Translations under genes and position numbers: made by a program
The notes under the pieces: generated by a model
The model's database searches: none
Told to the model about the DNA's origin: nothing
The model's input: the letters and a program-made list of their open reading frames with translations, nothing else
DNA from: Gammaproteobacteria bacterium
Lineage (GTDB): Bacteria; Pseudomonadota; Gammaproteobacteria; Eutrophobiales; Eutrophobiaceae
Assembly (NCBI GenBank): GCA_965116495.1
Contig: OZ220696.1
Location: forward strand, 3,776,001 to 3,840,000
Length of the DNA stretch: 64,000 nucleotides
Reading direction: 5' to 3'
Shown: positions 1-64,000 of the stretch, one piece after another
How positions within the stretch are numbered: the first letter of the stretch is position 1
Layout: each line of letters begins with the position of its first letter

Positions 1-800
1 GGCTTTATATCGGGAGCTGCCAGCAGCAACACTTCCAGGCAAACAACCAGCAGGAGCAGAAAATATCCAGGCTGTTTGATGCCGTAAATGATGCATAACA
101 CGGTCGATAATGCCAGGAACGCGTAGAAATCCGAGCGGCTGATCAGCATGAACAGGACAAAGACACCGCTGAGCATCAACACAGCCCTGGCGCGCAATGA
201 ACTAAAAACCGCCAGCAGCACCAGCAGTGTAAACAGGACGCTACGGGCGAATCCCTGGTAGGTGGATACATCCGTAGTATTCCCGTAAAGTCGCCGCGCA
301 TTGTACATGTTGGCATCAGTGTTGACGTAGAAATAAAGGAGGCAAACCAGGATGAAGGCGAAACTGATGCAAAGCGACCAGCGTAGGAGTCCGGATTCAA
401 TGGGCAGCAACAGTCCTATCAGAAACAGGGAGGACCAGAAGATAACCGTCTCCAGAGATTGTACTGCGGCTATTGAAACATGATCACCATCGAGAATCAG
501 GTAGTGTGCCAGAGTCCATGCCGTGGTATAGAACAGAAATGCCAGCACCCACAGAACGTAACGGTTCCCGGTAATTTTTTTCAGCCAGCCGGTGTTCCAG
601 GGCAGCAGGGCCAGGAGGGCCAGCAGCGCACCCAGGGAAACATAGCCGAACAGCCCCGCGGCAAATGGCGGGATGAGTCCCATGGCTACGGACTGGTGAT
701 AGAACAGGTACCCCGGAAACAGCAGGAAGAAACTGACGCCCGCGACAGTACGGGAGAGTTTCAATCCCCGGTCGGAACTATTCGGGCAGTCTGCTAACAT
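1..800 (-). CDS. Polytopic membrane protein, O-antigen polymerase/ligase (Wzy/WaaL)-like; 3' end runs off the window
   Basis: Manual translation from ATG at 800 (MLADCPNSSDRGLKLSRTVAGVSFFLLFPGYLF...) stays open to position 1 with many hydrophobic helices and ...STYQGFARS...LFMLISRSDF, resembling Wzy_C-type motifs. Divergent from a glycan cluster. Not in the ORF track because it has no stop in the window. Confidence 0.6.
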   Translation of the reverse strand, partial: MLADCPNSSDRGLKLSRTVAGVSFFLLFPGYLFYHQSVAMGLIPPFAAGLFGYVSLGALLALLALLPWNTGWLKKITGNRYVLWVLAFLFYTTAWTLAHYLILDGDHVSIAAVQSLETVIFWSSLFLIGLLLPIESGLLRWSLCISFAFILVCLLYFYVNTDANMYNARRLYGNTTDVSTYQGFARSVLFTLLVLLAVFSSLRARAVLMLSGVFVLFMLISRSDFYAFLALSTVLCIIYGIKQPGYFLLLLVVCLEVLLLAAPDIK

Positions 801-892
801 GTTCTGATAGGATTCCGGTTCAAATGTTGACTCACGAACATTACGCTGCATCGGCAAATTACGGCAACGGCGTATTGATGCCATTATAAATT

Positions 893-2131
893 ATGTCTGG
901 CCGGACTGTCTGGATAATCAACCATTATGCCCAGTCGCCCGCGGGATCCGGCAGCACGCGCCATTATGACCTGGCGAAACACCTGCGCGACCTGGGTTGG
1001 AAAACCTGGATATTCGCGGCCAGCGTTGAGTTGAATACGCAGAAACAAAGGCTGGAAAAACATGAACATAGCAGGTCGGAAACCGTCGGGGGAGTCAATT
1101 TTCGCTGGTTGAAAACGCCCGGGCACCAGGGCAACGGCGTTGGACGCATGGTCAATATGCTTGCATTTTCCTGGCAGGTCTTGGTTGGAAAGTCGACCGC
1201 AGACCTGGATCGGCCGGACCTGGTGGTCGGTTCTACGGTCCACCCGTTGGCAGCCGCCTCCGGGGCGCTGCTGGCGCGGCGTTACCGGGTCCCTTTTATT
1301 TTCGAGGTGCGCGACATCTGGCCGGAAACTCTCATCGCGCTGGGTCGCACCCGCAGGCACAGCCCGTTCGCCGTATTGCTCGCAATGCTGGAGAGGTGGT
1401 TGTGTCGCCGGTCCTGCCGGGTCGTGTCGGTCCTGCCGGGGTATGGGAACTATGTCAGCGACCGTAACATCCCGACGCAAGAGGTGATCCACATACCCAA
1501 CGGCGTCAACCTGGATAATATCGGCGAACCTCGTGGTTACCGGAAACAGGGTACGTTCCGGATTACTTATCTCGGCGCTCACGGCACCGCCAATGACCTG
1601 CAGACCCTGGTCCGGGCCATGGAGATCATAGAATTGACGCACGGTCTTGCGACAATCGAATGCCACCTGATCGGCTCAGGCCCGATGAAGCAGGCGCTGG
1701 CGGATTACTGTGCCGAGAGAGGGATGAAACAGGTTGTTTTTCATCCTCCCGTCAACAAGAACGCCATCGCGGCGCTAGCATCGGGCACCCAGGCTTTTGT
1801 ATTATGCGGCAGAAAACTGCCGTCGCTGTACAAGTATGGAATCAGCATGAACAAGATTCCTGACTACATGGCGATGGGTCGTCCTGTTATTATTGCAATT
1901 GAATCCGTCAATAATCCGGTTATCGAGGCGGATGCCGGTATCTGTGTACCGCCGGAAGACCCTGAGGAACTGGCAGGTTCCATCATGAAGATGGCACAAA
2001 TGAGTGAGGCGGAACTGCGCGCCATGGGCTTGAGAGGGCGTCGATATGTTGAACAGGAACACGATATGAAGTTGCTGGCGAAACGGTTGGCCGACGGGAT
2101 GGAGCAGTGTCTGGTGAGAGATGCGGGTTGA
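893..2131 (+). CDS. Glycosyltransferase family 4 (WbuB-like)
   Basis: IWIINHYA N-terminus, FEVRDIWPE, IPNGV, K..DYMAMGRPVI GT4 motifs. Confidence 0.9.
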   Translation: MSGRTVWIINHYAQSPAGSGSTRHYDLAKHLRDLGWKTWIFAASVELNTQKQRLEKHEHSRSETVGGVNFRWLKTPGHQGNGVGRMVNMLAFSWQVLVGKSTADLDRPDLVVGSTVHPLAAASGALLARRYRVPFIFEVRDIWPETLIALGRTRRHSPFAVLLAMLERWLCRRSCRVVSVLPGYGNYVSDRNIPTQEVIHIPNGVNLDNIGEPRGYRKQGTFRITYLGAHGTANDLQTLVRAMEIIELTHGLATIECHLIGSGPMKQALADYCAERGMKQVVFHPPVNKNAIAALASGTQAFVLCGRKLPSLYKYGISMNKIPDYMAMGRPVIIAIESVNNPVIEADAGICVPPEDPEELAGSIMKMAQMSEAELRAMGLRGRRYVEQEHDMKLLAKRLADGMEQCLVRDAG

Positions 2132-2738
2132 CCTGTCCGATTGTGCAAAACGCCTGTTTGACCTGGTTTTCAGCCTGGTCCTGGTGATCCTGTTGTTGCC
2201 GTTGTTTGCCCTGCTGGCTGTCCTGGTTTATATCGACCTGGGCAGTCCCGTACTGTTTCGCCAGCGGCGGCCGGGATTGCAGGGGAAACCTTTCACCTTT
2301 TACAAGCTTCGCACCATGAACAACGGGACGAACGAGAACGGACGGTTAATGCCCGATGAAGACAGGCTTACCGGTTTCGGCAGGTTCCTGCGCGGGACCA
2401 GCGTGGATGAGTTGCCCCAACTGTTCAACGTGATCAGGGGTGATATGAGCCTTGTCGGGCCCCGCCCCCTGTTGATGGAATACCTCGATCTCTATACCGA
2501 TGAGCAAATGCGCCGCCACGAGGTCAGACCGGGGATCACCGGCTGGGCACAGGTCAATGGCCGTAACGCCATCACCTGGGAGGAAAAATTCAGTCTGGAT
2601 CTCTGGTACGTCGATAACCGCAGCCTGTTCCTGGATCTCAGGATCGTCCTGTTGACTGTAGTGAGAATTATAAGGAAAGAGGGCATCAGCCAGGCGGGGA
2701 TGGCGACTGCGGAGAAGTTCAAGGGCTCGATATCATGA
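2121..2738 (+). CDS. Undecaprenyl-phosphate sugar phosphotransferase (PglC-like bacterial sugar transferase)
   Basis: KRLFDL, F.Q.RPG, K.RTM, DELPQLFNV..GDMSLVGPRP, RPGITGWAQVNGRN. Confidence 0.92.
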   Translation: MRVDLSDCAKRLFDLVFSLVLVILLLPLFALLAVLVYIDLGSPVLFRQRRPGLQGKPFTFYKLRTMNNGTNENGRLMPDEDRLTGFGRFLRGTSVDELPQLFNVIRGDMSLVGPRPLLMEYLDLYTDEQMRRHEVRPGITGWAQVNGRNAITWEEKFSLDLWYVDNRSLFLDLRIVLLTVVRIIRKEGISQAGMATAEKFKGSIS

Positions 2739-3376
2739 GTACGTTACTGATTTTCGGCGCCGGCGGCCATGGCAAGGTGGTTGCGGACACTGCGAGAGCC
2801 ATTGGGAACTGGAATGAGATCATGTTTGCGGATGATGCTTATCCGCAAGCAACAACCGTTGACGGTTATCCGGTGGTTGCCGACTTCTCCGGCGCAAGAT
2901 CCATGGGGAGCTGCCGCGGGGACGTTATCGTTGCTATCGGCAATAACCGTAAACGCTCGGACCTGACCACACAGCTCAGGCAATCCGGGTTTAAACCGGT
3001 AACGTTGATACATCCTGCAGCGGTCGTAGCGCAATCGGCACACATTGAGACAGGCACAGTGATTTTTGCCCAGGCGGTCGTGCAGGCGGCTGCCCGGGTC
3101 GGCAGCGCCGTTATCGTCAACACAGCCGCTACCGTGGATCATGACTGCAGTATCGGCGACGGGGTGCACCTGTCCCCCGGCGTACACCTGGGGGGTGAAG
3201 TGGAGATAGGTGATTACAGTTGGCTGGGGGTCGGCGCGTTAGTCATCAACCGGACGGCTGTCGGCAGCGGTGTGACGGTGGGGGCCGGTTCCTGCGTGAT
3301 CGGCGATCTCTCCGACGGGGTCACTGTGGTGGGCGTACCCGCCCGTCCCATTCGACAGGATCAACCGGGCGACTGA
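2735..3376 (+). CDS. Sugar acetyltransferase, PglD/NeuD family (hexapeptide repeats)
   Basis: GAGGHGKVV, AIGNN..R, VDHDC, left-handed beta-helix repeats, VVGVPAR. Confidence 0.9.
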   Translation: MSTLLIFGAGGHGKVVADTARAIGNWNEIMFADDAYPQATTVDGYPVVADFSGARSMGSCRGDVIVAIGNNRKRSDLTTQLRQSGFKPVTLIHPAAVVAQSAHIETGTVIFAQAVVQAAARVGSAVIVNTAATVDHDCSIGDGVHLSPGVHLGGEVEIGDYSWLGVGALVINRTAVGSGVTVGAGSCVIGDLSDGVTVVGVPARPIRQDQPGD

Positions 3377-3388
3377 TACCCGGCCCCT

Positions 3389-4558
3389 GTGACCATGTTG
3401 CCTGATCTCCCTTCCTGGCCGGTATACAGCAAAGCTGAAAGAGCAGCCGTTGACCGGGTGCTGGAGCGGGGACTGGGAAATTACTGGTATGGCTCGGAAG
3501 GCAAGGCGTTTGAACGGGAATTTGCCTCGTATTGCGGTTTGGCCCATGGCCTGGTCGTTGCCAACGGTACTGTTGCACTGGAATTATGCCTGCGTGCGCT
3601 GGGTATCGGACCCGGCGATGAAGTGGTGACTACCCCCCGATCATTCATCGCCACGGCCAACAGTATCGTGTTGTGCGGCGCCAGACCGGTGTTTGCCGAC
3701 GTTGACCCGGACAGCCAGAATATCACATCGGAATCTGTCCGCGCCGTCATTACCGGCAACACGCGCGCGATATTGGCGGTACACCTGGCCGGCTGGCCGT
3801 GCGACATGGCCGGGTTGCGGCAACTGGCCAGGGACAATGGCCTGCACCTCATAGAGGATTGCGCCCAGGCCCACGGCGCTGCCATTGACGGGGTAAAAGT
3901 AGGCGCACTGGGACACGTTGCCGCATTTTCCTTCTGTCACGACAAGATTGTATCCACCGGTGGAGAAGGTGGTATGCTTGTTACCAATGATGAAGAACTC
4001 TGGGCAAAGGCAGCCGCCTTCAGAAATCATGGCCGTGACCCGAGAAGCATGCCGGAAGGCAATCATGAATACCCCTACCTGCATGGGACGGTCGGCAGTA
4101 ATTACCGGATGACGGAAATGCAGTCGGTAATCGGCAGGCATCATCTGGCCCGGCTGGACCTGTGGCTTGAAGAGAGAAGGCGCAACGCCATGCTGTTGAG
4201 GAATGCCCTGGCCGGTATGGATATCCTGCGCTTACCGGCGCCGGCCGGGAATATCAGACACGCGTATTACCGGTTTTATGCATTTTTAAACAGGGAAAAA
4301 CTGCGCCCGGACTGGGACAGGGCCAAGCTTGTCGAGGCCCTGCGCAATGCCGGTATCCCTTGCGATACCGGCATCTGCCCCGAGATTTACCGGGAACCGG
4401 CATACCAGGGCGCATTTCCCCAGGGATATCCGCGTTTGCCTCACGCCAGGGCGCTGGGAGAGACGGCCATTGCATTTCCGGTACATCCGGGCATTGGTGA
4501 TGAGTTGATGGCTGTCATGGCCGGGTCGATACGCGCAGTTCTGTCCGGGGTTTGTTAA
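3389..4558 (+). CDS. DegT/DnrJ/EryC1/StrS PLP-dependent sugar aminotransferase
   Basis: ANGTVAL, IEDCAQAHGA, FSF..DK...GGEGG, G.NYRM. Confidence 0.92.
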   Translation: MTMLPDLPSWPVYSKAERAAVDRVLERGLGNYWYGSEGKAFEREFASYCGLAHGLVVANGTVALELCLRALGIGPGDEVVTTPRSFIATANSIVLCGARPVFADVDPDSQNITSESVRAVITGNTRAILAVHLAGWPCDMAGLRQLARDNGLHLIEDCAQAHGAAIDGVKVGALGHVAAFSFCHDKIVSTGGEGGMLVTNDEELWAKAAAFRNHGRDPRSMPEGNHEYPYLHGTVGSNYRMTEMQSVIGRHHLARLDLWLEERRRNAMLLRNALAGMDILRLPAPAGNIRHAYYRFYAFLNREKLRPDWDRAKLVEALRNAGIPCDTGICPEIYREPAYQGAFPQGYPRLPHARALGETAIAFPVHPGIGDELMAVMAGSIRAVLSGVC

Positions 4559-4564
4559 GCCGTT

Positions 4565-6457
4565 ATGTTCAAAAATCTTGTTAACGGCCTGAAGAATACC
4601 CAACCTCTGCTGCGCCTGTACATCCGCGCGGGCGTATTTCTACACGATGTCCTGATGATCCCGGCAGCCTGGTACCTGGCCTACTGGTTGAGGTTCAACC
4701 TGGGGACCATTCCCGAGAACTCCCTGCAGGTTGCCACCCTCATGCTGCCGGTGGTCATCGTCTGCCAGTCATTCAGCTACGTTGTTTTCGGTTTGTATCG
4801 CGGTATCTGGCGCTTTGCCTCCCTGTATGACTTCATCCGTATAGGTAAATCGGTCTACGTTGGGGCGTTAATCGCAACCCTGGTGATATTCGCCGTTACC
4901 GGGATGGAGCAGGTGCCCAGGTCGGTAATACCCCTGTACATGTTACTGCTGTTTATTTTGCTGGGCGGCAACAGGGCGTTATACCGTTCCCTGAAAGACC
5001 AGCGCATGCGGGCGGGAGGCGGTAAACGGGTCCTGGTAATCGGCGCCGGCGAGTCGGCCCAGATGCTGGCGCGTGATATTTTGCAGCATGCCCGGGGTGA
5101 GTACCTGCCGGTCGGGATGATCGATGATAATCCCGACAAGCTGAACCGGGAAATACATGGGATAAAGGTGTTTGGCGGTTTTGAGGATATTCCGGACGTG
5201 GTGGGGAAACAGTCGGTAGACCTGATAATCATCGCGATTCCCTCTTTGTCCACTGCCAGGATGCAGAGACTGGTCGGCATCTGTGAAAGCACTGGCACGG
5301 AGTTTAAAACCCTGCCCAGACTTGAGGACCTGATCTCGGGACAGGTAAGCGTCAGTTCCATCCAGGAAGTCTCTATTGAGGACCTGCTGGGGAGGGAAAA
5401 GATCGAACTGGACCGCGACATGATGCAGGTCGGCCTGTCCGGCAAGGTTATTATGGTGACCGGCGCCGGCGGTTCCATCGGGACGGAGCTTTGCCGGCAG
5501 GTTGCCGGGTTTGCACCGGCTACCCTGGTGATTTTTGAGAGGAGTGAGTTCAACCTGTATTGCATACAGCAGGAACTGGAAAACAACTACCCGGAACTCA
5601 ACCAGGTCGCGGTACTGGGTGACGTGTGTGACCGGCAGGTTGTTGAGGCTATCCTGGGGCAATACCGACCGGAGCTGTTATTCCACGCGGCTGCGTACAA
5701 GCATGTGCCGCTGTTGCAGGCGCACCCTGCCCAGGCCGTCAAAAATAATATTACCGGCACCCGCATCGCTGCCGAGGCGGCAAGTAAATTCCACTGTGAC
5801 AAATTCGTGTTTATTTCCACCGACAAAGCGGTCAACCCGACCAGTATTCTCGGGGCGACCAAGCGTGCAGGTGAGATCTACTGCGAGGGCATGAATGCGG
5901 TTTCCGCGACGAGGTTTATCACGGTCAGGTTCGGCAACGTGCTGGGTTCGGACGGCAGCGTAGTCCCGTTGTTCAGGGAGCAGATCAGGAGCGGAGGCCC
6001 GTTGACGGTAACCCATCCTGATATGACCCGCTACTTCATGACCATAAGGGAAGCGTGCCAGTTGATCCTGCAAGCCAGTGTCGTGGAACAGGAAGGGGGG
6101 ATTTACGTACTGGACATGGGCGCACCCGTCAGTATCGACTACCTGGCTGAACAGATGATCCGGTTGTCCGGCAAAGTGCCGGGGGAGGATATCGAAGTTG
6201 AATACGTGGGCCTGCGGCCGGGGGAGAAACTGTATGAAGAACTGTTTTATGATGGTGAAGAAAAAGAAACAACCAGGAACAGCAAGGTATTCAGGGCAAA
6301 ACATGCCGCGGCCGACTGGCGCCTGGTCAAGCAGGTGGTTGACCGCCTGGAGCAGGCCCGGACAAACATGGACGATCACGAGATAAAACGAATCCTGGCC
6401 GAACTGGTTCCCCACTATAAGGATGAAGATGCGATTGGTATTGTCAAGGTTGCGTAG
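4565..6457 (+). CDS. Membrane-bound UDP-GlcNAc 4,6-dehydratase (PglF/CapD/WbpM family)
   Basis: Four N-terminal TM helices, GAGGSIG, HAAAYKHVP, STDKAVNPT, RFGNVLGS, GLRPGEKLYEEL. Confidence 0.93.
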   Translation: MFKNLVNGLKNTQPLLRLYIRAGVFLHDVLMIPAAWYLAYWLRFNLGTIPENSLQVATLMLPVVIVCQSFSYVVFGLYRGIWRFASLYDFIRIGKSVYVGALIATLVIFAVTGMEQVPRSVIPLYMLLLFILLGGNRALYRSLKDQRMRAGGGKRVLVIGAGESAQMLARDILQHARGEYLPVGMIDDNPDKLNREIHGIKVFGGFEDIPDVVGKQSVDLIIIAIPSLSTARMQRLVGICESTGTEFKTLPRLEDLISGQVSVSSIQEVSIEDLLGREKIELDRDMMQVGLSGKVIMVTGAGGSIGTELCRQVAGFAPATLVIFERSEFNLYCIQQELENNYPELNQVAVLGDVCDRQVVEAILGQYRPELLFHAAAYKHVPLLQAHPAQAVKNNITGTRIAAEAASKFHCDKFVFISTDKAVNPTSILGATKRAGEIYCEGMNAVSATRFITVRFGNVLGSDGSVVPLFREQIRSGGPLTVTHPDMTRYFMTIREACQLILQASVVEQEGGIYVLDMGAPVSIDYLAEQMIRLSGKVPGEDIEVEYVGLRPGEKLYEELFYDGEEKETTRNSKVFRAKHAAADWRLVKQVVDRLEQARTNMDDHEIKRILAELVPHYKDEDAIGIVKVA

Positions 6458-6477
6458 TCACCAGGATATTCCGGGTA

Positions 6478-7365
6478 ATGGCAGCTAAGATCACCAAGGC
6501 GGTTTTCCCGGTGGCGGGCCTGGGGACGCGTACTTTGCCGGCCACGAAAGTGCTGGCCAAGGAGATGTTGACCGTGGTGGACCGTCCCGTCATCCAGTAT
6601 GCCGTAGAGGAGGCGCTCAGCGCGGGAATCAGGGAACTGATATTTGTCACCGCAGAGGGAAAAGAGATCATCCGGGATCATTTCCAGTCCAACGTCAAAC
6701 TGGAGAGTGAACTGGAGCGGAGGGGCAAACTGGAATTACTCGAGGTAGTGAGGGATATTCCGCCCCATGGGACCGATTGTCACTACGTCATCCAGCCTGA
6801 GCCCCTGGGGCTGGGCCATGCCGTCCTGTGCGCCAGGCCCCTGGTGGGGGATGAACCGTTTGCCGTTATCCTGCCGGATGATTTGATCCATAGTCCCGGG
6901 CGCGGTTGTCTGCAACAGATGATGGATATGTACCTGGAGAAAAACGCCGGCGTAGTGGCAGTTGAAAACGTGGCGCGCGCACAGGTTTCCCGTTACGGGA
7001 TAGTCGAGACAGGCGTTGATGCCGGCGGTGACAAGATAATGAATTCGGTTGTGGAAAAACCCGCTCCGGAGGACGCGCCGTCCACACTGGCGGTGGTAGG
7101 TCGCTACATCTTTACGCCGGGCATCATGCCCGTGCTGGAAACCACGCCCAGGGGCGCGGGAAACGAGATACAGTTAACCGATGCGATTGCGGCGCTGCTG
7201 GGGAAAGAAGATGTATACCTGTGTGAATTTGAGGGAACCCGCTACGACTGCGGCTCAATCCCGGGACTGGCGCAAGCCAACGTCGAGTATGCGCTCAGGC
7301 ACGGGGTAATCGGCGCCGAGTTCGAAGCATACCTGGCGGACCTGGTAAAGAATAACGGGGTTTGA
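6478..7365 (+). CDS. galU: UTP--glucose-1-phosphate uridylyltransferase
   Basis: KAVFPVAGLGTR.LPATK, GLGHAVLCA, VEKP, GAGNEIQLTDA. Confidence 0.93.
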   Translation: MAAKITKAVFPVAGLGTRTLPATKVLAKEMLTVVDRPVIQYAVEEALSAGIRELIFVTAEGKEIIRDHFQSNVKLESELERRGKLELLEVVRDIPPHGTDCHYVIQPEPLGLGHAVLCARPLVGDEPFAVILPDDLIHSPGRGCLQQMMDMYLEKNAGVVAVENVARAQVSRYGIVETGVDAGGDKIMNSVVEKPAPEDAPSTLAVVGRYIFTPGIMPVLETTPRGAGNEIQLTDAIAALLGKEDVYLCEFEGTRYDCGSIPGLAQANVEYALRHGVIGAEFEAYLADLVKNNGV

Positions 7366-7389
7366 AACTATCCGGTTTTCGGAGTTGCC

Positions 7390-10300
7390 ATGAACATTAA
7401 TTACCAGAAACAATTCTTTATTGCGGCGATTCTGCTGGTTGGCATCAACCTGTCAATTCCCGGTACCGTTTACGCTGCTGACGATCAAATTGATTCGGAC
7501 GAATTGAGCGGTCTCAGCTACCGGTTGGTGGGCCCCATGCGCGGCGGGCGCGCTACCAGGGTCGCCGGGATCAGTGGTGATCCGGCAACCTATTATTTTG
7601 GTACTGCTGCCGGTGGTGTCTGGAAAACCACCGACGGCGGCGTTACCTGGTTTCCAATTTTTGACGACCAGCCGGTGAGCGCTATCGGTGACATTGCCCT
7701 TGCGCCGTCCAACCCTGACATTATTTATGTGGGCACCGGCGACGCCAAGTCACGGGGCAATGATTCTCACGGTAACGGTGTCTATAAATCCATTGATGCC
7801 GGTGCAACCTGGCAGCATATGGGACTGGCCGGGGTCAGACAGACAAGCCGCGTCATAGTCCACCCGGAAAATCCCGACGTCGTCCTGGTCGCCGCGCAAG
7901 GCGGGTATTACGGGCCCGGTAAGGAGCGCGGCGTGTTTCGCAGCCGGGACGGCGGCAAGACCTGGAAGAAAGTCCTTTACGTCGATGAACACACCGGTGC
8001 TTATGATGTCGATTTCGTGCCGGGAAGTCCTGACAAACTCTATGCAACAACGTGGCAAATGCTGCGTAACCCCTACAGCCTCGTCAGTGGTGGTCCGGGA
8101 AGCGGCCTGTTTTATTCTTCCGACAGCGGTGACACGTGGCAACGATTGACGGGAAACGGCTTGCCGGACGGCGTGCTGGGCAAAATCGGCGTGGCAATCT
8201 CACCGGCAGACCCCAGCCGTATATACGCGGTCATGGAAGCCGAACAAGGCGGGCTTTATCGCTCTGACGATAACGGCATTAACTGGAAATACATTAACCC
8301 AAGCCGCGCACTCTGGAGACGCGCCTGGTTTTTTATGGACATCGTTCCACATCCACTGGACCCGGACACAATTTTTGTCCTGAATATTCAACTCGAAAAA
8401 TCAGTCGATGCCGGCGCGTCGTTTACAACCATGAAAACCAATCATGTCGATCATCACGACTTATGGATGGACCCTGAAAACCCGCAACGCATGCTCAGTG
8501 GTAACGACGGCGGCGCCAATGTATCCGTCAATGGCGGACTCAGCTGGGCCCGTTCCGATGACAACCAGCCTACCGGACAATTTTACCGGGTAATTACCGA
8601 TGACCGTTTTCCCTATTTTATTTACGGCGGGCAACAGGACTGGGAGACAATCGCGATTGCCAGTCGCGGCAACTGGAATGGTATCGGTTACCGGGACTGG
8701 TATCCCGTAGGTGGTTGTGAAATGGGCTGGACCGCGCCTGACAGGAGAACAAGTAATTATGTGTATGCCGGCTGTACGGATGGTGGTATCAGCCGTTACG
8801 ACCGCAAAACCCAACGCAACCAGTCAGTAGGCCCATGGCCGCTGACCAATATCGGGCACGGCGCCAAGGATGCCAGGTTCCGTTTTCAATGGACCTCTCC
8901 GATACTTATCTCCCATCACGATCCAAGCGTAATGTACAGCGGCGCCAACGTGCTGTTGCAATCCGAAAACGATGGCATGAACTGGGAGGTAATCAGTGGT
9001 GACCTGACCCGTGATGACAAAACTAAACAACAGCCATCGGGCGGCCCGATCAGTAAGGATAATGTCGGCACGGAAGTATACGGAACCATCTATGCGCTGG
9101 CTGAATCGAGTCTGAAGAAAGGCCTGCTCTGGGTTGGTACGGACGATGGATTGGTCCACGTGACCGAAAATGGCGGCAGGCAATGGAACAATGTAACGCC
9201 TCCCGAAACACTCGTGCCCGAATGGAGCCGTATCAATTCAATCGAGGCATCCCGGCACGACCCTGCCGCAGCGTATCTTTCAATTCACCGCAGGGAGTGG
9301 AATGAATACCGTCCCTACGTATTGAAAACAACCAATTACGGCGCCGGTTGGGAATTGATCACAAATGGTTTGCCCGACGACACGATTGTGCGTGTGTTGC
9401 GCGAGGATTTGCAACGGGAAGGCTTGTTATTCCTCGGTACCGAGATGGGTATGTACTTCTCGCTGGATGGTGGTAACCAATGGCAAACCCTGCAGCTTAA
9501 CCTGCCGGTCGCTCCTGTTTATGATTTGACGATCAAGGATAATGACCTCGTTGTTGCAACCCACGGCAGAGCCTTCTGGGTGCTGGATGATATCTCGCCG
9601 CTGCGCACACTGACAGCGAAACTGGCTGCAAAACCGTCCCATATTTTTTCACCCGGCGCCACTGTCAGGATCCGGGATGATTTTTCAATTCCAGCTACAC
9701 CGGCAGGCCGGAATCCGCCGCCGGGCGCGGTGATTTACTACAATCTCGGAAAAATCCCAGAGGGTCCCGTGGAGATATCGATCATCGATAGCGCAGGTAA
9801 CACGGTGCAGTCCTTTTCGTCTTCACCCGCGGCCGGTGAATCGCTGGAAACTCACGCTGCGGTGGATATGGGCGCCTATTACGGCAGGTCGTCTCCTGTT
9901 TCTACAGAACCGGGACTGAACCGCTTTGTCTGGGATCTTCGTCACCGCGGCCCCACCGGGATAGCAGGCAGTGTGATCTTCTGGCATCCGCCGAAAACAC
10001 CTCCGGTTGGACCGTTGGCCTTGCCGGGTGAGTATGAAATCCGCATGGAAGTCGATGGCACTGTATCGGCTGCAGCGCTGACGATAACTGCTGATCCGCG
10101 TATCGCATTTCCGCTGGAGGAATTACGTGAACAATTTGATCTGCACGTCAAGGTGCGCGACACACTCTCTGAAATCAGTGAATCGGTACTGGGCATTCGA
10201 CGCGTTTACGATCAAATTGATCGCATTCATGCGAAATCCGAAAACAACAAGGAGGCCGCTAGCGCAAACATGGCGTTGAAAAAACTGCGGGACAATCTGA

Positions 10301-10581
10301 TGGCCGTGGAATACGCATTGACGGAACCTCGAATGCAAGGCGCATCGGATGCATTTCATTTTCCTGTCAGGCTGGACAACCAGTTAATCCTCCTCATCGG
10401 GACTATTGCCAATTCAGACAGGGCGCCGACCCGCCAGGCCTACGAAGTCTACGAAGTGCTTAAAGGCAGGGTAGGCGAACACCTGAAGATGTTGCAGAAA
10501 TATCTTGACAACGATGTTCCCGAGCTTAATAAAAAGTTGAGGCAGGCCGGTCTGGGGCCGATTAGCGTCGGTACACTTTAA
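7390..10581 (+). CDS. Secreted VPS10/sortilin-like beta-propeller protein with BNR (Asp-box) repeats, putative glycosyl hydrolase
   Basis: Signal peptide; GP.RGGR start; many S/T-x-D-x-G-x-T/S-W boxes; DHHDLW, RFQWTSP, ATHGRAFW. Confidence 0.8.
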   Translation: MNINYQKQFFIAAILLVGINLSIPGTVYAADDQIDSDELSGLSYRLVGPMRGGRATRVAGISGDPATYYFGTAAGGVWKTTDGGVTWFPIFDDQPVSAIGDIALAPSNPDIIYVGTGDAKSRGNDSHGNGVYKSIDAGATWQHMGLAGVRQTSRVIVHPENPDVVLVAAQGGYYGPGKERGVFRSRDGGKTWKKVLYVDEHTGAYDVDFVPGSPDKLYATTWQMLRNPYSLVSGGPGSGLFYSSDSGDTWQRLTGNGLPDGVLGKIGVAISPADPSRIYAVMEAEQGGLYRSDDNGINWKYINPSRALWRRAWFFMDIVPHPLDPDTIFVLNIQLEKSVDAGASFTTMKTNHVDHHDLWMDPENPQRMLSGNDGGANVSVNGGLSWARSDDNQPTGQFYRVITDDRFPYFIYGGQQDWETIAIASRGNWNGIGYRDWYPVGGCEMGWTAPDRRTSNYVYAGCTDGGISRYDRKTQRNQSVGPWPLTNIGHGAKDARFRFQWTSPILISHHDPSVMYSGANVLLQSENDGMNWEVISGDLTRDDKTKQQPSGGPISKDNVGTEVYGTIYALAESSLKKGLLWVGTDDGLVHVTENGGRQWNNVTPPETLVPEWSRINSIEASRHDPAAAYLSIHRREWNEYRPYVLKTTNYGAGWELITNGLPDDTIVRVLREDLQREGLLFLGTEMGMYFSLDGGNQWQTLQLNLPVAPVYDLTIKDNDLVVATHGRAFWVLDDISPLRTLTAKLAAKPSHIFSPGATVRIRDDFSIPATPAGRNPPPGAVIYYNLGKIPEGPVEISIIDSAGNTVQSFSSSPAAGESLETHAAVDMGAYYGRSSPVSTEPGLNRFVWDLRHRGPTGIAGSVIFWHPPKTPPVGPLALPGEYEIRMEVDGTVSAAALTITADPRIAFPLEELREQFDLHVKVRDTLSEISESVLGIRRVYDQIDRIHAKSENNKEAASANMALKKLRDNLMAVEYALTEPRMQGASDAFHFPVRLDNQLILLIGTIANSDRAPTRQAYEVYEVLKGRVGEHLKMLQKYLDNDVPELNKKLRQAGLGPISVGTL

Positions 10582-10598
10582 ATGGCTCCGAGGGACGG
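10580..10598. repeat. Degenerate direct repeat of the tRNA-Asn 3' end (candidate att site); overlaps a 9-bp-arm hairpin
   Basis: AAATGGCTCCgaGGGACGG matches AAATGGCTCCccGGGACGG at 13869-13887 (17/19) and lies 15 bp before an integrase fragment. Confidence 0.55.
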
Positions 10599-10613
10599 AG
10601 CCATCGATGACGC

Positions 10614-10847
10614 ATGACCGAGAGCGTCGCAAAAAAGCTGACAAAACCCGGTAGATACGCGGCCGATACGACCCTGTATCTGAAGGTGAGTCCAAGCGGG
10701 GCGAAGTCCTGGGTACAACGTATCATGATTGTCGGTAAACGGCGCGATATTGGTCTTGGCGGGTTTCCGGTAGTGCGCGTGAACGATGCAAAGATGCAGG
10801 CACTTAAAAACCGGCGACTGGTGAACAACGGTGGCGATCCACTGGCC
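10614..10847 (+). pseudogene. N-terminal Arm DNA-binding domain of a P4-type tyrosine integrase; catalytic domain missing
   Basis: KPGRY....LYLKVSPSGAKSW.......GKRRDIGLGGFP.V....A......R.....GGDP, then switches in frame into IstB sequence. Confidence 0.8.
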
Positions 10848-11168
10848 AAATTCACCGCTGAGCAGCTCTGCAACCTGCTGGAAATCCTGTCGGACCGGCA
10901 CGGCCTTCGCTCAATACTCGTCAGCAGACAATTACCCGCCCAACAATGGCACAAGTATCAGCGACCCCATCCTTGTCGATGCCATCCTCGACCGCCTGGT
11001 GCATACCGCCTACAAAATTGACCTCAAGGGATTATCCATACGCAAACGCAAAGACGGTTTGGCGCACATTACCCCAATAGAGTCATAATTACCCAAACCC
11101 GCGTCACGACGCGTACAGGGGTGGCAGTATTCACGTGAAATGGGTGGCAGCATTTAGTGAAATACGCA
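10842..11168 (+). mobile_element. istB: IS21-family remnant: frameshifted 3' part of istB plus right end
   Basis: LLEILSDRHGLRSILVSRQLP..QWH then, after a frameshift, ISDPILVDAILDRLVHTAYKIDLKG.S.RK. Two tandem ~22-bp repeats GGGTGGCAG...GTGAAAT (11119-11141, 11142-11163) ending in ...ACGCA. Confidence 0.8.
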
Positions 11169-11294
11169 GTGAGTTTTTCAGAATAACAATACCATCGTGT
11201 TAGAATTGGAAAATCCAAGCGCATAACTGAACCACTTTTTTACAAGTTGAGTAAATGCAATGACTATCACCGAAATATCAAAAATGAGTAAACT

Positions 11295-11570
11295 GGAGCG
11301 CCCATCCTGAAACCGGTGCTTGATACCTATTTGCGTGACGTGGTAAAGAAAAAGGCCCGGGTGATCAGGAATTGGATCAAACGCGGGGAGATGGCCGATA
11401 TCGACCCCTATCACCTGATCATGATGATCTGGGCGGTAACCCAGCACTACGCGGACTTCGCCGTCCAGGTTAACGCCGTGCTGGGGAAAAACCTGGACGA
11501 GCAACGCTTTTGTAACCAGACCCGGAAAAACATTAAGCGGATTATTATGAAGGGGATACTCAGGAATTGA
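11295..11570 (+). pseudogene. C-terminal fragment of a RutR/TetR-family regulator (no HTH)
   Basis: GAP.L...L...V..K..VI..WI..G.MA.IDP.HL..MIWA.TQHYADFA.QV; N-terminal HTH absent. Confidence 0.75.
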
Positions 11571-11591
11571 GAATTACGAATTGGGAATTAT
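11564..11591 (+). repeat. Heptamer tandem repeat (GAATTRN)x4
   Basis: GAATTGA GAATTAC GAATTGG GAATTAT. Confidence 0.8.
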
Positions 11592-11611
11592 ACGTAACGC
11601 CACAAATCGCT

Positions 11612-11653
11612 CCCCGTTCGTCATTCCAGCACAGGCGGGAATGACGAGCGGGG
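11612..11653. repeat. REP-like palindrome (GTCATTCC...GGAATGAC type)
   Basis: CCCCGTTCGTCATTCC / GGAATGACGAGCGGGG arms, 15/16 complementary. Confidence 0.7.
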
Positions 11654-11671
11654 TTCTGGTCTGGTCGGCTG

Positions 11672-11980
11672 ATGAATAAATTCAGAATTACCGTCGCCAG
11701 CTTCCTGGCTTATTTCGTTATGTCCGCGGTGATCTCGCCGTTGGGCATCGTCAGCGGACCGATCGCCGGGATGATCAGTTTCCTGATATTCAATTCGGCC
11801 CTGGGCACTGCGGTAGCGCCGGCCCTCAGCGCCGTTATCGTGGAAAAATACGACATGATTGCCGCGTTACGGTTCACGAGCATATGTTACTGCGTGATGA
11901 TTGTACTGCTGTTCGCCGCGCACCTGTTGCGAAGACGGACGGCCGCATCGGGAGACATGGTGAATGAACCTGCATTTTGA
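11672..11980 (+). pseudogene. MFS transporter (TsgA-like) with a large in-frame internal deletion
   Basis: Only 102 aa: an MFS first helix (RITVASFLAYFVMSAVISPLGIVSGPIA) is joined directly to the last two helices (ISFLIFNSALGTAVAPALSAVIVEKY...). Confidence 0.65.
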
Positions 11981-13187
11981 ACCCTATTCAGCAGAATTCG
12001 CCCGGGACCCTTACCCGGTCTATACGCGCCTGCGTCAGGAATGCCCCGTGTATTATCATGAAAGCTGGGATGCTTGGCTGTTCTCCAGGTACGAGGATAT
12101 AAAAACGCTTGTGCTGGACGAACGCCTTGGCAGGACCATGGATCACGTTATGTCTCCTGAGGAGGTCGCGGCAGACCGCGCAAGCAGGGACTGGGATGCG
12201 GCGCCCAACCACAGCCGCTACGTAAAGGTGTCGATTATCGACAGTGAGGGGGAACTGCATGACCGTTTAAGGAAGGCGGTGTTCAGGCTGTTCACGCCGG
12301 CGCGTGTCAGCGACTTGCGGGGCTTTATCCAGAGGTTGATAGACCGTCAAATCGACGCCCTGGGATTGGTCGGCGATTTTGATTTCATCGAAGACCTGGT
12401 GGCGCCGGTGCCGGGGTTCGTGATCGGGGAAATGCTGGGAGTGCCTGCGCGCGAGCGGCCGCGGTTACGCACCTGGTCGGAGAACATCGTGCAGTTCTTC
12501 GAGCCGGAACGCACCGTTGCGCACCGGGAACTGGCCGAGCAGGCCACGACGGAGTTTGCCGCCTACCTGGAGGCCCTGGTCGCGCAGCGCCGGGAGCGGC
12601 CGGGTTGCGACCTGCTCTCGGAGATGATCGCCTGGCGCGATGGTGGCGTCCGCCTCAGTCACGATGAACTGTTGTCAACCGCCATGACCATTCTCATGGC
12701 GGGACATGGTTCCACCATCGACGCCGCTAGCAACGGTATGCTGGCTCTGCTTCGGCACCCGGAACAGGTGGCCGCGCTGCAAGCCGACCCGGGGTTGATG
12801 CCTACCGCGGTGCAGGAAATGTTCCGTTATGATGCCCCGTTGCCATATTTTCACCGTTATGCTTTGGACGATATGGAATACCGGGGCCGTTCCTTTGCAA
12901 AAGGCGCGAAGTTCGGTTTCCTGTATGCCTCAGCCAATCGTGATGAGGCCTGGTTCGCTGCGCCGGATACTTTTGACATACACCGGGAACCGAACCGGCA
13001 CCTGGCCTTCGGCGGCGGCGTGCACCACTGCCTGGGCAGCCACCTGGCGCGGTTGAACATGGAGATTATGTTCAATACCGTACTGCGGCGCCTGCCGGGT
13101 TTGAGCCTGGCTGTTGCCGAGGATGATTTGCAATGGAAGCCCGGTATCCAGAGTCGCGGATTGGCGCGTTTGCCGGTGGTGGTTTAA
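11964..13187 (+). CDS. Cytochrome P450
   Basis: DPYP.Y..LR, H.RLRK, EMFR (ExxR), SANRD, HLAFGGGVHHCLG heme ligand. Confidence 0.95.
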   Translation: MNLHFEPYSAEFARDPYPVYTRLRQECPVYYHESWDAWLFSRYEDIKTLVLDERLGRTMDHVMSPEEVAADRASRDWDAAPNHSRYVKVSIIDSEGELHDRLRKAVFRLFTPARVSDLRGFIQRLIDRQIDALGLVGDFDFIEDLVAPVPGFVIGEMLGVPARERPRLRTWSENIVQFFEPERTVAHRELAEQATTEFAAYLEALVAQRRERPGCDLLSEMIAWRDGGVRLSHDELLSTAMTILMAGHGSTIDAASNGMLALLRHPEQVAALQADPGLMPTAVQEMFRYDAPLPYFHRYALDDMEYRGRSFAKGAKFGFLYASANRDEAWFAAPDTFDIHREPNRHLAFGGGVHHCLGSHLARLNMEIMFNTVLRRLPGLSLAVAEDDLQWKPGIQSRGLARLPVVV

Positions 13188-13427
13188 ACAGAGCCTTGGA
13201 TATGTGGGGGATATGAGCAATAATCACTCATTAACTCGTTGTTTTATATGATAGTTTACAAAATACGATCTGTAATTTTCACACAATCCGTCCCACAGAT
13301 ATTGCAGGAAGTTTAAGCACTATTTCCGCTGTTATAAATCGGTTATACGTGCGGTGTCATTTTCCCGATTTTGCTCAAAACACTCCAGCTCAGGGGCAGT
13401 TATCGGCCCAAATGATACGCACAGGGT

Positions 13428-13628
13428 ATGGGTACAGCACTTTGCAAGGCCTTGCGGGAGGCAGGGGTATCGGATGAAATTGCCACCGCCGCGGCCGATG
13501 ACGCCGGGCAGACTGAGCGCCTGCAACGCGTGGAAGAGAGATTGACTCGTGTCGAGGTCACCTTGCGGGTATTGGTTGGTTTGGCGGTAGCTATCCTGGT
13601 CTTGCAATTACAACCGTTCCTTTCCTGA
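13428..13628 (+). CDS. Small coiled-coil protein with C-terminal TM anchor (DUF1640/CCDC90-like)
   Basis: L.KALREAGVSDE.A.AAA head, heptad stalk, hydrophobic C-terminus; clear paralogue at 31682-31900. Confidence 0.65.
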   Translation: MGTALCKALREAGVSDEIATAAADDAGQTERLQRVEERLTRVEVTLRVLVGLAVAILVLQLQPFLS

Positions 13629-13849
13629 TCACCGGCGGATGCAGGGCTTCACCCAGGCAGAGAGTACTATAGCAATCAGGAGCCGGTACTTTCTCTTACA
13701 TTGTGCTCAGAATCCTGAACCCGCATACTGATCCCGATATTTAGCAAATGGCACGCGGCGGTATGGTTGACATATTCTATATCATGCCAGATTTTTACTG
13801 TGGTTGTTATTGTGGGAACACCGCATAAAGACTATAAAAAATCATTAAT

Positions 13850-13862
13850 AATCAGTAAGTTA
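13850..13862 (+). promoter_or_regulatory. IHF-binding-site match beside the tRNA 3' end
   Basis: AATCAGTAAGTTA fits WATCARNNNNTTR in A-rich context. Confidence 0.4.
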
Positions 13863-13871
13863 TAAAAAAAA

Positions 13872-13947
13872 TGGCTCCCCGGGACGGGCTCGAACCGCCG
13901 ACCTAGTGATTAACAGTCACCCGCTCTACCGACTGAGCTACCGGGGA
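13872..13947 (-). tRNA. tRNA-Asn (GTT)
   Basis: TCCCCGG acceptor, GGTGA-CTGTTAA-TCACT anticodon arm, GGTTCGAG T loop, CCA end. Confidence 0.97.
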
Positions 13948-13968
13948 ATTGTGGTTGGAATAATCCTG

Positions 13969-14184
13969 TTACGCCATGGCATGCCATATCAGGCCCAGAG
14001 TCATCGCCATGTTTACGCCCACCATCCATTTGAGCACATGGATGTCTGCTTTAATTTCAGTTATATCAGCTTTAGTGGCGACCTGACCCTGACCCAATAT
14101 CGACATTGCTGCTTTCCGGGCTTTAGTTTCCGGGACATTTACACTTATAAGCGCATCGTATAGTTCCATGTTCATCATGCTCAT
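13969..14184 (-). CDS. Small DUF1640/CCDC90-like coiled-coil membrane-anchored protein
   Basis: ELYDALISVNVPETKARKAA head, VATKADI neck, LKWMVG+TM tail; GAGGAG RBS before ATG at 14184. Confidence 0.75.
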   Translation of the reverse strand: MSMMNMELYDALISVNVPETKARKAAMSILGQGQVATKADITEIKADIHVLKWMVGVNMAMTLGLIWHAMA

Positions 14185-14264
14185 GATGTCTCTCCTCAAT
14201 TTCCATGTGTTACGTATTCCTGATTGCTTCCTGGTTAACTCGCAAGCGGATTATACACATAATA

Positions 14265-15449
14265 TCAGCCCAGCGCATCCGTCAACCGTTGCATCGCCGC
14301 CTCCAGGTTTTCCATGCTGGTGGCGTAGGACAGGCGCATATAGCCTTTTGCCCCGAAGGCCGATCCAGGCACCAGGGCGACCTCGGCCCGTTCCAGCAGG
14401 TATTCGCCCAGTTCAATGTCGTTTTTGATGCCATCCAGTTTGTGGATGACACCCTGCATATTGGGGAAGCTGTAAAAAGTGCCGTCGGATGCAGTACAGT
14501 CAACTCCGTCAATGCCGTTCAGACCCGCAAGGACGAAATCATGGCGTTGTTTGAAGATCGCGGTGCTCTCGCGGATATAGGTCTGGTCGCCGTTCAACGC
14601 GGCCATGGCCGCGTACTGGGAGACGGAGGAAGGGTTGGAGGTGCTTTGTGACTGGATCTTTTGCGCCGCCTTGACCAGGGATAACGGACCGCCCAGGTAG
14701 CCGATGCGCCAGCCGGTCATGGAGTAAGCCTTGGATACTCCGTTGACCACCACCGTCCTGCCGGCAAGTTCCGGGCAGACATTGACGATATTCCTGAAGC
14801 CCTCCTGCCCCCAGAGGATGTGTTCATAAATATCGTCCGTCAGAACGGTAATTTCCGGATGTTCCAGCAGTAACGCTGCGATATCCGACAATTCCGTGTC
14901 GGAATAACTGACCCCGGTCGGGTTGGACGGGCTGTTGATCACGAGCAGGCGTGTTTTGTCGGTGATGAACCTGCCCAGTTGTTTTTGGGTAATTTTGAAA
15001 CGATGTTCAATTCCTGTCGGTATTACCACCGGCTCCGCTCCGGCCAGCTTCGCTATGTCCGGATAGGAGACCCAGTAGGGCGCCGGGATAATCACTTCAT
15101 CACCGGGGTTGAGCAAGGCCTGCATGATGTTGTAGATGCTGTGTTTTGCGCCGCAGGAGACGAGGATCTGTACCGGATCGTATTCAAGGTCATTTTCACG
15201 CCGGAACTTGTCGGCAACGGCCTGTTTTAGTTCGGGCATACCGCCTGCCGCGGTGTATTTTGTCTTGCCGTCGCGGATAGCCCTGGTTGCGGCCTCCTTG
15301 ATATGCTCAGGTGTGTCGAAATCGGGTTCGCCCGCGCTCAAGGCAATGATATCGCGGCCTGCTGTTCTTAATTCCGCAGCTTTGGCAGTGACGGCGAGGG
15401 TAGGGGAGGGTCTGACGCTCGCGGCGCGGTTTGCCACTCTGATATCCAA
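14265..15449 (-). CDS. aspC: Aspartate aminotransferase (class I/II PLP)
   Basis: AGEPDFDTP, NSPSNPTG, DDIYE, SKAYSMTGWRIG; TTG start with GAGGAG RBS. Confidence 0.9.
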   Translation of the reverse strand: MDIRVANRAASVRPSPTLAVTAKAAELRTAGRDIIALSAGEPDFDTPEHIKEAATRAIRDGKTKYTAAGGMPELKQAVADKFRRENDLEYDPVQILVSCGAKHSIYNIMQALLNPGDEVIIPAPYWVSYPDIAKLAGAEPVVIPTGIEHRFKITQKQLGRFITDKTRLLVINSPSNPTGVSYSDTELSDIAALLLEHPEITVLTDDIYEHILWGQEGFRNIVNVCPELAGRTVVVNGVSKAYSMTGWRIGYLGGPLSLVKAAQKIQSQSTSNPSSVSQYAAMAALNGDQTYIRESTAIFKQRHDFVLAGLNGIDGVDCTASDGTFYSFPNMQGVIHKLDGIKNDIELGEYLLERAEVALVPGSAFGAKGYMRLSYATSMENLEAAMQRLTDALG

Positions 15450-15505
15450 GCTAGGCTCCTCTTAGAGACGACTATTCGTGTATTATAATGCGGTTCATTC
15501 CGGCA

Positions 15506-17530
15506 ATGGCAAAAAAATTCAAATTACAGGCTGATTTTTCTCCTGCGGGCGATCAACCCGAGGCCATCGCACAATTATACCATTCGATCCAGAGCGGGAT
15601 CGCGCAACAGACGCTGCTGGGTGTGACAGGTTCCGGCAAGACCTTTACCATCGCCAACCTGGTCGAGAAATTGCAGCGCCCCACACTGGTCCTGGCGCCT
15701 AACAAGACCCTGGCCGCGCAGTTGTACGGAGAGATGCGGGAGTTCTTCCCGGACAATGCCGTGGAATACTTTGTTTCTTATTACGATTATTACCAGCCGG
15801 AAGCCTATGTCCCTTCCACCGATACCTATATCGAAAAAGACGCATCCATCAACGAGCATATAGAACAGATGCGCCTGTCCGCCACCAAGGCCCTGCTGGA
15901 GCGACCGGATACCATTATCGTTGCCACCGTTTCAGCCATTTACGGTCTGGGCGACCCCCAGGCCTACCTGAAAATGGTGTTGCACCTTGACCGGGGTGAG
16001 CGAATGGAGCAACGTTTTTTGCTGCGCCGTCTGGCCGAGATGCAATATACCCGCAACGAGGTGGAACTGCATCGCGCCACTTACCGGGTCCGGGGCGATA
16101 TTATCGATGTCTATCCGGCTGAATCCGAGCGCGAGGGAATACGGGTCGAGTTGTTTGATGACGAGATCGAATCCATATCAATCTTTGATCCGCTGACCGG
16201 GGAGATATACAGGCAGGTCCCGCGCATCACCATACACCCCAAGACCCATTACGTCACCGAACGCCAGATTATTCTGGACGCCATTGAAGTCATCAGGGAG
16301 GAACTGGCCGAACGTCTGGAGCAGTTTCGCCGGGAGAATAAGCTGGTCGAATTACAGCGCCTTGAGCAACGCACCCGGTTTGACCTGGAAATGATGATGG
16401 AAATCGGTTATTGCACCGGGATTGAAAACTACTCCCGCCACCTGTCTGGCAGGCGGCCCGGAGAACCGCCGCCGACCCTGTTTGATTACCTGCCCCATAA
16501 TGCCTTGCTGGTGGTGGATGAAAGTCACGTGACCATACCCCAGTTGGGCGCAATGTACCGCGGCGATCGCTCACGCAAGGAAAATCTGGTGGAATACGGT
16601 TTTCGCCTGCCCTGTGCCCTGGACAACCGGCCGTTGCGCTTCGATGAGTTTGAACACCTCTCGCCGCAAATGGTGTTTGTGTCGGCGACGCCGGGTCCGT
16701 ATGAGCATGACCGGTCGGATGAGATTATTGAACAGCTCGTGCGGCCCACGGGCCTGGTTGACCCGGATGTGGACGTACGTCCGGTTGCAACCCAGGTGGA
16801 CGACCTGTTATCGGAAATCCGATTGCGCGAGCAGCGCAATGAGCGGGTGCTGGTTACCACCCTGACCAAGCGTATGGCGGAGGACCTGACCGACTACCTG
16901 GCCGAACATGGCGTCAAGGTGCGCTACCTGCACTCCGACATAGATACGGTGGAGCGGGTCGAGATCATCCGGGACCTGCGCCTGGGAGTTTTTGACGTGC
17001 TGGTCGGGATTAACCTGTTGCGGGAGGGGCTGGACATGCCGGAGGTGTCGCTGGTAGCCATACTGGATGCCGATAAGGAAGGTTTTTTGCGTTCGGAGAC
17101 GACCTTGATCCAGACCGTAGGTCGCGCCGCCCGCAATATCAACGGCAGGGCAATTATGTACGCCGACACGGTGACAGGTTCCATCGAGCGGGCTATCCGG
17201 GAGACCGATCGGCGCCGTGACAGACAACGGCGATTTAACCAGGCCCACGGTATTACCCCGCAGGGTATACGCAAGGCGGTCACCGACATACTGGAAGGGG
17301 CCTATAGCGATCAACGCGGCAGGACGAAGCGCTATGCAAAAGTGGCAGAGCAGAAATCCGCTTACATGGAGCTTCCTCCCAACCTGTTGATAAAAAAAAT
17401 CCGCCAGCTGGAAGAGCAGATGTATCAACATGCCCGCGACCTGGAATTCGAGCGGGCAGCCGAGATACGCGACGAGATCGCGCGCATCAAGGAATTCAGC
17501 CTGGAAATCCACGAGCAGAGCGCCGGTTGA
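15506..17530 (+). CDS. uvrB: Excinuclease ABC subunit B
   Basis: [18 protein letters not shown] beta-hairpin, DESH, C-terminal UVR domain. Confidence 0.98.
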
Positions 17531-17591
17531 GCACTATAAGCCGTCGTTCCCCTTGATCGCTGCCCATAACTGATAGTTCTCAGCATAACCG

Positions 17592-20500
17592 ATGAAACCG
17601 CTTATTTCCGTTACGGATTTATTGATACTGGGCCTTACCCTTGCCGTGGTTGTCATCCTGTTAACCAACAGGGGAGCGGAAGGAGGTTACGACCTGTACG
17701 GCGGTTCGGACGCCGATACGTTGATTGGAGATCCCGGCGATAACCTGATCTGGGGGGGAGCGGGCGCAGATACCATAGACGGGAGTGACGGTATCGACAC
17801 CCTGGACTACGGCGGGTCGAATGCAGGGGTCAGGGTGAGCCTGGCTGCCGGAACGGCTGCCGGTGGTCATGCCGGGGGTGACAGGATAACCAACGTTGAG
17901 AATATCTGGGGGTCTGCTTTTGACGATGTGCTGACGGGTGACAGCGGCATTAATACGTTTATCGGCGGACCTGGAGCCGATACCCTGGCCGGAGGGGGAG
18001 CAGGTGACAGCCTGCTCGGTGGAGAAGGTGCGGACATACTGCGTGGTGAGGCCGGCGATGACACCCTTGCAGGCGGTTCGGGGGCCGACATCATCGACGG
18101 AGGGGATGATCTGGATGCGCTGGATTACAGGGAGTCGGATGCGGGGGTAGAGGCAAACCTGGTCGATAAAACCGTTGCAGGAGGCCACGCCCAGGGTGAT
18201 GTAATAACCGGTATTGAGAATATCTGGGGTTCTGCTTTTGCCGACATCCTGACAGGCGACAGAGGCAGCAATATCCTGGACGGTGATGCGGGAGGTGACA
18301 GGCTGGACGGTGGAGCGAGCGCTGACGTTTTGCGGGGTGGTGCAGGTGATGACAACCTGTCAGGCGGTGGCGGTGATGACACGCTGGCGGGCGAAGCGGG
18401 TGCGGACGTGCTGGACGGTGGTGCGGGCGTTGACATCCTGGATTACAGCGGGTCGCCGGCAGGTGTGGCGGTGGATTTTGCAGCGGGTACGGGCGTCGGC
18501 GGCGATGCGGAGGGGGACGTGATAGCGGGGATGGAGAGTGTGTGGGGTTCGGGTTTTGCCGACCGGGTGTTGGGGAGTGACGGGGCTGATTCGTTTTCGG
18601 GCGATGCGGGGCCGGACGAGTTGGACGGCGGCGCCGGAGATGACCGGTTATGGGGTAATGAGGGAGATGACCGGCTGTGGGGCCGTGGCGGTGATGACAG
18701 TCTGCTGGGTGAGGCGGGGTCGGACGAGTTGGACGGCGGTGCTGGAGATGACGAATTGCTGGGAGGCGAGGGTGATGATGCGTTGCTGGGCGGAGACGGC
18801 GCGGACGTTCTGTTGGGCGGGTTGGGGGTGGACCGTCTGGCGGGAGGCGCCGGCGGCGACGACCTGTCTGGCGGGGCGGGGGATGATGAGTTGGACGGTG
18901 GCGCCGGGGCTGACAAGCTGTATGGCGGGGAAGGTGCTGACCGGCTCTATGGTCAAGACGGTGATGACACGCTGGCGGGCGAAGCGGGTGCGGACGTGCT
19001 GGACGGTGGTGCGGGCGTTGACATCCTGGATTACAGCGGGTCGCCGGCAGGTGTGGCGGTGGATTTTGCGGCGGGTACGGGCGTTGGCGGCGATGCGGAG
19101 GGGGACGTGATAGCGGGGATGGAGAGTGTGTGGGGTTCGGGTTTTGCCGACCGGGTGTTGGGGAGTGACGGGGCTGATTCGTTTTCGGGCGATGCGGGGC
19201 CGGACGAGTTGGACGGCGGCGCCGGAGATGACCGGTTATGGGGTAATGAGGGAGATGACCGGCTGTGGGGCCGTGGCGGTAATGACAGTCTGCTGGGTGA
19301 GGCGGGGTCGGACGAGTTGGACGGCGGTGCTGGAGATGACGAGTTGCGGGGTGGTGCAGGTGATGACAACCTGTCAGGCGGTGGCGGTGATGACACGCTG
19401 GCGGGCGAAGCGGGTGCGGACGTGCTGGACGGTGGTGCGGGCGTTGACATCCTGGATTACAGCGGGTCGCCGGCAGGTGTGGCGGTGGATTTTGCAGCGG
19501 GTACGGGCGTCGGCGGCGATGCGGAGGGGGACGTGATAGCGGGGATGGAGAGTGTGTGGGGTTCGGGTTTTGCCGACCGGGTGTTGGGGAGTGACGGGGC
19601 TGATTCGTTTTCGGGCGATGCGGGGCCGGACGAGTTGGACGGCGGCGCCGGAGATGACCGGTTATGGGGTAATGAGGGAGATGACCGGCTGTGGGGCCGT
19701 GGCGGTAATGACAGTCTGCTGGGTGAGGCGGGGTCGGACGAGTTGGACGGCGGTGCTGGAGATGACGAGTTGCGGGGTGGTGCAGGTGATGACAACCTGT
19801 CAGGCGGTGGCGGTGATGACACGCTGGCGGGCGAAGCGGGTGCGGACGTGCTGGACGGTGGTGCGGGCGTTGACATCCTGGATTACAGCGGGTCGCCGGC
19901 AGGTGTGGCGGTGGATTTTGCGGCGGGTACGGGCGTTGGCGGCGATGCGGAGGGGGACGTGATAGCGGGGATGGAGAGTGTGTGGGGTTCGGGTTTTGCC
20001 GACCGGGTGTTGGGGAGTGACGGGGCTGATTCGTTTTCGGGCGATGCGGGGCCGGACGAGTTGGACGGCGGCGCCGGAGATGACCGGTTATGGGGTAATG
20101 AGGGAGATGACCGGCTGTGGGGCCGTGGCGGTAATGACAGTCTGCTGGGTGAGGCGGGGTCGGACGAGTTGGACGGCGGTGCTGGAGATGACGAGTTGCG
20201 GGGTGGTGCAGGTGATGACAACCTGTCAGGCGGTGGCGGTGATGACACGCTGGCGGGCGAAGCGGGTGCGGACGTGCTGGACGGTGGTGCGGGCGTTGAC
20301 ATCCTGGATTACAGCGGGTCGCCGGCAGGTGTGGCGGTGGATTTTGCAGCGGGTACGGGCGTCGGCGGCGATGCGGAGGGGGACGTGATAGCGGGGATGG
20401 AGAGTGTGTGGGGTTCGGGTTTTGCCGACCGGGTGTTGGGGAGTGACGGGGCTGATTCGTTTTCGGGCGATGCGGGGCCGGACGAGTTGGACGGCGGCGC

Positions 20501-21305
20501 CGGAGATGACCGGTTATGGGGTAATGAGGGAGATGACCGGCTGTGGGGCCGTGGCGGTGATGACAGTCTGACGGGTGATGCGGGGGCTGATGTGCTGGAT
20601 GGGGGAGAAGGCAAGGACACGTTACGGGGTGGTGGCGGAGCTGATGAATTGCTGGGAGGCAGCGGCAATGACACGCTGGCGGGCGATGCGGGCGCAGACA
20701 TAATAGACGGCGGTGCGGGTCTGGACACGCTGGATTACAGCCGCTCGCCGGCGGGTGTGGAGGTGGATTTTGCAGCCGGCACCGGAACCGGGGGTGATGC
20801 CGGGGGGGACAGGGTTGTTAACATGGAGAATGTCTGGGGATCGCAATTTGCAGACTCCTTCAGCGGCAGTGAAAGTGTTGTTTCGATATCAGGACTTAAG
20901 GGAAATGATGTTGTGGACGGCGGCGCAGGAAATGACAGGCTGTCGGGAGGTGACGGTAACGACATTTTGCGCGGCCGGGAGGGCGACGACAGACTCCTGG
21001 GTGAAGCAGGGTCTGACGAGTTGATTGGCGGCAGCGGCGCCGACAGACTGAGTGGCGGCAGGGGCAGTGACATATTCACCTTTGGCGGGGGGGATGACGG
21101 TAACGATACCATTTCCGACTTCGTGAACGCAGAAGATCGCATTGACCTTTCCGGCTTTGCCGGTTTGTCCTTCAATGACCTGGTGATATCTGGAGGCCCG
21201 GATAGCAGCATGATCGACCTGACCGGCCATGGTGGGGGCAGAATAACCCTGCAGGGCGTTGATAGCGCCGACCTGGATGCAGCGGATTTCCTGTTTGCCC
21301 GGTAA
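17592..21305 (+). CDS. RTX/hemolysin-type calcium-binding repeat protein with N-terminal hydrophobic helix
   Basis: Dozens of GGxGxDxLx nonapeptides, repeated DY..S.AGV.V...G.G.GG.A.GD....ENxWGS modules, T1SS-like C-terminus (DTISDF...DRIDLS...DFLF). Confidence 0.9.
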   Translation: MKPLISVTDLLILGLTLAVVVILLTNRGAEGGYDLYGGSDADTLIGDPGDNLIWGGAGADTIDGSDGIDTLDYGGSNAGVRVSLAAGTAAGGHAGGDRITNVENIWGSAFDDVLTGDSGINTFIGGPGADTLAGGGAGDSLLGGEGADILRGEAGDDTLAGGSGADIIDGGDDLDALDYRESDAGVEANLVDKTVAGGHAQGDVITGIENIWGSAFADILTGDRGSNILDGDAGGDRLDGGASADVLRGGAGDDNLSGGGGDDTLAGEAGADVLDGGAGVDILDYSGSPAGVAVDFAAGTGVGGDAEGDVIAGMESVWGSGFADRVLGSDGADSFSGDAGPDELDGGAGDDRLWGNEGDDRLWGRGGDDSLLGEAGSDELDGGAGDDELLGGEGDDALLGGDGADVLLGGLGVDRLAGGAGGDDLSGGAGDDELDGGAGADKLYGGEGADRLYGQDGDDTLAGEAGADVLDGGAGVDILDYSGSPAGVAVDFAAGTGVGGDAEGDVIAGMESVWGSGFADRVLGSDGADSFSGDAGPDELDGGAGDDRLWGNEGDDRLWGRGGNDSLLGEAGSDELDGGAGDDELRGGAGDDNLSGGGGDDTLAGEAGADVLDGGAGVDILDYSGSPAGVAVDFAAGTGVGGDAEGDVIAGMESVWGSGFADRVLGSDGADSFSGDAGPDELDGGAGDDRLWGNEGDDRLWGRGGNDSLLGEAGSDELDGGAGDDELRGGAGDDNLSGGGGDDTLAGEAGADVLDGGAGVDILDYSGSPAGVAVDFAAGTGVGGDAEGDVIAGMESVWGSGFADRVLGSDGADSFSGDAGPDELDGGAGDDRLWGNEGDDRLWGRGGNDSLLGEAGSDELDGGAGDDELRGGAGDDNLSGGGGDDTLAGEAGADVLDGGAGVDILDYSGSPAGVAVDFAAGTGVGGDAEGDVIAGMESVWGSGFADRVLGSDGADSFSGDAGPDELDGGAGDDRLWGNEGDDRLWGRGGDDSLTGDAGADVLDGGEGKDTLRGGGGADELLGGSGNDTLAGDAGADIIDGGAGLDTLDYSRSPAGVEVDFAAGTGTGGDAGGDRVVNMENVWGSQFADSFSGSESVVSISGLKGNDVVDGGAGNDRLSGGDGNDILRGREGDDRLLGEAGSDELIGGSGADRLSGGRGSDIFTFGGGDDGNDTISDFVNAEDRIDLSGFAGLSFNDLVISGGPDSSMIDLTGHGGGRITLQGVDSADLDAADFLFAR
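18331..20570 (+). repeat. Near-identical 426-bp (142-aa) intragenic tandem repeat, about 5 units
   Basis: Shadow ORFs recur at 19031/19457/19883/20309 (period 426); first interval is 588 bp. Confidence 0.95.
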
Positions 21306-21334
21306 TCCGGTTCGTTGTATACTTCAAGGTCCAA

Positions 21335-21411
21335 AGGCGCGTAGCTCAGTTGGTTAGAGCACTACCTCGACACGGTAGGGGTCGTTGGTTCGAATCCAAT
21401 CGCGCCTACCA
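21335..21411 (+). tRNA. tRNA-Val (GAC)
   Basis: AGGCGCG/CGCGCCT acceptor, CTACC-TCGACAC-GGTAG anticodon arm, TTCGAAT, CCA. Confidence 0.95.
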
Positions 21412-21430
21412 GATTTAAGCCTGGAAAAAA

Positions 21431-21455
21431 GGGGACGAATTTGAAATCCGTCCCC
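21431..21455. repeat. GGGGAC...GTCCCC palindrome; possible tRNA terminator or REP-like element
   Basis: GGGGACGAATT-TGA-AATCCGTCCCC. Confidence 0.55.
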
Positions 21456-21545
21456 GAACGCCGGGCGCGAATTACAATCCACAACATTGATTATCTCTTT
21501 GACACGCAGCCTGTTGTGGGGGCCGCCACTGGTGAAGAAGACATA

Positions 21546-23447
21546 ATGCCTGTTATTACCCTGCCTGACGGCAGTCAGCGCAGCTATGAACAACCCTTAT
21601 CTGTTCTGGACATCGCCGCGGATATCGGACCCGGCCTGGCCCGGGCGACCCTGGCCGGTGAAGTGGACGGCAGCCTGGTCGATGCTGCCCACCTGGTTGA
21701 CGCCGATGCGGCCCTGCGCATCATTACCGCCCGGGACGAAGAAGGCCTGGAGATATTGCGCCATTCCTGCGCGCACCTGATGGCGCAGGCGGTAAAGGAA
21801 TTGTTTCCGCAAGCACAGGTGACAATCGGCCCCGTTATCGAAGACGGATTTTATTACGATTTTGCGTTCGAGCGTTCGTTTACCCCGGAAGACCTTGCTG
21901 CGATCGAGGAAAAAATGACGGATCTGGCCCGCCAGGACCTCAACGTCAACCGCTTTGTCATGGCGCGGGATGAAGCCGTTGAATTCTTTCGCGGCCTGGG
22001 GGAAGAGTACAAGGCACAGATTATCGAATCCATCCCCCCGGATGAGGAATTATCACTGTACCGGCAGGGTGAGTTCGTTGACCTGTGCCGGGGCCCCCAC
22101 GTGCCCAGCACCGGCAAACTTGCCGCGTTCAAGTTGACCAAGCTGGCAGGCGCTTACTGGCGCGGTGACTCAGCCAACGAAATGCTGCAACGCGTCTATG
22201 GCACGGCCTGGCCGGACCGCAAGGCGTTAAAGCAGTACCTGCACCGCCTGGAACAGGCGGAGAAGCGGGACCACCGCAAGCTGGGACGTAAACAGGACCT
22301 GTTTCATTTCCAGGAAGAGGCGCCGGGCCTGGTTTTCTGGCATCCCGGGGGTTGGACGCTGTATAACATCATCACGGATTATATCCGCGTTAAACTGGCC
22401 GGAAAGGACTACCGGGAAATCAATACGCCGCAGGTGCTGGACCGCAGTTTATGGGAGAAATCCGGCCATTGGGACAAGTTTCAAGCGGACATGTTCACTA
22501 CCAGTTCGGAAAACCGCGAGTACGCCATCAAACCCATGAACTGTCCCGGTCACATACAGGTGTTCAACCAGGGTTTGAAAAGCTACCGTGACCTGCCGCT
22601 GCGCTTGTCTGAATTCGGCTCTTGCCTCCGCAATGAAGCGTCCGGGACCCTGCACGGCCTGATGCGGGTCAGGGGGTTTACCCAGGATGACGCCCATATC
22701 TTTTGCACTGAGGAGCAAATCCAGGCGGAAGTTTCGGATTTTATCGACCTGCTGTTCGAGATTTACGGCGATTTCGGCTTCCACGAGGTGATTATGAAGT
22801 TATCCACCCGCCCGCAAAACCGGGTGGGTGATGATGCGATCTGGGACAAGGCCGAGCAGGCCCTGGAGCAGGCGCTCAATGCCAAGGGGGTGGAATGGGG
22901 ATTGCAACCGGGTGAAGGCGCGTTTTACGGCCCCAAGATCGATTTTTCCCTGAAAGACAGTATCGGCCGGGTGTGGCAATGCGGCACCATTCAGGCGGAC
23001 TTTTCCATGCCGGGACGTCTGGGCGCACAGTACGTGGATGATAACAGCAAGAGGAGGGCGCCGGTGATGCTGCACCGGGCAATCCTGGGCTCATTGGAGC
23101 GCTTCATTGGAATCATCATCGAGCATTATGCGGGTTCGTTCCCGCTGTGGCTGGCGCCGGTACAGGTTGTCGTGGCGTCAATTACCCAACACCAGGCTGA
23201 TTATACCCTGTCAGTAGCGCAATCCCTGAAAGATCAGGGCTTCCGGGTCAATACCGACTTGAGAAATGAAACAATCAACCTTAAAATCCGCGAACACGCA
23301 ATGCAACGCGTGCCTTACCAGCTGATTATCGGCGCCCGCGAGATGGAAAGTAACACGGTAGCCGTGCGTACTCGTGACGGGAAAGACCTGGGTGTGTTAT
23401 CATTGCCCGGTTTTATTGACCGGTTGAACGGGAATGAAGCGGATTAG
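21546..23447 (+). CDS. thrS: Threonine--tRNA ligase
   Basis: [10 protein letters not shown] start, [27 protein letters not shown]. Confidence 0.98.
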
Positions 23448-23519
23448 GATTGCCGTCACCGGCTGGCAGGTTTGAAGCACGGCAGTATATTATTGTCTGA
23501 ATTACCGGAGGAATAACGA

Positions 23520-24035
23520 ATCGCAATTAAAAAACAGAATCGTGTGAATGACGAAATAACCGCTGCAGAGGTCAGGTTGATTAGTGCGGAAGGGGGGCAG
23601 GTCGGTATCGTGAACCTGGATGATGCTTTACAACAGGCGGATGACGCTGAATTGGACCTGGTTGAGATCGTCCCCAATGCAGAACCTCCCGTCTGCAGGA
23701 TTATGGACTTCGGTAAATTCCTGTTTGAACAAAACAAGAAAAAGCACGCTGCCAAGAAGAAACAAAAGCAGATCCAGGTCAAAGAAGTGAAGTTCAGGCC
23801 CGGTACAGATGACGGTGATTACCAGGTCAAACTGAGAAATATCACCAGGTTTTTAGACAACGGCGACAAGGTAAAAGTGACCTTGCGCTTTCGCGGCCGC
23901 GAGATGGCTCACCAGGAGTTGGGGAGCAAGATGCTGGATCGTATAGAAACTGATATGCAGCAGAGCGCGGAAGTTGAGCAGAAAGCCAAACTGGAAGGCC
24001 GCCAGATGGTCATGATACTGGCCCCCAGACGCTGA
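23520..24035 (+). CDS. infC: Translation initiation factor IF-3, probable non-canonical ATC start
   Basis: IF3 sequence; GGAGGA at 23507-23512, in-frame TAA at 23514, then ATC at 23520 seven nt after the RBS. Confidence 0.95.
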
Positions 24036-24081
24036 AATCAGGGACCAGGGATTAGGAGTTGGCATTCTGGTTAAAACTTCC

Positions 24082-24104
24082 GGGGACAGACACATTCTGT
24101 CCCC
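24082..24104. repeat. GGGGACAGA...TCTGTCCCC palindrome
   Basis: Perfect 9-bp arms in the infC-rpmI spacer. Confidence 0.55.
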
Positions 24105-24130
24105 TCCAATTGAAAAACTGAATACAGATT

Positions 24131-24328
24131 ATGCCGAAATTGAAAACAAATCGTGGCGCAGCGAAGCGCTTCAGCAAGACTGCGTCGGGCCGGTTTAAAC
24201 ATCGGCAGTCCCATCGCAGCCATATTCTGACCAAAAAAAGCGCCAAACGGATCAGGAAGTTGCGTCCCATGCAGTTGATTGACAAGAGTGATGAGAAATC
24301 ACTGGCACAGTTGCTGCCGTATAGTTGA
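24131..24328 (+). CDS. rpmI: 50S ribosomal protein L35
   Basis: [14 protein letters not shown]...HILTKK. Confidence 0.98.
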
Positions 24329-24340
24329 GGAATTTTAGTT

Positions 24341-24694
24341 ATGCCGAGAATAAAACGGGGCGTTACCGCACGCGCCCGACATAAAAAGGTCATTGAACAG
24401 GCCAAGGGTTACCGGGGCCGCCGGAAAAATGTATACCGGGTGGCTAAACAGGCAGTCACAAAAGCCGGCCAGTACGCTTACCGGGACCGGCGCCAGCGCA
24501 AACGGCAGTTTCGCGCGCTGTGGATCACCCGTATCAATGCAGCGGCAAGGGAGCATGGCTTGTCTTACAGCCGTTTTATGGACGGATTGCATAAAGCTGG
24601 TATTCAGATCGATCGGAAACTGCTGGCGGAGATGGCAGTAAATGAGAAAACCACGTTTGCCCGATTGGCTGAACAGGCCAGACAGAGCATCTGA
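24341..24694 (+). CDS. rplT: 50S ribosomal protein L20
   Basis: [33 protein letters not shown]. Confidence 0.98.
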
Positions 24695-24790
24695 ACCGGA
24701 TACCGACACTCCGGGACGAGCACATTTAATCAGATGCCTCTTCCCCGGTATCCTGCCGGACGCGGAAATTGTACGGTGCTGACCCTGTAG

Positions 24791-25792
<1,002 letters not shown>

Positions 25793-25797
25793 AGCCC

Positions 25798-28230
25798 ATG
25801 AAATTCAGCGAACAGTGGTTGCGCGAGTGGGTGGACCCGCCAATTTCATCCGGGCAGCTTGAGGACCAGCTTACCATGCTGGGCATGGAGGTGGAGGACG
25901 CGGCTCCTGCGGCGCCGAATCTCGACGGTGTGGTGGCGGGGCGGGTTGAGACAGTTGAAAAACACCCTGGCGCGGACAAACTGTCTGTTTGTGCGGTCAC
26001 AAAGGACGCAGGGACGCCGGTCATTGTCGTGACCGGGGCCCCCGGCGTAAAACCGGGATGGTGTTACCCGTATGCGGGAGTCGGCACCGTATTGCCGGGC
26101 GCGGCGGAAATAGAGGAAACGGAGATCCGCGGTGTCAGGTCCGCAGGCATGCTCTGCTCTGCGGCTGAACTGGGTCTGTCCGAGGAGGCCGATGAGTTGT
26201 TCCTGCTGACCGATGATGCCGTACCCGGCGCCGCGCTGTCCGACACGATGCAACTGGATGACCAGGTGTTTGACGTCGGTCTGACGCCCAACCGCGGTGA
26301 TTGCCTGAGCATTAACGGCATAGCCCGGGAAATTGCAGTCATTAACCGGATGGCCTTCGAGCCTCCCGTCGCCGGCACCCCGGTCCCTGCCGGCCATGAG
26401 CATTCCCGCAGCATAAACCTGGCAGCACCGGACGGCTGTCCGCGCTACGTTGGACGGATTGTCCGCAATATCGATATCTCCCGTCCCAGCCCGCTATGGT
26501 TGAGGGAGAAACTGCGCCGGTGCGGATTGCGCAGCCTCAACCCGGTCGTGGATATCACCAATTACGTGATGCTGGAACTGGGGCAACCCATGCATGCCTT
26601 TGACAATGACAGGTTAAGCGGCGCCATGTCCGTGCGCTATGCTGCTGCAGGAGAGGAAATTACCTTGCTGGATGGTGAAGCACGGGTCATGCCGGCAGAA
26701 ACCCTGGTAATCGCCGATAGCGAACGGGCGCTGGCCATGGCCGGTGTGATGGGCGGTCTGGGTTCGGCAGTCGGTGACGGTACCCGGCATGTTTTCCTGG
26801 AAAGCGCTTATTTCGCTCCGCTTGTCGTGGCCGGGCGGGCCCGGCAGTTCGGATTGCATACGGACGCATCCCATCGGTTTGAACGGGGAGTCGATTTTAT
26901 CTTGCAGCGCCGGGCCATGGAACGCGCCACACGGTTGATCGTGGATATTTGCGGAGGAGAGCCGGGGCCGGTGACCGAGGCAGTGGCCGGGCAGGCATTG
27001 CCGGCCAGGCCGGTGGTCGGACTACGCCCTGCGGCAGCGGAACAGTTACTGGGTGAAGCCATAGACGCGGAACAATGCGCCGGGATTTTAACCCGTCTTG
27101 GCCTGGAGGAAATAGCGGCAGACGGGGGCAGGCGTCAATTCACCGTGCCGTCCCATCGTTTCGATATTTCGATCGAGGCGGATTTGATTGAAGAGGTAGC
27201 CCGCATCCATGGTTACCGGAACATTAAAAGCGTACTGCCGTCTGCAACCCTGGCGATGCGCAGGCCCGATTCCCGGGAACGCCTTGACTTCATGCGCCGG
27301 GCGCTGGTCAACCGCGGCTACCAGGAAGCAATCACGTACAGTTTCGTCAGCCATACGCTGCAATCCCGGTTATTCCCCGAAGACGAAAGCATTGCCCTGC
27401 TCAATGCCATTTCCAGCGATATGGAACGGATGCGTCTCAGCCTGTGGCCGGGTCTGCTGACGGCATTACGGCATAATCTCAATCGGCAACAGGAACGCGT
27501 GCGGCTGTTTGAAACCGGCAAGATTTTCAACGTCGGGGATGAAATTCAACAGTCACCGGTCATCGGCGGACTGAGCTATGGAAACGTGGCGCCGGAACAA
27601 TGGAACGACCGCAATGGAAGCGCTGATTTCTACGACATCAAAGCCGACCTGGAAGCCATGCTGGCGGCCAGTTGCGGGTCGAATTCACTGGATTACCGGC
27701 CTGTTGCCGGCGCTGCACTGCATCACGGCAAGGCGGCGGAGATCATTCATGACGGCCGGCGAGTTGGCCTGGTCGGAGCGCTCCACCCGGCGCTGCAATC
27801 ACGTCTTGAGGTCGAAAGTGAGGTCTACCTGTTTGAGATCGACCTGGAGAAAATTCCCGGCAGGCAGCAGGTGAAGTACGCGGAAATTTCCAGGTTTCCC
27901 CATGTGAGGCGGGACCTGTCCATCCTTGTGGATAAGGGAATCCCGGTAGCAGACCTGTTAAACGGTGTAAAAAACGTGATTTTGAATTTGCCCGGCACGC
28001 ATTTGTCTACGGAGGAATTGGAGGCATCGGGAGATTTGAATCTCCTCCGAAACTTGGAGGTATTTGACATTTACCAGGGCGAACCCGTTGCCCCCGGAAA
28101 AAAAAGTGTCACATTGGGCTTGACGTTTCAACGATTTTCAGACACTCTTACGGACAATCAGGTGGATAGCATGGTCACTCGGATACTGGATTCACTTCGT
28201 AAGGAATTTGATGCGCAGTTGAGAGAGTAA
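25798..28230 (+). CDS. pheT: Phenylalanine--tRNA ligase beta subunit
   Basis: [35 protein letters not shown]...RDLS. Confidence 0.98.
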
Positions 28231-28231
28231 G

Positions 28232-28537
28232 ATGGCAGCACTGACAAAAGCAGACATGGCCGAGAGGCTTCATCAGCAGGATGGCCTGAACAAGCGGGAG
28301 GCTAAGGAAATTGTGGAGATGTTTTTTGAAGAGATACGATCGGCACTGGAAGCCGGGAACCAGGTCAAGCTGTCGGGGTTTGGTAACTTTGAACTGCGCA
28401 ACAAAAAGCAGCGGCCTGGACGCAACCCCAAAACCGGCGAAGAGATCCCAATCAGCGCGCGTCGTGTAGTAACATTTCGCCCCGGACAAAAACTCAAAGC
28501 ACGTGTAGAAGCCTATGCTGGAACCGGCACAGAATAG
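28232..28537 (+). CDS. ihfA: Integration host factor alpha
   Basis: [28 protein letters not shown]; follows pheT. Confidence 0.97.
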
Positions 28538-28871
28538 TGAACTGCCCGCAATTCCGAGTAAGCGTTACTTCACCATCGGGGAAGTCAGCGAGTTATGTGC
28601 GGTCAAGCCCCACGTATTGCGTTACTGGGAACAGGAATTTCCGCAACTGAAACCCCTGAAGCGGCGCGGCAACAGACGTTATTACCAGCGCCAGGACGTA
28701 ATCCTGATCAGGCAGATCAGGAGCCTGCTGTATGAGCACGGGTTTACTATCGGCGGTGCCAGGCAACGTCTTTCTGGTGATGAAGCCAGGGAAGATTCCA
28801 ACCAGAGCCAGCAGATCATCCGCCAGTTGTGCACCGAACTGGAAAAAGTCAGGGAGTTGTTACGGCGTTAA
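28515..28871 (+). CDS. MerR-family transcriptional regulator (conserved after ihfA)
   Basis: [26 protein letters not shown]. Confidence 0.93.
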
Positions 28872-29003
28872 CCCGTTTCGCCTCCTGTCGGCAAGCGCCG
28901 GTGTTCTGTCACAACTTATTCCTCGCCTGTCGCCTGCCTGCAACACTGAGAGATGGGCGCGAAATCATTTTATCCTGTCGGAAAGATATTGAAATAATAC
29001 GGC

Positions 29004-29080
<77 letters not shown>

Positions 29081-29127
29081 ATTTATGAATGTATTCCGGT
29101 TTTCGGGAATTATCAGTACGAATCAAA

Positions 29128-29658
29128 ATGTTAAAAACATCGTCCTTGTTGTTCATAAGCCTGATCCTGTTAAGCTGCGGTACCGGGAAGAGCGCGCGGC
29201 AGGCTTTTGAGGCCGGAGATTACGCTACCGCGTACAAGCTGTTCAGACCCAGGGCCGAGGCCGGTGAGGCCGAGGCGCAGAATTACCTGGGCGTGCATTA
29301 TTACCTGGGCCTGGGGGTAAAGCGGAACTGGCGCCAGGCGCTGCAATGGTATGAAAAAGCGGCAAATCAAGGCGACCCCAGTGCACAACTCAACTATGGC
29401 CTGATGCACCATAACGGCTATGGCACGACCCCGGACATCGGTACGGCTTTCATGTGGTATTACGCATCCTACCGGCAGGGCAATGCAACTGCCGGGCATT
29501 ATATGAATACCCTGGCGGCGGATAACCTGCTGAGTCCGAACCAGATAGACTACGCCAAGCTCCGGGCAAGACAATACATCACCAACCCCGTTGTTGCTGA
29601 GCAGGGTTCGGAAGGCAGCTTGTTCCGCGAGGGGCAACATAGCGCGATCAGCCCGTAA
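29128..29658 (+). CDS. Sel1-repeat lipoprotein
   Basis: Lipobox LLSC; AQNYLGVHYYLGLGV, WYEKAANQG..AQ.NYG repeats; stop overlaps glmS ATG. Confidence 0.85.
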   Translation: MLKTSSLLFISLILLSCGTGKSARQAFEAGDYATAYKLFRPRAEAGEAEAQNYLGVHYYLGLGVKRNWRQALQWYEKAANQGDPSAQLNYGLMHHNGYGTTPDIGTAFMWYYASYRQGNATAGHYMNTLAADNLLSPNQIDYAKLRARQYITNPVVAEQGSEGSLFREGQHSAISP

Positions 29659-31487
29659 TGTGCGGTATCGTCGGGGCGGTTGCGGAGAGGGATGTCACGC
29701 CTATTCTGCTGGAAGGGTTGCGGCGCCTGGAATATCGCGGGTACGATTCCGCCGGTATCGTAGTGCTGAAAAAAACTGCGGGTTTCGACCGCCTGAGGGT
29801 ACAGGGCAAGGTCAATGAACTTGTTCAATCCGTCGGCGCATCATCCCTGCACGGCAATACCGGTCTTGCCCATACCCGCTGGGCAACCCATGGCCGTCCC
29901 AGCGTCAATAATGCCCACCCGCATATCTGTAAGGATGAAATTGCCCTGGTGCATAACGGCATTATCGAGAACCACGAAATGCTGCGGGCAGAACAGGCGG
30001 GCGCCGGCTATACGTTCGCATCGGAAACGGATACCGAGGTTGCCGTCAACCAGATCCATTACAACCTGCAGGGCAACGGGGACCTGCTCGCTGCGGTAAG
30101 GAACACCGCGGCGCAGATTGAAGGCACCTACGCACTGGGTGTCGTCGATAAAAACCGGCCGGAACGGCTGGTTGTTGCCCGGCAAGGCAGCCCCCTGGTT
30201 ATCGGCGTGGGTATCGGTGAGCATTTTATTGCCTCCGATATCTTTGCCCTGTTACCGGTAACGCGCCGGTTCATTATCCTGGAAGAAGGAGACATTGCCG
30301 AGGTTTACCGGGACAAGGTAGTAATCTTTGACCGTGACGGCAAGCGGGTGCGGCGCACACCGGTTACCTCTGAACTTTCTCCGGACAGCAGCGATAAAAC
30401 CGGTTATCGCCATTACATGGCCAAGGAAATATTCAGCCAGCCCGTTGCAGTCGCCGACACCCTGGAAGGCAGGATTAATCACCGTGGAATTATCGAGTCT
30501 GAATTTGGCATGGCCGCGGCCGGTTTTTTTGATCGAGTGCAAAACATTCATATTATCGCCTGCGGCAGCAGTTACCACGCGGGGCTGATCGCCAGGTACT
30601 GGCTTGAAGCCGAGGGCATTCAGTGCAGTGTCGATATCGCCAGTGAATACCGCTATCGCAACAGTGTAGTCCCGGCAAACACCCTGTTTCTGACAATTTC
30701 CCAATCGGGTGAAACCCTGGATGTGCTTGAGGCCCTGCGGCTGGCCAGGACCCGGCCTTACCTGGCGAGCCTGGCAATCTGTAACGTGCCGGAAAGTTCA
30801 TTGACGCGGGAAGCGGATATGGTTTTTCTTACCCGTGCCGGGATAGAAATCGGCGTCGCGTCAACCAAGACCTTTACCACCCAGTTGGTTGCACTGTTTA
30901 TGCTGACGATTGTACTGGCGCGCCGGCGCGGCCTGGATAAGGAGAAGGAATTGCGCTGGGTCAACCGGTTGGAGCAATTGCCCGGCCAGATTAACCATGT
31001 GCTTGAGTTGGACGGTCGCCTGGAAAAGCTGGCTGAGGAGTTCATCCATAAACATCATACCCTGTTTCTGGGCAGGGGAATGATGCTGCCGGTCGCCATG
31101 GAAGGTGCGTTAAAACTGAAGGAAATTTCCTATATCCACGCGGAAGCCTACGCGGCGGGGGAGTTAAAACACGGCCCCCTAGCGCTGATAGATGATGAAA
31201 TGCCGGTCATCGCTGTTGCGCCGAACAACAGCCTGCTTGGCAAGTTGAACTCCAATTTACAGGAGGTCCGGGCCCGCGGCGCCCGGCTGTATGTGTTTTC
31301 CGACGCGGATATCGGCATGGAAGTGAGTTCCAGCGTTAAGGTCCTGCAGTTGCCGGCAGTCGAAAACAGCATCGCACCGATCTTGTACACCGTGCCATTG
31401 CAATTGCTTTCCTACCACGTGGCCGTACTCAAGGGAGCTGACGTCGACCAGCCCAGGAACCTGGCCAAATCAGTAACCGTAGAATGA
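29658..31487 (+). CDS. glmS: Glutamine--fructose-6-phosphate aminotransferase
   Basis: MCGIVG, HTRWATHG, SQSGET, C-terminal PRNLAKSVTVE (the TnsD recognition region). Confidence 0.99.
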   Translation: MCGIVGAVAERDVTPILLEGLRRLEYRGYDSAGIVVLKKTAGFDRLRVQGKVNELVQSVGASSLHGNTGLAHTRWATHGRPSVNNAHPHICKDEIALVHNGIIENHEMLRAEQAGAGYTFASETDTEVAVNQIHYNLQGNGDLLAAVRNTAAQIEGTYALGVVDKNRPERLVVARQGSPLVIGVGIGEHFIASDIFALLPVTRRFIILEEGDIAEVYRDKVVIFDRDGKRVRRTPVTSELSPDSSDKTGYRHYMAKEIFSQPVAVADTLEGRINHRGIIESEFGMAAAGFFDRVQNIHIIACGSSYHAGLIARYWLEAEGIQCSVDIASEYRYRNSVVPANTLFLTISQSGETLDVLEALRLARTRPYLASLAICNVPESSLTREADMVFLTRAGIEIGVASTKTFTTQLVALFMLTIVLARRRGLDKEKELRWVNRLEQLPGQINHVLELDGRLEKLAEEFIHKHHTLFLGRGMMLPVAMEGALKLKEISYIHAEAYAAGELKHGPLALIDDEMPVIAVAPNNSLLGKLNSNLQEVRARGARLYVFSDADIGMEVSSSVKVLQLPAVENSIAPILYTVPLQLLSYHVAVLKGADVDQPRNLAKSVTVE

Positions 31488-31681
31488 GGGATTAGGGGCA
31501 GGTCCCTAACGGTGTAAATTGACAATTAAGTGTCATACTTACAATAAAGCATCATACTTTAAAAAGTGTCATACTTTTGCAAGATGAATTGGGTGGTTAA
31601 ATCCTTATTGTTGGTATCGAATGTTGGGCGGGTATAGTTTCGGACACCAGCAGACGTTCTCCAGGTGACCGGTCGCGGGGG

Positions 31682-31900
31682 TTATTGTAAAAGTGGGGCC
31701 AGTGGTACTGCTAGGATGACGAGTAGCAGGGCCGGGGTGATACGTGACGTTGTCCGGAATTCCGCTCGTAGCTCAGCCAGTTCGGTCTCGATCCGGTGCA
31801 GCCGCTCGCTCTGTCCCGCGCCGGCCGCGGCTTGTTTCGCTTGTTCTTCGGTTACGTTTGGTATCTGGCGTAGTACTTGGTAAAGGTCTTTTGTGCTCAT
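31682..31900 (-). CDS. Small coiled-coil/TM protein (DUF1640/CCDC90-like), sole cargo of the mini-element
   Basis: DLYQVLRQIPNVTEEQAKQAAAGAGQSERLHRIE, similar to the 13428 gene; hydrophobic C-terminus. Confidence 0.65.
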   Translation of the reverse strand: MSTKDLYQVLRQIPNVTEEQAKQAAAGAGQSERLHRIETELAELRAEFRTTSRITPALLLVILAVPLAPLLQ

Positions 31901-32105
31901 TTTGTTCACCGTATGATAAATGGTAGCAGAGAGGGTGCTTTGTCGTAAAATCGAATATAGTCATTGTTCATTGTTATATGCAATGAAGAGCTCGTTCGGT
32001 GTTAGGTTCGGATGACAACTTTATACATATTAATGAGGAGATTAGAATTAATCTGCGTCCGAAGTATGGTACTTTTGCTTTTATCTCCAAAAAGGTATCA
32101 AACAG

Positions 32106-32118
32106 AATCAACAACTTA
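32106..32118 (+). promoter_or_regulatory. IHF site inside the putative transposon left end
   Basis: AATCAACAACTTA is an exact WATCAANNNNTTR match, between the two outermost putative TnsB sites. Confidence 0.6.
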
Positions 32119-32160
32119 GGCTCTTGAAAGCACGATACTTTGTTGTATATTCACAACACC

Positions 32161-32802
32161 GTGATGGATTTTCTTGATTTTCGCCTGATTGTTAATACTG
32201 CTATAGGTACTGCTATTGGCGGGGTTGTTGCTACTTTTTTGTTTCTTCCAATTGTGATTGCTTGGCTTAAGACAGCATCAAATTGGAGCGGGTGGAAAAG
32301 AATAACTGTGGTTTTTGGCCCTGTCGCCGTTATTGTTTTATTTATTACATTTCTATTTTTGATTAAATATTTGGAATTGGCTGCGCAAGATAGTTTTGCG
32401 TTTTCGTGCCCTAAAGAATGTGTGCTGGATGAAATAACAGTTGTCAATAAATGTAATAGAACAGGAAATTTGTACGCCAACCCAGAAACGAGAATAAAAA
32501 TGTTAAGCGATAAGGAAATTTATTCTATGTTGCCTGGAAATCCGCCTGAGCCAAGGTATTTTTATCATGGTTTCTATCGGAAAGAGTCCCCATACCCATC
32601 TGCTATAACAGATTTAGCCAGACAAACATTTTTTGGTTGTATCAAAAAATCTGGTTACGTACCTCATGAGTGTGCAGCAGGCAAGCTTTGTTACAAAATA
32701 ATATCTACGTCATTTTTTGATAATGAACTGGGATTACCTATGACAGGACGTATAAACGGAATAAGTATGGTACGCGTTGAACCTTCAACGGAAATTGATT
32801 AA
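32161..32802 (+). CDS. Hypothetical AT-rich membrane protein (two N-terminal TM helices, Cys-rich soluble part)
   Basis: Long ORF in low-GC DNA; start placed at GTG 32161/ATG 32164, outside the transposon end. Confidence 0.6.
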   Translation: MMDFLDFRLIVNTAIGTAIGGVVATFLFLPIVIAWLKTASNWSGWKRITVVFGPVAVIVLFITFLFLIKYLELAAQDSFAFSCPKECVLDEITVVNKCNRTGNLYANPETRIKMLSDKEIYSMLPGNPPEPRYFYHGFYRKESPYPSAITDLARQTFFGCIKKSGYVPHECAAGKLCYKIISTSFFDNELGLPMTGRINGISMVRVEPSTEID

Positions 32803-32841
32803 TCCGATTAATTCTCTTTTGCTCAGTTAGAAGTATTATTC

Positions 32842-33891
32842 GTGAATATTCCGAATAATGAGGGTATGGCGTGCGACGCCGTGATACGGCATCTTGAGAA
32901 ATGGACCGACGAGACACGCACCGAAATTCGTCATCCCGAATCAGACGGTGTCGGTCCGCCCGTTGAACTGCGCCTGCAACTGGGCAATCAAAACTACGCG
33001 ATTGAGCACACGCGCGTTGAGTCGTTTGATAACCAGATCAAGGCCGGCATCTCAATCAGAGAAATAAAGAACTATATCAAGGAGCAGTTTACGGACCCCT
33101 TGCCGGGACCGGTTTACTACGAATTGCAGGTGCCGATGGATGTCTGCCTCCCTGAAAAGAGGAAAGATAGAGAGCGGATGTTAAGCACTCTTGACATGTG
33201 GATTAGAGAGGGTGCGCATTGTATGCATGGGAGGAACACAGACCTTTTTAGACCCCTGTTCGCACCCAATCGTAGCAAAGTCTGGCACGATGACTGCGTT
33301 ACCGGCACACCGCTGGGTACTGCTTATGAAATCAAATTGGTGCGGACAAAACTCTGGCCGCCTGATATACATACAGCAGGGCGCAAGCCGGGGACTATTG
33401 TGCTGTGGTACAACTACCTCGATGAAGATGAAAGAAGCCATCGTTATTTCAGGCGGCTGCAACGGGCGTTTGACAAAAAGTGCCCGAAACTCAAACGTTG
33501 CAAGGTCGAAGGCGCCCGAACGGTACTGATACTGGAGGCCGTCGATTCCATCGTCACGCTCACCGACCAGATAGGTCGCCATCTTCCAGCATTACTGGAC
33601 GGACAGAAGGATGCGCCGGACGATATTTATCTGGTAAGTCCCAGTGACTCTCTGTGGTGGGTGTATCCGGTAAAACATGATGACGACCATTGGCCTGACG
33701 TGGGGATGCCGCCGCCGGGACAATCCATCTACGAGGAAGGCATATCACCGACGGCAGGCATGCCGAAATGGTACAGGGATGGACTCGGGTTGGATGATTT
33801 GTATGTGACTATGCCGCGGAAGTGGTACCCGGGCACCTTCGACCAACATGAACTGGATGACCTGACACAGGACCAGGCTTCAGAGATGTGA
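32842..33891 (+). CDS. Hypothetical protein, possible PD-(D/E)xK-like nuclease fold
   Basis: 349-aa ORF; PE......PVELRL......YAIEHT resembles the P(D/E)...IEHT pattern; function uncertain. Confidence 0.55.
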   Translation: MNIPNNEGMACDAVIRHLEKWTDETRTEIRHPESDGVGPPVELRLQLGNQNYAIEHTRVESFDNQIKAGISIREIKNYIKEQFTDPLPGPVYYELQVPMDVCLPEKRKDRERMLSTLDMWIREGAHCMHGRNTDLFRPLFAPNRSKVWHDDCVTGTPLGTAYEIKLVRTKLWPPDIHTAGRKPGTIVLWYNYLDEDERSHRYFRRLQRAFDKKCPKLKRCKVEGARTVLILEAVDSIVTLTDQIGRHLPALLDGQKDAPDDIYLVSPSDSLWWVYPVKHDDDHWPDVGMPPPGQSIYEEGISPTAGMPKWYRDGLGLDDLYVTMPRKWYPGTFDQHELDDLTQDQASEM

Positions 33892-34106
33892 TGTCGAAAT
33901 TGAGTGATACTGATTGGATTAGGACGACACCATGAGTGTCTCGAAAAGCATTGCGACCGACTTCATCGTTGGAGATTAGGAATGCCCGAGAAAGTAATAC
34001 ACCAGTGCTGACGTTGCAGCGGGCGAGGTAACGTTGGAACACGCACCTCCCGCATCGCTCAAAGAATCACCCCTCTGCTTGACATGCTTTCCAAAGACAA
34101 GAAAAC

Positions 34107-34295
34107 GTGATGTCCGAAGGGCACAACCCACCCATCGGCATCCTTCTCTGCATACAGCGTGATCATACGCTGGTAGACTATGCGCTGGCCCGGATGGACA
34201 ACAGCCTTTTTGTTTCCAAATACCAGCTAGAGCTTCCAAATAAGGAAGAAATGCAGCGGTTTATCGAGGTACGGGGGCGGGAAACGGGATCATGA
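34107..34295 (+). pseudogene. C-terminal fragment of a YhcG/DUF1016 PDDEXK nuclease
   Basis: EG.NPPIGILLC......LV.YAL..M...LFVSKYQLELP..EEMQRFIE. Confidence 0.8.
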
Positions 34296-34380
34296 AACCG
34301 TTAACTGGATCGCAAATTGCTATCATCCACCTGAGAGTGACCAAGTCAGCAACAGTTCTTGAGACCTGCACGGAGCAAAT

Positions 34381-34479
34381 ATGGGAAAGATTGAGAATTT
34401 TGAAGATATCGAAGCTTGGAAGAAGGCGCGGGAACTGGCCAGGCAAGAGCAACTGAAGCTGACCGGAGGCAACAAATGA
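34381..34479 (+). pseudogene. N-terminal fragment of a four-helix-bundle (IVS-protein-like) gene
   Basis: [21 protein letters not shown] then unrelated tail; TGA overlaps hsdM ATG. Confidence 0.7.
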
Positions 34480-36026
34480 GCAAGAACAACAATAGTGCCA
34501 ATCTCGGCTTTGAGAACCAGATGTGGGCAGCTGCAGACAAGCTCCGGGGGCATATGGACGCCTCTGAGTATAAGCACGTGGTTCTCGGTTTGATTTTTCT
34601 GAAATACATCTCTGACGCTTTCCAGGCCAAGTACAAGCAGCTTGAGGCCATGAAGGATACCGAATACACCGACCCGGAAGACCGAGACGAATACTCGGCA
34701 GCCAACATCTTCTGGGTGCCGAAGGAAGCCCGCTGGGCCAAACTGCAGGCGAGCGCCAAACAAACGACTATCGGCAAGCTCGTTGATGATGCGATGGTGG
34801 CCATTGAAAAAGAGAATCCGACGCTTAAAGGCGTTCTCCCCAAGGACTATGCGCGCCCGGCCTTGGACAAACACCGTTTGGGTGAGCTCATCGATATCAT
34901 CAGCAAGATCGGGCTTGGGGATGATGAATCCAGGTCGAAAGATATTCTTGGTCGGGTCTATGAGTATTTCCTCGGGCGTTTTGCCGCAGCGGAAGGAAAA
35001 GGCGGCGGCGAGTTTTACACGCCTCAGTGCGTGGTCAAACTGCTCGTCAGAATGATCGAGCCCTATAAAGGCCGCGTGTATGACCCGTGCTGCGGCTCTG
35101 GCGGCATGTTTGTCCAGAGTGAGCATTTTGTTGAAGAGCGCGGCGGACGCCTGGGCGACATCGCCATCTATGGCCAGGAGTCCAACTCCACTACCTGGCG
35201 GCTAGCCATGATGAACCTTGCCATCAGAGGGCTTGATGCCAATGTTGGAGGTCAGCATGCAGACAGCTTCCACAACGACCTGCACAAAGACCTGCGCGCC
35301 GATTTCATCCTCGCCAATCCGCCTTTTAACATGAGCGACTGGGGCGGCGAACGCCTTCGGGAAGACGCCCGCTGGAAATACGGCATCCCGCCGGTGAACA
35401 ACGCCAACTACGCCTGGATTCAACATTTCATCCATCACCTGTCGCCTACGGGTGTTGCCGGTTTTGTCATGGCCAACGGCTCCATGTCCACCAATACCAC
35501 CAGCGAGGGAGAAATTCGCAAGAACATCATTGAGGCTGACTTGGTGGACTGCATGATTGCGTTACCCGGACAGCTCTTTTACACGACGCAGATTCCGGTG
35601 TGCCTCTGGTTCGTAGCCCGGAACAAGAAGAACGGCAAGTTCCGCAACAGGCGCGGCCACACGCTTTTCATTGATGCGCGCAAACTCGGCGCCCTCGTTG
35701 ATCGAACCCACAAGGATTTTTCCGAAGAAGAGATCGACAACGTCGTAACCACCTACCATGCCTGGCGGGGCGAAAAGAATGCCGGTGAGTATAACGATGT
35801 GCCAGGCTTCTGCAAGAGCGCCAGTACCGGGGAAATCAAGGAACATGGTTACGTGTTGACCCCTGGTCGCTATGTGGGCGTTGCTGAGATCGAGGACGAC
35901 GGCATTCCATTCGAGGAGAAGATGGCCGGACTTTCAGCCACGTTATACGAACAGTTTGCCGAAGCCGACAGGCTCGAAGCCGTCATCAGGAAGAACCTGG
36001 AGGTCTTGGGGTGTGGGGTGGAATAG
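34476..36026 (+). CDS. hsdM: Type I restriction-modification methyltransferase subunit
   Basis: [28 protein letters not shown]. Confidence 0.96.
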
Positions 36027-36210
36027 ATGACGGTTCGAGTATCCATCAGTTCGGTACAGAAAGAGCTTGAACCGGAGCGGCTCGCATTGTTCTCGTTATT
36101 GACCACCGATCCGACGTTAAAGGGTTATATTGAACCCATTCTCTTCGAACAGCTTTTCTCGCCCGTGGGCAGGGCGAACCGACCGATAATCGACCGACGA
36201 AACGGAAAAA

Positions 36211-36312
36211 ATGACCGAACTTTCAGCCACGTTGTATAAGCAGTTTGCCGAACCTGCTCAACTCGGAGCCAGCATACAAAAGAATTTGGGGTCGATGGGC
36301 TATGGCGAGTGA
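36211..36312 (+). repeat. Diverged second copy of the hsdM 3' end
   Basis: MTELSATLYKQFAEPAQLGASIQKNLGSMGYGE versus [34 protein letters not shown] (35922-36026). Confidence 0.85.
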
Positions 36313-37543
36313 TTGGCAGGAATACAAGCTCGCGGACCTCTGCGAGTCGATTGATTATGGATTCACTACATCGGCCAAAGACGAGCCTGTAGGGCCGAAG
36401 TTCCTTCGTATTACCGATATTGTGACCGGTCATATTGACTGGAATGATGTGCCTTACTGCGAGAGTGACCAAGCTAATACTAAACAGTACCTTGTCCATG
36501 ACAAAGACATTGTTATCGCTCGAACAGGCGCAAGTACCGGGAGCAGTATTTTTATATCTTCTCCCCCAGAAGCAGTGTTTGCTTCGTATCTGGTACGTCT
36601 GAAGATTTCTGATAAGGCTCATTCTCGGTTTATCTCTTATTTTCTGAAATCTCCAGAGTTCTGGGCTTATATGCAGGGCGTATTGGGTGACAAATCTGCA
36701 CAACCCAATGCTAGCGCTAAGACAATGACCCAGGTCAAACTGAAATTACCACCAAATAATGAACAACAGGCCATTGCTCATATCCTCGGATCGCTGGACG
36801 ACAAAATTGAATTGAACCGCCGGATGAACGAAACGTTGGAGGCCACTGCCCGGGCAACTTTCAAGTCCTGGTTCGTGGATTTCGATCCGGTGCGAGCCAA
36901 AGCAGAAGGCGGTGACACCGGCTTGCCGGAAGATGTGGCCGCGCTCTTTCCCGACAGTTTCGAGAACTCGGAGCTTGGGGAGATTCCGGCGGGGTGGTAT
37001 GTCAAGACAATTGGAGATGTGGCTGAGTTTGCCTATGGAAAGGCCTTAAAGGCATCCGATAGAAAACTCGGCGACGTACCGGTATTTGGTTCCAATGGAC
37101 AAGTGGGACTACACAATGAAGTCTTTGTCAAAGGACCAGGAATCGTTGTCGGACGAAAAGGCAATCCAGGAATCGTCACATGGTCATATGAGGATTTTTT
37201 CCCAATTGACACAACCTTCTATGTCAAGAAAACAGGAGTTGTTTCAAGCCTGCACTATCTTTTCTATGCTCTAAAATATCAAGATTTACCGAGTTTAAGC
37301 GCAGATTCCGCCGTTCCTGGGTTGAACCGAAATTTAGCATATATGAGTAAGTTCTTAGTGCCTCCTGAAAAGGTCTTGAAGGTTTTAGATGGACAGATTT
37401 ATCCATTATTTCAAACGATCTACACAAATGAAAAAGAAATAATAACCCTCGCTTCTCTCCGCGATATCTTCCTGCCCAAACTCATTTCCGGCGAGTTGCG
37501 TGTCCCGGATGCCGAGAAATTCGTTGAGGAGGCCGGGATATGA
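36302..37543 (+). CDS. hsdS: Type I RM specificity subunit (two TRDs)
   Basis: LPP..EQQAIA.ILGSLDDKIELN, ELGEIP.GW, L..LRD..LPKLISGELRV. Confidence 0.95.
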   Translation: MASDWQEYKLADLCESIDYGFTTSAKDEPVGPKFLRITDIVTGHIDWNDVPYCESDQANTKQYLVHDKDIVIARTGASTGSSIFISSPPEAVFASYLVRLKISDKAHSRFISYFLKSPEFWAYMQGVLGDKSAQPNASAKTMTQVKLKLPPNNEQQAIAHILGSLDDKIELNRRMNETLEATARATFKSWFVDFDPVRAKAEGGDTGLPEDVAALFPDSFENSELGEIPAGWYVKTIGDVAEFAYGKALKASDRKLGDVPVFGSNGQVGLHNEVFVKGPGIVVGRKGNPGIVTWSYEDFFPIDTTFYVKKTGVVSSLHYLFYALKYQDLPSLSADSAVPGLNRNLAYMSKFLVPPEKVLKVLDGQIYPLFQTIYTNEKEIITLASLRDIFLPKLISGELRVPDAEKFVEEAGI

Positions 37544-39837
37544 TAGAAAAATTCATTTCAATAAAGAACATCGGGCGGTTTCGAGATTGCAGTCCTCGTG
37601 GGGATGTGTCCTTACGGAAGTTGACCTTGCTTTTTGCCGAGAACGGACGAGGCAAGACGACGCTTTGCGCGATCTTCCGTTCGCTCCAAACCGGCTTGTC
37701 TCAATACATTTCCGAACGGCAAACATTGGGAGCGACAGATTCGGCATCCGTCCAAGTACGACTTGACGGTAATACTTACGCTTTTGCGACCGATGGGTGG
37801 TCGTCCACTCACTCGGACATTATCGTATTTGATTCGGTCTTTGTTCATGACAATGTGTACGCTGGTGATTATGTAGAGCACGAACACAAGAAGAATCTCT
37901 ACCGTGTAGTCGTCGGTGCCCAAGGCGTTCAACTCGCACGGAAGGTTGAAGACTTGGACGGCAAGATTCGTGATGTCAATACCGACATCAACACAAAAAA
38001 AAGCGTTGCATCAAATACTCTCCCGAATGGAACGACGCTCGAGGATTATCTTTCCTGGCAACCTGTCGAAGATGTTGAAACCAAGATAAGTCAGAAGAGT
38101 AGCGAAGTAGCCAATCGTCAGCGCGCTTTGGACAAGGCGACAGAAATACAATCCAAAGGCCTGCTTTCGAAGATTGGCCTGCCCGCTCTTCCTGCCGATT
38201 GCTTGGACATTCTATCCAAACAGTTAACCGATATAATTGCTGATGCTGGGGCGCGCATCCGACGGCAAATCGAAGATCACAGCATGGGGAACCAAGGCGA
38301 AACATGGCTATCTCAGGGATTGGGCTTTGTTGCCGAAGACAAATGCCCCTTTTGCGGGCAAGGAATCACGACCAACGAACTGATTGCCGCCTACAACTCG
38401 CATTTCAACACCGCCTATGCGGAATTGAAGCAGGAAGTTGCAGCCCTTTCTCAGCGAGTATCCAGTGCGGTCGGGGAAACCTCTCTCAACACTCCTCAGC
38501 AAACGTACTCAAGCAACCAGACGCTCGTCGAATTCTGGAAGCAATTTACCGAAATTGCTGTGCCCTCCCTCGACTTCGAGGATGTCCGCATAAAGTACAC
38601 AACGCTTCACGATCTTGCCTCAATGCTGGCTGAAACAAAGCAGCAATCGCCAACGGAGCCCATTCTGCCGGGTGACGATTTCCAGGCCGTGCTTGGTGCT
38701 GTGACTGCCCTTCAATCCTCAGTCGAGGTTTACAATGCCGCAGTGGAAACGGCAAATACTCTCATCAACGAGCAGAAAGCATCAGTGCAGCAAGGCGCTG
38801 ACATAAACGTTCTCAAAAGTGAACTGGCCGACTTGGTGGCTAAGAAAGAGCGCTTCGAGTCGGATGTTGTGCAGGCATGCAAACACTACCAAGATGCGGT
38901 AAAAGCGAAGACCTCTCTTGAACAGCAAAAAACGGCGGCCAAGGAACAGCTCGACCAACACTGCGAGCAGATTCTTCAAACCTGCCAATCGTCCATAAAC
39001 ACATACCTGGACCAGTTTAATGCTGGATTCAGAATCACGAACTCACGGCATCGATATACCGGTGGAACACCCAGCTCTCATTACCAGATTGAAATAAATA
39101 ACAATGCAGTTGACCTTGGCGATTCACGAACACAACCGGGCACACCAAGCTTCAAGACAACTCTGAGTTCGGGAGACCGAAGCGCTTTAGCCCTTGCTTT
39201 TTTTCTTGCGGTGTTGAAGCAGGATGCGGAAATCGAAAACAAGATTGTCGTCTTCGATGATCCATTCACCAGTCAGGATCGCTTTCGCCGCACATGTACG
39301 CAGCAGCTGATTCGCCAAATGGCAGACACGGCCCAACAGGTTATCGTTCTCTCACATGATCCGTCATTCCTGAAATCCATCTGGGAAGGTTACGCAACCG
39401 CAGACATCAAAACTCTGCAAATGTGCAGGACTGGAGATAATACGATCATCGGCGAGTGGGATATTGAAGCGGAAACGAAGTCAACTTACTTGAAGAACTA
39501 CTCCGCGCTTCTTGATTTCTATCGGGAATGGAAAGGTGTACCGTTGGATGTTGCGCGCTCAATCCGTCCCTTCATTGAAGGGTTGCTACGTGCTCGTTTC
39601 CCCGGACACTTTCAACCAAACGAATGGCTTGGTGATTTCATTGTCAAAATCCGGAACGCAAGCAATACCGATGGACTGTCTCCCGCCCAAGCTGATCTAT
39701 CGGAAATCGAAGCGATCAACGATTATTCCAAAAAATACCACCATGATCAGAATCCAAGTGCAGCTTCTGAAACTTTGTCAGAAGACGAATTGCATGGCTT
39801 TGTAAAACGAACACTAAACTTAGCAGGGGATTGTTGA
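37540..39837 (+). CDS. AAA_13 / Rad50-SMC-like ATPase with zinc hook (RloC-like)
   Basis: Walker A AENGRGKTT, coiled coil with CPFCGQ hook, LSSGD signature, VVFDDP, LSHD; extra helical C-terminal domain; sits between hsdS and hsdR. Confidence 0.8.
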   Translation: MIEKFISIKNIGRFRDCSPRGDVSLRKLTLLFAENGRGKTTLCAIFRSLQTGLSQYISERQTLGATDSASVQVRLDGNTYAFATDGWSSTHSDIIVFDSVFVHDNVYAGDYVEHEHKKNLYRVVVGAQGVQLARKVEDLDGKIRDVNTDINTKKSVASNTLPNGTTLEDYLSWQPVEDVETKISQKSSEVANRQRALDKATEIQSKGLLSKIGLPALPADCLDILSKQLTDIIADAGARIRRQIEDHSMGNQGETWLSQGLGFVAEDKCPFCGQGITTNELIAAYNSHFNTAYAELKQEVAALSQRVSSAVGETSLNTPQQTYSSNQTLVEFWKQFTEIAVPSLDFEDVRIKYTTLHDLASMLAETKQQSPTEPILPGDDFQAVLGAVTALQSSVEVYNAAVETANTLINEQKASVQQGADINVLKSELADLVAKKERFESDVVQACKHYQDAVKAKTSLEQQKTAAKEQLDQHCEQILQTCQSSINTYLDQFNAGFRITNSRHRYTGGTPSSHYQIEINNNAVDLGDSRTQPGTPSFKTTLSSGDRSALALAFFLAVLKQDAEIENKIVVFDDPFTSQDRFRRTCTQQLIRQMADTAQQVIVLSHDPSFLKSIWEGYATADIKTLQMCRTGDNTIIGEWDIEAETKSTYLKNYSALLDFYREWKGVPLDVARSIRPFIEGLLRARFPGHFQPNEWLGDFIVKIRNASNTDGLSPAQADLSEIEAINDYSKKYHHDQNPSAASETLSEDELHGFVKRTLNLAGDC

Positions 39838-39912
39838 AATGATTAAGACCTCCGAAACCATTCTTGACTGGATTGTTAAGGAGCTGGCACATCGCATCCC
39901 TGGGTGAGAAGT

Positions 39913-40920
39913 ATGAAGCAAAACAACGAAATCATCCTTTACAGCACCCCGGACGGTGACAAGAAAGTCGGTGTATTGTTTCACGATGAGAATTTCTGGC
40001 TGACCCAGAAGGTCTTGGCTGAGCTATTCAATGTAAAGATACCTGCAGTCAGTAAACATCTTAAAAATATCTTTGAATCCGGTGAACTGATTGAGGATTC
40101 AGTTATTTCCATTTTGGAAACAACTGCTGTCGATGGCAAAAACTATAAAACCAAATATTACAACCTCGATGCCATCATTGCCGTTGGATACCGGGTTAAC
40201 AGCTACCAGGCCACCCAATTCCGTATTTGGGCAACCAAAACTCTGAAAGAATTCATCATCAAGGGTTTTGTGCTGGATGATGAACGGCTCAAACAGGGAA
40301 AGCACTTCGGCAAGGATTATTTCGATGAGCTTCTGGAACGGATTCGGGAAATCCGGGCCAGTGAGAGGCGGTTTTATCAAAAGATCACCGATATTTATGC
40401 GCTTTCAGCGGATTATGATCGGGACGCTCCGATGACCCATGAATTTTTCGCTACCGTTCAGAACAAACTGCACTGGGCCATTACCGGAAAGACCGCGGCG
40501 GAAATCATCTACGAAGCGGCGGATGCAGAAAAAATGCACATGGGGCTTACAAGCTGGAAGCAGGCGCCTGACGGGAAAATTCTGAAATCGGATATCTCTG
40601 TTGCCAAAAACTATTTGAGCGAGGCTCACATCAGAGAATTAAACCGGATTGTGACCGCCTACCTCGACCTTGCCGAAAATCGGGCTGAGCGGCAGATTCT
40701 CATGAGGATGGAAAACTGGGTTCAGTTTCTGCACAGTTTTTTGGAGCTTTCCAACTACCCGATTCTTAAAGACAAGGGAAAAGTAAGCGCGCTCGATGCG
40801 AGATTGAAGGCCGAACAGGAATACGAAACATATAGGAAGCAACAGGACCGGGACTATATTTCCGACTTTGACCGGGAAATTAAGCGCGTTCAGGGCACGC
40901 AAGGGGAGGACTTTGAATAA
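39913..40920 (+). CDS. RhuM-family protein
   Basis: [56 protein letters not shown]. Confidence 0.92.
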
Positions 40921-43900
40921 AACCACCGAAGTACTTCTCGAACGTACCGCCCTCGATTGGTTCCAATCCCTGGGCTGGGCCACAGCCTTCGGCCCGGATA
41001 TCAGCCCTGACGGTCCGACGCAGGAACGCCAAGATTATGCTCAGGTTGTCTTGGCCGGCAGACTTCAGACTGCGCTTGAGAACATCAACCCAAACATCCC
41101 ACCAGATGCCATAGAAGAGGCTGTACGGAAAATCGCGAGGTCCGACTCGCCCAGTTTAATCGAGAACAATCGGTGTTTCCATCGGATGCTTACCGATGGA
41201 GTAGATATCTCCTATATGCAGGCTGGTAGAGAGGTCCACGACAAGGTCTGGCTGCTCGACCTTGAGGACCTGGATAATAACGATTGGCTCGCCGTCAATC
41301 AGTTCACCGTCATCGAGGATCGCAGAAATCGCCGGCCTGACATCGTGGTTTTCGTCAATGGCCTGCCCCTGGGCGTGATCGAGCTAAAAAATCCAGCAGA
41401 TGAAAAGGCAACTATTCGTCACGCATTCAACCAGCTTCAGACGTACAAGAGCGATATACCCGGCCTCTTCATTTATAACGAGCTGCTTGTCATTTCCGAC
41501 GGTCTGGAAGCACGCGGCGGGACGCTTACAAGCGGCTGGGACCGGTTCATGCCGTGGCGCACAATTGACGGCAAAGAATTTGCCCCGCGAGGCTCTGTGG
41601 AACTTGAAGTGCTGCTAAAGGGAGTTTTTGAAAAGCGGCGGTTTCTCGACCTTGTATTGAATTTCATCGTATTCGAAGATGACGGAGCCACCATCGCCAA
41701 GAAAGCGGCGGCGTATCACCAGTTCCATGCCGTGAACAAAGCGGTTGAATGCACTCTGTCGGCGTGCGGCATCGATGCTGATTCCGACATGCTGTATGTC
41801 CGCTTCCCGAAGCATGACGAGCATAACCCTTTTGCAGTGCGCGAACCGCAGGCCGCTTATGGTTCGGGAACCGAACACTTTGGCGGCCGCCGCATCGGGG
41901 TGATCTGGCATACCCAGGGAAGCGGAAAAAGTCTATTGATGGCGTTTTTCGCCGGTAAAGTCATCCGTCATCCCGCCATGGAGAACCCTACGCTGCTGAT
42001 GATCACCGACAGGAACGACCTGGACGACCAGCTTTTCGGAACGTTTTCATCCTGTAACGATCTTCTTCGGCAAACACCCGTTCAAGCGGAAAACCGGGAG
42101 CATTTGAAGAAGCTGCTTCAGGTTCCTGCCGGTGGGGTTGTTTTCACGACGATTCAGAAGTTTCTGCCCGACACCAAGGGCCAGCAATACCCAGAGTTGT
42201 CTGTCCGCCACAATATCGTGGTTATTGCCGATGAAGCGCACCGCAGTCAGTATGACTTTATCGACGGATTCGCACGCCACATGCACGATGCCTTGCCGAA
42301 CGCTTCCTTTATAGGATTTACGGGAACTCCCATAGAGCGTGATGACCGCAACACGCCAGCGGTCTTTGGTAACTACATCGACAAATACGACATCCTGCGC
42401 GCGGTTGAGGACGGGGCCACGGTGCCCATCTTCTACGAAAGCAGGTTGGCGAAAATTGATTTACAGGAGGAGCAAAAGCCGAAAATCGACCCTGAGTTTG
42501 AAGAGATCACCGAGGGTGAAGAAGAGTCCGACAAGCAAAAACTGCGCACCAAGTGGGCCGCCCTTGAAGCGATGGTCGGTACGGAAAAGCGAATCGCACT
42601 CATTGCGGAAGACCTCGTTAGCCATTTTGAGGGTCGTCTCTCAGCCATAGACGGTAAAGCTATGGTTGTTTGCATGAGTCGTCGAATCTGTGTGGACATG
42701 TACAACGCCATCACAAAGCTCAGGCCGGACTGGCAGAGCAGTGACGATGGCAATGGCGTGCTGAAGATCGTCATGTCCGGTTCTGCATCTGATCACGCTG
42801 ACTGGCAGCCCCATATTCGCAGCAAGTCGCGGCGTGAGGCCCTGGCCAAAAGATTCAAGGACCCGGACGATCCTATGAAGGTGGTAATCGTGCGGGATAT
42901 GTGGTTGACCGGTTTCGACTGTCCGTCACTACACACAATGTACGTGGATAAGCCGATGCGGGGGCATGGCCTGATGCAAGCAATAGCTCGCGTCAACCGG
43001 GTGTTCAAAGACAAACCGGGTGGATTGGTTGTCGATTACCTTGGCCTCGCAGATCAGTTGAAACGGGCCCTTGCGGACTACACCGGAGCGGGCGGCCGCG
43101 GTAAGGCGGCGGTCAACCAGGAAGAAGCTGTTGCGGTGATGCTGGAGAAGTTCGAGGTCGTCGTCTCCATGTTCCACGGCTTCGATTACCTCTCTATTCT
43201 CAAAGCAGAACCGGCAACGCGTATCGCCGGTATCGCGGCCGCTATGGAACATATCCTTCAGCTGGACGATGGTAAAAAGCGCTATCTGGCAGAGGTTACG
43301 GCGCTGTCGAAGGCATTTGCTCTCGCTGTTCCGCATGAGGAAGCTCTTAAGGTGCGTGATGAAGTGGGGTTCTTCCAAGAGGTCCGCGCCGGGCTGGCGA
43401 AAGCAACGGTTGAAGGCGAAGGCAAGAGCCCTGAAGATATGGATACTGCTATCCGCCAGCTCGTGTCGCGAGCAGTGGCGACTGAAGAGGTCATCGACAT
43501 TTTTGCAGCGGCGGGCCTGAAGAAACCCGACATTTCAATACTATCGGATGACTTCCTCCAGGAAGTACGGCAGCTTCCTCACCGGAACCTGGCGGTGGAA
43601 TTACTGAGGAAACTTCTGAACGATGAGATCAAGACGAATTCCCGCAAAAACGTCGTTCAGGCACGATCCTTCGCGGAGATGCTTGAAAAGGCCATACGGA
43701 AATACCAGAACCGTGCAATTGAGGCAGCACAGGTCATCGAGGAATTAATCAGGTTAGCCAAGGAGATGCGCGAAGCTCAGCAGCGTGGCGATGATCTCGG
43801 GATGACCGATGATGAGATTGCTTTCTACGACGCGCTGGAAGTCAATGATAGCGCCGTTAAGGTTTTAGGGGATGAGACGCTCAAAACGATTGCCCACGAG

Positions 43901-44089
43901 TTGGTCGAAGCGGTTCGACGGAGCGTAACGATAGACTGGACCGTCCGTGAAAATGCCCGTGCCCAAATACGTGTGATCGTGAAGCGGATTCTTCGCAAGT
44001 ACGGGTATCCCCCGGACAAACAGGAAAAAGCAACACAAACCGTTCTGGAGCAGGCGGAAGTTCTGTGTAGAGAGTGGGCCGAGAGCTAA
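40913..44089 (+). CDS. hsdR: Type I restriction endonuclease subunit R
   Basis: RPD...VNGLP..VIELK nuclease, [25 protein letters not shown]; TTG start after GGAGGA. Confidence 0.96.
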
Positions 44090-44209
44090 ACCAGGGAGAA
44101 ATGCAAATTCAATGATGAGAGATGAAATAGCATGTTGTTTCAACGACACCCAGTCATGTATCCAGGGTGATCCTGACCTGCTCGGTCCACAGGCGAAAGG
44201 TGTGGACAA

Positions 44210-45292
44210 ATGAGTGTGCTCGATGCCGCTATACAGGTATTGAAAGAAGCGGATAACCCACTTCATGCTAATGAGATTACGGGACGTATTCTATCGAAGG
44301 GCCTTTGGAAGACCTCCGGCAAAACTCCTGCTGCGACTGTCAGTGCAAGGCTCTATTCGGATATTAAGAAAAAGGGAGAAAACTCACATTTCATCCTTCA
44401 CGCGCCGCTGACCTTCGGCCTCAGAACATTGGAGTTCCCTGATAAGGGTGCGGGTGATGCGCAGCCTGAGGATATTTCCTTGGAGGCTATCCAGACACAA
44501 ACCAAGACATACTCATTCACTGATTCTGCCGAGAAAGTGTTGGAAAAGTTCGGTAATAGACGACCAATGCATTATCGAGCTATTACCGACAAGGCTCTTG
44601 GGTTGGGGTGGCTGGTCAGCGAGGGTAAGACACCCGAAGCTTCAATGTACGCGCAGATTTTGACGGAAATTAAACGCTTTAACCGCCGTGGGGAGCAGCC
44701 TCGATTCGTTCAGCATGGTAAGGGGTATGTTGGCCTTTCGAAATGGATGGGTCGGGGGCTCGCATTTGAAATCGAACAGCACAATAAAAAAGTACGCCAG
44801 GCATTGCATAAACGCCTGTTCGAAACGAAGTGGGATGCTTTTGAGGAATTGATTGCACGGCTCTTGGCAGAGATGGGTTTCGAGGAAATCGAGGTCACAA
44901 GCCGCAGCAAGGATGGTGGCATCGACGTTCGTGGAACCTTGGTTGTCGGTGATGTCATTCAGACGAGAATGGCCATTCAGGTTAAAAAGTGGAAGCGAAA
45001 TATACAGGCTCCGGTCGTCCAACAGGTCCGAGGGAGCCTCGGCACCCACGAGCAAGGGCTCATCATCACTACCAGTGACTTCAGTGCAGGTGCACGCAAG
45101 GAAGCCGCCAGATCGGATGCCACACCCGTCGGGCTAATGAACGGAGAACAACTGGTTCTACTGCTCATCGAAAACGGCATTGGAGTTTCACGACGAAGCC
45201 ACGATTTGTTTGAACTCGAGGATTTATCCAACGCAGAGGTTGGCACCAATGCCAGTGTACCCATGTCTCAGTCCGACAATGTGGAAGGATGA
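44210..45292 (+). CDS. Mrr-family (Type IV) restriction endonuclease with two HARE-HTH domains
   Basis: Two repeats of D.A..VL......H...IT...L..G.....GKTP.A; FEELIA.LL..MGF, DGGID, IQVKK, ITTSDFS. Confidence 0.88.
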   Translation: MSVLDAAIQVLKEADNPLHANEITGRILSKGLWKTSGKTPAATVSARLYSDIKKKGENSHFILHAPLTFGLRTLEFPDKGAGDAQPEDISLEAIQTQTKTYSFTDSAEKVLEKFGNRRPMHYRAITDKALGLGWLVSEGKTPEASMYAQILTEIKRFNRRGEQPRFVQHGKGYVGLSKWMGRGLAFEIEQHNKKVRQALHKRLFETKWDAFEELIARLLAEMGFEEIEVTSRSKDGGIDVRGTLVVGDVIQTRMAIQVKKWKRNIQAPVVQQVRGSLGTHEQGLIITTSDFSAGARKEAARSDATPVGLMNGEQLVLLLIENGIGVSRRSHDLFELEDLSNAEVGTNASVPMSQSDNVEG

Positions 45293-45341
45293 GTCAAAAT
45301 TCCTAAATGGCAGATGGTCCAGGTTAGAAGACGGGGTCAAC

Positions 45342-45915
45342 ATGGGTAGTTATTGCACTCTCTACTTTGATGAGCTAGAAATATGCAACGCGAAGTCAGC
45401 CGTTCCAGACGTTTTTAGTGCTATCTTCCAAGAGTCAGATCGATCGGTTCGAAAATCTCGATATGAGGAAGATAACACGCCAGAAGTAGTATATGAAACT
45501 GCTAAAGATACAGTACTCGCCCGTCTCGCTCTCCTAGGATGTACTTCGCAATTTGCACGTGAACGGCTATCCACATGGATTACCGAAGAACGTGCAACTT
45601 GGGAAGAACGTGCTTCGGGGGACGAAGGAAATTGGGCTGAAGAGACTACTATGGCTCTACGTAACTTTACCATTGAAGAGTGGTATAGACGCGTTCCTCA
45701 GGTCCTTGTTAATTAGGGAACCTCTGGCTTAATCAGATGGTTCCCTAGTAAAATTTCTTAAAGCTTTCGCTGCAGCCAGAACTCCTCTTCGCCTTGTCGC
45801 AATCTTCGATAACGATACTGCTGGACATCAGGCATTCCGACAAGCCCAAGACCTTGTTTTGCCTGATAACATGATTTTACTTCGATTGCCAGATATGGAA
45901 TTTGCTAGTGAATAT
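45342..45915 (+). pseudogene. HEPN/Toprim-associated N-terminal domain protein, broken and internally deleted
   Basis: MGSYCTLYF......K..V......IFQESDR N-terminus stops at 45716; out-of-frame Toprim piece FLKAFAAA......AIFDNDTAG...LPD resumes at about 45748. Confidence 0.7.
45713..45748. mobile_element. Collapsed IS5-like footprint (two terminal IRs only)
   Basis: TTAG-GGAACCTCTG-GCTTAAT-CAGATGGTTCC-CTAG exactly at the gene break. Confidence 0.55.
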
Positions 45916-46047
45916 AAACTTCATGCTTTTCTGCTTTTTCTTGACCTGTGCCATTATTAGGTCTAATACATATTTGCTACTCGGAGTATGCTAACCGGAA
46001 GGAACTGGAAATGATTAACGGTAAAGTTATTAGCACAGGAGAAAGAT

Positions 46048-46458
46048 ATGCGAAAAGTTATTGGTCTTGCGATGTTGTTACTTCTTTCCGGTTGTGATGA
46101 CGCAGAGGTGGCGTCGCACAACTTGTCAAAAGCAGCGGAGAATTTTGAGATTGACCGGCGTGTGATTTTCTATAACGGCATCGCGGATACGTACATGCTG
46201 ACCATTGAGGGCCGGTGCGCAATCAAAGACCAGTCCACTCAGTTAGAGGTTACCTGCAAGTTAGGCGAGGGTCAGTACAAGAAACACTTTCTTGGCCTGT
46301 CTGACAACGTGACGTACTTCGCTGAGCAACTGAGTACGGCGGATGTGGCTGCGTATCATTATCGGGTGACGTTCAAGCCACAAACGATTTTGCCGGACGT
46401 TGACTTCCGCGGCAGCGCCAGGGAGCTTTTGGAAAACGCATCCGAAAAAAGGGATTGA
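46048..46458 (+). CDS. Phage-type lipoprotein of unknown function
   Basis: Lipobox LSGC; A.VAS.NLSKAA.NFEI.RRV.F.NGI.D.Y.L.IEGRC...YKKHFLGLSDNVTYF.EQL, a family I recognise from phages. Confidence 0.75.
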   Translation: MRKVIGLAMLLLLSGCDDAEVASHNLSKAAENFEIDRRVIFYNGIADTYMLTIEGRCAIKDQSTQLEVTCKLGEGQYKKHFLGLSDNVTYFAEQLSTADVAAYHYRVTFKPQTILPDVDFRGSARELLENASEKRD

Positions 46459-46487
46459 TGAACCAGCTAAAGTTTTTGCAGACTGTT

Positions 46488-46643
46488 TTACTGAACAACG
46501 CCAGATGACAACATGACTTGAACAAGCACACCAGTGTCGGCGACAGCAAGACTGGCAGCCACGAACATACAACCGACCATCCAGGTAATGAGCCATGTTT
46601 CCAGCTTGTCTATTCTGGATTCTAATCTTGAAAACCCATCCTT
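46488..46643 (-). pseudogene. Headless remnant of a DUF1640/CCDC90-like gene
   Basis: Manual translation KDGFSRLESRIDKLETWLITWMVGCMFVAASLAVA...; no nearby in-frame start. Confidence 0.55.
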
Positions 46644-46650
46644 GTAAGCA

Positions 46651-47229
46651 TCAGCGCAGCAGCGTTTGCACTTGCAGCGACAGTTGCTCGTCGGCGCCGC
46701 GGATCCATTCGAACAGTACCGATTCTGCGTCGCTGATGATAATCCCGGCCCTGCCCAGGCGCCTTAATGCTGTTTCATAGTTTTCCCTTTGCCGGGAGCA
46801 GACCGCATCCGCTACCACAAAAACCACGTAACCCCGGTTGTGCAGGTCAAGCGCCGTCTGCAATACACATACATGCGCTTCCATGCCGACCAGTATGGCC
46901 TGCTTCCTCCTTGTTGAAGTCAGGTCCGCGGCAAAATTGTCGGCGCCGGTACAGGAAAACGTGGTCTTTTCATACGTTTTCGCGGTGGCCGGCAATAACT
47001 TCCGGATTTCCGGTTCCATGATGCCGAGCGAATCGGGAGACCGTTCCATAGCGAATACCGGCAGCGCCAGCTTGGCGGCCGTATTAATCAGCAACCATGT
47101 ATTTCTCTGCAGCCTGGCCAGCACCTTGGCCGGCATGACCGCGGTCAATTCCGTCTGTATGTCGATAATGACCAATACGGAATTGCCGGCGTCACAAAGC
47201 GAGGTGTAGTTTTCTGCGGCAGATGCCAT
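46651..47229 (-). CDS. Isochorismatase-family hydrolase
   Basis: VIIDIQ, EKTTFSC, GMEAHVCVLQT, ES.LFEW. Confidence 0.9.
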   Translation of the reverse strand: MASAAENYTSLCDAGNSVLVIIDIQTELTAVMPAKVLARLQRNTWLLINTAAKLALPVFAMERSPDSLGIMEPEIRKLLPATAKTYEKTTFSCTGADNFAADLTSTRRKQAILVGMEAHVCVLQTALDLHNRGYVVFVVADAVCSRQRENYETALRRLGRAGIIISDAESVLFEWIRGADEQLSLQVQTLLR

Positions 47230-47254
47230 GAGCGTTACCCGGATTAATCCCGTC

Positions 47255-48583
47255 TCAGTTCAACCAGCGATTCACCTCGGACAGGTCTTCCACCGACAGG
47301 CTGCCGGAAGCCTGTTTCAGGCGCAAGGTGTCCAGCAGGTAATCGTAACGGGCCCGGGCATAATCCCGTCTGGCCTGGGAGGTGGCACGTTCTGCTGCGA
47401 CGACATCCACCGCGGTGCGGGTCCCGACCTCAAAGCCGGCTTCGGTGGCCTCCAATGCGGTCTCGCTGGAGACCACGGCCTGCTTCAGGGCCTTGACCCG
47501 GCTGATGCCGGAAATAACGCCCAGGTATGCCTGCCGCGTCAGCCGTTGCGCGTTTCTGCGCGCCTGTTCCAGCCGTTCCAGTTCCGCGTTGAGACGTTCG
47601 CGGGTTTCCCGTACGCGCGAACTTACAAATCCTCCCGAGAACAGCGGCACGTTGACCTGTACGCCTATTGAACTTGACTCACTTTCATAGGAGCCGAAGC
47701 GGCCCCCGGTACTGTTCAGACTATGCCGGGCAACCATATCTACGCTGGGCAGGTGGCCCGCCTGTTGTTTTTTTACTTCCCGGCGTGAACTATCGACGGA
47801 ATGCCGTGCCGCCAGCACGTTCAGGTTCTGTTCCAGCGCAGCGCCGGTCCAGGTTTCGATCTCCTCAGGTTGCGGGCTGAGCAGGGGCATGGTCTCTCCC
47901 AGCAGCGCCAGGTCGGAAATATAGACACCGGTGATCTCGCGTAACGCCTCCTGGGTATTGTCAACGTTGTTACGCGCTTCTATCTCGGCGGCGAATGCCC
48001 GGTCATATCCCGCCTGTGCTTCCTGTACGTCGGTTATGGCGCTCAATCCCACGTCAAAACGCTGTTTCGCCTGGTCCAGTTGCCGGCTCAGGGATTTTTT
48101 TTCGGCTTCCGCAAAACCCAGGTTGTCATAAGCAGCCAATACTTCGAAATAAGCGCGGGTGGTGCGCACAATCAAATCCTGCCGGGCCGCGATCAACTCC
48201 GCGTCCGCCTGCCTGATCAGGTTGTCCGCCTGCAGGTAGCCCATAATCCTGTCACCTCTGAACAACGGTTGGGACAGGTCCAGACTGTAGCCGTGACTGC
48301 CGTAGCTCACTTTGCCCGTTCTCTCTATCGGGTTGAACTCGGTGGTGATATCTTCTTCATTTGTCATGGCGTTGGCGCTGAATGTAAGCGTCGGCAGGAG
48401 CTGCGACAGGGCCTGGGGCCGTTGTTCCAGGACTGCCCGTTGTGTGGCGGCCACCTGCCGGTATTGCGGGTCGCTATCCAGGGCATGCCCGTAAATTTCC
48501 AGTAAATCCACCGGAAAAACAGGACAGACATAAACCGACAAAAAAACAAAATACCAGATTCTCATAATACCCCGTGTTCGCAC
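47255..48583 (-). CDS. tolC: TolC-family outer membrane channel
   Basis: Signal peptide, AYF.VL.A.D, RF.VGL.A.TDV.EA.A, GFEVGTRT.VDV; exact start uncertain. Confidence 0.92.
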   Translation of the reverse strand: MRTRGIMRIWYFVFLSVYVCPVFPVDLLEIYGHALDSDPQYRQVAATQRAVLEQRPQALSQLLPTLTFSANAMTNEEDITTEFNPIERTGKVSYGSHGYSLDLSQPLFRGDRIMGYLQADNLIRQADAELIAARQDLIVRTTRAYFEVLAAYDNLGFAEAEKKSLSRQLDQAKQRFDVGLSAITDVQEAQAGYDRAFAAEIEARNNVDNTQEALREITGVYISDLALLGETMPLLSPQPEEIETWTGAALEQNLNVLAARHSVDSSRREVKKQQAGHLPSVDMVARHSLNSTGGRFGSYESESSSIGVQVNVPLFSGGFVSSRVRETRERLNAELERLEQARRNAQRLTRQAYLGVISGISRVKALKQAVVSSETALEATEAGFEVGTRTAVDVVAAERATSQARRDYARARYDYLLDTLRLKQASGSLSVEDLSEVNRWLN

Positions 48584-48593
48584 TCCGCAAATT

Positions 48594-48670
48594 CAATTAC
48601 GAATTAGGAATTAGGAATTAAACGTTCAAGTCCCCCCAATTCCTAATTCGTAATTCCTAATTCGTAATTC
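48594..48670. repeat. Two inverted heptamer tracts (GAATTAS)n / (STAATTC)n
   Basis: CAATTAC GAATTAG GAATTAG GAATTAA ... CCAATTC CTAATTC GTAATTC CTAATTC GTAATTC. Confidence 0.85.
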
Positions 48671-48988
48671 TCAATACCTTGGCATGTCCTGGTCCACCCG
48701 TTCAGCCCAGGCGTCAAGCCCGCCTTCCAGGTTGACGATATCCTTGAACCCGGCCGACTCCAGGTAGTGGCCCACCTGCAAACTGCGCATGCCGAAATGG
48801 CAGATGACGATTGTCCTGGCGTCCGGTTCCAATTCATTCACCCGTTGCTCTATTTCGTTCATGGGAATGTTCACGGAGCCGGCCAGCCGGCAGATTTCTA
48901 CCTCCCACGGGTCGCGCACGTCAAGCAGGACAGCCTTGTCACGGTCATTTTGTAACGCTGCCAGTTGTTCTGCGGTGATAGTCTGCAT
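48671..48988 (-). CDS. Rhodanese-like sulfurtransferase
   Basis: LLDVR.PWE, CHFGMRS, NLEGG.DAW. Confidence 0.92.
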   Translation of the reverse strand: MQTITAEQLAALQNDRDKAVLLDVRDPWEVEICRLAGSVNIPMNEIEQRVNELEPDARTIVICHFGMRSLQVGHYLESAGFKDIVNLEGGLDAWAERVDQDMPRY

Positions 48989-48990
48989 GA

Positions 48991-50934
<1,944 letters not shown>

Positions 50935-51090
50935 GAATTGGGAATTGGGAATTACGAATTACGAATTAGGAATTGGGGATGGGGAAGCATCTGCAGTTTG
51001 TAAGCGTTGTGCCTTTGTTTTTGCGAATGCTGTTATCCGCTCAAATTACATGTCGCCGCAGGCGACTCAGTTATTCGTAATTCCTAATTT
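50935..51090. repeat. Heptamer tract (GAATTRS)x6 with a shorter inverted tract before glnE
   Basis: GAATTGG GAATTGG GAATTAC GAATTAC GAATTAG GAATTGG (50935-50976); TTATTC GTAATTC CTAATTT (51071-51090). Confidence 0.85.
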
Positions 51091-51096
51091 TCCTCT

Positions 51097-53712
51097 ATGA
51101 CAGATTTCCAGCAACTGATTGCGGCAGCGCCTGACCCCGAGGTTGCCGCACTCAGGTTTGACCGGATGCGGGAAGATGCTTCCCTGCGCAAGGAACTGGA
51201 TCTGCTGCCGGAATCCCGTGCGGCCGATTTTGTAAATATTATCGGCTATTCAACCTTTCTGTTTAATTATATCTGTCGCAATCCGCAAACTGTTCGCCTA
51301 CTGGGCGAGCCCTTTGAAATTACCCCCCGGGAACTGGACGGCATTCAGGACCCTGAAGCGTTGCGCCGCTTCAAGTATGAGCAACTGCTGAAAATAACCT
51401 GGATGGATGTGTCGGGTTGTTACCCTTACGAAATCATCCTCGACCGGCTTAGCCTGCTGGCGGATTATATTCTCAGGAAGGCATTTGCTTTCTGCTTCAG
51501 CGCGGATGGCGGGAATGATCTGGGCAGATACATCAGTATTTTTGCGTTGGGAAAACTGGGGGCGAGCGAGTTGAATTACAGTTCTGACGTTGACCTGATC
51601 ATTGCTTGTAGCAACCAGGATGAGATTCACGGAATGGCGCCGCACGAATTACGGGGCGCGCTGACGAAAGGGCTGAGGCAGTTTACCCGGATGCTGGAGC
51701 AAACCACCCATACCGGATTTTTGTACCGGGTCGACCTGAAACTGCGGCCCTGGGGGAAGAGCGGACCGTTATTCCTGTCCGTGGACGAGACCGAGAATTA
51801 TTACCAGGCGAGTACCGAGGCCTGGGAACGGCTTACGTGGTTACGCGCCAGGTGTGTGGCGGGCGATACAGCCCTCGGTGAGGAACTCCTTACCCGGTTG
51901 CGGCCGTTTGTGTTCATACGTTCCATGAGCAGCGCGGACCTGGAGCGGTTTGTCGCCATCAAGGGAGATATGGCCGACATCCGGGCGCGCGCTGGTCAAT
52001 GGCACGTCAAGCTGGGCCGGGGCGGTATCAGGGACATCGAGTTTTTTGTCCAGATACTGCAACTGGTCAGCGCCGCAAAGCACGCCGAGTTGCGCACTAC
52101 CAACACCCTGGCGGTGCTGGAGAGCTTGTGCAAGCTGAACTTTATAGGGCAGCAGGAGGAGCAGGAAATCAGGGCTGCCTACCTGTTCCTGCGACGCCTG
52201 GAAAACCGCCTGCAGATGGTGGCTGAGAAACAGGTCCACGCCTTGCCGGATGATGCGGCCGGCAGGATCAGGGTGGCGCGTTCCCTGAATATGGCAGGCA
52301 GCTCCGATGATGAAATCCTGGCAAGTTTTGAACAATGCCTCAACGCTAACCGTGAGATAGCCGAGAAGTATTTTGAAAAAATCCTGCCCGAGGCCGGGGA
52401 AGACAGTGCGGAAGCGGGTGCTGAGCCCCACTTCACGTTTGCCGGCGCCTGGAACAAGGTGCAGGCTGAGGTCAGTTTCACCCGATGGACCGAATTGTGC
52501 GAGGCGGAAAAATGGGGTGACAGACCGAAGGACAAGAACCTGATCATCAATATTTTCGGTGCAAGCTGGTATTTCACCCGTTATATTTTTTTCCGGGGAT
52601 ATGAAATTACCGAGTTGATCGACCATTACCGGGACAAGTCCATCGACACCGACGAGATGATGCGGACGTTACAGGTGGACGCGTTCAAACAGGATGTCGA
52701 ACTTGGGCTGAACGTCCTGTCATCGATAAAAAATCAATGGATGCTGTTGCTGCTCATCCGGTTTTTACAGGGAGAGATGGCGCTTGCCGAAGTGGAGAAA
52801 AACCTGACCCTGCTGGCGGAATGCGTTTTCAGCGCCATGATCAGGCATATGTACAAGGCCAACCGGCAGTTGTTTGACAACGTGGCGGTCCTGGGTATGG
52901 GCAGGATGGCAGGGTATGAGATGATATTCGGCTCGGATCTCGACCTGATATTCCTGTATCGTCCGAAATCCGGTGCAGACACGACACAGGCAGCACGCGA
53001 ACTTCAGGGTCTGATGCGCCACCTTGCCAGGATATCCCCTGCCGGGCTGCTGTATGAAGTGGATATGCGCCTGCGGCCCCATGGCACATCCGGCTCGCTG
53101 GTCACATCGGTAGAATCCTTTATCGACTACCACCGGTCTGACCGAGCTGTCTGGGAGCGGCAGATGATGACTCGCTGCCGGCCCATCTATGACCCGCAAA
53201 ACATGGGTATGGATGCCTTGCAGTCGATCTCGGACTCCATCTATGGAGATCACGACGCGGAATTCCTGCAGGATGAAATTGTGAAAATGCGCGAACTGAT
53301 AGAGGAGACACTGGGCAGCCCGCGCCACAAGCATGAAATAAAACGGGGTAAAGGCGGGATCATGGATATTGATTTTATTACCCATTTTATGCAACTGAGT
53401 CATGGCCAAAAACAAGCCGGGCTGCGAACGACAAGCACCCGAACGGCGTTAAACCGCTTGTCCGCACTGAACTACATCGACGCTGACACTGCCGGGTTTT
53501 TACTGACGGCATACGACTACCTGAAGAAGGCGGAGATCTGCATGCGGCTGATAGATTTAAAACCCAGCAGTACAATCCCGGCCGACCCTGAACAAAACGC
53601 AGTGCTGTCCCGGGGCATGGGGTTTGCCGATGGACAGACCCGGGAATTCATGACGGAATTTCTTGAGATCAGGGCCAAGGTCAGGGAAGCGTTTACTCAG
53701 CTTGTCGGGTAA
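51097..53712 (+). CDS. glnE: Bifunctional glutamine synthetase adenylyltransferase/deadenylase (divergent)
   Basis: Two nucleotidyltransferase domains: GKLGASELNYSSDVDL..VDLKLRP.G and GRMAGYEMIFGSDLDL..VDMRLRPHG; GGIRDIEF / GGIMDIDF. Confidence 0.88.
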   Translation: MTDFQQLIAAAPDPEVAALRFDRMREDASLRKELDLLPESRAADFVNIIGYSTFLFNYICRNPQTVRLLGEPFEITPRELDGIQDPEALRRFKYEQLLKITWMDVSGCYPYEIILDRLSLLADYILRKAFAFCFSADGGNDLGRYISIFALGKLGASELNYSSDVDLIIACSNQDEIHGMAPHELRGALTKGLRQFTRMLEQTTHTGFLYRVDLKLRPWGKSGPLFLSVDETENYYQASTEAWERLTWLRARCVAGDTALGEELLTRLRPFVFIRSMSSADLERFVAIKGDMADIRARAGQWHVKLGRGGIRDIEFFVQILQLVSAAKHAELRTTNTLAVLESLCKLNFIGQQEEQEIRAAYLFLRRLENRLQMVAEKQVHALPDDAAGRIRVARSLNMAGSSDDEILASFEQCLNANREIAEKYFEKILPEAGEDSAEAGAEPHFTFAGAWNKVQAEVSFTRWTELCEAEKWGDRPKDKNLIINIFGASWYFTRYIFFRGYEITELIDHYRDKSIDTDEMMRTLQVDAFKQDVELGLNVLSSIKNQWMLLLLIRFLQGEMALAEVEKNLTLLAECVFSAMIRHMYKANRQLFDNVAVLGMGRMAGYEMIFGSDLDLIFLYRPKSGADTTQAARELQGLMRHLARISPAGLLYEVDMRLRPHGTSGSLVTSVESFIDYHRSDRAVWERQMMTRCRPIYDPQNMGMDALQSISDSIYGDHDAEFLQDEIVKMRELIEETLGSPRHKHEIKRGKGGIMDIDFITHFMQLSHGQKQAGLRTTSTRTALNRLSALNYIDADTAGFLLTAYDYLKKAEICMRLIDLKPSSTIPADPEQNAVLSRGMGFADGQTREFMTEFLEIRAKVREAFTQLVG

Positions 53713-53754
53713 TGGATGCCATCCCAACCGGTCATAACCCTGTAGATTTAATCT

Positions 53755-54753
53755 CTATAAAGGCTCGCAGGGAAAGAACTTGTCCTCCGGTATGTAGGAT
53801 AGCAAGGTGTTTTTACAAAAAGACAACAGGTTGTCACGTATGTTCTCCCGGTAGGTGACCATCCCGTCCCCTGTCTCCTCCAGCGGCGAAGCGAACAGGA
53901 CTTCTTCCGGGTAGAGGCGCGACAGGGTCTGGTAAAATGATTTGGGCAAACGGAAACTCCCCAGGCTGACCGAATGCAGTAATTCCGTATCGATGTGTTT
54001 GAACACTTGCGCAAACAGTTTCCCGTATTGTTCCATTACCCCCTCCTGGTAGATCAACGGGTCGAAACGTAGCCCAATTTGCCAGCCGTGCGCCTGTAAC
54101 CGTTGCAGCGCGTGCAGCCGTTTACTCACCGGGGGTGTTTTGTATTCAATGGCAGCGGCGATTTCAGCCGGTGTAAAACTGTAGGCGATGATACAGTTGG
54201 GCAGAGGCTCCCGGTCCAGCAGGGAACGGACCTGGGTGCTCTTGGTGCGCAATTCCAGCAGGGCCCGGGGATGTGACCTGAATACGGGAAGGAATTCCTT
54301 CACAAAATCCGTTACGGGCTCCAGCGCCAGGCTGTCGCAGTCATAACCGGAAAAGAAATGTATCGAGGCATTGCCCGCCGAGCGGATCTTTTCAATGATG
54401 GCCCGGGTAAAATCCTCATAATTCACGAATATGACGTAGTGTGCCGACTGGTACATACCTTGCAGGAAGCAGTAGCGGCAGTCATAGATACAATTCAGCA
54501 TGTGGGAGAAATAGTAATTCTGCTCTCCCCCGATGGCGTACTCGGGCGGGGAAGGCAGCACGTGATGGGCAAACTTTTCGGCCAGGATCAATGCCGGCCT
54601 GATTTTCTGCAGGCGGAAGTTTTGCGCCCTGCGGTTGAAGATTTCGCCGTAACGCGTGCATTCCGTTACTGTTGCGTCCGGAAATTTTTGCATGATTGCA
54701 CGCGCCCGGGGGTGATCGAGCACGGCTTCCTCGATGTAAATCTGATCTATCAT
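53755..54753 (-). CDS. Spore-photoproduct-lyase (SplB)-like radical SAM protein
   Basis: NCIYDCRYCFLQG cluster motif, GYDCDSLALE, ELRTKS, GLRFDP. Confidence 0.85.
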   Translation of the reverse strand: MIDQIYIEEAVLDHPRARAIMQKFPDATVTECTRYGEIFNRRAQNFRLQKIRPALILAEKFAHHVLPSPPEYAIGGEQNYYFSHMLNCIYDCRYCFLQGMYQSAHYVIFVNYEDFTRAIIEKIRSAGNASIHFFSGYDCDSLALEPVTDFVKEFLPVFRSHPRALLELRTKSTQVRSLLDREPLPNCIIAYSFTPAEIAAAIEYKTPPVSKRLHALQRLQAHGWQIGLRFDPLIYQEGVMEQYGKLFAQVFKHIDTELLHSVSLGSFRLPKSFYQTLSRLYPEEVLFASPLEETGDGMVTYRENIRDNLLSFCKNTLLSYIPEDKFFPCEPL

Positions 54754-54768
54754 TGCTCTTTATTATAG

Positions 54769-54887
54769 GCCACAGAGTACACAGGGCGCATAAAGGAAAA
54801 AGTTGTTTACTGGATACCGGCATGCGCCGGTACGACGGGCCGATGGCATGCACTATCACGCTCTGTGCTCTCCGTGTACTCTGTGGC
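54769..54887. repeat. Inverted 9-mer (ACAGAG-type) repeat cassette enclosing a REP-like palindrome
   Basis: GCCACAGAGTACAC / GTGTACTCTGTGGC perfect 14-bp arms; inner TGGATACCGGCATGCGCCGGTACGAC. Confidence 0.8.
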
Positions 54888-54888
54888 T

Positions 54889-55701
54889 TTAACGGAACTT
54901 GATGGGAGCCTTGTCCAGTTCGTCACGCAGGAATTTGAGGACTTCCCTGGCGGATTTCTGCCCGAACAGGCGGTCGGGCAGTACCGTTTCGCCGGGGTGG
55001 AGTGCCCGCCATTTTCTAAGTGAGGACTGCAACTGGTGTTGCTGGCTGACGGTAAAATGCCTGTGCCGGGTGATTGCGTGGTAGTCCGGGTCCGGGTCGA
55101 TGAGTCGTTGTTGCAGCGCCGTGAGTGAAAGCAGTTGTTGAATGACTTCTTCTATCACAGGCAGGTTTTGCATCATCAACCGGCTGATGAGGGCCGGGTC
55201 AACATTTTCCATGGGTTGCTCGGCATTATCCGAGATAACCTTCACCGCCTGCACCAGTTCCAGGGTTGCAAATCCGGTCACGGCCTGAAAAAAACCAGCG
55301 CATTCCATGTCGAATAATTCCTTTCGGTAATCCTCGCGTGGATGGTCCAGGGTCAGCAGGTCGTGGGCCGGCAGTGCCGTGTCAAAAACGCGGGACGGGA
55401 ACCAGGTTTGTCCGGAACCGGCATCGGTTATCTTTTTTATTATGACAGCCTGGCCCAGCGGCAGGCCGGCATGACCGGCAATGCCCAGGTTAAGCCAGGC
55501 GTGTGACCTGCCGGCCTTGAAATAATCGCGGGTGCGGGTAACCGCAGCCGCAGCCGCGGGTTTGCCGATACCTGAGAGGGTGAGGGTAACCTGCCCGTCA
55601 GGATCCGCGTAAATTGGAACCCTGCCGGCCAGTGGCTGCATGGCAAAATAATCCAGCAACGGCCGGGCCTCAGGTTTGAGGGCACAGGTTATGTGGAGCA
55701 T
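54889..55701 (-). CDS. Nucleoside phosphorylase/MTA-SAH nucleosidase-fold protein
   Basis: AL..EA, SGIGK..AA, LNLGIAG, DME..GF, K.ISD. Confidence 0.8.
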   Translation of the reverse strand: MLHITCALKPEARPLLDYFAMQPLAGRVPIYADPDGQVTLTLSGIGKPAAAAAVTRTRDYFKAGRSHAWLNLGIAGHAGLPLGQAVIIKKITDAGSGQTWFPSRVFDTALPAHDLLTLDHPREDYRKELFDMECAGFFQAVTGFATLELVQAVKVISDNAEQPMENVDPALISRLMMQNLPVIEEVIQQLLSLTALQQRLIDPDPDYHAITRHRHFTVSQQHQLQSSLRKWRALHPGETVLPDRLFGQKSAREVLKFLRDELDKAPIKFR

Positions 55702-56525
55702 TGACTTGCGTAGCGGGTCAACAACTGTTCGCATTCAGAGACATATATCCGGTTATTGTGTTTTCTGGCGCCGTTCAAATAGATCCTGATTTTACCGACC
55801 AGTGTGTGTATTGCTGCTTTCCTGTCGGACGTTTCCAGTTCCACCTCATTGAGAATCCTGTCTATCGACCTGATCCGGTAACGGTCCATTCCCCAATACC
55901 GGGTCGAGAGTTGATCACTGTGCCCGCCGTACTTGGTAATCAAGGGTTCATGGATGAACAACACCGGCATCCGGGCGCAGATGCGCAGCCATAAATCGTA
56001 ATCCTCACAGGCCGGCAGCGTTTCATCGAACAGGCCGATCTGGTCGAATACGCGCCGGTGTATCATGACGGATGAAGGGGAGATGACACACAGAGGCAGG
56101 CATTTTTTGAAGATCGATCCGCCGTATTTCCGGTGTTTGTGCTGCTGGTTGATATGGATGCCGTTACGCACCCATGTCTCATCGGTATGAACGATACAGG
56201 TGCCGGGAGATTTCTCAATAGCCTGTACCTGGCGCCTCAACTTGCCGGGAGACCAGGCATCGTCTGAGTCGAGAAACGCCAGCCAATCGCATTTTGCCGC
56301 GTTAATGCCTGCATTCCTGGCAGCGCTCACACCCTTGTTTTTCTGTGAGATTAACTTTGCGCCGGGGTAGTCCCGCTGCACCAGGGACCGGGTCAGGTCG
56401 GTCGAACCGTCGTCGACAACGATAATTTCAAATGGGGCGTAGTCCTGGGAGATGACCGAATTCAGACACCTGGGCAACAGGTGGGCGCGGTTATAAGTTG
56501 GGATGATAACGCTGATGGAGATCAT
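55689..56525 (-). CDS. Glycosyltransferase family 2
   Basis: ISVIIPTYNR, VDDGSTD, GVSAARN.G, FLDSDD, CEDYDLWLR; overlaps next gene by 13 nt. Confidence 0.92.
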   Translation of the reverse strand: MISISVIIPTYNRAHLLPRCLNSVISQDYAPFEIIVVDDGSTDLTRSLVQRDYPGAKLISQKNKGVSAARNAGINAAKCDWLAFLDSDDAWSPGKLRRQVQAIEKSPGTCIVHTDETWVRNGIHINQQHKHRKYGGSIFKKCLPLCVISPSSVMIHRRVFDQIGLFDETLPACEDYDLWLRICARMPVLFIHEPLITKYGGHSDQLSTRYWGMDRYRIRSIDRILNEVELETSDRKAAIHTLVGKIRIYLNGARKHNNRIYVSECEQLLTRYASQCST

Positions 56526-56577
56526 ATAAGCGCTATTGTATATCAATGTAGAATATGACTGATGTACAATGTGGCAC

Positions 56578-57333
56578 ATGGCGCGGCTCAAGGACAAGGT
56601 GACGGTAATAACCGGGGCGAGTTCCGGGATCGGACGCGCTATCGCACTGGCTTATGCCAGGGAAGGCGCTCGGGTAGTGGTGAATTACAACAGGTCAAAA
56701 GACCGGGCGGAGGACGTAGTCAGTGAAATACAAGGGTTTTCCGGACAGGCAGTCGCCATACAGGCGGATATTGCCGAACCCGATGCCGTCGCCGGGTTGC
56801 TCAATTCAAGCACCAGCGAGTTTGGCCGAATCGATGTCTGGGTGAATAATGCCGGCGCTGATATCCTGACCGGTAGCGGCGCGCAACTGACGGACGGGCA
56901 AAAACTCGAGCGACTGGTTGACGTAGACCTGAAAGGGACAATCCAGTGTTGCTGGGCCGTTGCCGATGTCATGCAGCAACAGGGTAGCGGGGTCATTATC
57001 AATATGTCCTGGGACCAGGCGGTACACGGTTACCAGGGAACCAATCCGCAAATGTTTTCCGCGGTAAAGGCCGGCATCCAGGCGTTCAGTAAATCACTAG
57101 CCAAGACTGTTGCCCCTGCGGTCAGGGTCAACGTATTGGCGCCCGGCTGGATCGCCACGTCTTTTGCCAGGGACATAATGGAACAGGGTTATTACTCGGA
57201 GCGTACGGCTGAAATACCATTAAAACGATTTGGACTGCCTGACGACATTGCCGGGGCGGCAGTGTTCCTGGCCTGCGAAGATTCGGTCTATATGACGGGT
57301 GCGGTGCTCAATATAGGAGGAGGGGTTGTATAA
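56578..57333 (+). CDS. Short-chain dehydrogenase/reductase
   Basis: TGASSGIG, NNAG, VN.LAPG; active-site segment reads FSAVK. Confidence 0.88.
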   Translation: MARLKDKVTVITGASSGIGRAIALAYAREGARVVVNYNRSKDRAEDVVSEIQGFSGQAVAIQADIAEPDAVAGLLNSSTSEFGRIDVWVNNAGADILTGSGAQLTDGQKLERLVDVDLKGTIQCCWAVADVMQQQGSGVIINMSWDQAVHGYQGTNPQMFSAVKAGIQAFSKSLAKTVAPAVRVNVLAPGWIATSFARDIMEQGYYSERTAEIPLKRFGLPDDIAGAAVFLACEDSVYMTGAVLNIGGGVV

Positions 57334-58099
57334 CGGCCGGTTGCCGCTGCGCGGCTCTGGCAGGACCGCAGTTTGCTGTTTACTGATGTATGTCGCGTTC
57401 CACACCGGTCTGCCTGCACAGGAGGGATATGAAGCGGCGCGCCGGGAGATGGTTGCAGATATCAATGCAACGGTTGTCGAAACCCGGAGTTATACCGGCG
57501 TTGCCGCGCTGGATGAAAAAGTGATGCAGGCCATGGCCACCGTGCCTCGTCACGAATTCGTGCCCCCCTCCCTGCGCCATTTCGCCTACATTAACAACCC
57601 CCTGCCCATCGGTGCGGGCCAGACAATCTCGCAGCCTTATATCGTTGCGTTGATGACCCACCTCATGGGGGTGGATGAAGACAAGGCCGTCCTGGAGATT
57701 GGCACGGGTTCGGGCTACCAGGCGGCAGTCCTCGCCCGCCTGGTTCGCCATGTTTACACCATAGAGATCGTTGAAACGCTGGGCAGGCGGGCGGCGGACA
57801 CCCTGGTGCGTCTGGGTTACGATAACGTGACCGTGAGGATCGGAGACGGATATGCCGGCTGGGAAGAACACGCGCCTTTCGATGCAATCATCGTTACAGC
57901 CGCCCCCGAGGAAGTACCACAACCCCTTATCGACCAGTTAAAATCAGGCGCACGCATGGTGGTCCCGGTCGGCCCGCAACACGGTTATCAATCACTGCAG
58001 GTGCTGGAAAAAAAGGACACCGGCGAGATCGAGGTCACAGACATCCTGCCGGTCGGTTTTGTCCCGTTTGTTAAAGGAAACAGGGAGATAGTCAAGTAG
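57326..58099 (+). CDS. pcm: Protein-L-isoaspartate O-methyltransferase with N-terminal signal-like extension
   Basis: VPRHEFVP, GQTISQP, VLEIGTGSGYQAA, APFDAI.VTAA; start uncertain. Confidence 0.92.
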   Translation: MYNGRLPLRGSGRTAVCCLLMYVAFHTGLPAQEGYEAARREMVADINATVVETRSYTGVAALDEKVMQAMATVPRHEFVPPSLRHFAYINNPLPIGAGQTISQPYIVALMTHLMGVDEDKAVLEIGTGSGYQAAVLARLVRHVYTIEIVETLGRRAADTLVRLGYDNVTVRIGDGYAGWEEHAPFDAIIVTAAPEEVPQPLIDQLKSGARMVVPVGPQHGYQSLQVLEKKDTGEIEVTDILPVGFVPFVKGNREIVK

Positions 58100-58126
58100 A
58101 TGATCAACCAGGTCGATGCGAGCTCC

Positions 58127-58194
58127 TACAGGTTTGGATAAGCCTTTGAAGTGCGTCAAGGAAGGCGCACATCAAAGGCTTATCCAAACCTGTA
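58127..58194. repeat. Long hairpin (29-bp arms, one mismatch) between convergent genes; terminator or MITE
   Basis: TACAGGTTTGGATAAGCCTTTGAAGTGCG ... CGCACATCAAAGGCTTATCCAAACCTGTA. Confidence 0.8.
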
Positions 58195-58220
58195 CCTGTC
58201 ATTGAGTATGAATAATTGAA

Positions 58221-60368
58221 TTATCCGTTTTGCCCAAGTAGTTTTTCGGTCAGAGTAACGTAATCCGTTTTCCCCGTACCCAGTACCGGCAACTCTCGTA
58301 TATGTACTACGTCCTTGGGTATATACAGTTCTCCGTAGCCCAGTTCCCGCACCTTTTGCTGGAATGATTTGCGGTTGGCCTGGTCGTAGTCGGTGACCAG
58401 GATGATTTTTTCCCCCTTGCGTTCGTCGGGCAGGGAGATGGCGGCATGGTTGTACTCCGGCCAGGTGGTACCGGCCAGTTCTTCCACCGCGGTGAGTGAG
58501 ATCATCTCGCCGCCGATCTTGGCAAAGCGTTTGGCCCGTCCCAGCAGTTCGATATACCCGTCCGCATCGATGGCCGCGATGTCGCCGGTGTCGTACCAGC
58601 CTTCCCCGCGCTCCGTGTGCGGTGGATGGATGCTGCCGTCCGAACCGTGCAACAGGTAACCGGACATGACGTTCGGTCCTTTCACCACCAGGCGCCCGCC
58701 GCTAGCTATCCCGGCCACGGGCGCCAGGTAGGCCTGCATGCCCGGCATCAGTTTCCCCACGCTGCCGGCTTTATTGCTGATCATGTTATTCACCGAGACC
58801 ACCGGGCTGCATTCCGTCGCGCCGTAGCCTTCCAGGATACGTATGCCGAACTTTTCAAGCCACAGTTTCCGGGTGTCGTCCTGCAGTTTTTCAGCCCCGG
58901 CCAACACGTACTTCAGGGATTTGAAATCATAGGGATGGGCATGGTGGGCATAACCCTTGAGGAAGGTATTGGTGGCAAACAAAATCGTTGCGTCAACCTG
59001 GTACAGCATTTCGGGAATGACCCGGTAATGCAGGGGCGTGGTGTACAGGAATATCCTGCAGCCGGCCAGCAGGGGCAGCACGCAACCGACGTTCAGGCCG
59101 AACGAGTGGAACAGCGGCAGGCAGTTGAAGAAAATGTCACTGGGTTTGAAACCGATGCAGCTGCGCGCCTGGGCAAAGTTGGACAATATATTGCGATGGG
59201 ATAACACCACTCCCTTGGGGACCCCTTCCGAACCTGAAGTAAACAGGATTGTGGCGGGGTCGCCGGGGAGTGCGGTGCTGCGGTGGTGCATCCGGGGGAA
59301 CCGGCTGCGCAGCAGCCCGAGCAGCTTGTCCCTGATACCGATGCGACCGCGCAAATCCTCCAGGTAGACCAGGTTCACGCGTTGTTGCAGTCCCTCCGCC
59401 AGTGATTCGAGCGCGGCGGTCTCGATGAATTGCCTGGAGGTGTAAACCGTCCTGATCGAGGCCGTTTCACAGGCTTTCAGTAACACCTGCAGGCCGGTCG
59501 TGTAATTCAGCATGGCTGGAACGCGCTCCAGGTATTGCAGGGCCATGTAGACCACGACGCCGGCCGCGACGTTCGGCATCAGTACACCGATGCGTTCCCC
59601 GGTTTGCGTGTCCTCGCGCAACACGCTCCCTAGGATAAAAGTGCGCGTGAGTAACTGGCCGTAGGTCAGCGGTTCCCGTTTGATGTCTTCGAGTACCACG
59701 CGTCCTTTTCCAAACTGTCCCGCCGCCTCCAGGATGGCATCGAACACGGTCTTGTCATAGTCATAACAGGCAAAGGACAACCTGTACATCAGGTCCTGCA
59801 TCAGGGCGGCCGCGGTTTTGCGCCGCGCCTGTCCCTGGATTGACGGGTCTACCTCGATCTTCTCCGGCGCCAGTATCTTCAGCCGGATTTTGGGAAATTT
59901 TCTGTGTTCCCCCAGGTATCCTGAAGCAGTATATTGCGGTCCGTCGATGGCGATGGGCAGCACGGTCGCCTTGGCGCGGTCAGCTATCAATCCCGGTCCC
60001 TCATAGATCTTCATCAGGCCGCCGCTGGTGGTGATACGGCCTTCCGGGAAAATGACTGCCCTGCGGTCTTCCTGCAGGAAACGCACCATGGATTTGACCG
60101 ACAGCGGGTTGGTCGGATCCATGGTGTACAGATCGGCGAAATAGAGAAACGGCCTGAACTGCCTGCGCGTGGCAACCTGCGTGTTGATTGCAAACCTGAG
60201 GTTATCCGGCAACCAGGCATACAGCAGAATGCCATCGAGCAGGGATGTATGGTTGGCGACAATCAAAACCCGTTTGCCGGCCTGGTGATAATGCTCCATA
60301 CCGGTTACCTCAACCCGGTACAGTACTCGTAACAGGCAACGCAGGAAAAATTTCAGTAGACCTGTCAT
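58221..60368 (-). CDS. aas: Bifunctional 2-acyl-GPE acyltransferase / acyl-ACP synthetase
   Basis: NHTSLLD and FPEGR acyltransferase motifs; FTSGSEGVPKG, EGYGATE, YDTGD AMP-binding motifs. Confidence 0.92.
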   Translation of the reverse strand: MTGLLKFFLRCLLRVLYRVEVTGMEHYHQAGKRVLIVANHTSLLDGILLYAWLPDNLRFAINTQVATRRQFRPFLYFADLYTMDPTNPLSVKSMVRFLQEDRRAVIFPEGRITTSGGLMKIYEGPGLIADRAKATVLPIAIDGPQYTASGYLGEHRKFPKIRLKILAPEKIEVDPSIQGQARRKTAAALMQDLMYRLSFACYDYDKTVFDAILEAAGQFGKGRVVLEDIKREPLTYGQLLTRTFILGSVLREDTQTGERIGVLMPNVAAGVVVYMALQYLERVPAMLNYTTGLQVLLKACETASIRTVYTSRQFIETAALESLAEGLQQRVNLVYLEDLRGRIGIRDKLLGLLRSRFPRMHHRSTALPGDPATILFTSGSEGVPKGVVLSHRNILSNFAQARSCIGFKPSDIFFNCLPLFHSFGLNVGCVLPLLAGCRIFLYTTPLHYRVIPEMLYQVDATILFATNTFLKGYAHHAHPYDFKSLKYVLAGAEKLQDDTRKLWLEKFGIRILEGYGATECSPVVSVNNMISNKAGSVGKLMPGMQAYLAPVAGIASGGRLVVKGPNVMSGYLLHGSDGSIHPPHTERGEGWYDTGDIAAIDADGYIELLGRAKRFAKIGGEMISLTAVEELAGTTWPEYNHAAISLPDERKGEKIILVTDYDQANRKSFQQKVRELGYGELYIPKDVVHIRELPVLGTGKTDYVTLTEKLLGQNG

Positions 60369-60430
60369 GCTGTAATTCTACGGATTTTCAGCGGGAATGT
60401 GAACCGAAAGGGCCAGTTCAGGACAGATTA

Positions 60431-60475
60431 AATTTGGGACAACCATAAATTCCAAATTTGTGGTTGTCCCAAATT
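60431..60475. repeat. GGGACAACC...GGTTGTCCC palindrome (21-bp arms)
   Basis: AATTTGGGACAACCATAAATT-CCA-AATTTGTGGTTGTCCCAAATT. Confidence 0.75.
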
Positions 60476-60530
60476 AGAAATGACGAAGAATCTGGGAAAA
60501 TATGAATGGGCAGCGAGGCCCGGTGGATTG

Positions 60531-62162
60531 TCAAATGCCGACTGAGTGGGACCCGGATTGATGGACGGTTATTTTCTGCTTGGGAAAGATGGTATCGTTT
60601 TTGTGCAGGTTGTTCCAGGCCAACAACTCTTTTAATGTTACACTGAATTTTTTGGCTATTTTCGAAAGGTTATCGCCTTTTCTGACAGTGTATTGGATGG
60701 GTTCTTGTGCAGGCCGATCGGTCTTGTTTGCAACTTTCCGGACGCCAGGCGCAGCGACTACACGGAGTTTTTGTCCAGGCTTAAGGCTCCTGGGTCGGGA
60801 AATGCCGTTCCAGGTTTGCAGTTGTTTTACGCTTACACCGAGACGCCGGCCTATATGCGAGAGCGTATCGCCGCGTTTGACAGTGTAAAGGACGGGTTTT
60901 TCTGCCGGCTGTTCAGCCGTGGCCGCAACCTTCTGAACGGCAGACGCTGCGAACACCTTTAGTTTTTGTCCGGGCTTAAGGCTCCTGGGTCGGGAAATGC
61001 CGTTCCATGCTTGCAGTTGTCTCACGCTTACGCCGCGGTAACGCTGAGCGATGTGCGAGAGCGTATCGCCGGATTTGACAATGTAGTAGCATTGTTCACC
61101 GGCATCCGCGGCCGTTAACCGTTGTGCCGGAGTCAGGCCGGCAAGCTTTTCCAGGAATGGTTTTTCGCGGGCAACGGGCAGGAGCAGCTGGTGTGCGTCC
61201 TGTGATTTTGTCGCCCAGTCATCGTAGCCTGGATTCAGGTCGCGCAGTTCATCCCTGGTCATCGCGGCCAGTTTTGCGACAACGGCGAGGTCAATCTGCC
61301 CGCCGGTGTCCACTTGGACAAAATACTGGCGATCCGGTACCGGCTGCCATACGATGCCGTGCTGCGCCGGGTTGGCGACCAGTTCCGCTACGGCCAGCAG
61401 GCTGGGTACATAGCCCCTGGTTTCCCGGTGCAGGCGCAGGGAGAAGAAGTCGGTGTCCTTGCCGGCCCGGCGGTTGCGGCGAATTGCCCGGGCCACGTTC
61501 CTCTCGCCGGTGTTGTAGGCGGCTATAGCCAGCAACCAGTCGCCGAATTCGGCGTTCAGATCTTCCAGGTAATCCAGAGCGGCTTTGGTGGCGGCTACGA
61601 TGTCCCGCCTGCCGTCATACGAGCAGTTCTGTTTCAGGCCGTACCTCTCCCCGGTGCCTTGGATAAACTGCCAGATACCTACCGCGGCCTTGTGCGACCT
61701 GGCACGGGGCTGGAAAGCGCTCTCGACGATGGGCAGCAGGGCAAGTTCCAGCGGCATGTCGCGTTTTTCCACTTCGCCGACGATATGATGCAGGTAGAGA
61801 TTTGCGCGAGCGGCCACCCGGTCGAGATATTTCTGGTTTTTGGCGTACCATGCCAGCCTGCCCTTGACTCCCCGCCGGTCCAGGTGCCGAGGCAGGTTCA
61901 GGTTGGCGCCGATCCGTTTCCAGAGATCGTCACCCGCTGCATCGTCATCCTGCGCAGCAGGCTGGACCGGATCGGCAGGCGTCTTGGCGAGTTCTTCTAC
62001 AGTTTCGTCCGGAAGTTCCGGCTCAGGGGCGATGATTATAGCGCGCCCCTGCGCATCAGCGCCCGGCTGGGTTCCGGCAGTTTTCTGAAGGGGTTGCTGG
62101 CTGCACGCGCTTAGCAAGAAAGCGGCGCCGATAACTATTGCTGGTAGTCCTGAGCAGCGCAT
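60531..62162 (-). CDS. mltD: Membrane-bound lytic murein transglycosylase D with three LysM domains
   Basis: Lipobox LSAC, LPIVESAF, G.WQF, AAYN.G, ET..YV; three Y.V..GD.LS.I LysM repeats. Confidence 0.9.
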   Translation of the reverse strand: MRCSGLPAIVIGAAFLLSACSQQPLQKTAGTQPGADAQGRAIIIAPEPELPDETVEELAKTPADPVQPAAQDDDAAGDDLWKRIGANLNLPRHLDRRGVKGRLAWYAKNQKYLDRVAARANLYLHHIVGEVEKRDMPLELALLPIVESAFQPRARSHKAAVGIWQFIQGTGERYGLKQNCSYDGRRDIVAATKAALDYLEDLNAEFGDWLLAIAAYNTGERNVARAIRRNRRAGKDTDFFSLRLHRETRGYVPSLLAVAELVANPAQHGIVWQPVPDRQYFVQVDTGGQIDLAVVAKLAAMTRDELRDLNPGYDDWATKSQDAHQLLLPVAREKPFLEKLAGLTPAQRLTAADAGEQCYYIVKSGDTLSHIAQRYRGVSVRQLQAWNGISRPRSLKPGQKLKVFAASAVQKVAATAEQPAEKPVLYTVKRGDTLSHIGRRLGVSVKQLQTWNGISRPRSLKPGQKLRVVAAPGVRKVANKTDRPAQEPIQYTVRKGDNLSKIAKKFSVTLKELLAWNNLHKNDTIFPKQKITVHQSGSHSVGI

Positions 62163-62255
62163 CGGTGAATGCTATGCATGACGCTGCTCAATGTCAAGTA
62201 TTTTCTCAATATTTTTTTCAGGAAAAATAGCAGATCCTAAGGTAAGATTTTACCT

Positions 62256-63050
62256 GTGAGGCTGCTCCGTCAGACAATGGGAAACAGATCCGCGGCAACA
62301 TCAACCGATCCTGCCCGCGCCGGGTTCGACCTATGGCTCAAAAGCGAGACAGGCAGCATCCTGGCGCGCTGTGAACGGGACAAAATCGGCAGGATATTAG
62401 CGGGCCTGTTTGGCTACCATATTGCCCAGATCGGTCATTATGACGGTGGATTGCTGGAATCAGCCAGCCGCATCAGGAATAAGATAGAGTTGCACCTGGA
62501 TGATGACGGCGTGAAGGATTGCGGCTGCGGCGTGTTGGCCGGCGCGGCTTCCCTGCCGTTTGCCGCGCACAGCATTGACGTCGTGGTCGTTCCCCATGTC
62601 CTCGAGTTCACCCCGGACCCCGGCGCGGCGCTGAACGAAATTGAACGGGTCCTGATAGAAGACGGCCACCTGATCGTCGCCGGTTTCAATCCGTGGAGCT
62701 TGTGGGGGCTGTGGCGTTTGAACCCGATCCGGCCCGGGCGGCTGCCGTTGAACGGCCGCTTCCATAGTATTGCAAGGCTCAGGCACTGGTTGTCCGTGCT
62801 GAATTTTGAGCTGATTGGGGTAGAACGGTTTTTATTTCCCCTTCCGCCCGCGCGCAAGGGCCTGTTGAGCCGTTTGTTATTTCCTCAAAAACGGGGTAAA
62901 TTCCGGTTGCCGTTTCTTGGCGCGGCATACATCATGGTGGCGCAAAAACGCCGCATCCCTGCTACTCCCATAAAAATGAACAGGCGCAAAAAAATATTTC
63001 TGTCCGGCGCTTCGGCGGGACCGGCTACAATGGCTGACCCTCAACTTTGA
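62256..63050 (+). CDS. SAM-dependent methyltransferase type 11 (YafS-like)
   Basis: FGYH, LPF...SID....H.LEF, L.E.ERVL...[10 protein letters not shown]; upstream of rnhA. Confidence 0.85.
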
Positions 63051-63060
63051 CCTGTGTTAC

Positions 63061-63522
63061 ATGAGCAAGTTTATTGAAATCTTTACTGATGGCGCCTGCC
63101 GGGGCAATCCCGGGCCAGGTGGCTGGGGAGTACTGTTGCGCTATAACGAATCGGAGAAGGAATTATCCGGTGCGGTGTCCCGGACCACCAATAATCGCAT
63201 GGAATTGACTGCGGCAATAAAAGCCCTGGAAGCGCTGACCGAACCTTGCCGGGTATGCCTGACTACGGATTCAAGTTATGTAAAGACCGGCATAGAGCAG
63301 TGGATTGATGACTGGAAACGGCGTGGCTGGCGCACCGCGGCCAGGCGTTCAGTGAAGAACCAGGATCTGTGGCAGAAGCTGGATGAACTGGCGCAACGCC
63401 ACGAGATTGAATGGCGCTGGGTGCGGGGCCACAGCGGCCATGCGGAAAATGACCGGGTCGATGCGCTGGCAAACCTGGCCCTGGACGAGATGATGAAAAA
63501 CCGGCCGGACGGTACAGAATAA
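63061..63522 (+). CDS. rnhA: Ribonuclease HI
   Basis: [35 protein letters not shown]...D.LA. Confidence 0.97.
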
Positions 63523-64000
63523 TGAATCGTCAGGTCATTCTCGATACCGAGACGACAGGCCTGGAACCGGCCAGCGGGCATCGCATTATTGAAATCGGTT
63601 GTATTGAATTGAAGGGCCGCCGCAGCACGGACCATATTTTACACCATTTTATCAATCCCGAGCGGGAGATAGAACAGGCAGCCATCGAAATACACGGCAT
63701 TACGGAGGAACAGCTTGAAGGAGAACCGGTGTTCGCGGATATCGCTGACCGGTTTATTGAATTTGTCCGGGACAGCGAGGTTATTATCCATAATGCGCCG
63801 TTCGATGTGGCTTTCATCAATGCCGAACTGGCCCGCCTGGGAGACCAATGGGGGAAGCTGGAGGATTACTGCAGCATTACCGATACGCTGGTGATGGCAA
63901 GGGAATTACACCCCGGGCAGAAAAACAGCCTGGATGCGTTGTCTACGCGTTACCAGGTGAATATCGAACGTAATCTGCATGGCGCATTGCTGGACGCGCG
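63522..64000 (+). CDS. dnaQ: DNA polymerase III epsilon subunit, truncated by window end
   Basis: Manual translation [14 protein letters not shown]....HRIIEIG, IHNAPFD, N.LDAL, LHGALLDA. Confidence 0.95.
   Translation, partial: MNRQVILDTETTGLEPASGHRIIEIGCIELKGRRSTDHILHHFINPEREIEQAAIEIHGITEEQLEGEPVFADIADRFIEFVRDSEVIIHNAPFDVAFINAELARLGDQWGKLEDYCSITDTLVMARELHPGQKNSLDALSTRYQVNIERNLHGALLDA

What the first reader, a model, noticed from the sequence alone, without database searches (positions are those of the whole stretch)
13428..46643. Four small DUF1640/CCDC90-like genes, each at a mobile-element boundary
Seen: related head-coiled coil-TM proteins at 13428-13628 (inside the tRNA-Asn island), 13969-14184 (ending 21 nt before the tRNA), 31682-31900 (only cargo of the mini-Tn7) and a headless remnant at 46488-46643 (far edge of the glmS island). 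Two share AAA..AGQ.ERL.R.E; the other two share the L..WMVG tail. None was noticed in the housekeeping blocks. Known: this architecture matches prokaryotic CCDC90/MCUR1-like proteins of largely unknown function. Inference: an expanded, mobile family of tail-anchored membrane proteins, possibly for phage exclusion/defence or host interaction.
Basis: partly seen in the sequence, partly recalled or inferred. Interest (0 to 1): 0.7.

Follow-up and report, generated by a model that had tools for sequence, protein, structure and literature searches.

The report
Hopping mini MCUR1-like membrane genes
The four tiny genes are real members of a family of small proteins with a membrane-type tail, distantly related to mitochondrial MCUR1/CCDC90B, that has about twenty copies in this genome and comes and goes between relatives as single-gene inserts (one branch riding a 0.6-kb transposase-less Tn7-type element); they likely act as membrane-tethered adaptors, and a role in phage defence is untested.

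Summary
All four sequences exist at the stated coordinates and are homologous by profile: a model built without them scores them at E 4e-12 to 6e-4. None hits Pfam PF07798 directly. The CCDC90/DUF1640 link runs through paralogues that do, and that match human CCDC90B.

The genome holds about 23 copies, and 21 of 22 genus genomes hold 3-18. Three window copies are in mobile DNA: the tRNA-Asn island, a 643-bp Tn7-type element 25 bp after glmS, and the far edge of the glmS island. The 13969 gene is not: it lies outside the island, is syntenic in 10 of 16 relatives, and has dN/dS 0.05-0.18.

Genome-wide there is no enrichment near tRNAs or defence/mobile genes (4 of 19 copies vs 9 of 20 controls). 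Most copies are bare 0.3-0.5-kb inserts between ordinary genes, missing at the same site in relatives (6 of 6 tested). Seven mini-Tn7 copies in three genomes carry this gene alone, four with perfect 5-bp target duplications.

Verdict: new variant of a known family, function untested. This scan noted such expansions, and the same mini-Tn7, on other DNA.

The parts
13428..13628 (+). Family gene P0002 (66 aa): head, short stalk without neck motif, hydrophobic tail. Cargo at the tRNA-proximal edge of the tRNA-Asn island. Carries Cys at the near-invariant head Tyr and has a replaced upstream region, so it may be decaying.
13196..13427 (.). Dispersed non-coding repeat (many copies in G022 and G015), cut off exactly at the P0002 start codon; it stands where the G016 orthologue has a different upstream sequence
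10581..10598 (+). Duplicated tRNA-Asn 3' end (att-like), left border of the island; integrase arm-domain and IS21 IstB remnants follow (10614-11088)
13872..13947 (-). tRNA-Asn(GTT), integration site of the island at its 3' end
13969..14184 (-). Family gene P0003 (71 aa, VATKAD neck, LKWMVG tail), between aspC-type aminotransferase and tRNA-Asn, outside the island; inserted between a TATAAT box and the tRNA; syntenic in 10 of 16 relatives; dN/dS 0.05-0.18
31513..32155 (.). 643-bp non-autonomous Tn7-type element: TGT...ACA ends with repeated TnsB-like sites, starting 25 bp after the glmS stop; no target duplication in this copy
31682..31900 (-). Family gene P0004 (72 aa, no neck motif), sole ORF of the mini-Tn7, with a conserved upstream leader
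31488..46650 (.). glmS island (type I restriction-modification, AAA_13 ATPase, RhuM, Mrr, HEPN, phage-type lipoprotein), absent in many relatives
46488..46643 (-). Headless remnant P0001 (51 residues: stalk end plus tail), no upstream start, closest to the paralogue at genome 4157-4456 (43%); abuts the isochorismatase stop

Best explanation
These are four independently acquired members of a miniaturised CCDC90/DUF1640-related subfamily that spreads through this genus as single-gene inserts, and the proteins likely sit in the inner membrane by their C-terminal helix and likely use a predicted two-helix cytoplasmic head on a short coiled coil as an adaptor that binds partner proteins or paralogues. 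Shown: homology, copy number, presence/absence at orthologous sites, purifying selection on the tRNA-Asn gene, and capture of one branch as sole cargo of a transposase-less Tn7-type element with 5-bp target duplications. Inferred: topology, oligomerisation and scaffold role (from MCUR1 and Put6/Put7), expression from own or borrowed promoters, insertion of bare cassettes by ordinary or illegitimate recombination, and movement of the mini-Tn7 by Tns proteins supplied in trans by an element not found here.
For: Leave-window-out profile recovers all four. Group A vs group B profiles: 95% probability, E 4e-8 over head and neck. Group B matches PF07798 and PDB 6H9M CCDC90B at E 8e-6 and 6H9L at 3e-6. 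The Atlas lists a CCDC90-like cluster at 0.88, a lead only. The model has helices 3-14, 19-28 and 38-70. A C-terminal hydrophobic stretch is present in 19 of 21 paralogues scored. The window genes fall in different branches, 18-38% identical. In 6 of 6 non-window sites tested, at least one of 5 relatives lacks the gene; the junctions show bare cassettes; one cassette occurs at other places in G019 and G001. dN/dS is 0.05-0.18 for 8 orthologues of P0003. Seven mini-Tn7 copies occur in 3 genomes, 4 with perfect duplications. Eukaryotic members are membrane-tethered scaffolds or hetero-oligomers (PMC7519068, passages read).
Against: None of the four hits PF07798, and only 4 of 107 subfamily members do at E<=0.01. 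The group A profile finds no relevant PDB chain. P0002 and P0004 lack the neck motif. No partner protein is identified, and neighbours are unrelated from site to site, so the adaptor role rests on analogy. The monomer model is weak (pTM 0.31). No expression data were found. No cognate transposase was found in the genus. Several copies look decayed, which also fits weak or transient selection.
Confidence: 0.55

Rival explanations
1. The proteins are single-gene anti-phage or superinfection-exclusion factors: small inner-membrane proteins that would hinder DNA injection or sense a phage protein with the head, and are gained and lost because phage pressure changes.
For: Sole cargo of a Tn7-type element found at several sites. 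Cargo of two islands, one rich in restriction and defence genes. A homologue sits on the opposite strand within the early region of Bordetella phages, a moron-like place. Rapid turnover with 3-18 diverged copies per genome.
Against: No PADLOC match for 4 window proteins or 2 group B paralogues. Neighbours are no richer in defence, mobile or toxin-antitoxin genes than those of random small genes (4 of 19 vs 9 of 20, Fisher P 0.18; 9 of 19 even if the whole RTX/integrase region is counted). P0003 is long-lived at one site. Only 5 of 50,697 phage records match P0003.
Confidence: 0.22
2. The genes are nearly neutral or selfish hitchhikers (possibly mildly toxic membrane peptides) that persist because a tiny self-contained cassette is easily inserted and tolerated.
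For: Degenerate copies: headless P0001, an internal stop in the 3669-kb copy, Tyr-to-Cys and replaced upstream DNA in P0002, a lost start in one G015 element. Cargo dN/dS is higher, 0.22-0.70 among same-tail pairs.
Against: Strong purifying selection on P0003 over saturating synonymous distance. Head residues are nearly invariant across 107 sequences. No antitoxin partner is shared between sites.
Confidence: 0.15
3. The proteins are surface-exposed or delivered factors for interaction with an animal host.
For: Five paralogues lie among RTX-repeat genes and a type I secretion operon. Earlier AI notes call such families typical of sponge symbionts (not tested here).
Against: No N-terminal signal visible; a single C-terminal hydrophobic segment. 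60-100 residues is too short to reach the surface from the inner membrane (own knowledge). The eukaryotic homologues face the matrix (PMC7519068).
Confidence: 0.08

Closest known systems
CCDC90-like / DUF1640 family (Pfam PF07798; human MCUR1 and CCDC90B, PDB 6H9M; prokaryotic 6H9L; yeast Put6/Put7)
   Same: Helical head, ATKxD-type neck (in P0003), coiled-coil stalk, C-terminal membrane anchor; profile homology through group B paralogues.
   Different: Only 61-100 residues; LYxAL head instead of FDT; neck absent in P0002 and P0004; below Pfam threshold; multi-copy with site turnover and transposon carriage.
Tn7-family transposons and non-autonomous derivatives at attTn7 (glmS)
   Same: TGT...ACA ends, repeated TnsB-like sites from base 9, 5-bp target duplication in 4 of 7 copies, one copy 25 bp after glmS; weak end match falls just upstream of tnsA of an annotated tnsABCDE element.
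   Different: 0.6 kb, no tns genes, one 70-residue cargo gene; ends differ from the full Tn7 at glmS in G015; cognate autonomous element not found.
Borrelia Bdr / KID-repeat proteins (name and description recalled; PF02524 hit in one paralogue)
   Same: Multi-copy, variable-length coiled-coil stalk proteins of unknown function; some paralogues here carry T(S)TKEDIRKL-type repeats.
   Different: The four window proteins have no repeats; direct homology to Bdr was not tested.
Phage morons / superinfection-exclusion membrane proteins (concept recalled)
   Same: Small single genes inserted with their own leader between unrelated genes; one homologue in such a position in Bordetella phages.
   Different: No sequence similarity to a characterised exclusion protein; mostly chromosomal, outside prophages.

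Membership tests
CCDC90-like / DUF1640 (PF07798) | Match to PF07798 above the curated cut-off | tested here: not met
   No hit for the four at E<=0.5; genome search lists only other paralogues, 2 over the cut-off; 4 of 107 subfamily members hit at E<=0.01.
CCDC90-like / DUF1640 (PF07798) | Profile homology to PF07798-positive proteins and to solved CCDC90B | tested here: met
   Transitive: group A vs group B 95%, E 4e-8; group A profile ranks 7 group B genes next after group A, E 7e-5 to 0.02; group B hits 6H9M at 8e-6. Group A alone finds no relevant PDB chain.
CCDC90-like / DUF1640 (PF07798) | Beta-layer neck motif [aliphatic]-A-T-K-[polar]-[DE] at the start of the stalk (PMC4786415, passages read) | tested here: inconclusive
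   P0003 has VATKAD (Ala at the polar position); P0002 and P0004 have none; P0001 is cut; 42 of 107 subfamily members have [LIVM]ATKx[DE].
CCDC90-like / DUF1640 (PF07798) | Helical head, coiled-coil stalk, C-terminal transmembrane anchor | tested here: met
   Predicted only: helices 3-14, 19-28, 38-70 for P0003; hydropathy maxima 1.45-2.14 at the C-terminus of P0002-P0004.
CCDC90-like / DUF1640 (PF07798) | Fold match to solved members | tested here: inconclusive
   Low-confidence monomer model; see Tried and rejected.
CCDC90-like / DUF1640 (PF07798) | Trimeric assembly (three chains per entry in 6H9L/6H9M) | tested here: inconclusive
   See Tried and rejected.
Non-autonomous Tn7-family element | TGT...ACA termini with repeated TnsB-like sites | tested here: met
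   31513 and 32155; four such ends in G000, 0 for the reversed control pattern.
Non-autonomous Tn7-family element | 5-bp target-site duplication (PMC11014353, passages read) | tested here: met
   Perfect in 4 of 7 copies, one mismatch in 1, absent in 2 including the window copy.
Non-autonomous Tn7-family element | Cognate tnsABC(D/E) available in trans | tested here: inconclusive
   TnsB-like protein found in 1 of 23 genus genomes (G015) and with other ends; TniQ search of G000 empty but its control was silent.
Non-autonomous Tn7-family element | Transposition shown experimentally | not testable with these tools
   Needs a mating-out or junction assay.
Known anti-phage defence system | Match to a curated defence protein model | tested here: not met
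   No PADLOC hit at E<=0.01 for 6 family proteins.
Known anti-phage defence system | Enrichment beside defence or mobile genes | tested here: not met
   4 of 19 vs 9 of 20 controls.
Integrase (database label of homologues) | Tyrosine-recombinase catalytic domain | tested here: not met
   PF00589 hits in G000 lie elsewhere; the proteins are 66-72 residues; the label appears.

The most novel reading that the evidence does not exclude
A 70-residue bacterial relative of the mitochondrial scaffold MCUR1 is a stand-alone anti-phage or exclusion factor so useful that it has become the sole payload of a natural 0.6-kb Tn7-type transposon and repeatedly inserts as a bare cassette behind host promoters (tRNA-Asn, dprA). 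That would give the prokaryotic DUF1640 family its first function and a conflict origin.
Probability: 0.2. Interest if true: 0.75.

Novelty: new variant of a known kind. Interest (0 to 1): 0.42.

Why it matters
Prokaryotic CCDC90/DUF1640 proteins have no function that my five family-related literature searches found (the key 2019 structure paper was not held). This genus offers minimal 60-70-residue versions with filled and empty sites in close relatives, a copy under strong purifying selection, and a natural single-gene mini-Tn7. That makes the family easy to test by heterologous expression, pull-down and phage challenge. It also shows that database 'integrase' labels on these proteins are wrong. 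The pattern first claimed (always at a mobile-element edge) does not generalise, which keeps the interest moderate.

Tried and rejected
Pfam, NCBIfam, PHROGs and PADLOC scans of the four gave no meaningful family. Fold searches with the P0003 monomer gave nothing at E<=0.001 in Foldseek and only generic long helices, best Z 5.3, in VIA-align. The three-copy complex job for P0004 returned no answer: score 0.33 against a mark of 0.42, controls 0.00; it is used neither for nor against.

tRNA enrichment rejected: 0 of 19 non-window copies within 2 kb, 1 of 19 within 10 kb, vs 5.7% and 19.6% of small genes. Integrase proximity (6 of 23 within 10 kb vs 5.9%) comes from two clusters and is not significant by cluster (P 0.27). 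Local duplication of one gene rejected. I saw no shared terminal repeat in 5 bare-cassette junctions inspected by eye; one has an imperfect 7-bp direct repeat.

Search for the autonomous partner: the end pattern matched 4 stretches in genome contigs, all mini elements, none in metagenome contigs, and no TnsA over cut-off in a 41-genome family sample that held only one other genus member. P0003 had no match in plasmids or IMG/VR. The promoter scan did not call the conserved leader of the mini-Tn7 gene, so promoter statements are by eye from alignments. RNA runs held only small shares, probably the tRNA, so there is no expression evidence. Contigs of four runs laid on 31000-32700 showed no excised form, which is no proof of absence. 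The top hit of the representative search (P0088) is an unrelated repeat.
Full report
Observation. The three intact ORFs and the remnant are in the sequence as described: P0002 13428-13628 (+), P0003 13969-14184 (-), P0004 31682-31900 (-), P0001 46488-46643 (-). P0001 has no start codon upstream in its frame and begins right behind the isochorismatase stop. Pairwise alignment against 2000 shuffles is significant for 2 of 6 pairs, P0002-P0004 and P0003-P0004. A profile built from 7 paralogues outside the window scores P0003 at E 4.2e-12, P0002 at 2.4e-9, P0004 at 1.6e-7 and P0001 at 6.1e-4 among about 3,800 called proteins, so the four are mutually homologous. They are 18-38% identical and fall in different branches of a 25-row tree, in which many forks are weak. 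They are therefore separate acquisitions, not a local duplication.

Family in the genome and genus. Six-frame profile searches of the complete genome give about 23 copies. Group A has an LYxAL head (12 loci, including all window genes). Group B has an FDT-type head (8 loci). Three are odd: one without a typical head and two without a membrane tail. Two group B genes pass the PF07798 (CCDC90-like, formerly DUF1640) cut-off; no window gene is listed, and direct scans of the four are empty. Group A and B profiles align over head and neck at 95% probability, E 4e-8, and the group B profile hits human CCDC90B (6H9M, E 8e-6) and 6H9L. The group A profile alone finds nothing relevant in the PDB. The link is thus real but transitive. 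The group A profile matches 21 of 22 other genus genomes with 3-18 copies, against 5 of the 38 other genomes sampled, and 1,721 cluster representatives at E<=0.001. Records carrying the same mini element are titled Gammaproteobacteria MAGs. Homologues are often labelled 'integrase', which is a mislabel.

Context of each window gene. P0002 lies in a 3.3-kb island between a duplicated tRNA-Asn 3' end (10581) and the tRNA, with integrase-arm and IstB remnants; G022 has the empty site. Its G016 orthologue (91% DNA identity) also faces the tRNA-Asn 3' end. In G000 its upstream DNA is replaced by a dispersed repeat that ends at the ATG, and the near-invariant head Tyr is Cys, so it may be decaying.

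P0003 is on the other side of the tRNA, outside the island. Of 16 relatives in which the site could be read, 10 have the gene between aspC and tRNA-Asn (one frameshifted) and 6 lack it (the regions were picked from earlier hits and non-hits, not at random; 3 further fetches did not hold the site). Alignment to empty sites puts the insert between a TATAAT box and the tRNA, so co-transcription with the tRNA is likely but untested. dN/dS against 8 orthologues is 0.05-0.18.

P0004 is the only ORF of a 643-bp element, 31513-32155, with TGT...ACA ends and repeated TnsB-like sites, starting 25 bp after the glmS stop. P0001 sits at the far edge of the 15-kb glmS island; many relatives have glmS next to the isochorismatase gene.

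The mini-Tn7. A second copy lies at genome 3641009-3641628, and five more are in G015 and G022. All share the ends, the leader and the gene head; the tails are of two types. Four of seven have a perfect 5-bp target duplication, one has one mismatch, and two (including the window copy) have none. Five bp is the Tn7 hallmark (PMC11014353, passages read). Ends of this type occur in 5 of 23 genus genomes, with 0 hits for the reversed control; they include single ends at glmS in G015 and G016. A weak match of the end (E 0.06) falls just upstream of tnsA in an annotated tnsABCDE element. The only TnsB found in the genus belongs to a full Tn7 at glmS in G015 with different ends, so the helper was not found. 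Close relatives of P0004 in other genomes (G003, G007, G010, and a four-gene array in G013) lack these ends: the transposon captured one branch and is not the family's general vehicle.

Enrichment test. For the 19 non-window copies I scanned the three nearest called genes on each side: 92 proteins, leaving out 7 neighbours that lay outside the fetched loci and 4 that are family members, and cutting long proteins to 600 residues. The control was 20 random small genes (120 proteins, cut to 500). By my reading of the Pfam names, 4 of 19 copies have a mobile, defence or toxin-antitoxin neighbour against 9 of 20 controls. The count is 5 of 19 with the second mini-Tn7 and 9 of 19 if the whole RTX/integrase region is counted; Fisher P 0.18 to 1.0. 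There is no tRNA enrichment, and the excess near integrases comes from two clusters. Most copies stand alone between metabolic or core genes. In 6 of 6 such sites compared with 5 relatives, at least one relative lacks the gene, often with the flanks nearly joined. The inserts are 0.3-0.5 kb with no common ends that I could see. One has taken over the ribosome-binding site and first codons of dprA, and one cassette occurs at different places in G019 and G001. The genes behave like morons; a homologue has such a place in Bordetella phages.

How it likely works. The P0003 model has two short helices and one long helix running into the hydrophobic tail (pTM 0.31). Tails score 1.45-2.14 in hydropathy, and the conserved positions are in the head. 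P0003 keeps a near match to the beta-layer neck of DUF1640 proteins (PMC4786415, passages read); P0002 and P0004 have lost it. Yeast Put6/Put7 and MCUR1 are inner-membrane, matrix-facing scaffolds or hetero-oligomers (PMC7519068, passages read). I therefore read the proteins as tail-anchored adaptors with a cytoplasmic head (0.55). The rivals are phage defence or exclusion (0.22), neutral or selfish persistence (0.15) and host interaction (0.08). All functional steps are inferred.

Literature seen. Passages only of PMC4786415, PMC7519068, PMC11014353, PMC7279490, bioRxiv 10.1101/2025.10.14.682030 and PMC5291501, which reports DUF1640 genes in phage regions of Liberibacter. The 2019 Structure paper on the prokaryotic family was not held and may describe such short members or their gene contexts. 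No supplements were read. Searches (listings) showed no paper on this expansion or on this mini element. Earlier AI notes of this scan describe similar expansions and the same mini-Tn7 in other genomes; I had found the element before reading them.

Verdict. This is a genus-wide, fast-turnover, miniaturised branch of a known family, partly in islands, partly settled, with one branch on a natural single-gene Tn7 derivative. New variant of a known kind; interest 0.42.

Noticed in passing
window 34416-45716: Type I restriction-modification cluster with an AAA_13 ATPase (PADLOC PDC-S06), RhuM (PDC-S05), an Mrr-type nuclease and a HEPN fragment: a defence island at glmS.
   Followed up: partly
window 46048-46458: Phage VG64-type lipoprotein; its PHROG label 'recombination directionality factor' fits poorly with a lipoprotein-like N-terminus.
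   Followed up: no
window 13196-13427: A ~230-bp non-coding repeat with up to 9 copies in G022 and 4 in G015, continuing further in those genomes; no gene found behind one copy checked; possibly a miniature element or transposon end.
   Followed up: partly
window 11766-13178: The P450 block of the tRNA-Asn island has a 79.5% identical second copy at genome 4.315 Mb.
   Followed up: no
L007:5858-6292 (genome 1810857-1811291): A group B paralogue with TSTKEDIRKL repeats is inserted into the first codons of dprA and uses its ribosome-binding site; dprA appears to restart behind it.
   Followed up: partly
L013 (genome 3.65-3.67 Mb): RTX-rich region with an integrase, a type I secretion operon and five family genes, two of them without membrane tail and with KID-like repeats.
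   Followed up: no
L101, L151, L100 (G015, G016 at glmS): A full tnsABCDE Tn7 in G015; in G015 and G016 a lone end of the mini element's type lies back to back with the other Tn7 end, followed by an ORF6N gene or its fragment.
   Followed up: partly
L174 (G020): An end of the mini element's type next to relaxase/mobilisation-like genes (read by eye), with other cargo.
   Followed up: no
L032/L040 (G013): Four tandem family genes with stalk-length differences.
   Followed up: no
window 17592-21305: 1237-residue RTX-repeat protein with long internal repeats between uvrB and tRNA-Val, absent at that site in several relatives.
   Followed up: no
window 32140-33891: Two ORFs without any family hit behind the mini-Tn7; the first is low in G+C.
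   Followed up: no

Follow-up and report, generated by a model that had tools for sequence, protein, structure and literature searches.

Just downstream of glmS, a 64-kb stretch of the gammaproteobacterial genome G000 (the window, 64,000 nucleotides) carries a 643-bp segment bounded by Tn7-type ends. Mini-Tn7 is the name of a laboratory construct. The question raised by this locus is whether the segment is a natural unit of that design, moved by the transposase of another element, or instead a remnant of a larger transposon, a guard of the insertion site or a coincidence of repeats.

Results

Ends and Position of the Element

The glmS gene (29658..31487, + strand) encodes 609 aa, and its 3′ end, specifying PRNLAKSVTVE, is what TnsD recognizes and thereby defines attTn7 (PMC2918618). 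The element (31513..32155, + strand) reads TGT...ACA and was classed as a non-autonomous mini-Tn7 from its ends, its copies and a comparison of flanks. A sequence-only reading of the window had placed the start of its TGT 25 nt past the glmS stop codon; the stop ends at 31487 and the TGT begins at 31513, which agrees with that reading and with the ∼25 nt that mark a right end at attTn7. In the right end (31513..31580, + strand), the TGT is followed by packed 19-bp predicted TnsB sites at 31522 and 31541 and by a weaker third at 31558/31560. Those at 31522 and 31541 are the sole matches to the right-end site pattern in the window, where 0.01 would be expected by chance. The left end (32128..32155, − strand) comprises site L1 (32128-32146) and the terminal ACA, with a second predicted TnsB site, L2 (32062..32080, − strand), farther in, both assigned by sequence pattern. 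The packed right-end repeats, the wider-spaced left sites, the ACA end at 32155 and the 20/28 agreement of the two termini, all described in the earlier reading, were reproduced. This is the arrangement of Tn7-family ends, with the exception of a third left-end position (32008..32026, − strand), which is intact in 3/7 copies of the element and decayed in the window copy, where it scores below background.

The IHF consensus is WATCAA-N4-TTR. The perfect match reported earlier between the two outermost left sites was found at 32106..32118 (+ strand), between L1 and L2; such a match arose in 0.4% of shuffles of the 47-nt spacer, and its position is as in PMC10201428. The 5-bp flanks are AACGG on the att side (31508..31512, + strand), which lacks a repeat at the other end, and ACACC on the distal side (32156..32160, + strand).

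The junction was also seen in assemblies of other sequencing runs. The junction between glmS and the element is present in run X5, from another study, with zero differences over 31293-31748. In run X1, a 125-letter contig with a depth of 4.7, against 20.3 for the main allele, diverges right past the terminal TGT (window 31486-31515); possibly, some members of that population carry another element at this att position, or this one low-depth contig is an error. A contig of run X7 joins the glmS end to right-end sequence of the opposite strand within ∼300 letters (window 31477/31558); either a related strain has an element that is inverted or very small, or the contig is a chimera.

The Cargo Gene

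As the earlier reading had it, the element holds no tns genes (Tns queries found no match genome-wide) and a single 72-aa gene (31682..31900, − strand). The encoded protein, counted from the ATG, consists of a short helix, a coiled-coil-like helix and a predicted C-terminal membrane anchor formed by a hydrophobic stretch (KD19 2.13). A monomer model shows a short helix and one long helix running to the hydrophobic stretch (pLDDT 76, pTM 0.38). Putative expression signals (31905..31949, − strand) comprise a −35 element (31944-31949), an extended −10 element (31920-31928) and a GGTGA ribosome-binding motif (31905-31910); by eye they are conserved in most copies, at a level below the threshold of a consensus scan.

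The gene is intact in 6/7 copies, the start codon having been lost in one of the G015 copies (C3a). The dN/dS ratio ranges from 0.20 to 0.64 and is below 1 in 21/21 pairs; insertions and deletions preserve the reading frame, and the differences split by codon position as 471/311/649. By these measures, the cargo gene is under purifying selection. The product is likely a small coiled-coil protein that is expressed, anchored in the membrane and maintained by selection, as far as prediction and modeling can indicate; a membrane-level defense role would be a guess from the island context of the copies.

The cargo protein has 22 close homologues, and a wider search yielded 50 representatives with E values of at most 0.001. 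Within the genus, 15/23 genomes contain homologues. Six loci in four genomes (G009, three in G010, G003 and G007) carry close homologues without end sites, which indicates that the gene is not specific to the mini-element. At one of these (L108, G009:C4:154652-154858), the gene and the promoter region of the minis lie directly past a tRNA-like sequence; this locus is a possible source or decayed copy.

The cargo protein received no Pfam, PDB-sequence or fold assignment. An Atlas feature score of 0.87 against a cluster in which 36% of members carry PF07798 serves as a lead only, and PF07798 was unmatched by the cargo, its 24 aligned relatives and 40/50 distant homologues scanned. Some distant homologues contain a VATKAD motif, which we take to be one that also occurs in the CCDC90-like family. 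CCDC90-like proteins have a trimeric head-neck-stalk-anchor structure. Two database labels were rejected, the protein being too short and lacking such domains: a PHROG “DNA binding protein” match, which was weak (12/24 members, best E 3.6e-5), and the Atlas “integrase” labels.

Genes of similar design were also observed elsewhere. The window has two more small ORFs with a helix, a coil and a hydrophobic tail, at 13428-13628 (+ strand) and 13969-14199 (− strand), the former a distant cargo homologue (E 3.3e-9) without transposon ends. In G013, four such genes lie in tandem (C1:650154-651221). Four tandem, near-identical coiled-coil genes with a weak Hjc-type nuclease match were found in L001 (2544-5472; G000:C1 about 3633500-3636500), beside large repeat-rich proteins and 4.5 kb from the second G000 copy of the element.

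A Family of Copies in One Genus

The search for other copies that the earlier reading called for yielded a second copy in G000 and five more in G022 and G015. The family thus has seven full copies (G000 x2, G022 x2, G015 x3) in three genomes of one genus; they are 594-770 bp long, are 64-91% identical in pairs, and have a common layout and a common gene. The second G000 copy (C1:3641009-3641628, 620 bp) is 71% identical to the window copy and is flanked by ATTTT on both sides. Perfect target duplications surround 4/7 copies (ATTTT, CCATG, GGGCT, CTGAG), one copy matches at 4/5 positions, and two, the window copy and G015 C3a, have none. This recurrence at unrelated sites with perfect 5-bp duplications indicates that the unit itself transposes. 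The nearest relative of the window copy, G022a, is 82% identical over the full length and lies away from glmS between perfectly duplicated flanks, so the short form predates its arrival at the window site.

In 7/7 copies, an IHF core is found at a distance of 47-50 nt from the left end, and in two it is perfect; the third left site is decayed in 4/7, and the termini of G000b and G022a are mutated (TGG, TAT). Six of the seven copies are away from glmS, and the non-glmS copies of G015 and G022 sit in accessory islands, among methylase, ATPase, integrase, SLOG and TOTE genes.

A DNA search with the element matched 7/61 genomes, all within this genus. The end pattern gave 13 matches in 5/23 genomes of the genus, with none for the reversed control; no match was found in the other genera among 126 family genomes, where the reversed control gave one. 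Single ends alone of the window's end family occur in G016 and G020. A plasmid search returned only nine short matches at 8% coverage, which were taken as chance, and the element had no match in Rfam. The single viral match was likewise put down to chance, having no second site in the 220 bases inspected and no tns match.

These copies bear directly on the idea that a full-size Tn7 formerly occupied this glmS site and was cut down there by deletion, so that the short form itself never moved. Several features would suit a remnant. Degraded elements are common at attTn7 (54/203 genomes with insertions and 21 predicted functional, in PMC11014353), orphan right ends of the same family occur at glmS in G015 and G016, and the window copy lacks a target duplication. 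Its right end is also nearer to that of a Microbulbifer transposon (43/47) than to those of the sister minis (38-40/47). A remnant does not account for the same short layout and gene at six non-glmS sites, four of them with perfect duplications, nor for the full-length similarity to G022a. The duplicated flanks of the sister copies already largely refute this reading, and it is very unlikely.

Cognate and Noncognate Transposases

The earlier interpretation required a TnsB-encoding element with similar ends, and two such elements were found. When 185,579 species genomes were scanned for the two-site right-end pattern, six loci were found, five from elements of this lineage and one in Microbulbifer okhotskensis. 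In the latter (L071), the same end begins 25 nt past the stop codon of glmS, with tnsA and tnsB next to it; the window right end is identical to this autonomous Tn7 end at 43/47 positions. Among the 32 loci obtained by scanning metagenomes with the same pattern, L080 has the end 26 nt past the glmS stop, followed by genes for TnsA, B, C and D and a second TniQ-type gene (40/47 identity). An IHF motif is present at the matching offset in 3/8 metagenome left ends examined. The cargo gene is absent from all 32 metagenome end matches.

Might the ends belong to another TGT...ACA family (Tn5053/Tn402-like or CAST), or be chance repeats, with the glmS position a coincidence? The 19-bp site spacing and the location of most copies away from glmS would fit, but in glmS elements that encode TnsA, TnsB, TnsC and TnsD, this end immediately precedes tnsA, the offset is exactly 25 nt with the right end first, and the chance expectation for the two sites is low. 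A coincidental origin is extremely unlikely.

G000 itself (99.5% complete, one contig) gave no match by tblastn to ten Tns queries, with positive controls working. Pfam searches of G000 for TnsA, TnsD, TniQ and Mu-C were empty, with controls silent for three of them, so the absence of tns genes is based on the tblastn search. Neither the element nor the genome thus contains the tnsABC genes and target selector of an autonomous transposon. No helper with the same ends was detected in the 126 family genomes. The sole TnsA found there belongs to a complete TnsABCDE element at glmS in G015 (L043 10873-18687, G015:C6), which has the other end family described below (22/47 end identity), a frameshifted tnsC and a TnsB 36% identical to that of L080. 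The helper of the minis would thus be a past or passing visitor, and the sequence comparisons suggest that the element was likely mobilized in trans by TnsAB of a visiting full-size Tn7 with matching ends.

attTn7 and a Second End Family

Among 21 genus genomes with a glmS match, ten are of the empty type, five have other DNA and six have a TGT end 24-26 nt past the stop. In the ten empty alleles, the 3′ end of a gene that we take to be isochorismatase-like follows directly after glmS, without repeats. The empty relatives sought by the earlier reading thus exist, in 10/21 genomes, and all lack the end repeats. With these alleles, the cognate glmS elements and the duplications in 4/7 copies, its central proposal of a natural non-autonomous Tn7-family mini-element stands.

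Short helper-less units at glmS were also found with a second Tn7 end family, in G016 (G016:C77, L045 18482-19217, 736 bp, AATTT on both sides), G005 (L053 995-1695, 701 bp, TATGT on both sides) and G022 (L050 1439-2055, 617 bp, mismatched flanks). A unit of this end family at glmS in G019 (L052 895-6536) is helper-less as well. The G016 and G022 units each contain two tiny hydrophobic ORFs that look similar by eye. In G022, the att-side TAGGA recurs past a distal left end 13.6 kb away; the 617-bp unit forms the near module of a composite of 13.6 kb that also holds AAA and HD-domain genes.

In G015 and G016, the second end family has inserted directly before window-family right ends at glmS, with duplications ACTTG and AATTT, respectively. 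Until that insertion, the distance from the glmS stop to these orphan right ends (L044 14547-15193 and L045 18057-18477) was 24 nt, and an ORF6N-domain gene follows both, intact in G015 and internally deleted in G016.

These insertions are informative about target immunity, by which the earlier reading had the element block attTn7. A domesticated guard, kept for shielding attTn7 from incoming Tn7, would draw on the strong immunity given by immobilized mini-elements in Tn6022 (about 100% down to 2e-5, in PMC11014353), on the well-preserved right-end sites of the window copy and on the TGT ends past glmS in 6/21 genomes. The positions of the copies, 6/7 away from glmS, do not suit such a role, and the X1 minority contig (depth 4.7 against 20.3) that branches after the TGT is a weak hint of another occupant. 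General blocking is contradicted by the other-family insertions before same-type right ends in both genomes, an imperfect test with partial ends; if there is immunity, it would act against the cognate transposase alone. A guard role is quite unlikely.

The Downstream Island and the Missing Duplication

The gene directly behind glmS in the empty alleles sits at 46651-47229 in the window, which identifies 31513-46650 as an island. Its accessory part beyond the element (32161..46650), delimited by gene content and comparison with the empty alleles, carries type I restriction-modification, AAA ATPase, RhuM, Mrr-like and HEPN/Toprim fragment genes. The first two ORFs, 32164-32802 (212 aa) and 32842-33891 (349 aa), have low GC and no Pfam match. 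The 212-aa protein had no usable relative in the 126 family genomes; strains from two further studies have it with 95-99% conservation. An outward-facing, promoter-like site (10/12) was observed in the left end (32124-32151, + strand), 13 nt before the ATG at 32164; by its sequence and position, the left end of the element may drive this gene.

Contigs of runs X6 and X7, from two other studies, match the window from exactly 32156, the first base of the ACACC flank, with 47 differences in 1045 and 2 in 181. On the other side of this position, 363 and 977 letters, respectively, are unlike the element at a cut-off of 85%, with which a diverged end is compatible. Together with the right end at the exact att offset, these match starts make both junctions of the window copy look transposase-made. 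As cautioned in the earlier reading, a 5-bp duplication is absent (AACGG and ACACC agree at 1/5 positions), and the ends were probably joined in separate events, not by a clean single insertion. A distal partner was sought in the island: none of the 22 AACGG sites lies behind ACA, and there are no further sites of either end family above threshold.

Most likely, the 15-kb defense island was founded by a composite, with the window copy as its near module. The mini-Tn7 would first have inserted into a donor molecule, at ACACC next to the 212-aa gene; its right end would then have paired with a more distant left end and hauled the neighboring genes into attTn7, and the distal left end of the composite would have been lost later. 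The 13.6-kb composite of G022 serves as a precedent, and composite capture is reported for Tn7-like elements in PMC11014353. This composite hop with later loss of the distal end falls only a little short of an even chance. Recombination between two copies would explain the missing duplication too and is rather unlikely; a transposase-made deletion from the left end is somewhat less likely still, and drift of a duplicated flank is improbable.

Discussion

The window element very probably belongs to a genus-level family of transposase-less mini-Tn7 units that were likely moved in trans by visiting TnsAB. This reading starts from direct observations: the ends, the copies, their target duplications, the matching autonomous elements and the absence of tns genes. 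The mechanism is drawn from Tn7 biology. TnsB would bind the 19-bp sites, IHF would bend the left end, and TnsC with TnsD would set the right end 25 nt past glmS; copies away from att would arise by a TnsE-type or untargeted pathway into accessory islands. According to PMC10201428, VchCAST requires three left sites. By that analogy, the decay of the third left site in 4/7 copies makes the present mobility of the mini-Tn7 doubtful.

The principle is already well known, in that transposons give rise to non-autonomous derivatives and composites. What the locus offers is a natural family of mini-Tn7 design with evidence for movement as a unit. Its natural minimal ends come with an IHF motif, a cognate TnsABCD set can be named for them, and the cargo draws attention to a selected family of small membrane proteins that lacks annotation. 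A survey that starts from tnsB passes over elements of this kind, so their contribution to islands at attTn7 may be under-counted. A bolder and tentative reading, itself unlikely, is that in this genus two Tn7 end families each yielded 0.6-0.75-kb cassettes with tiny membrane genes, as stable, selected parasites of Tn7 that ride on transient helpers, confer a membrane benefit and act as handles for hauling islands. If this were true, the benefit could be, for example, phage or superinfection exclusion, and pairing with distant ends would bring defense islands into attTn7.

Comparison with Known Systems

The element resembles Tn7 and Tn7-like elements at glmS in its TGT...ACA termini, packed right and spaced left repeats and a right end adjoining glmS, and, in the sister copies, in the 5-bp duplications typical of Tn7 (targeting and duplication are covered in PMC2918618 and PMC11406308). 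It differs in the absence of tns genes, in the sequence of its sites, in the missing duplication of the window copy and in size (0.6 kb against medians of 14-29 kb for Tn7-like elements, in PMC8649781). That survey required tnsB, so such units could not be listed in it. Helper-less ends at attTn7 and islands formed by composite capture of neighbors are shared with degraded Tn7 elements at glmS (PMC11014353), and partly deleted, multicopy Tn7-like elements with proposed trans mobilization are described in PMC11837452. In contrast to the elements of these two papers, the minis are a fixed short unit with their own conserved gene, promoter and spacing, keep no tns fragment and recur at unrelated sites across species. 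As in type I-F CAST left ends (PMC10201428), an IHF motif lies between the first two left-end sites; unlike these systems, the minis have no CRISPR-Cas genes or array, and the cognate elements found use TnsD at glmS. In size and in its helix, long helix and hydrophobic C terminus, the cargo protein is like CCDC90-like/DUF1640 proteins (PF07798), from which it differs in having neither a PF07798 match nor a fold match.

The closest functional parallels may be the MITEs, TIMEs and MICs, which by analogy are also non-autonomous, use a cognate transposase in trans, duplicate their target and form composites. MITEs are defined as about 30-300 bp with many near-identical copies, and TIMEs are 262-bp Tn3-derived elements that form TIME-COMP composites (both from PMC4133298). 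With 594-770 bp, 2-3 copies per genome and 64-91% identity, the minis fall outside the strict MITE definition; a multicopy MITE burst would look different from this small, diverged set of copies. They also differ from MITEs and TIMEs in the asymmetric, multi-site ends of Tn7 type with an IHF motif, in carrying a selected gene, which is MIC-like, and in being able to use a targeted site. In its accessible text, a MITE review mentions Tn7 for targeting alone (PMC10969869), and our search of largely open-access literature found no account of natural sub-kilobase Tn7 minis. Neither an autonomous Tn7 nor a strict MITE, the mini-Tn7 resembles in its way of working a MIC or MITE that has Tn7 ends.
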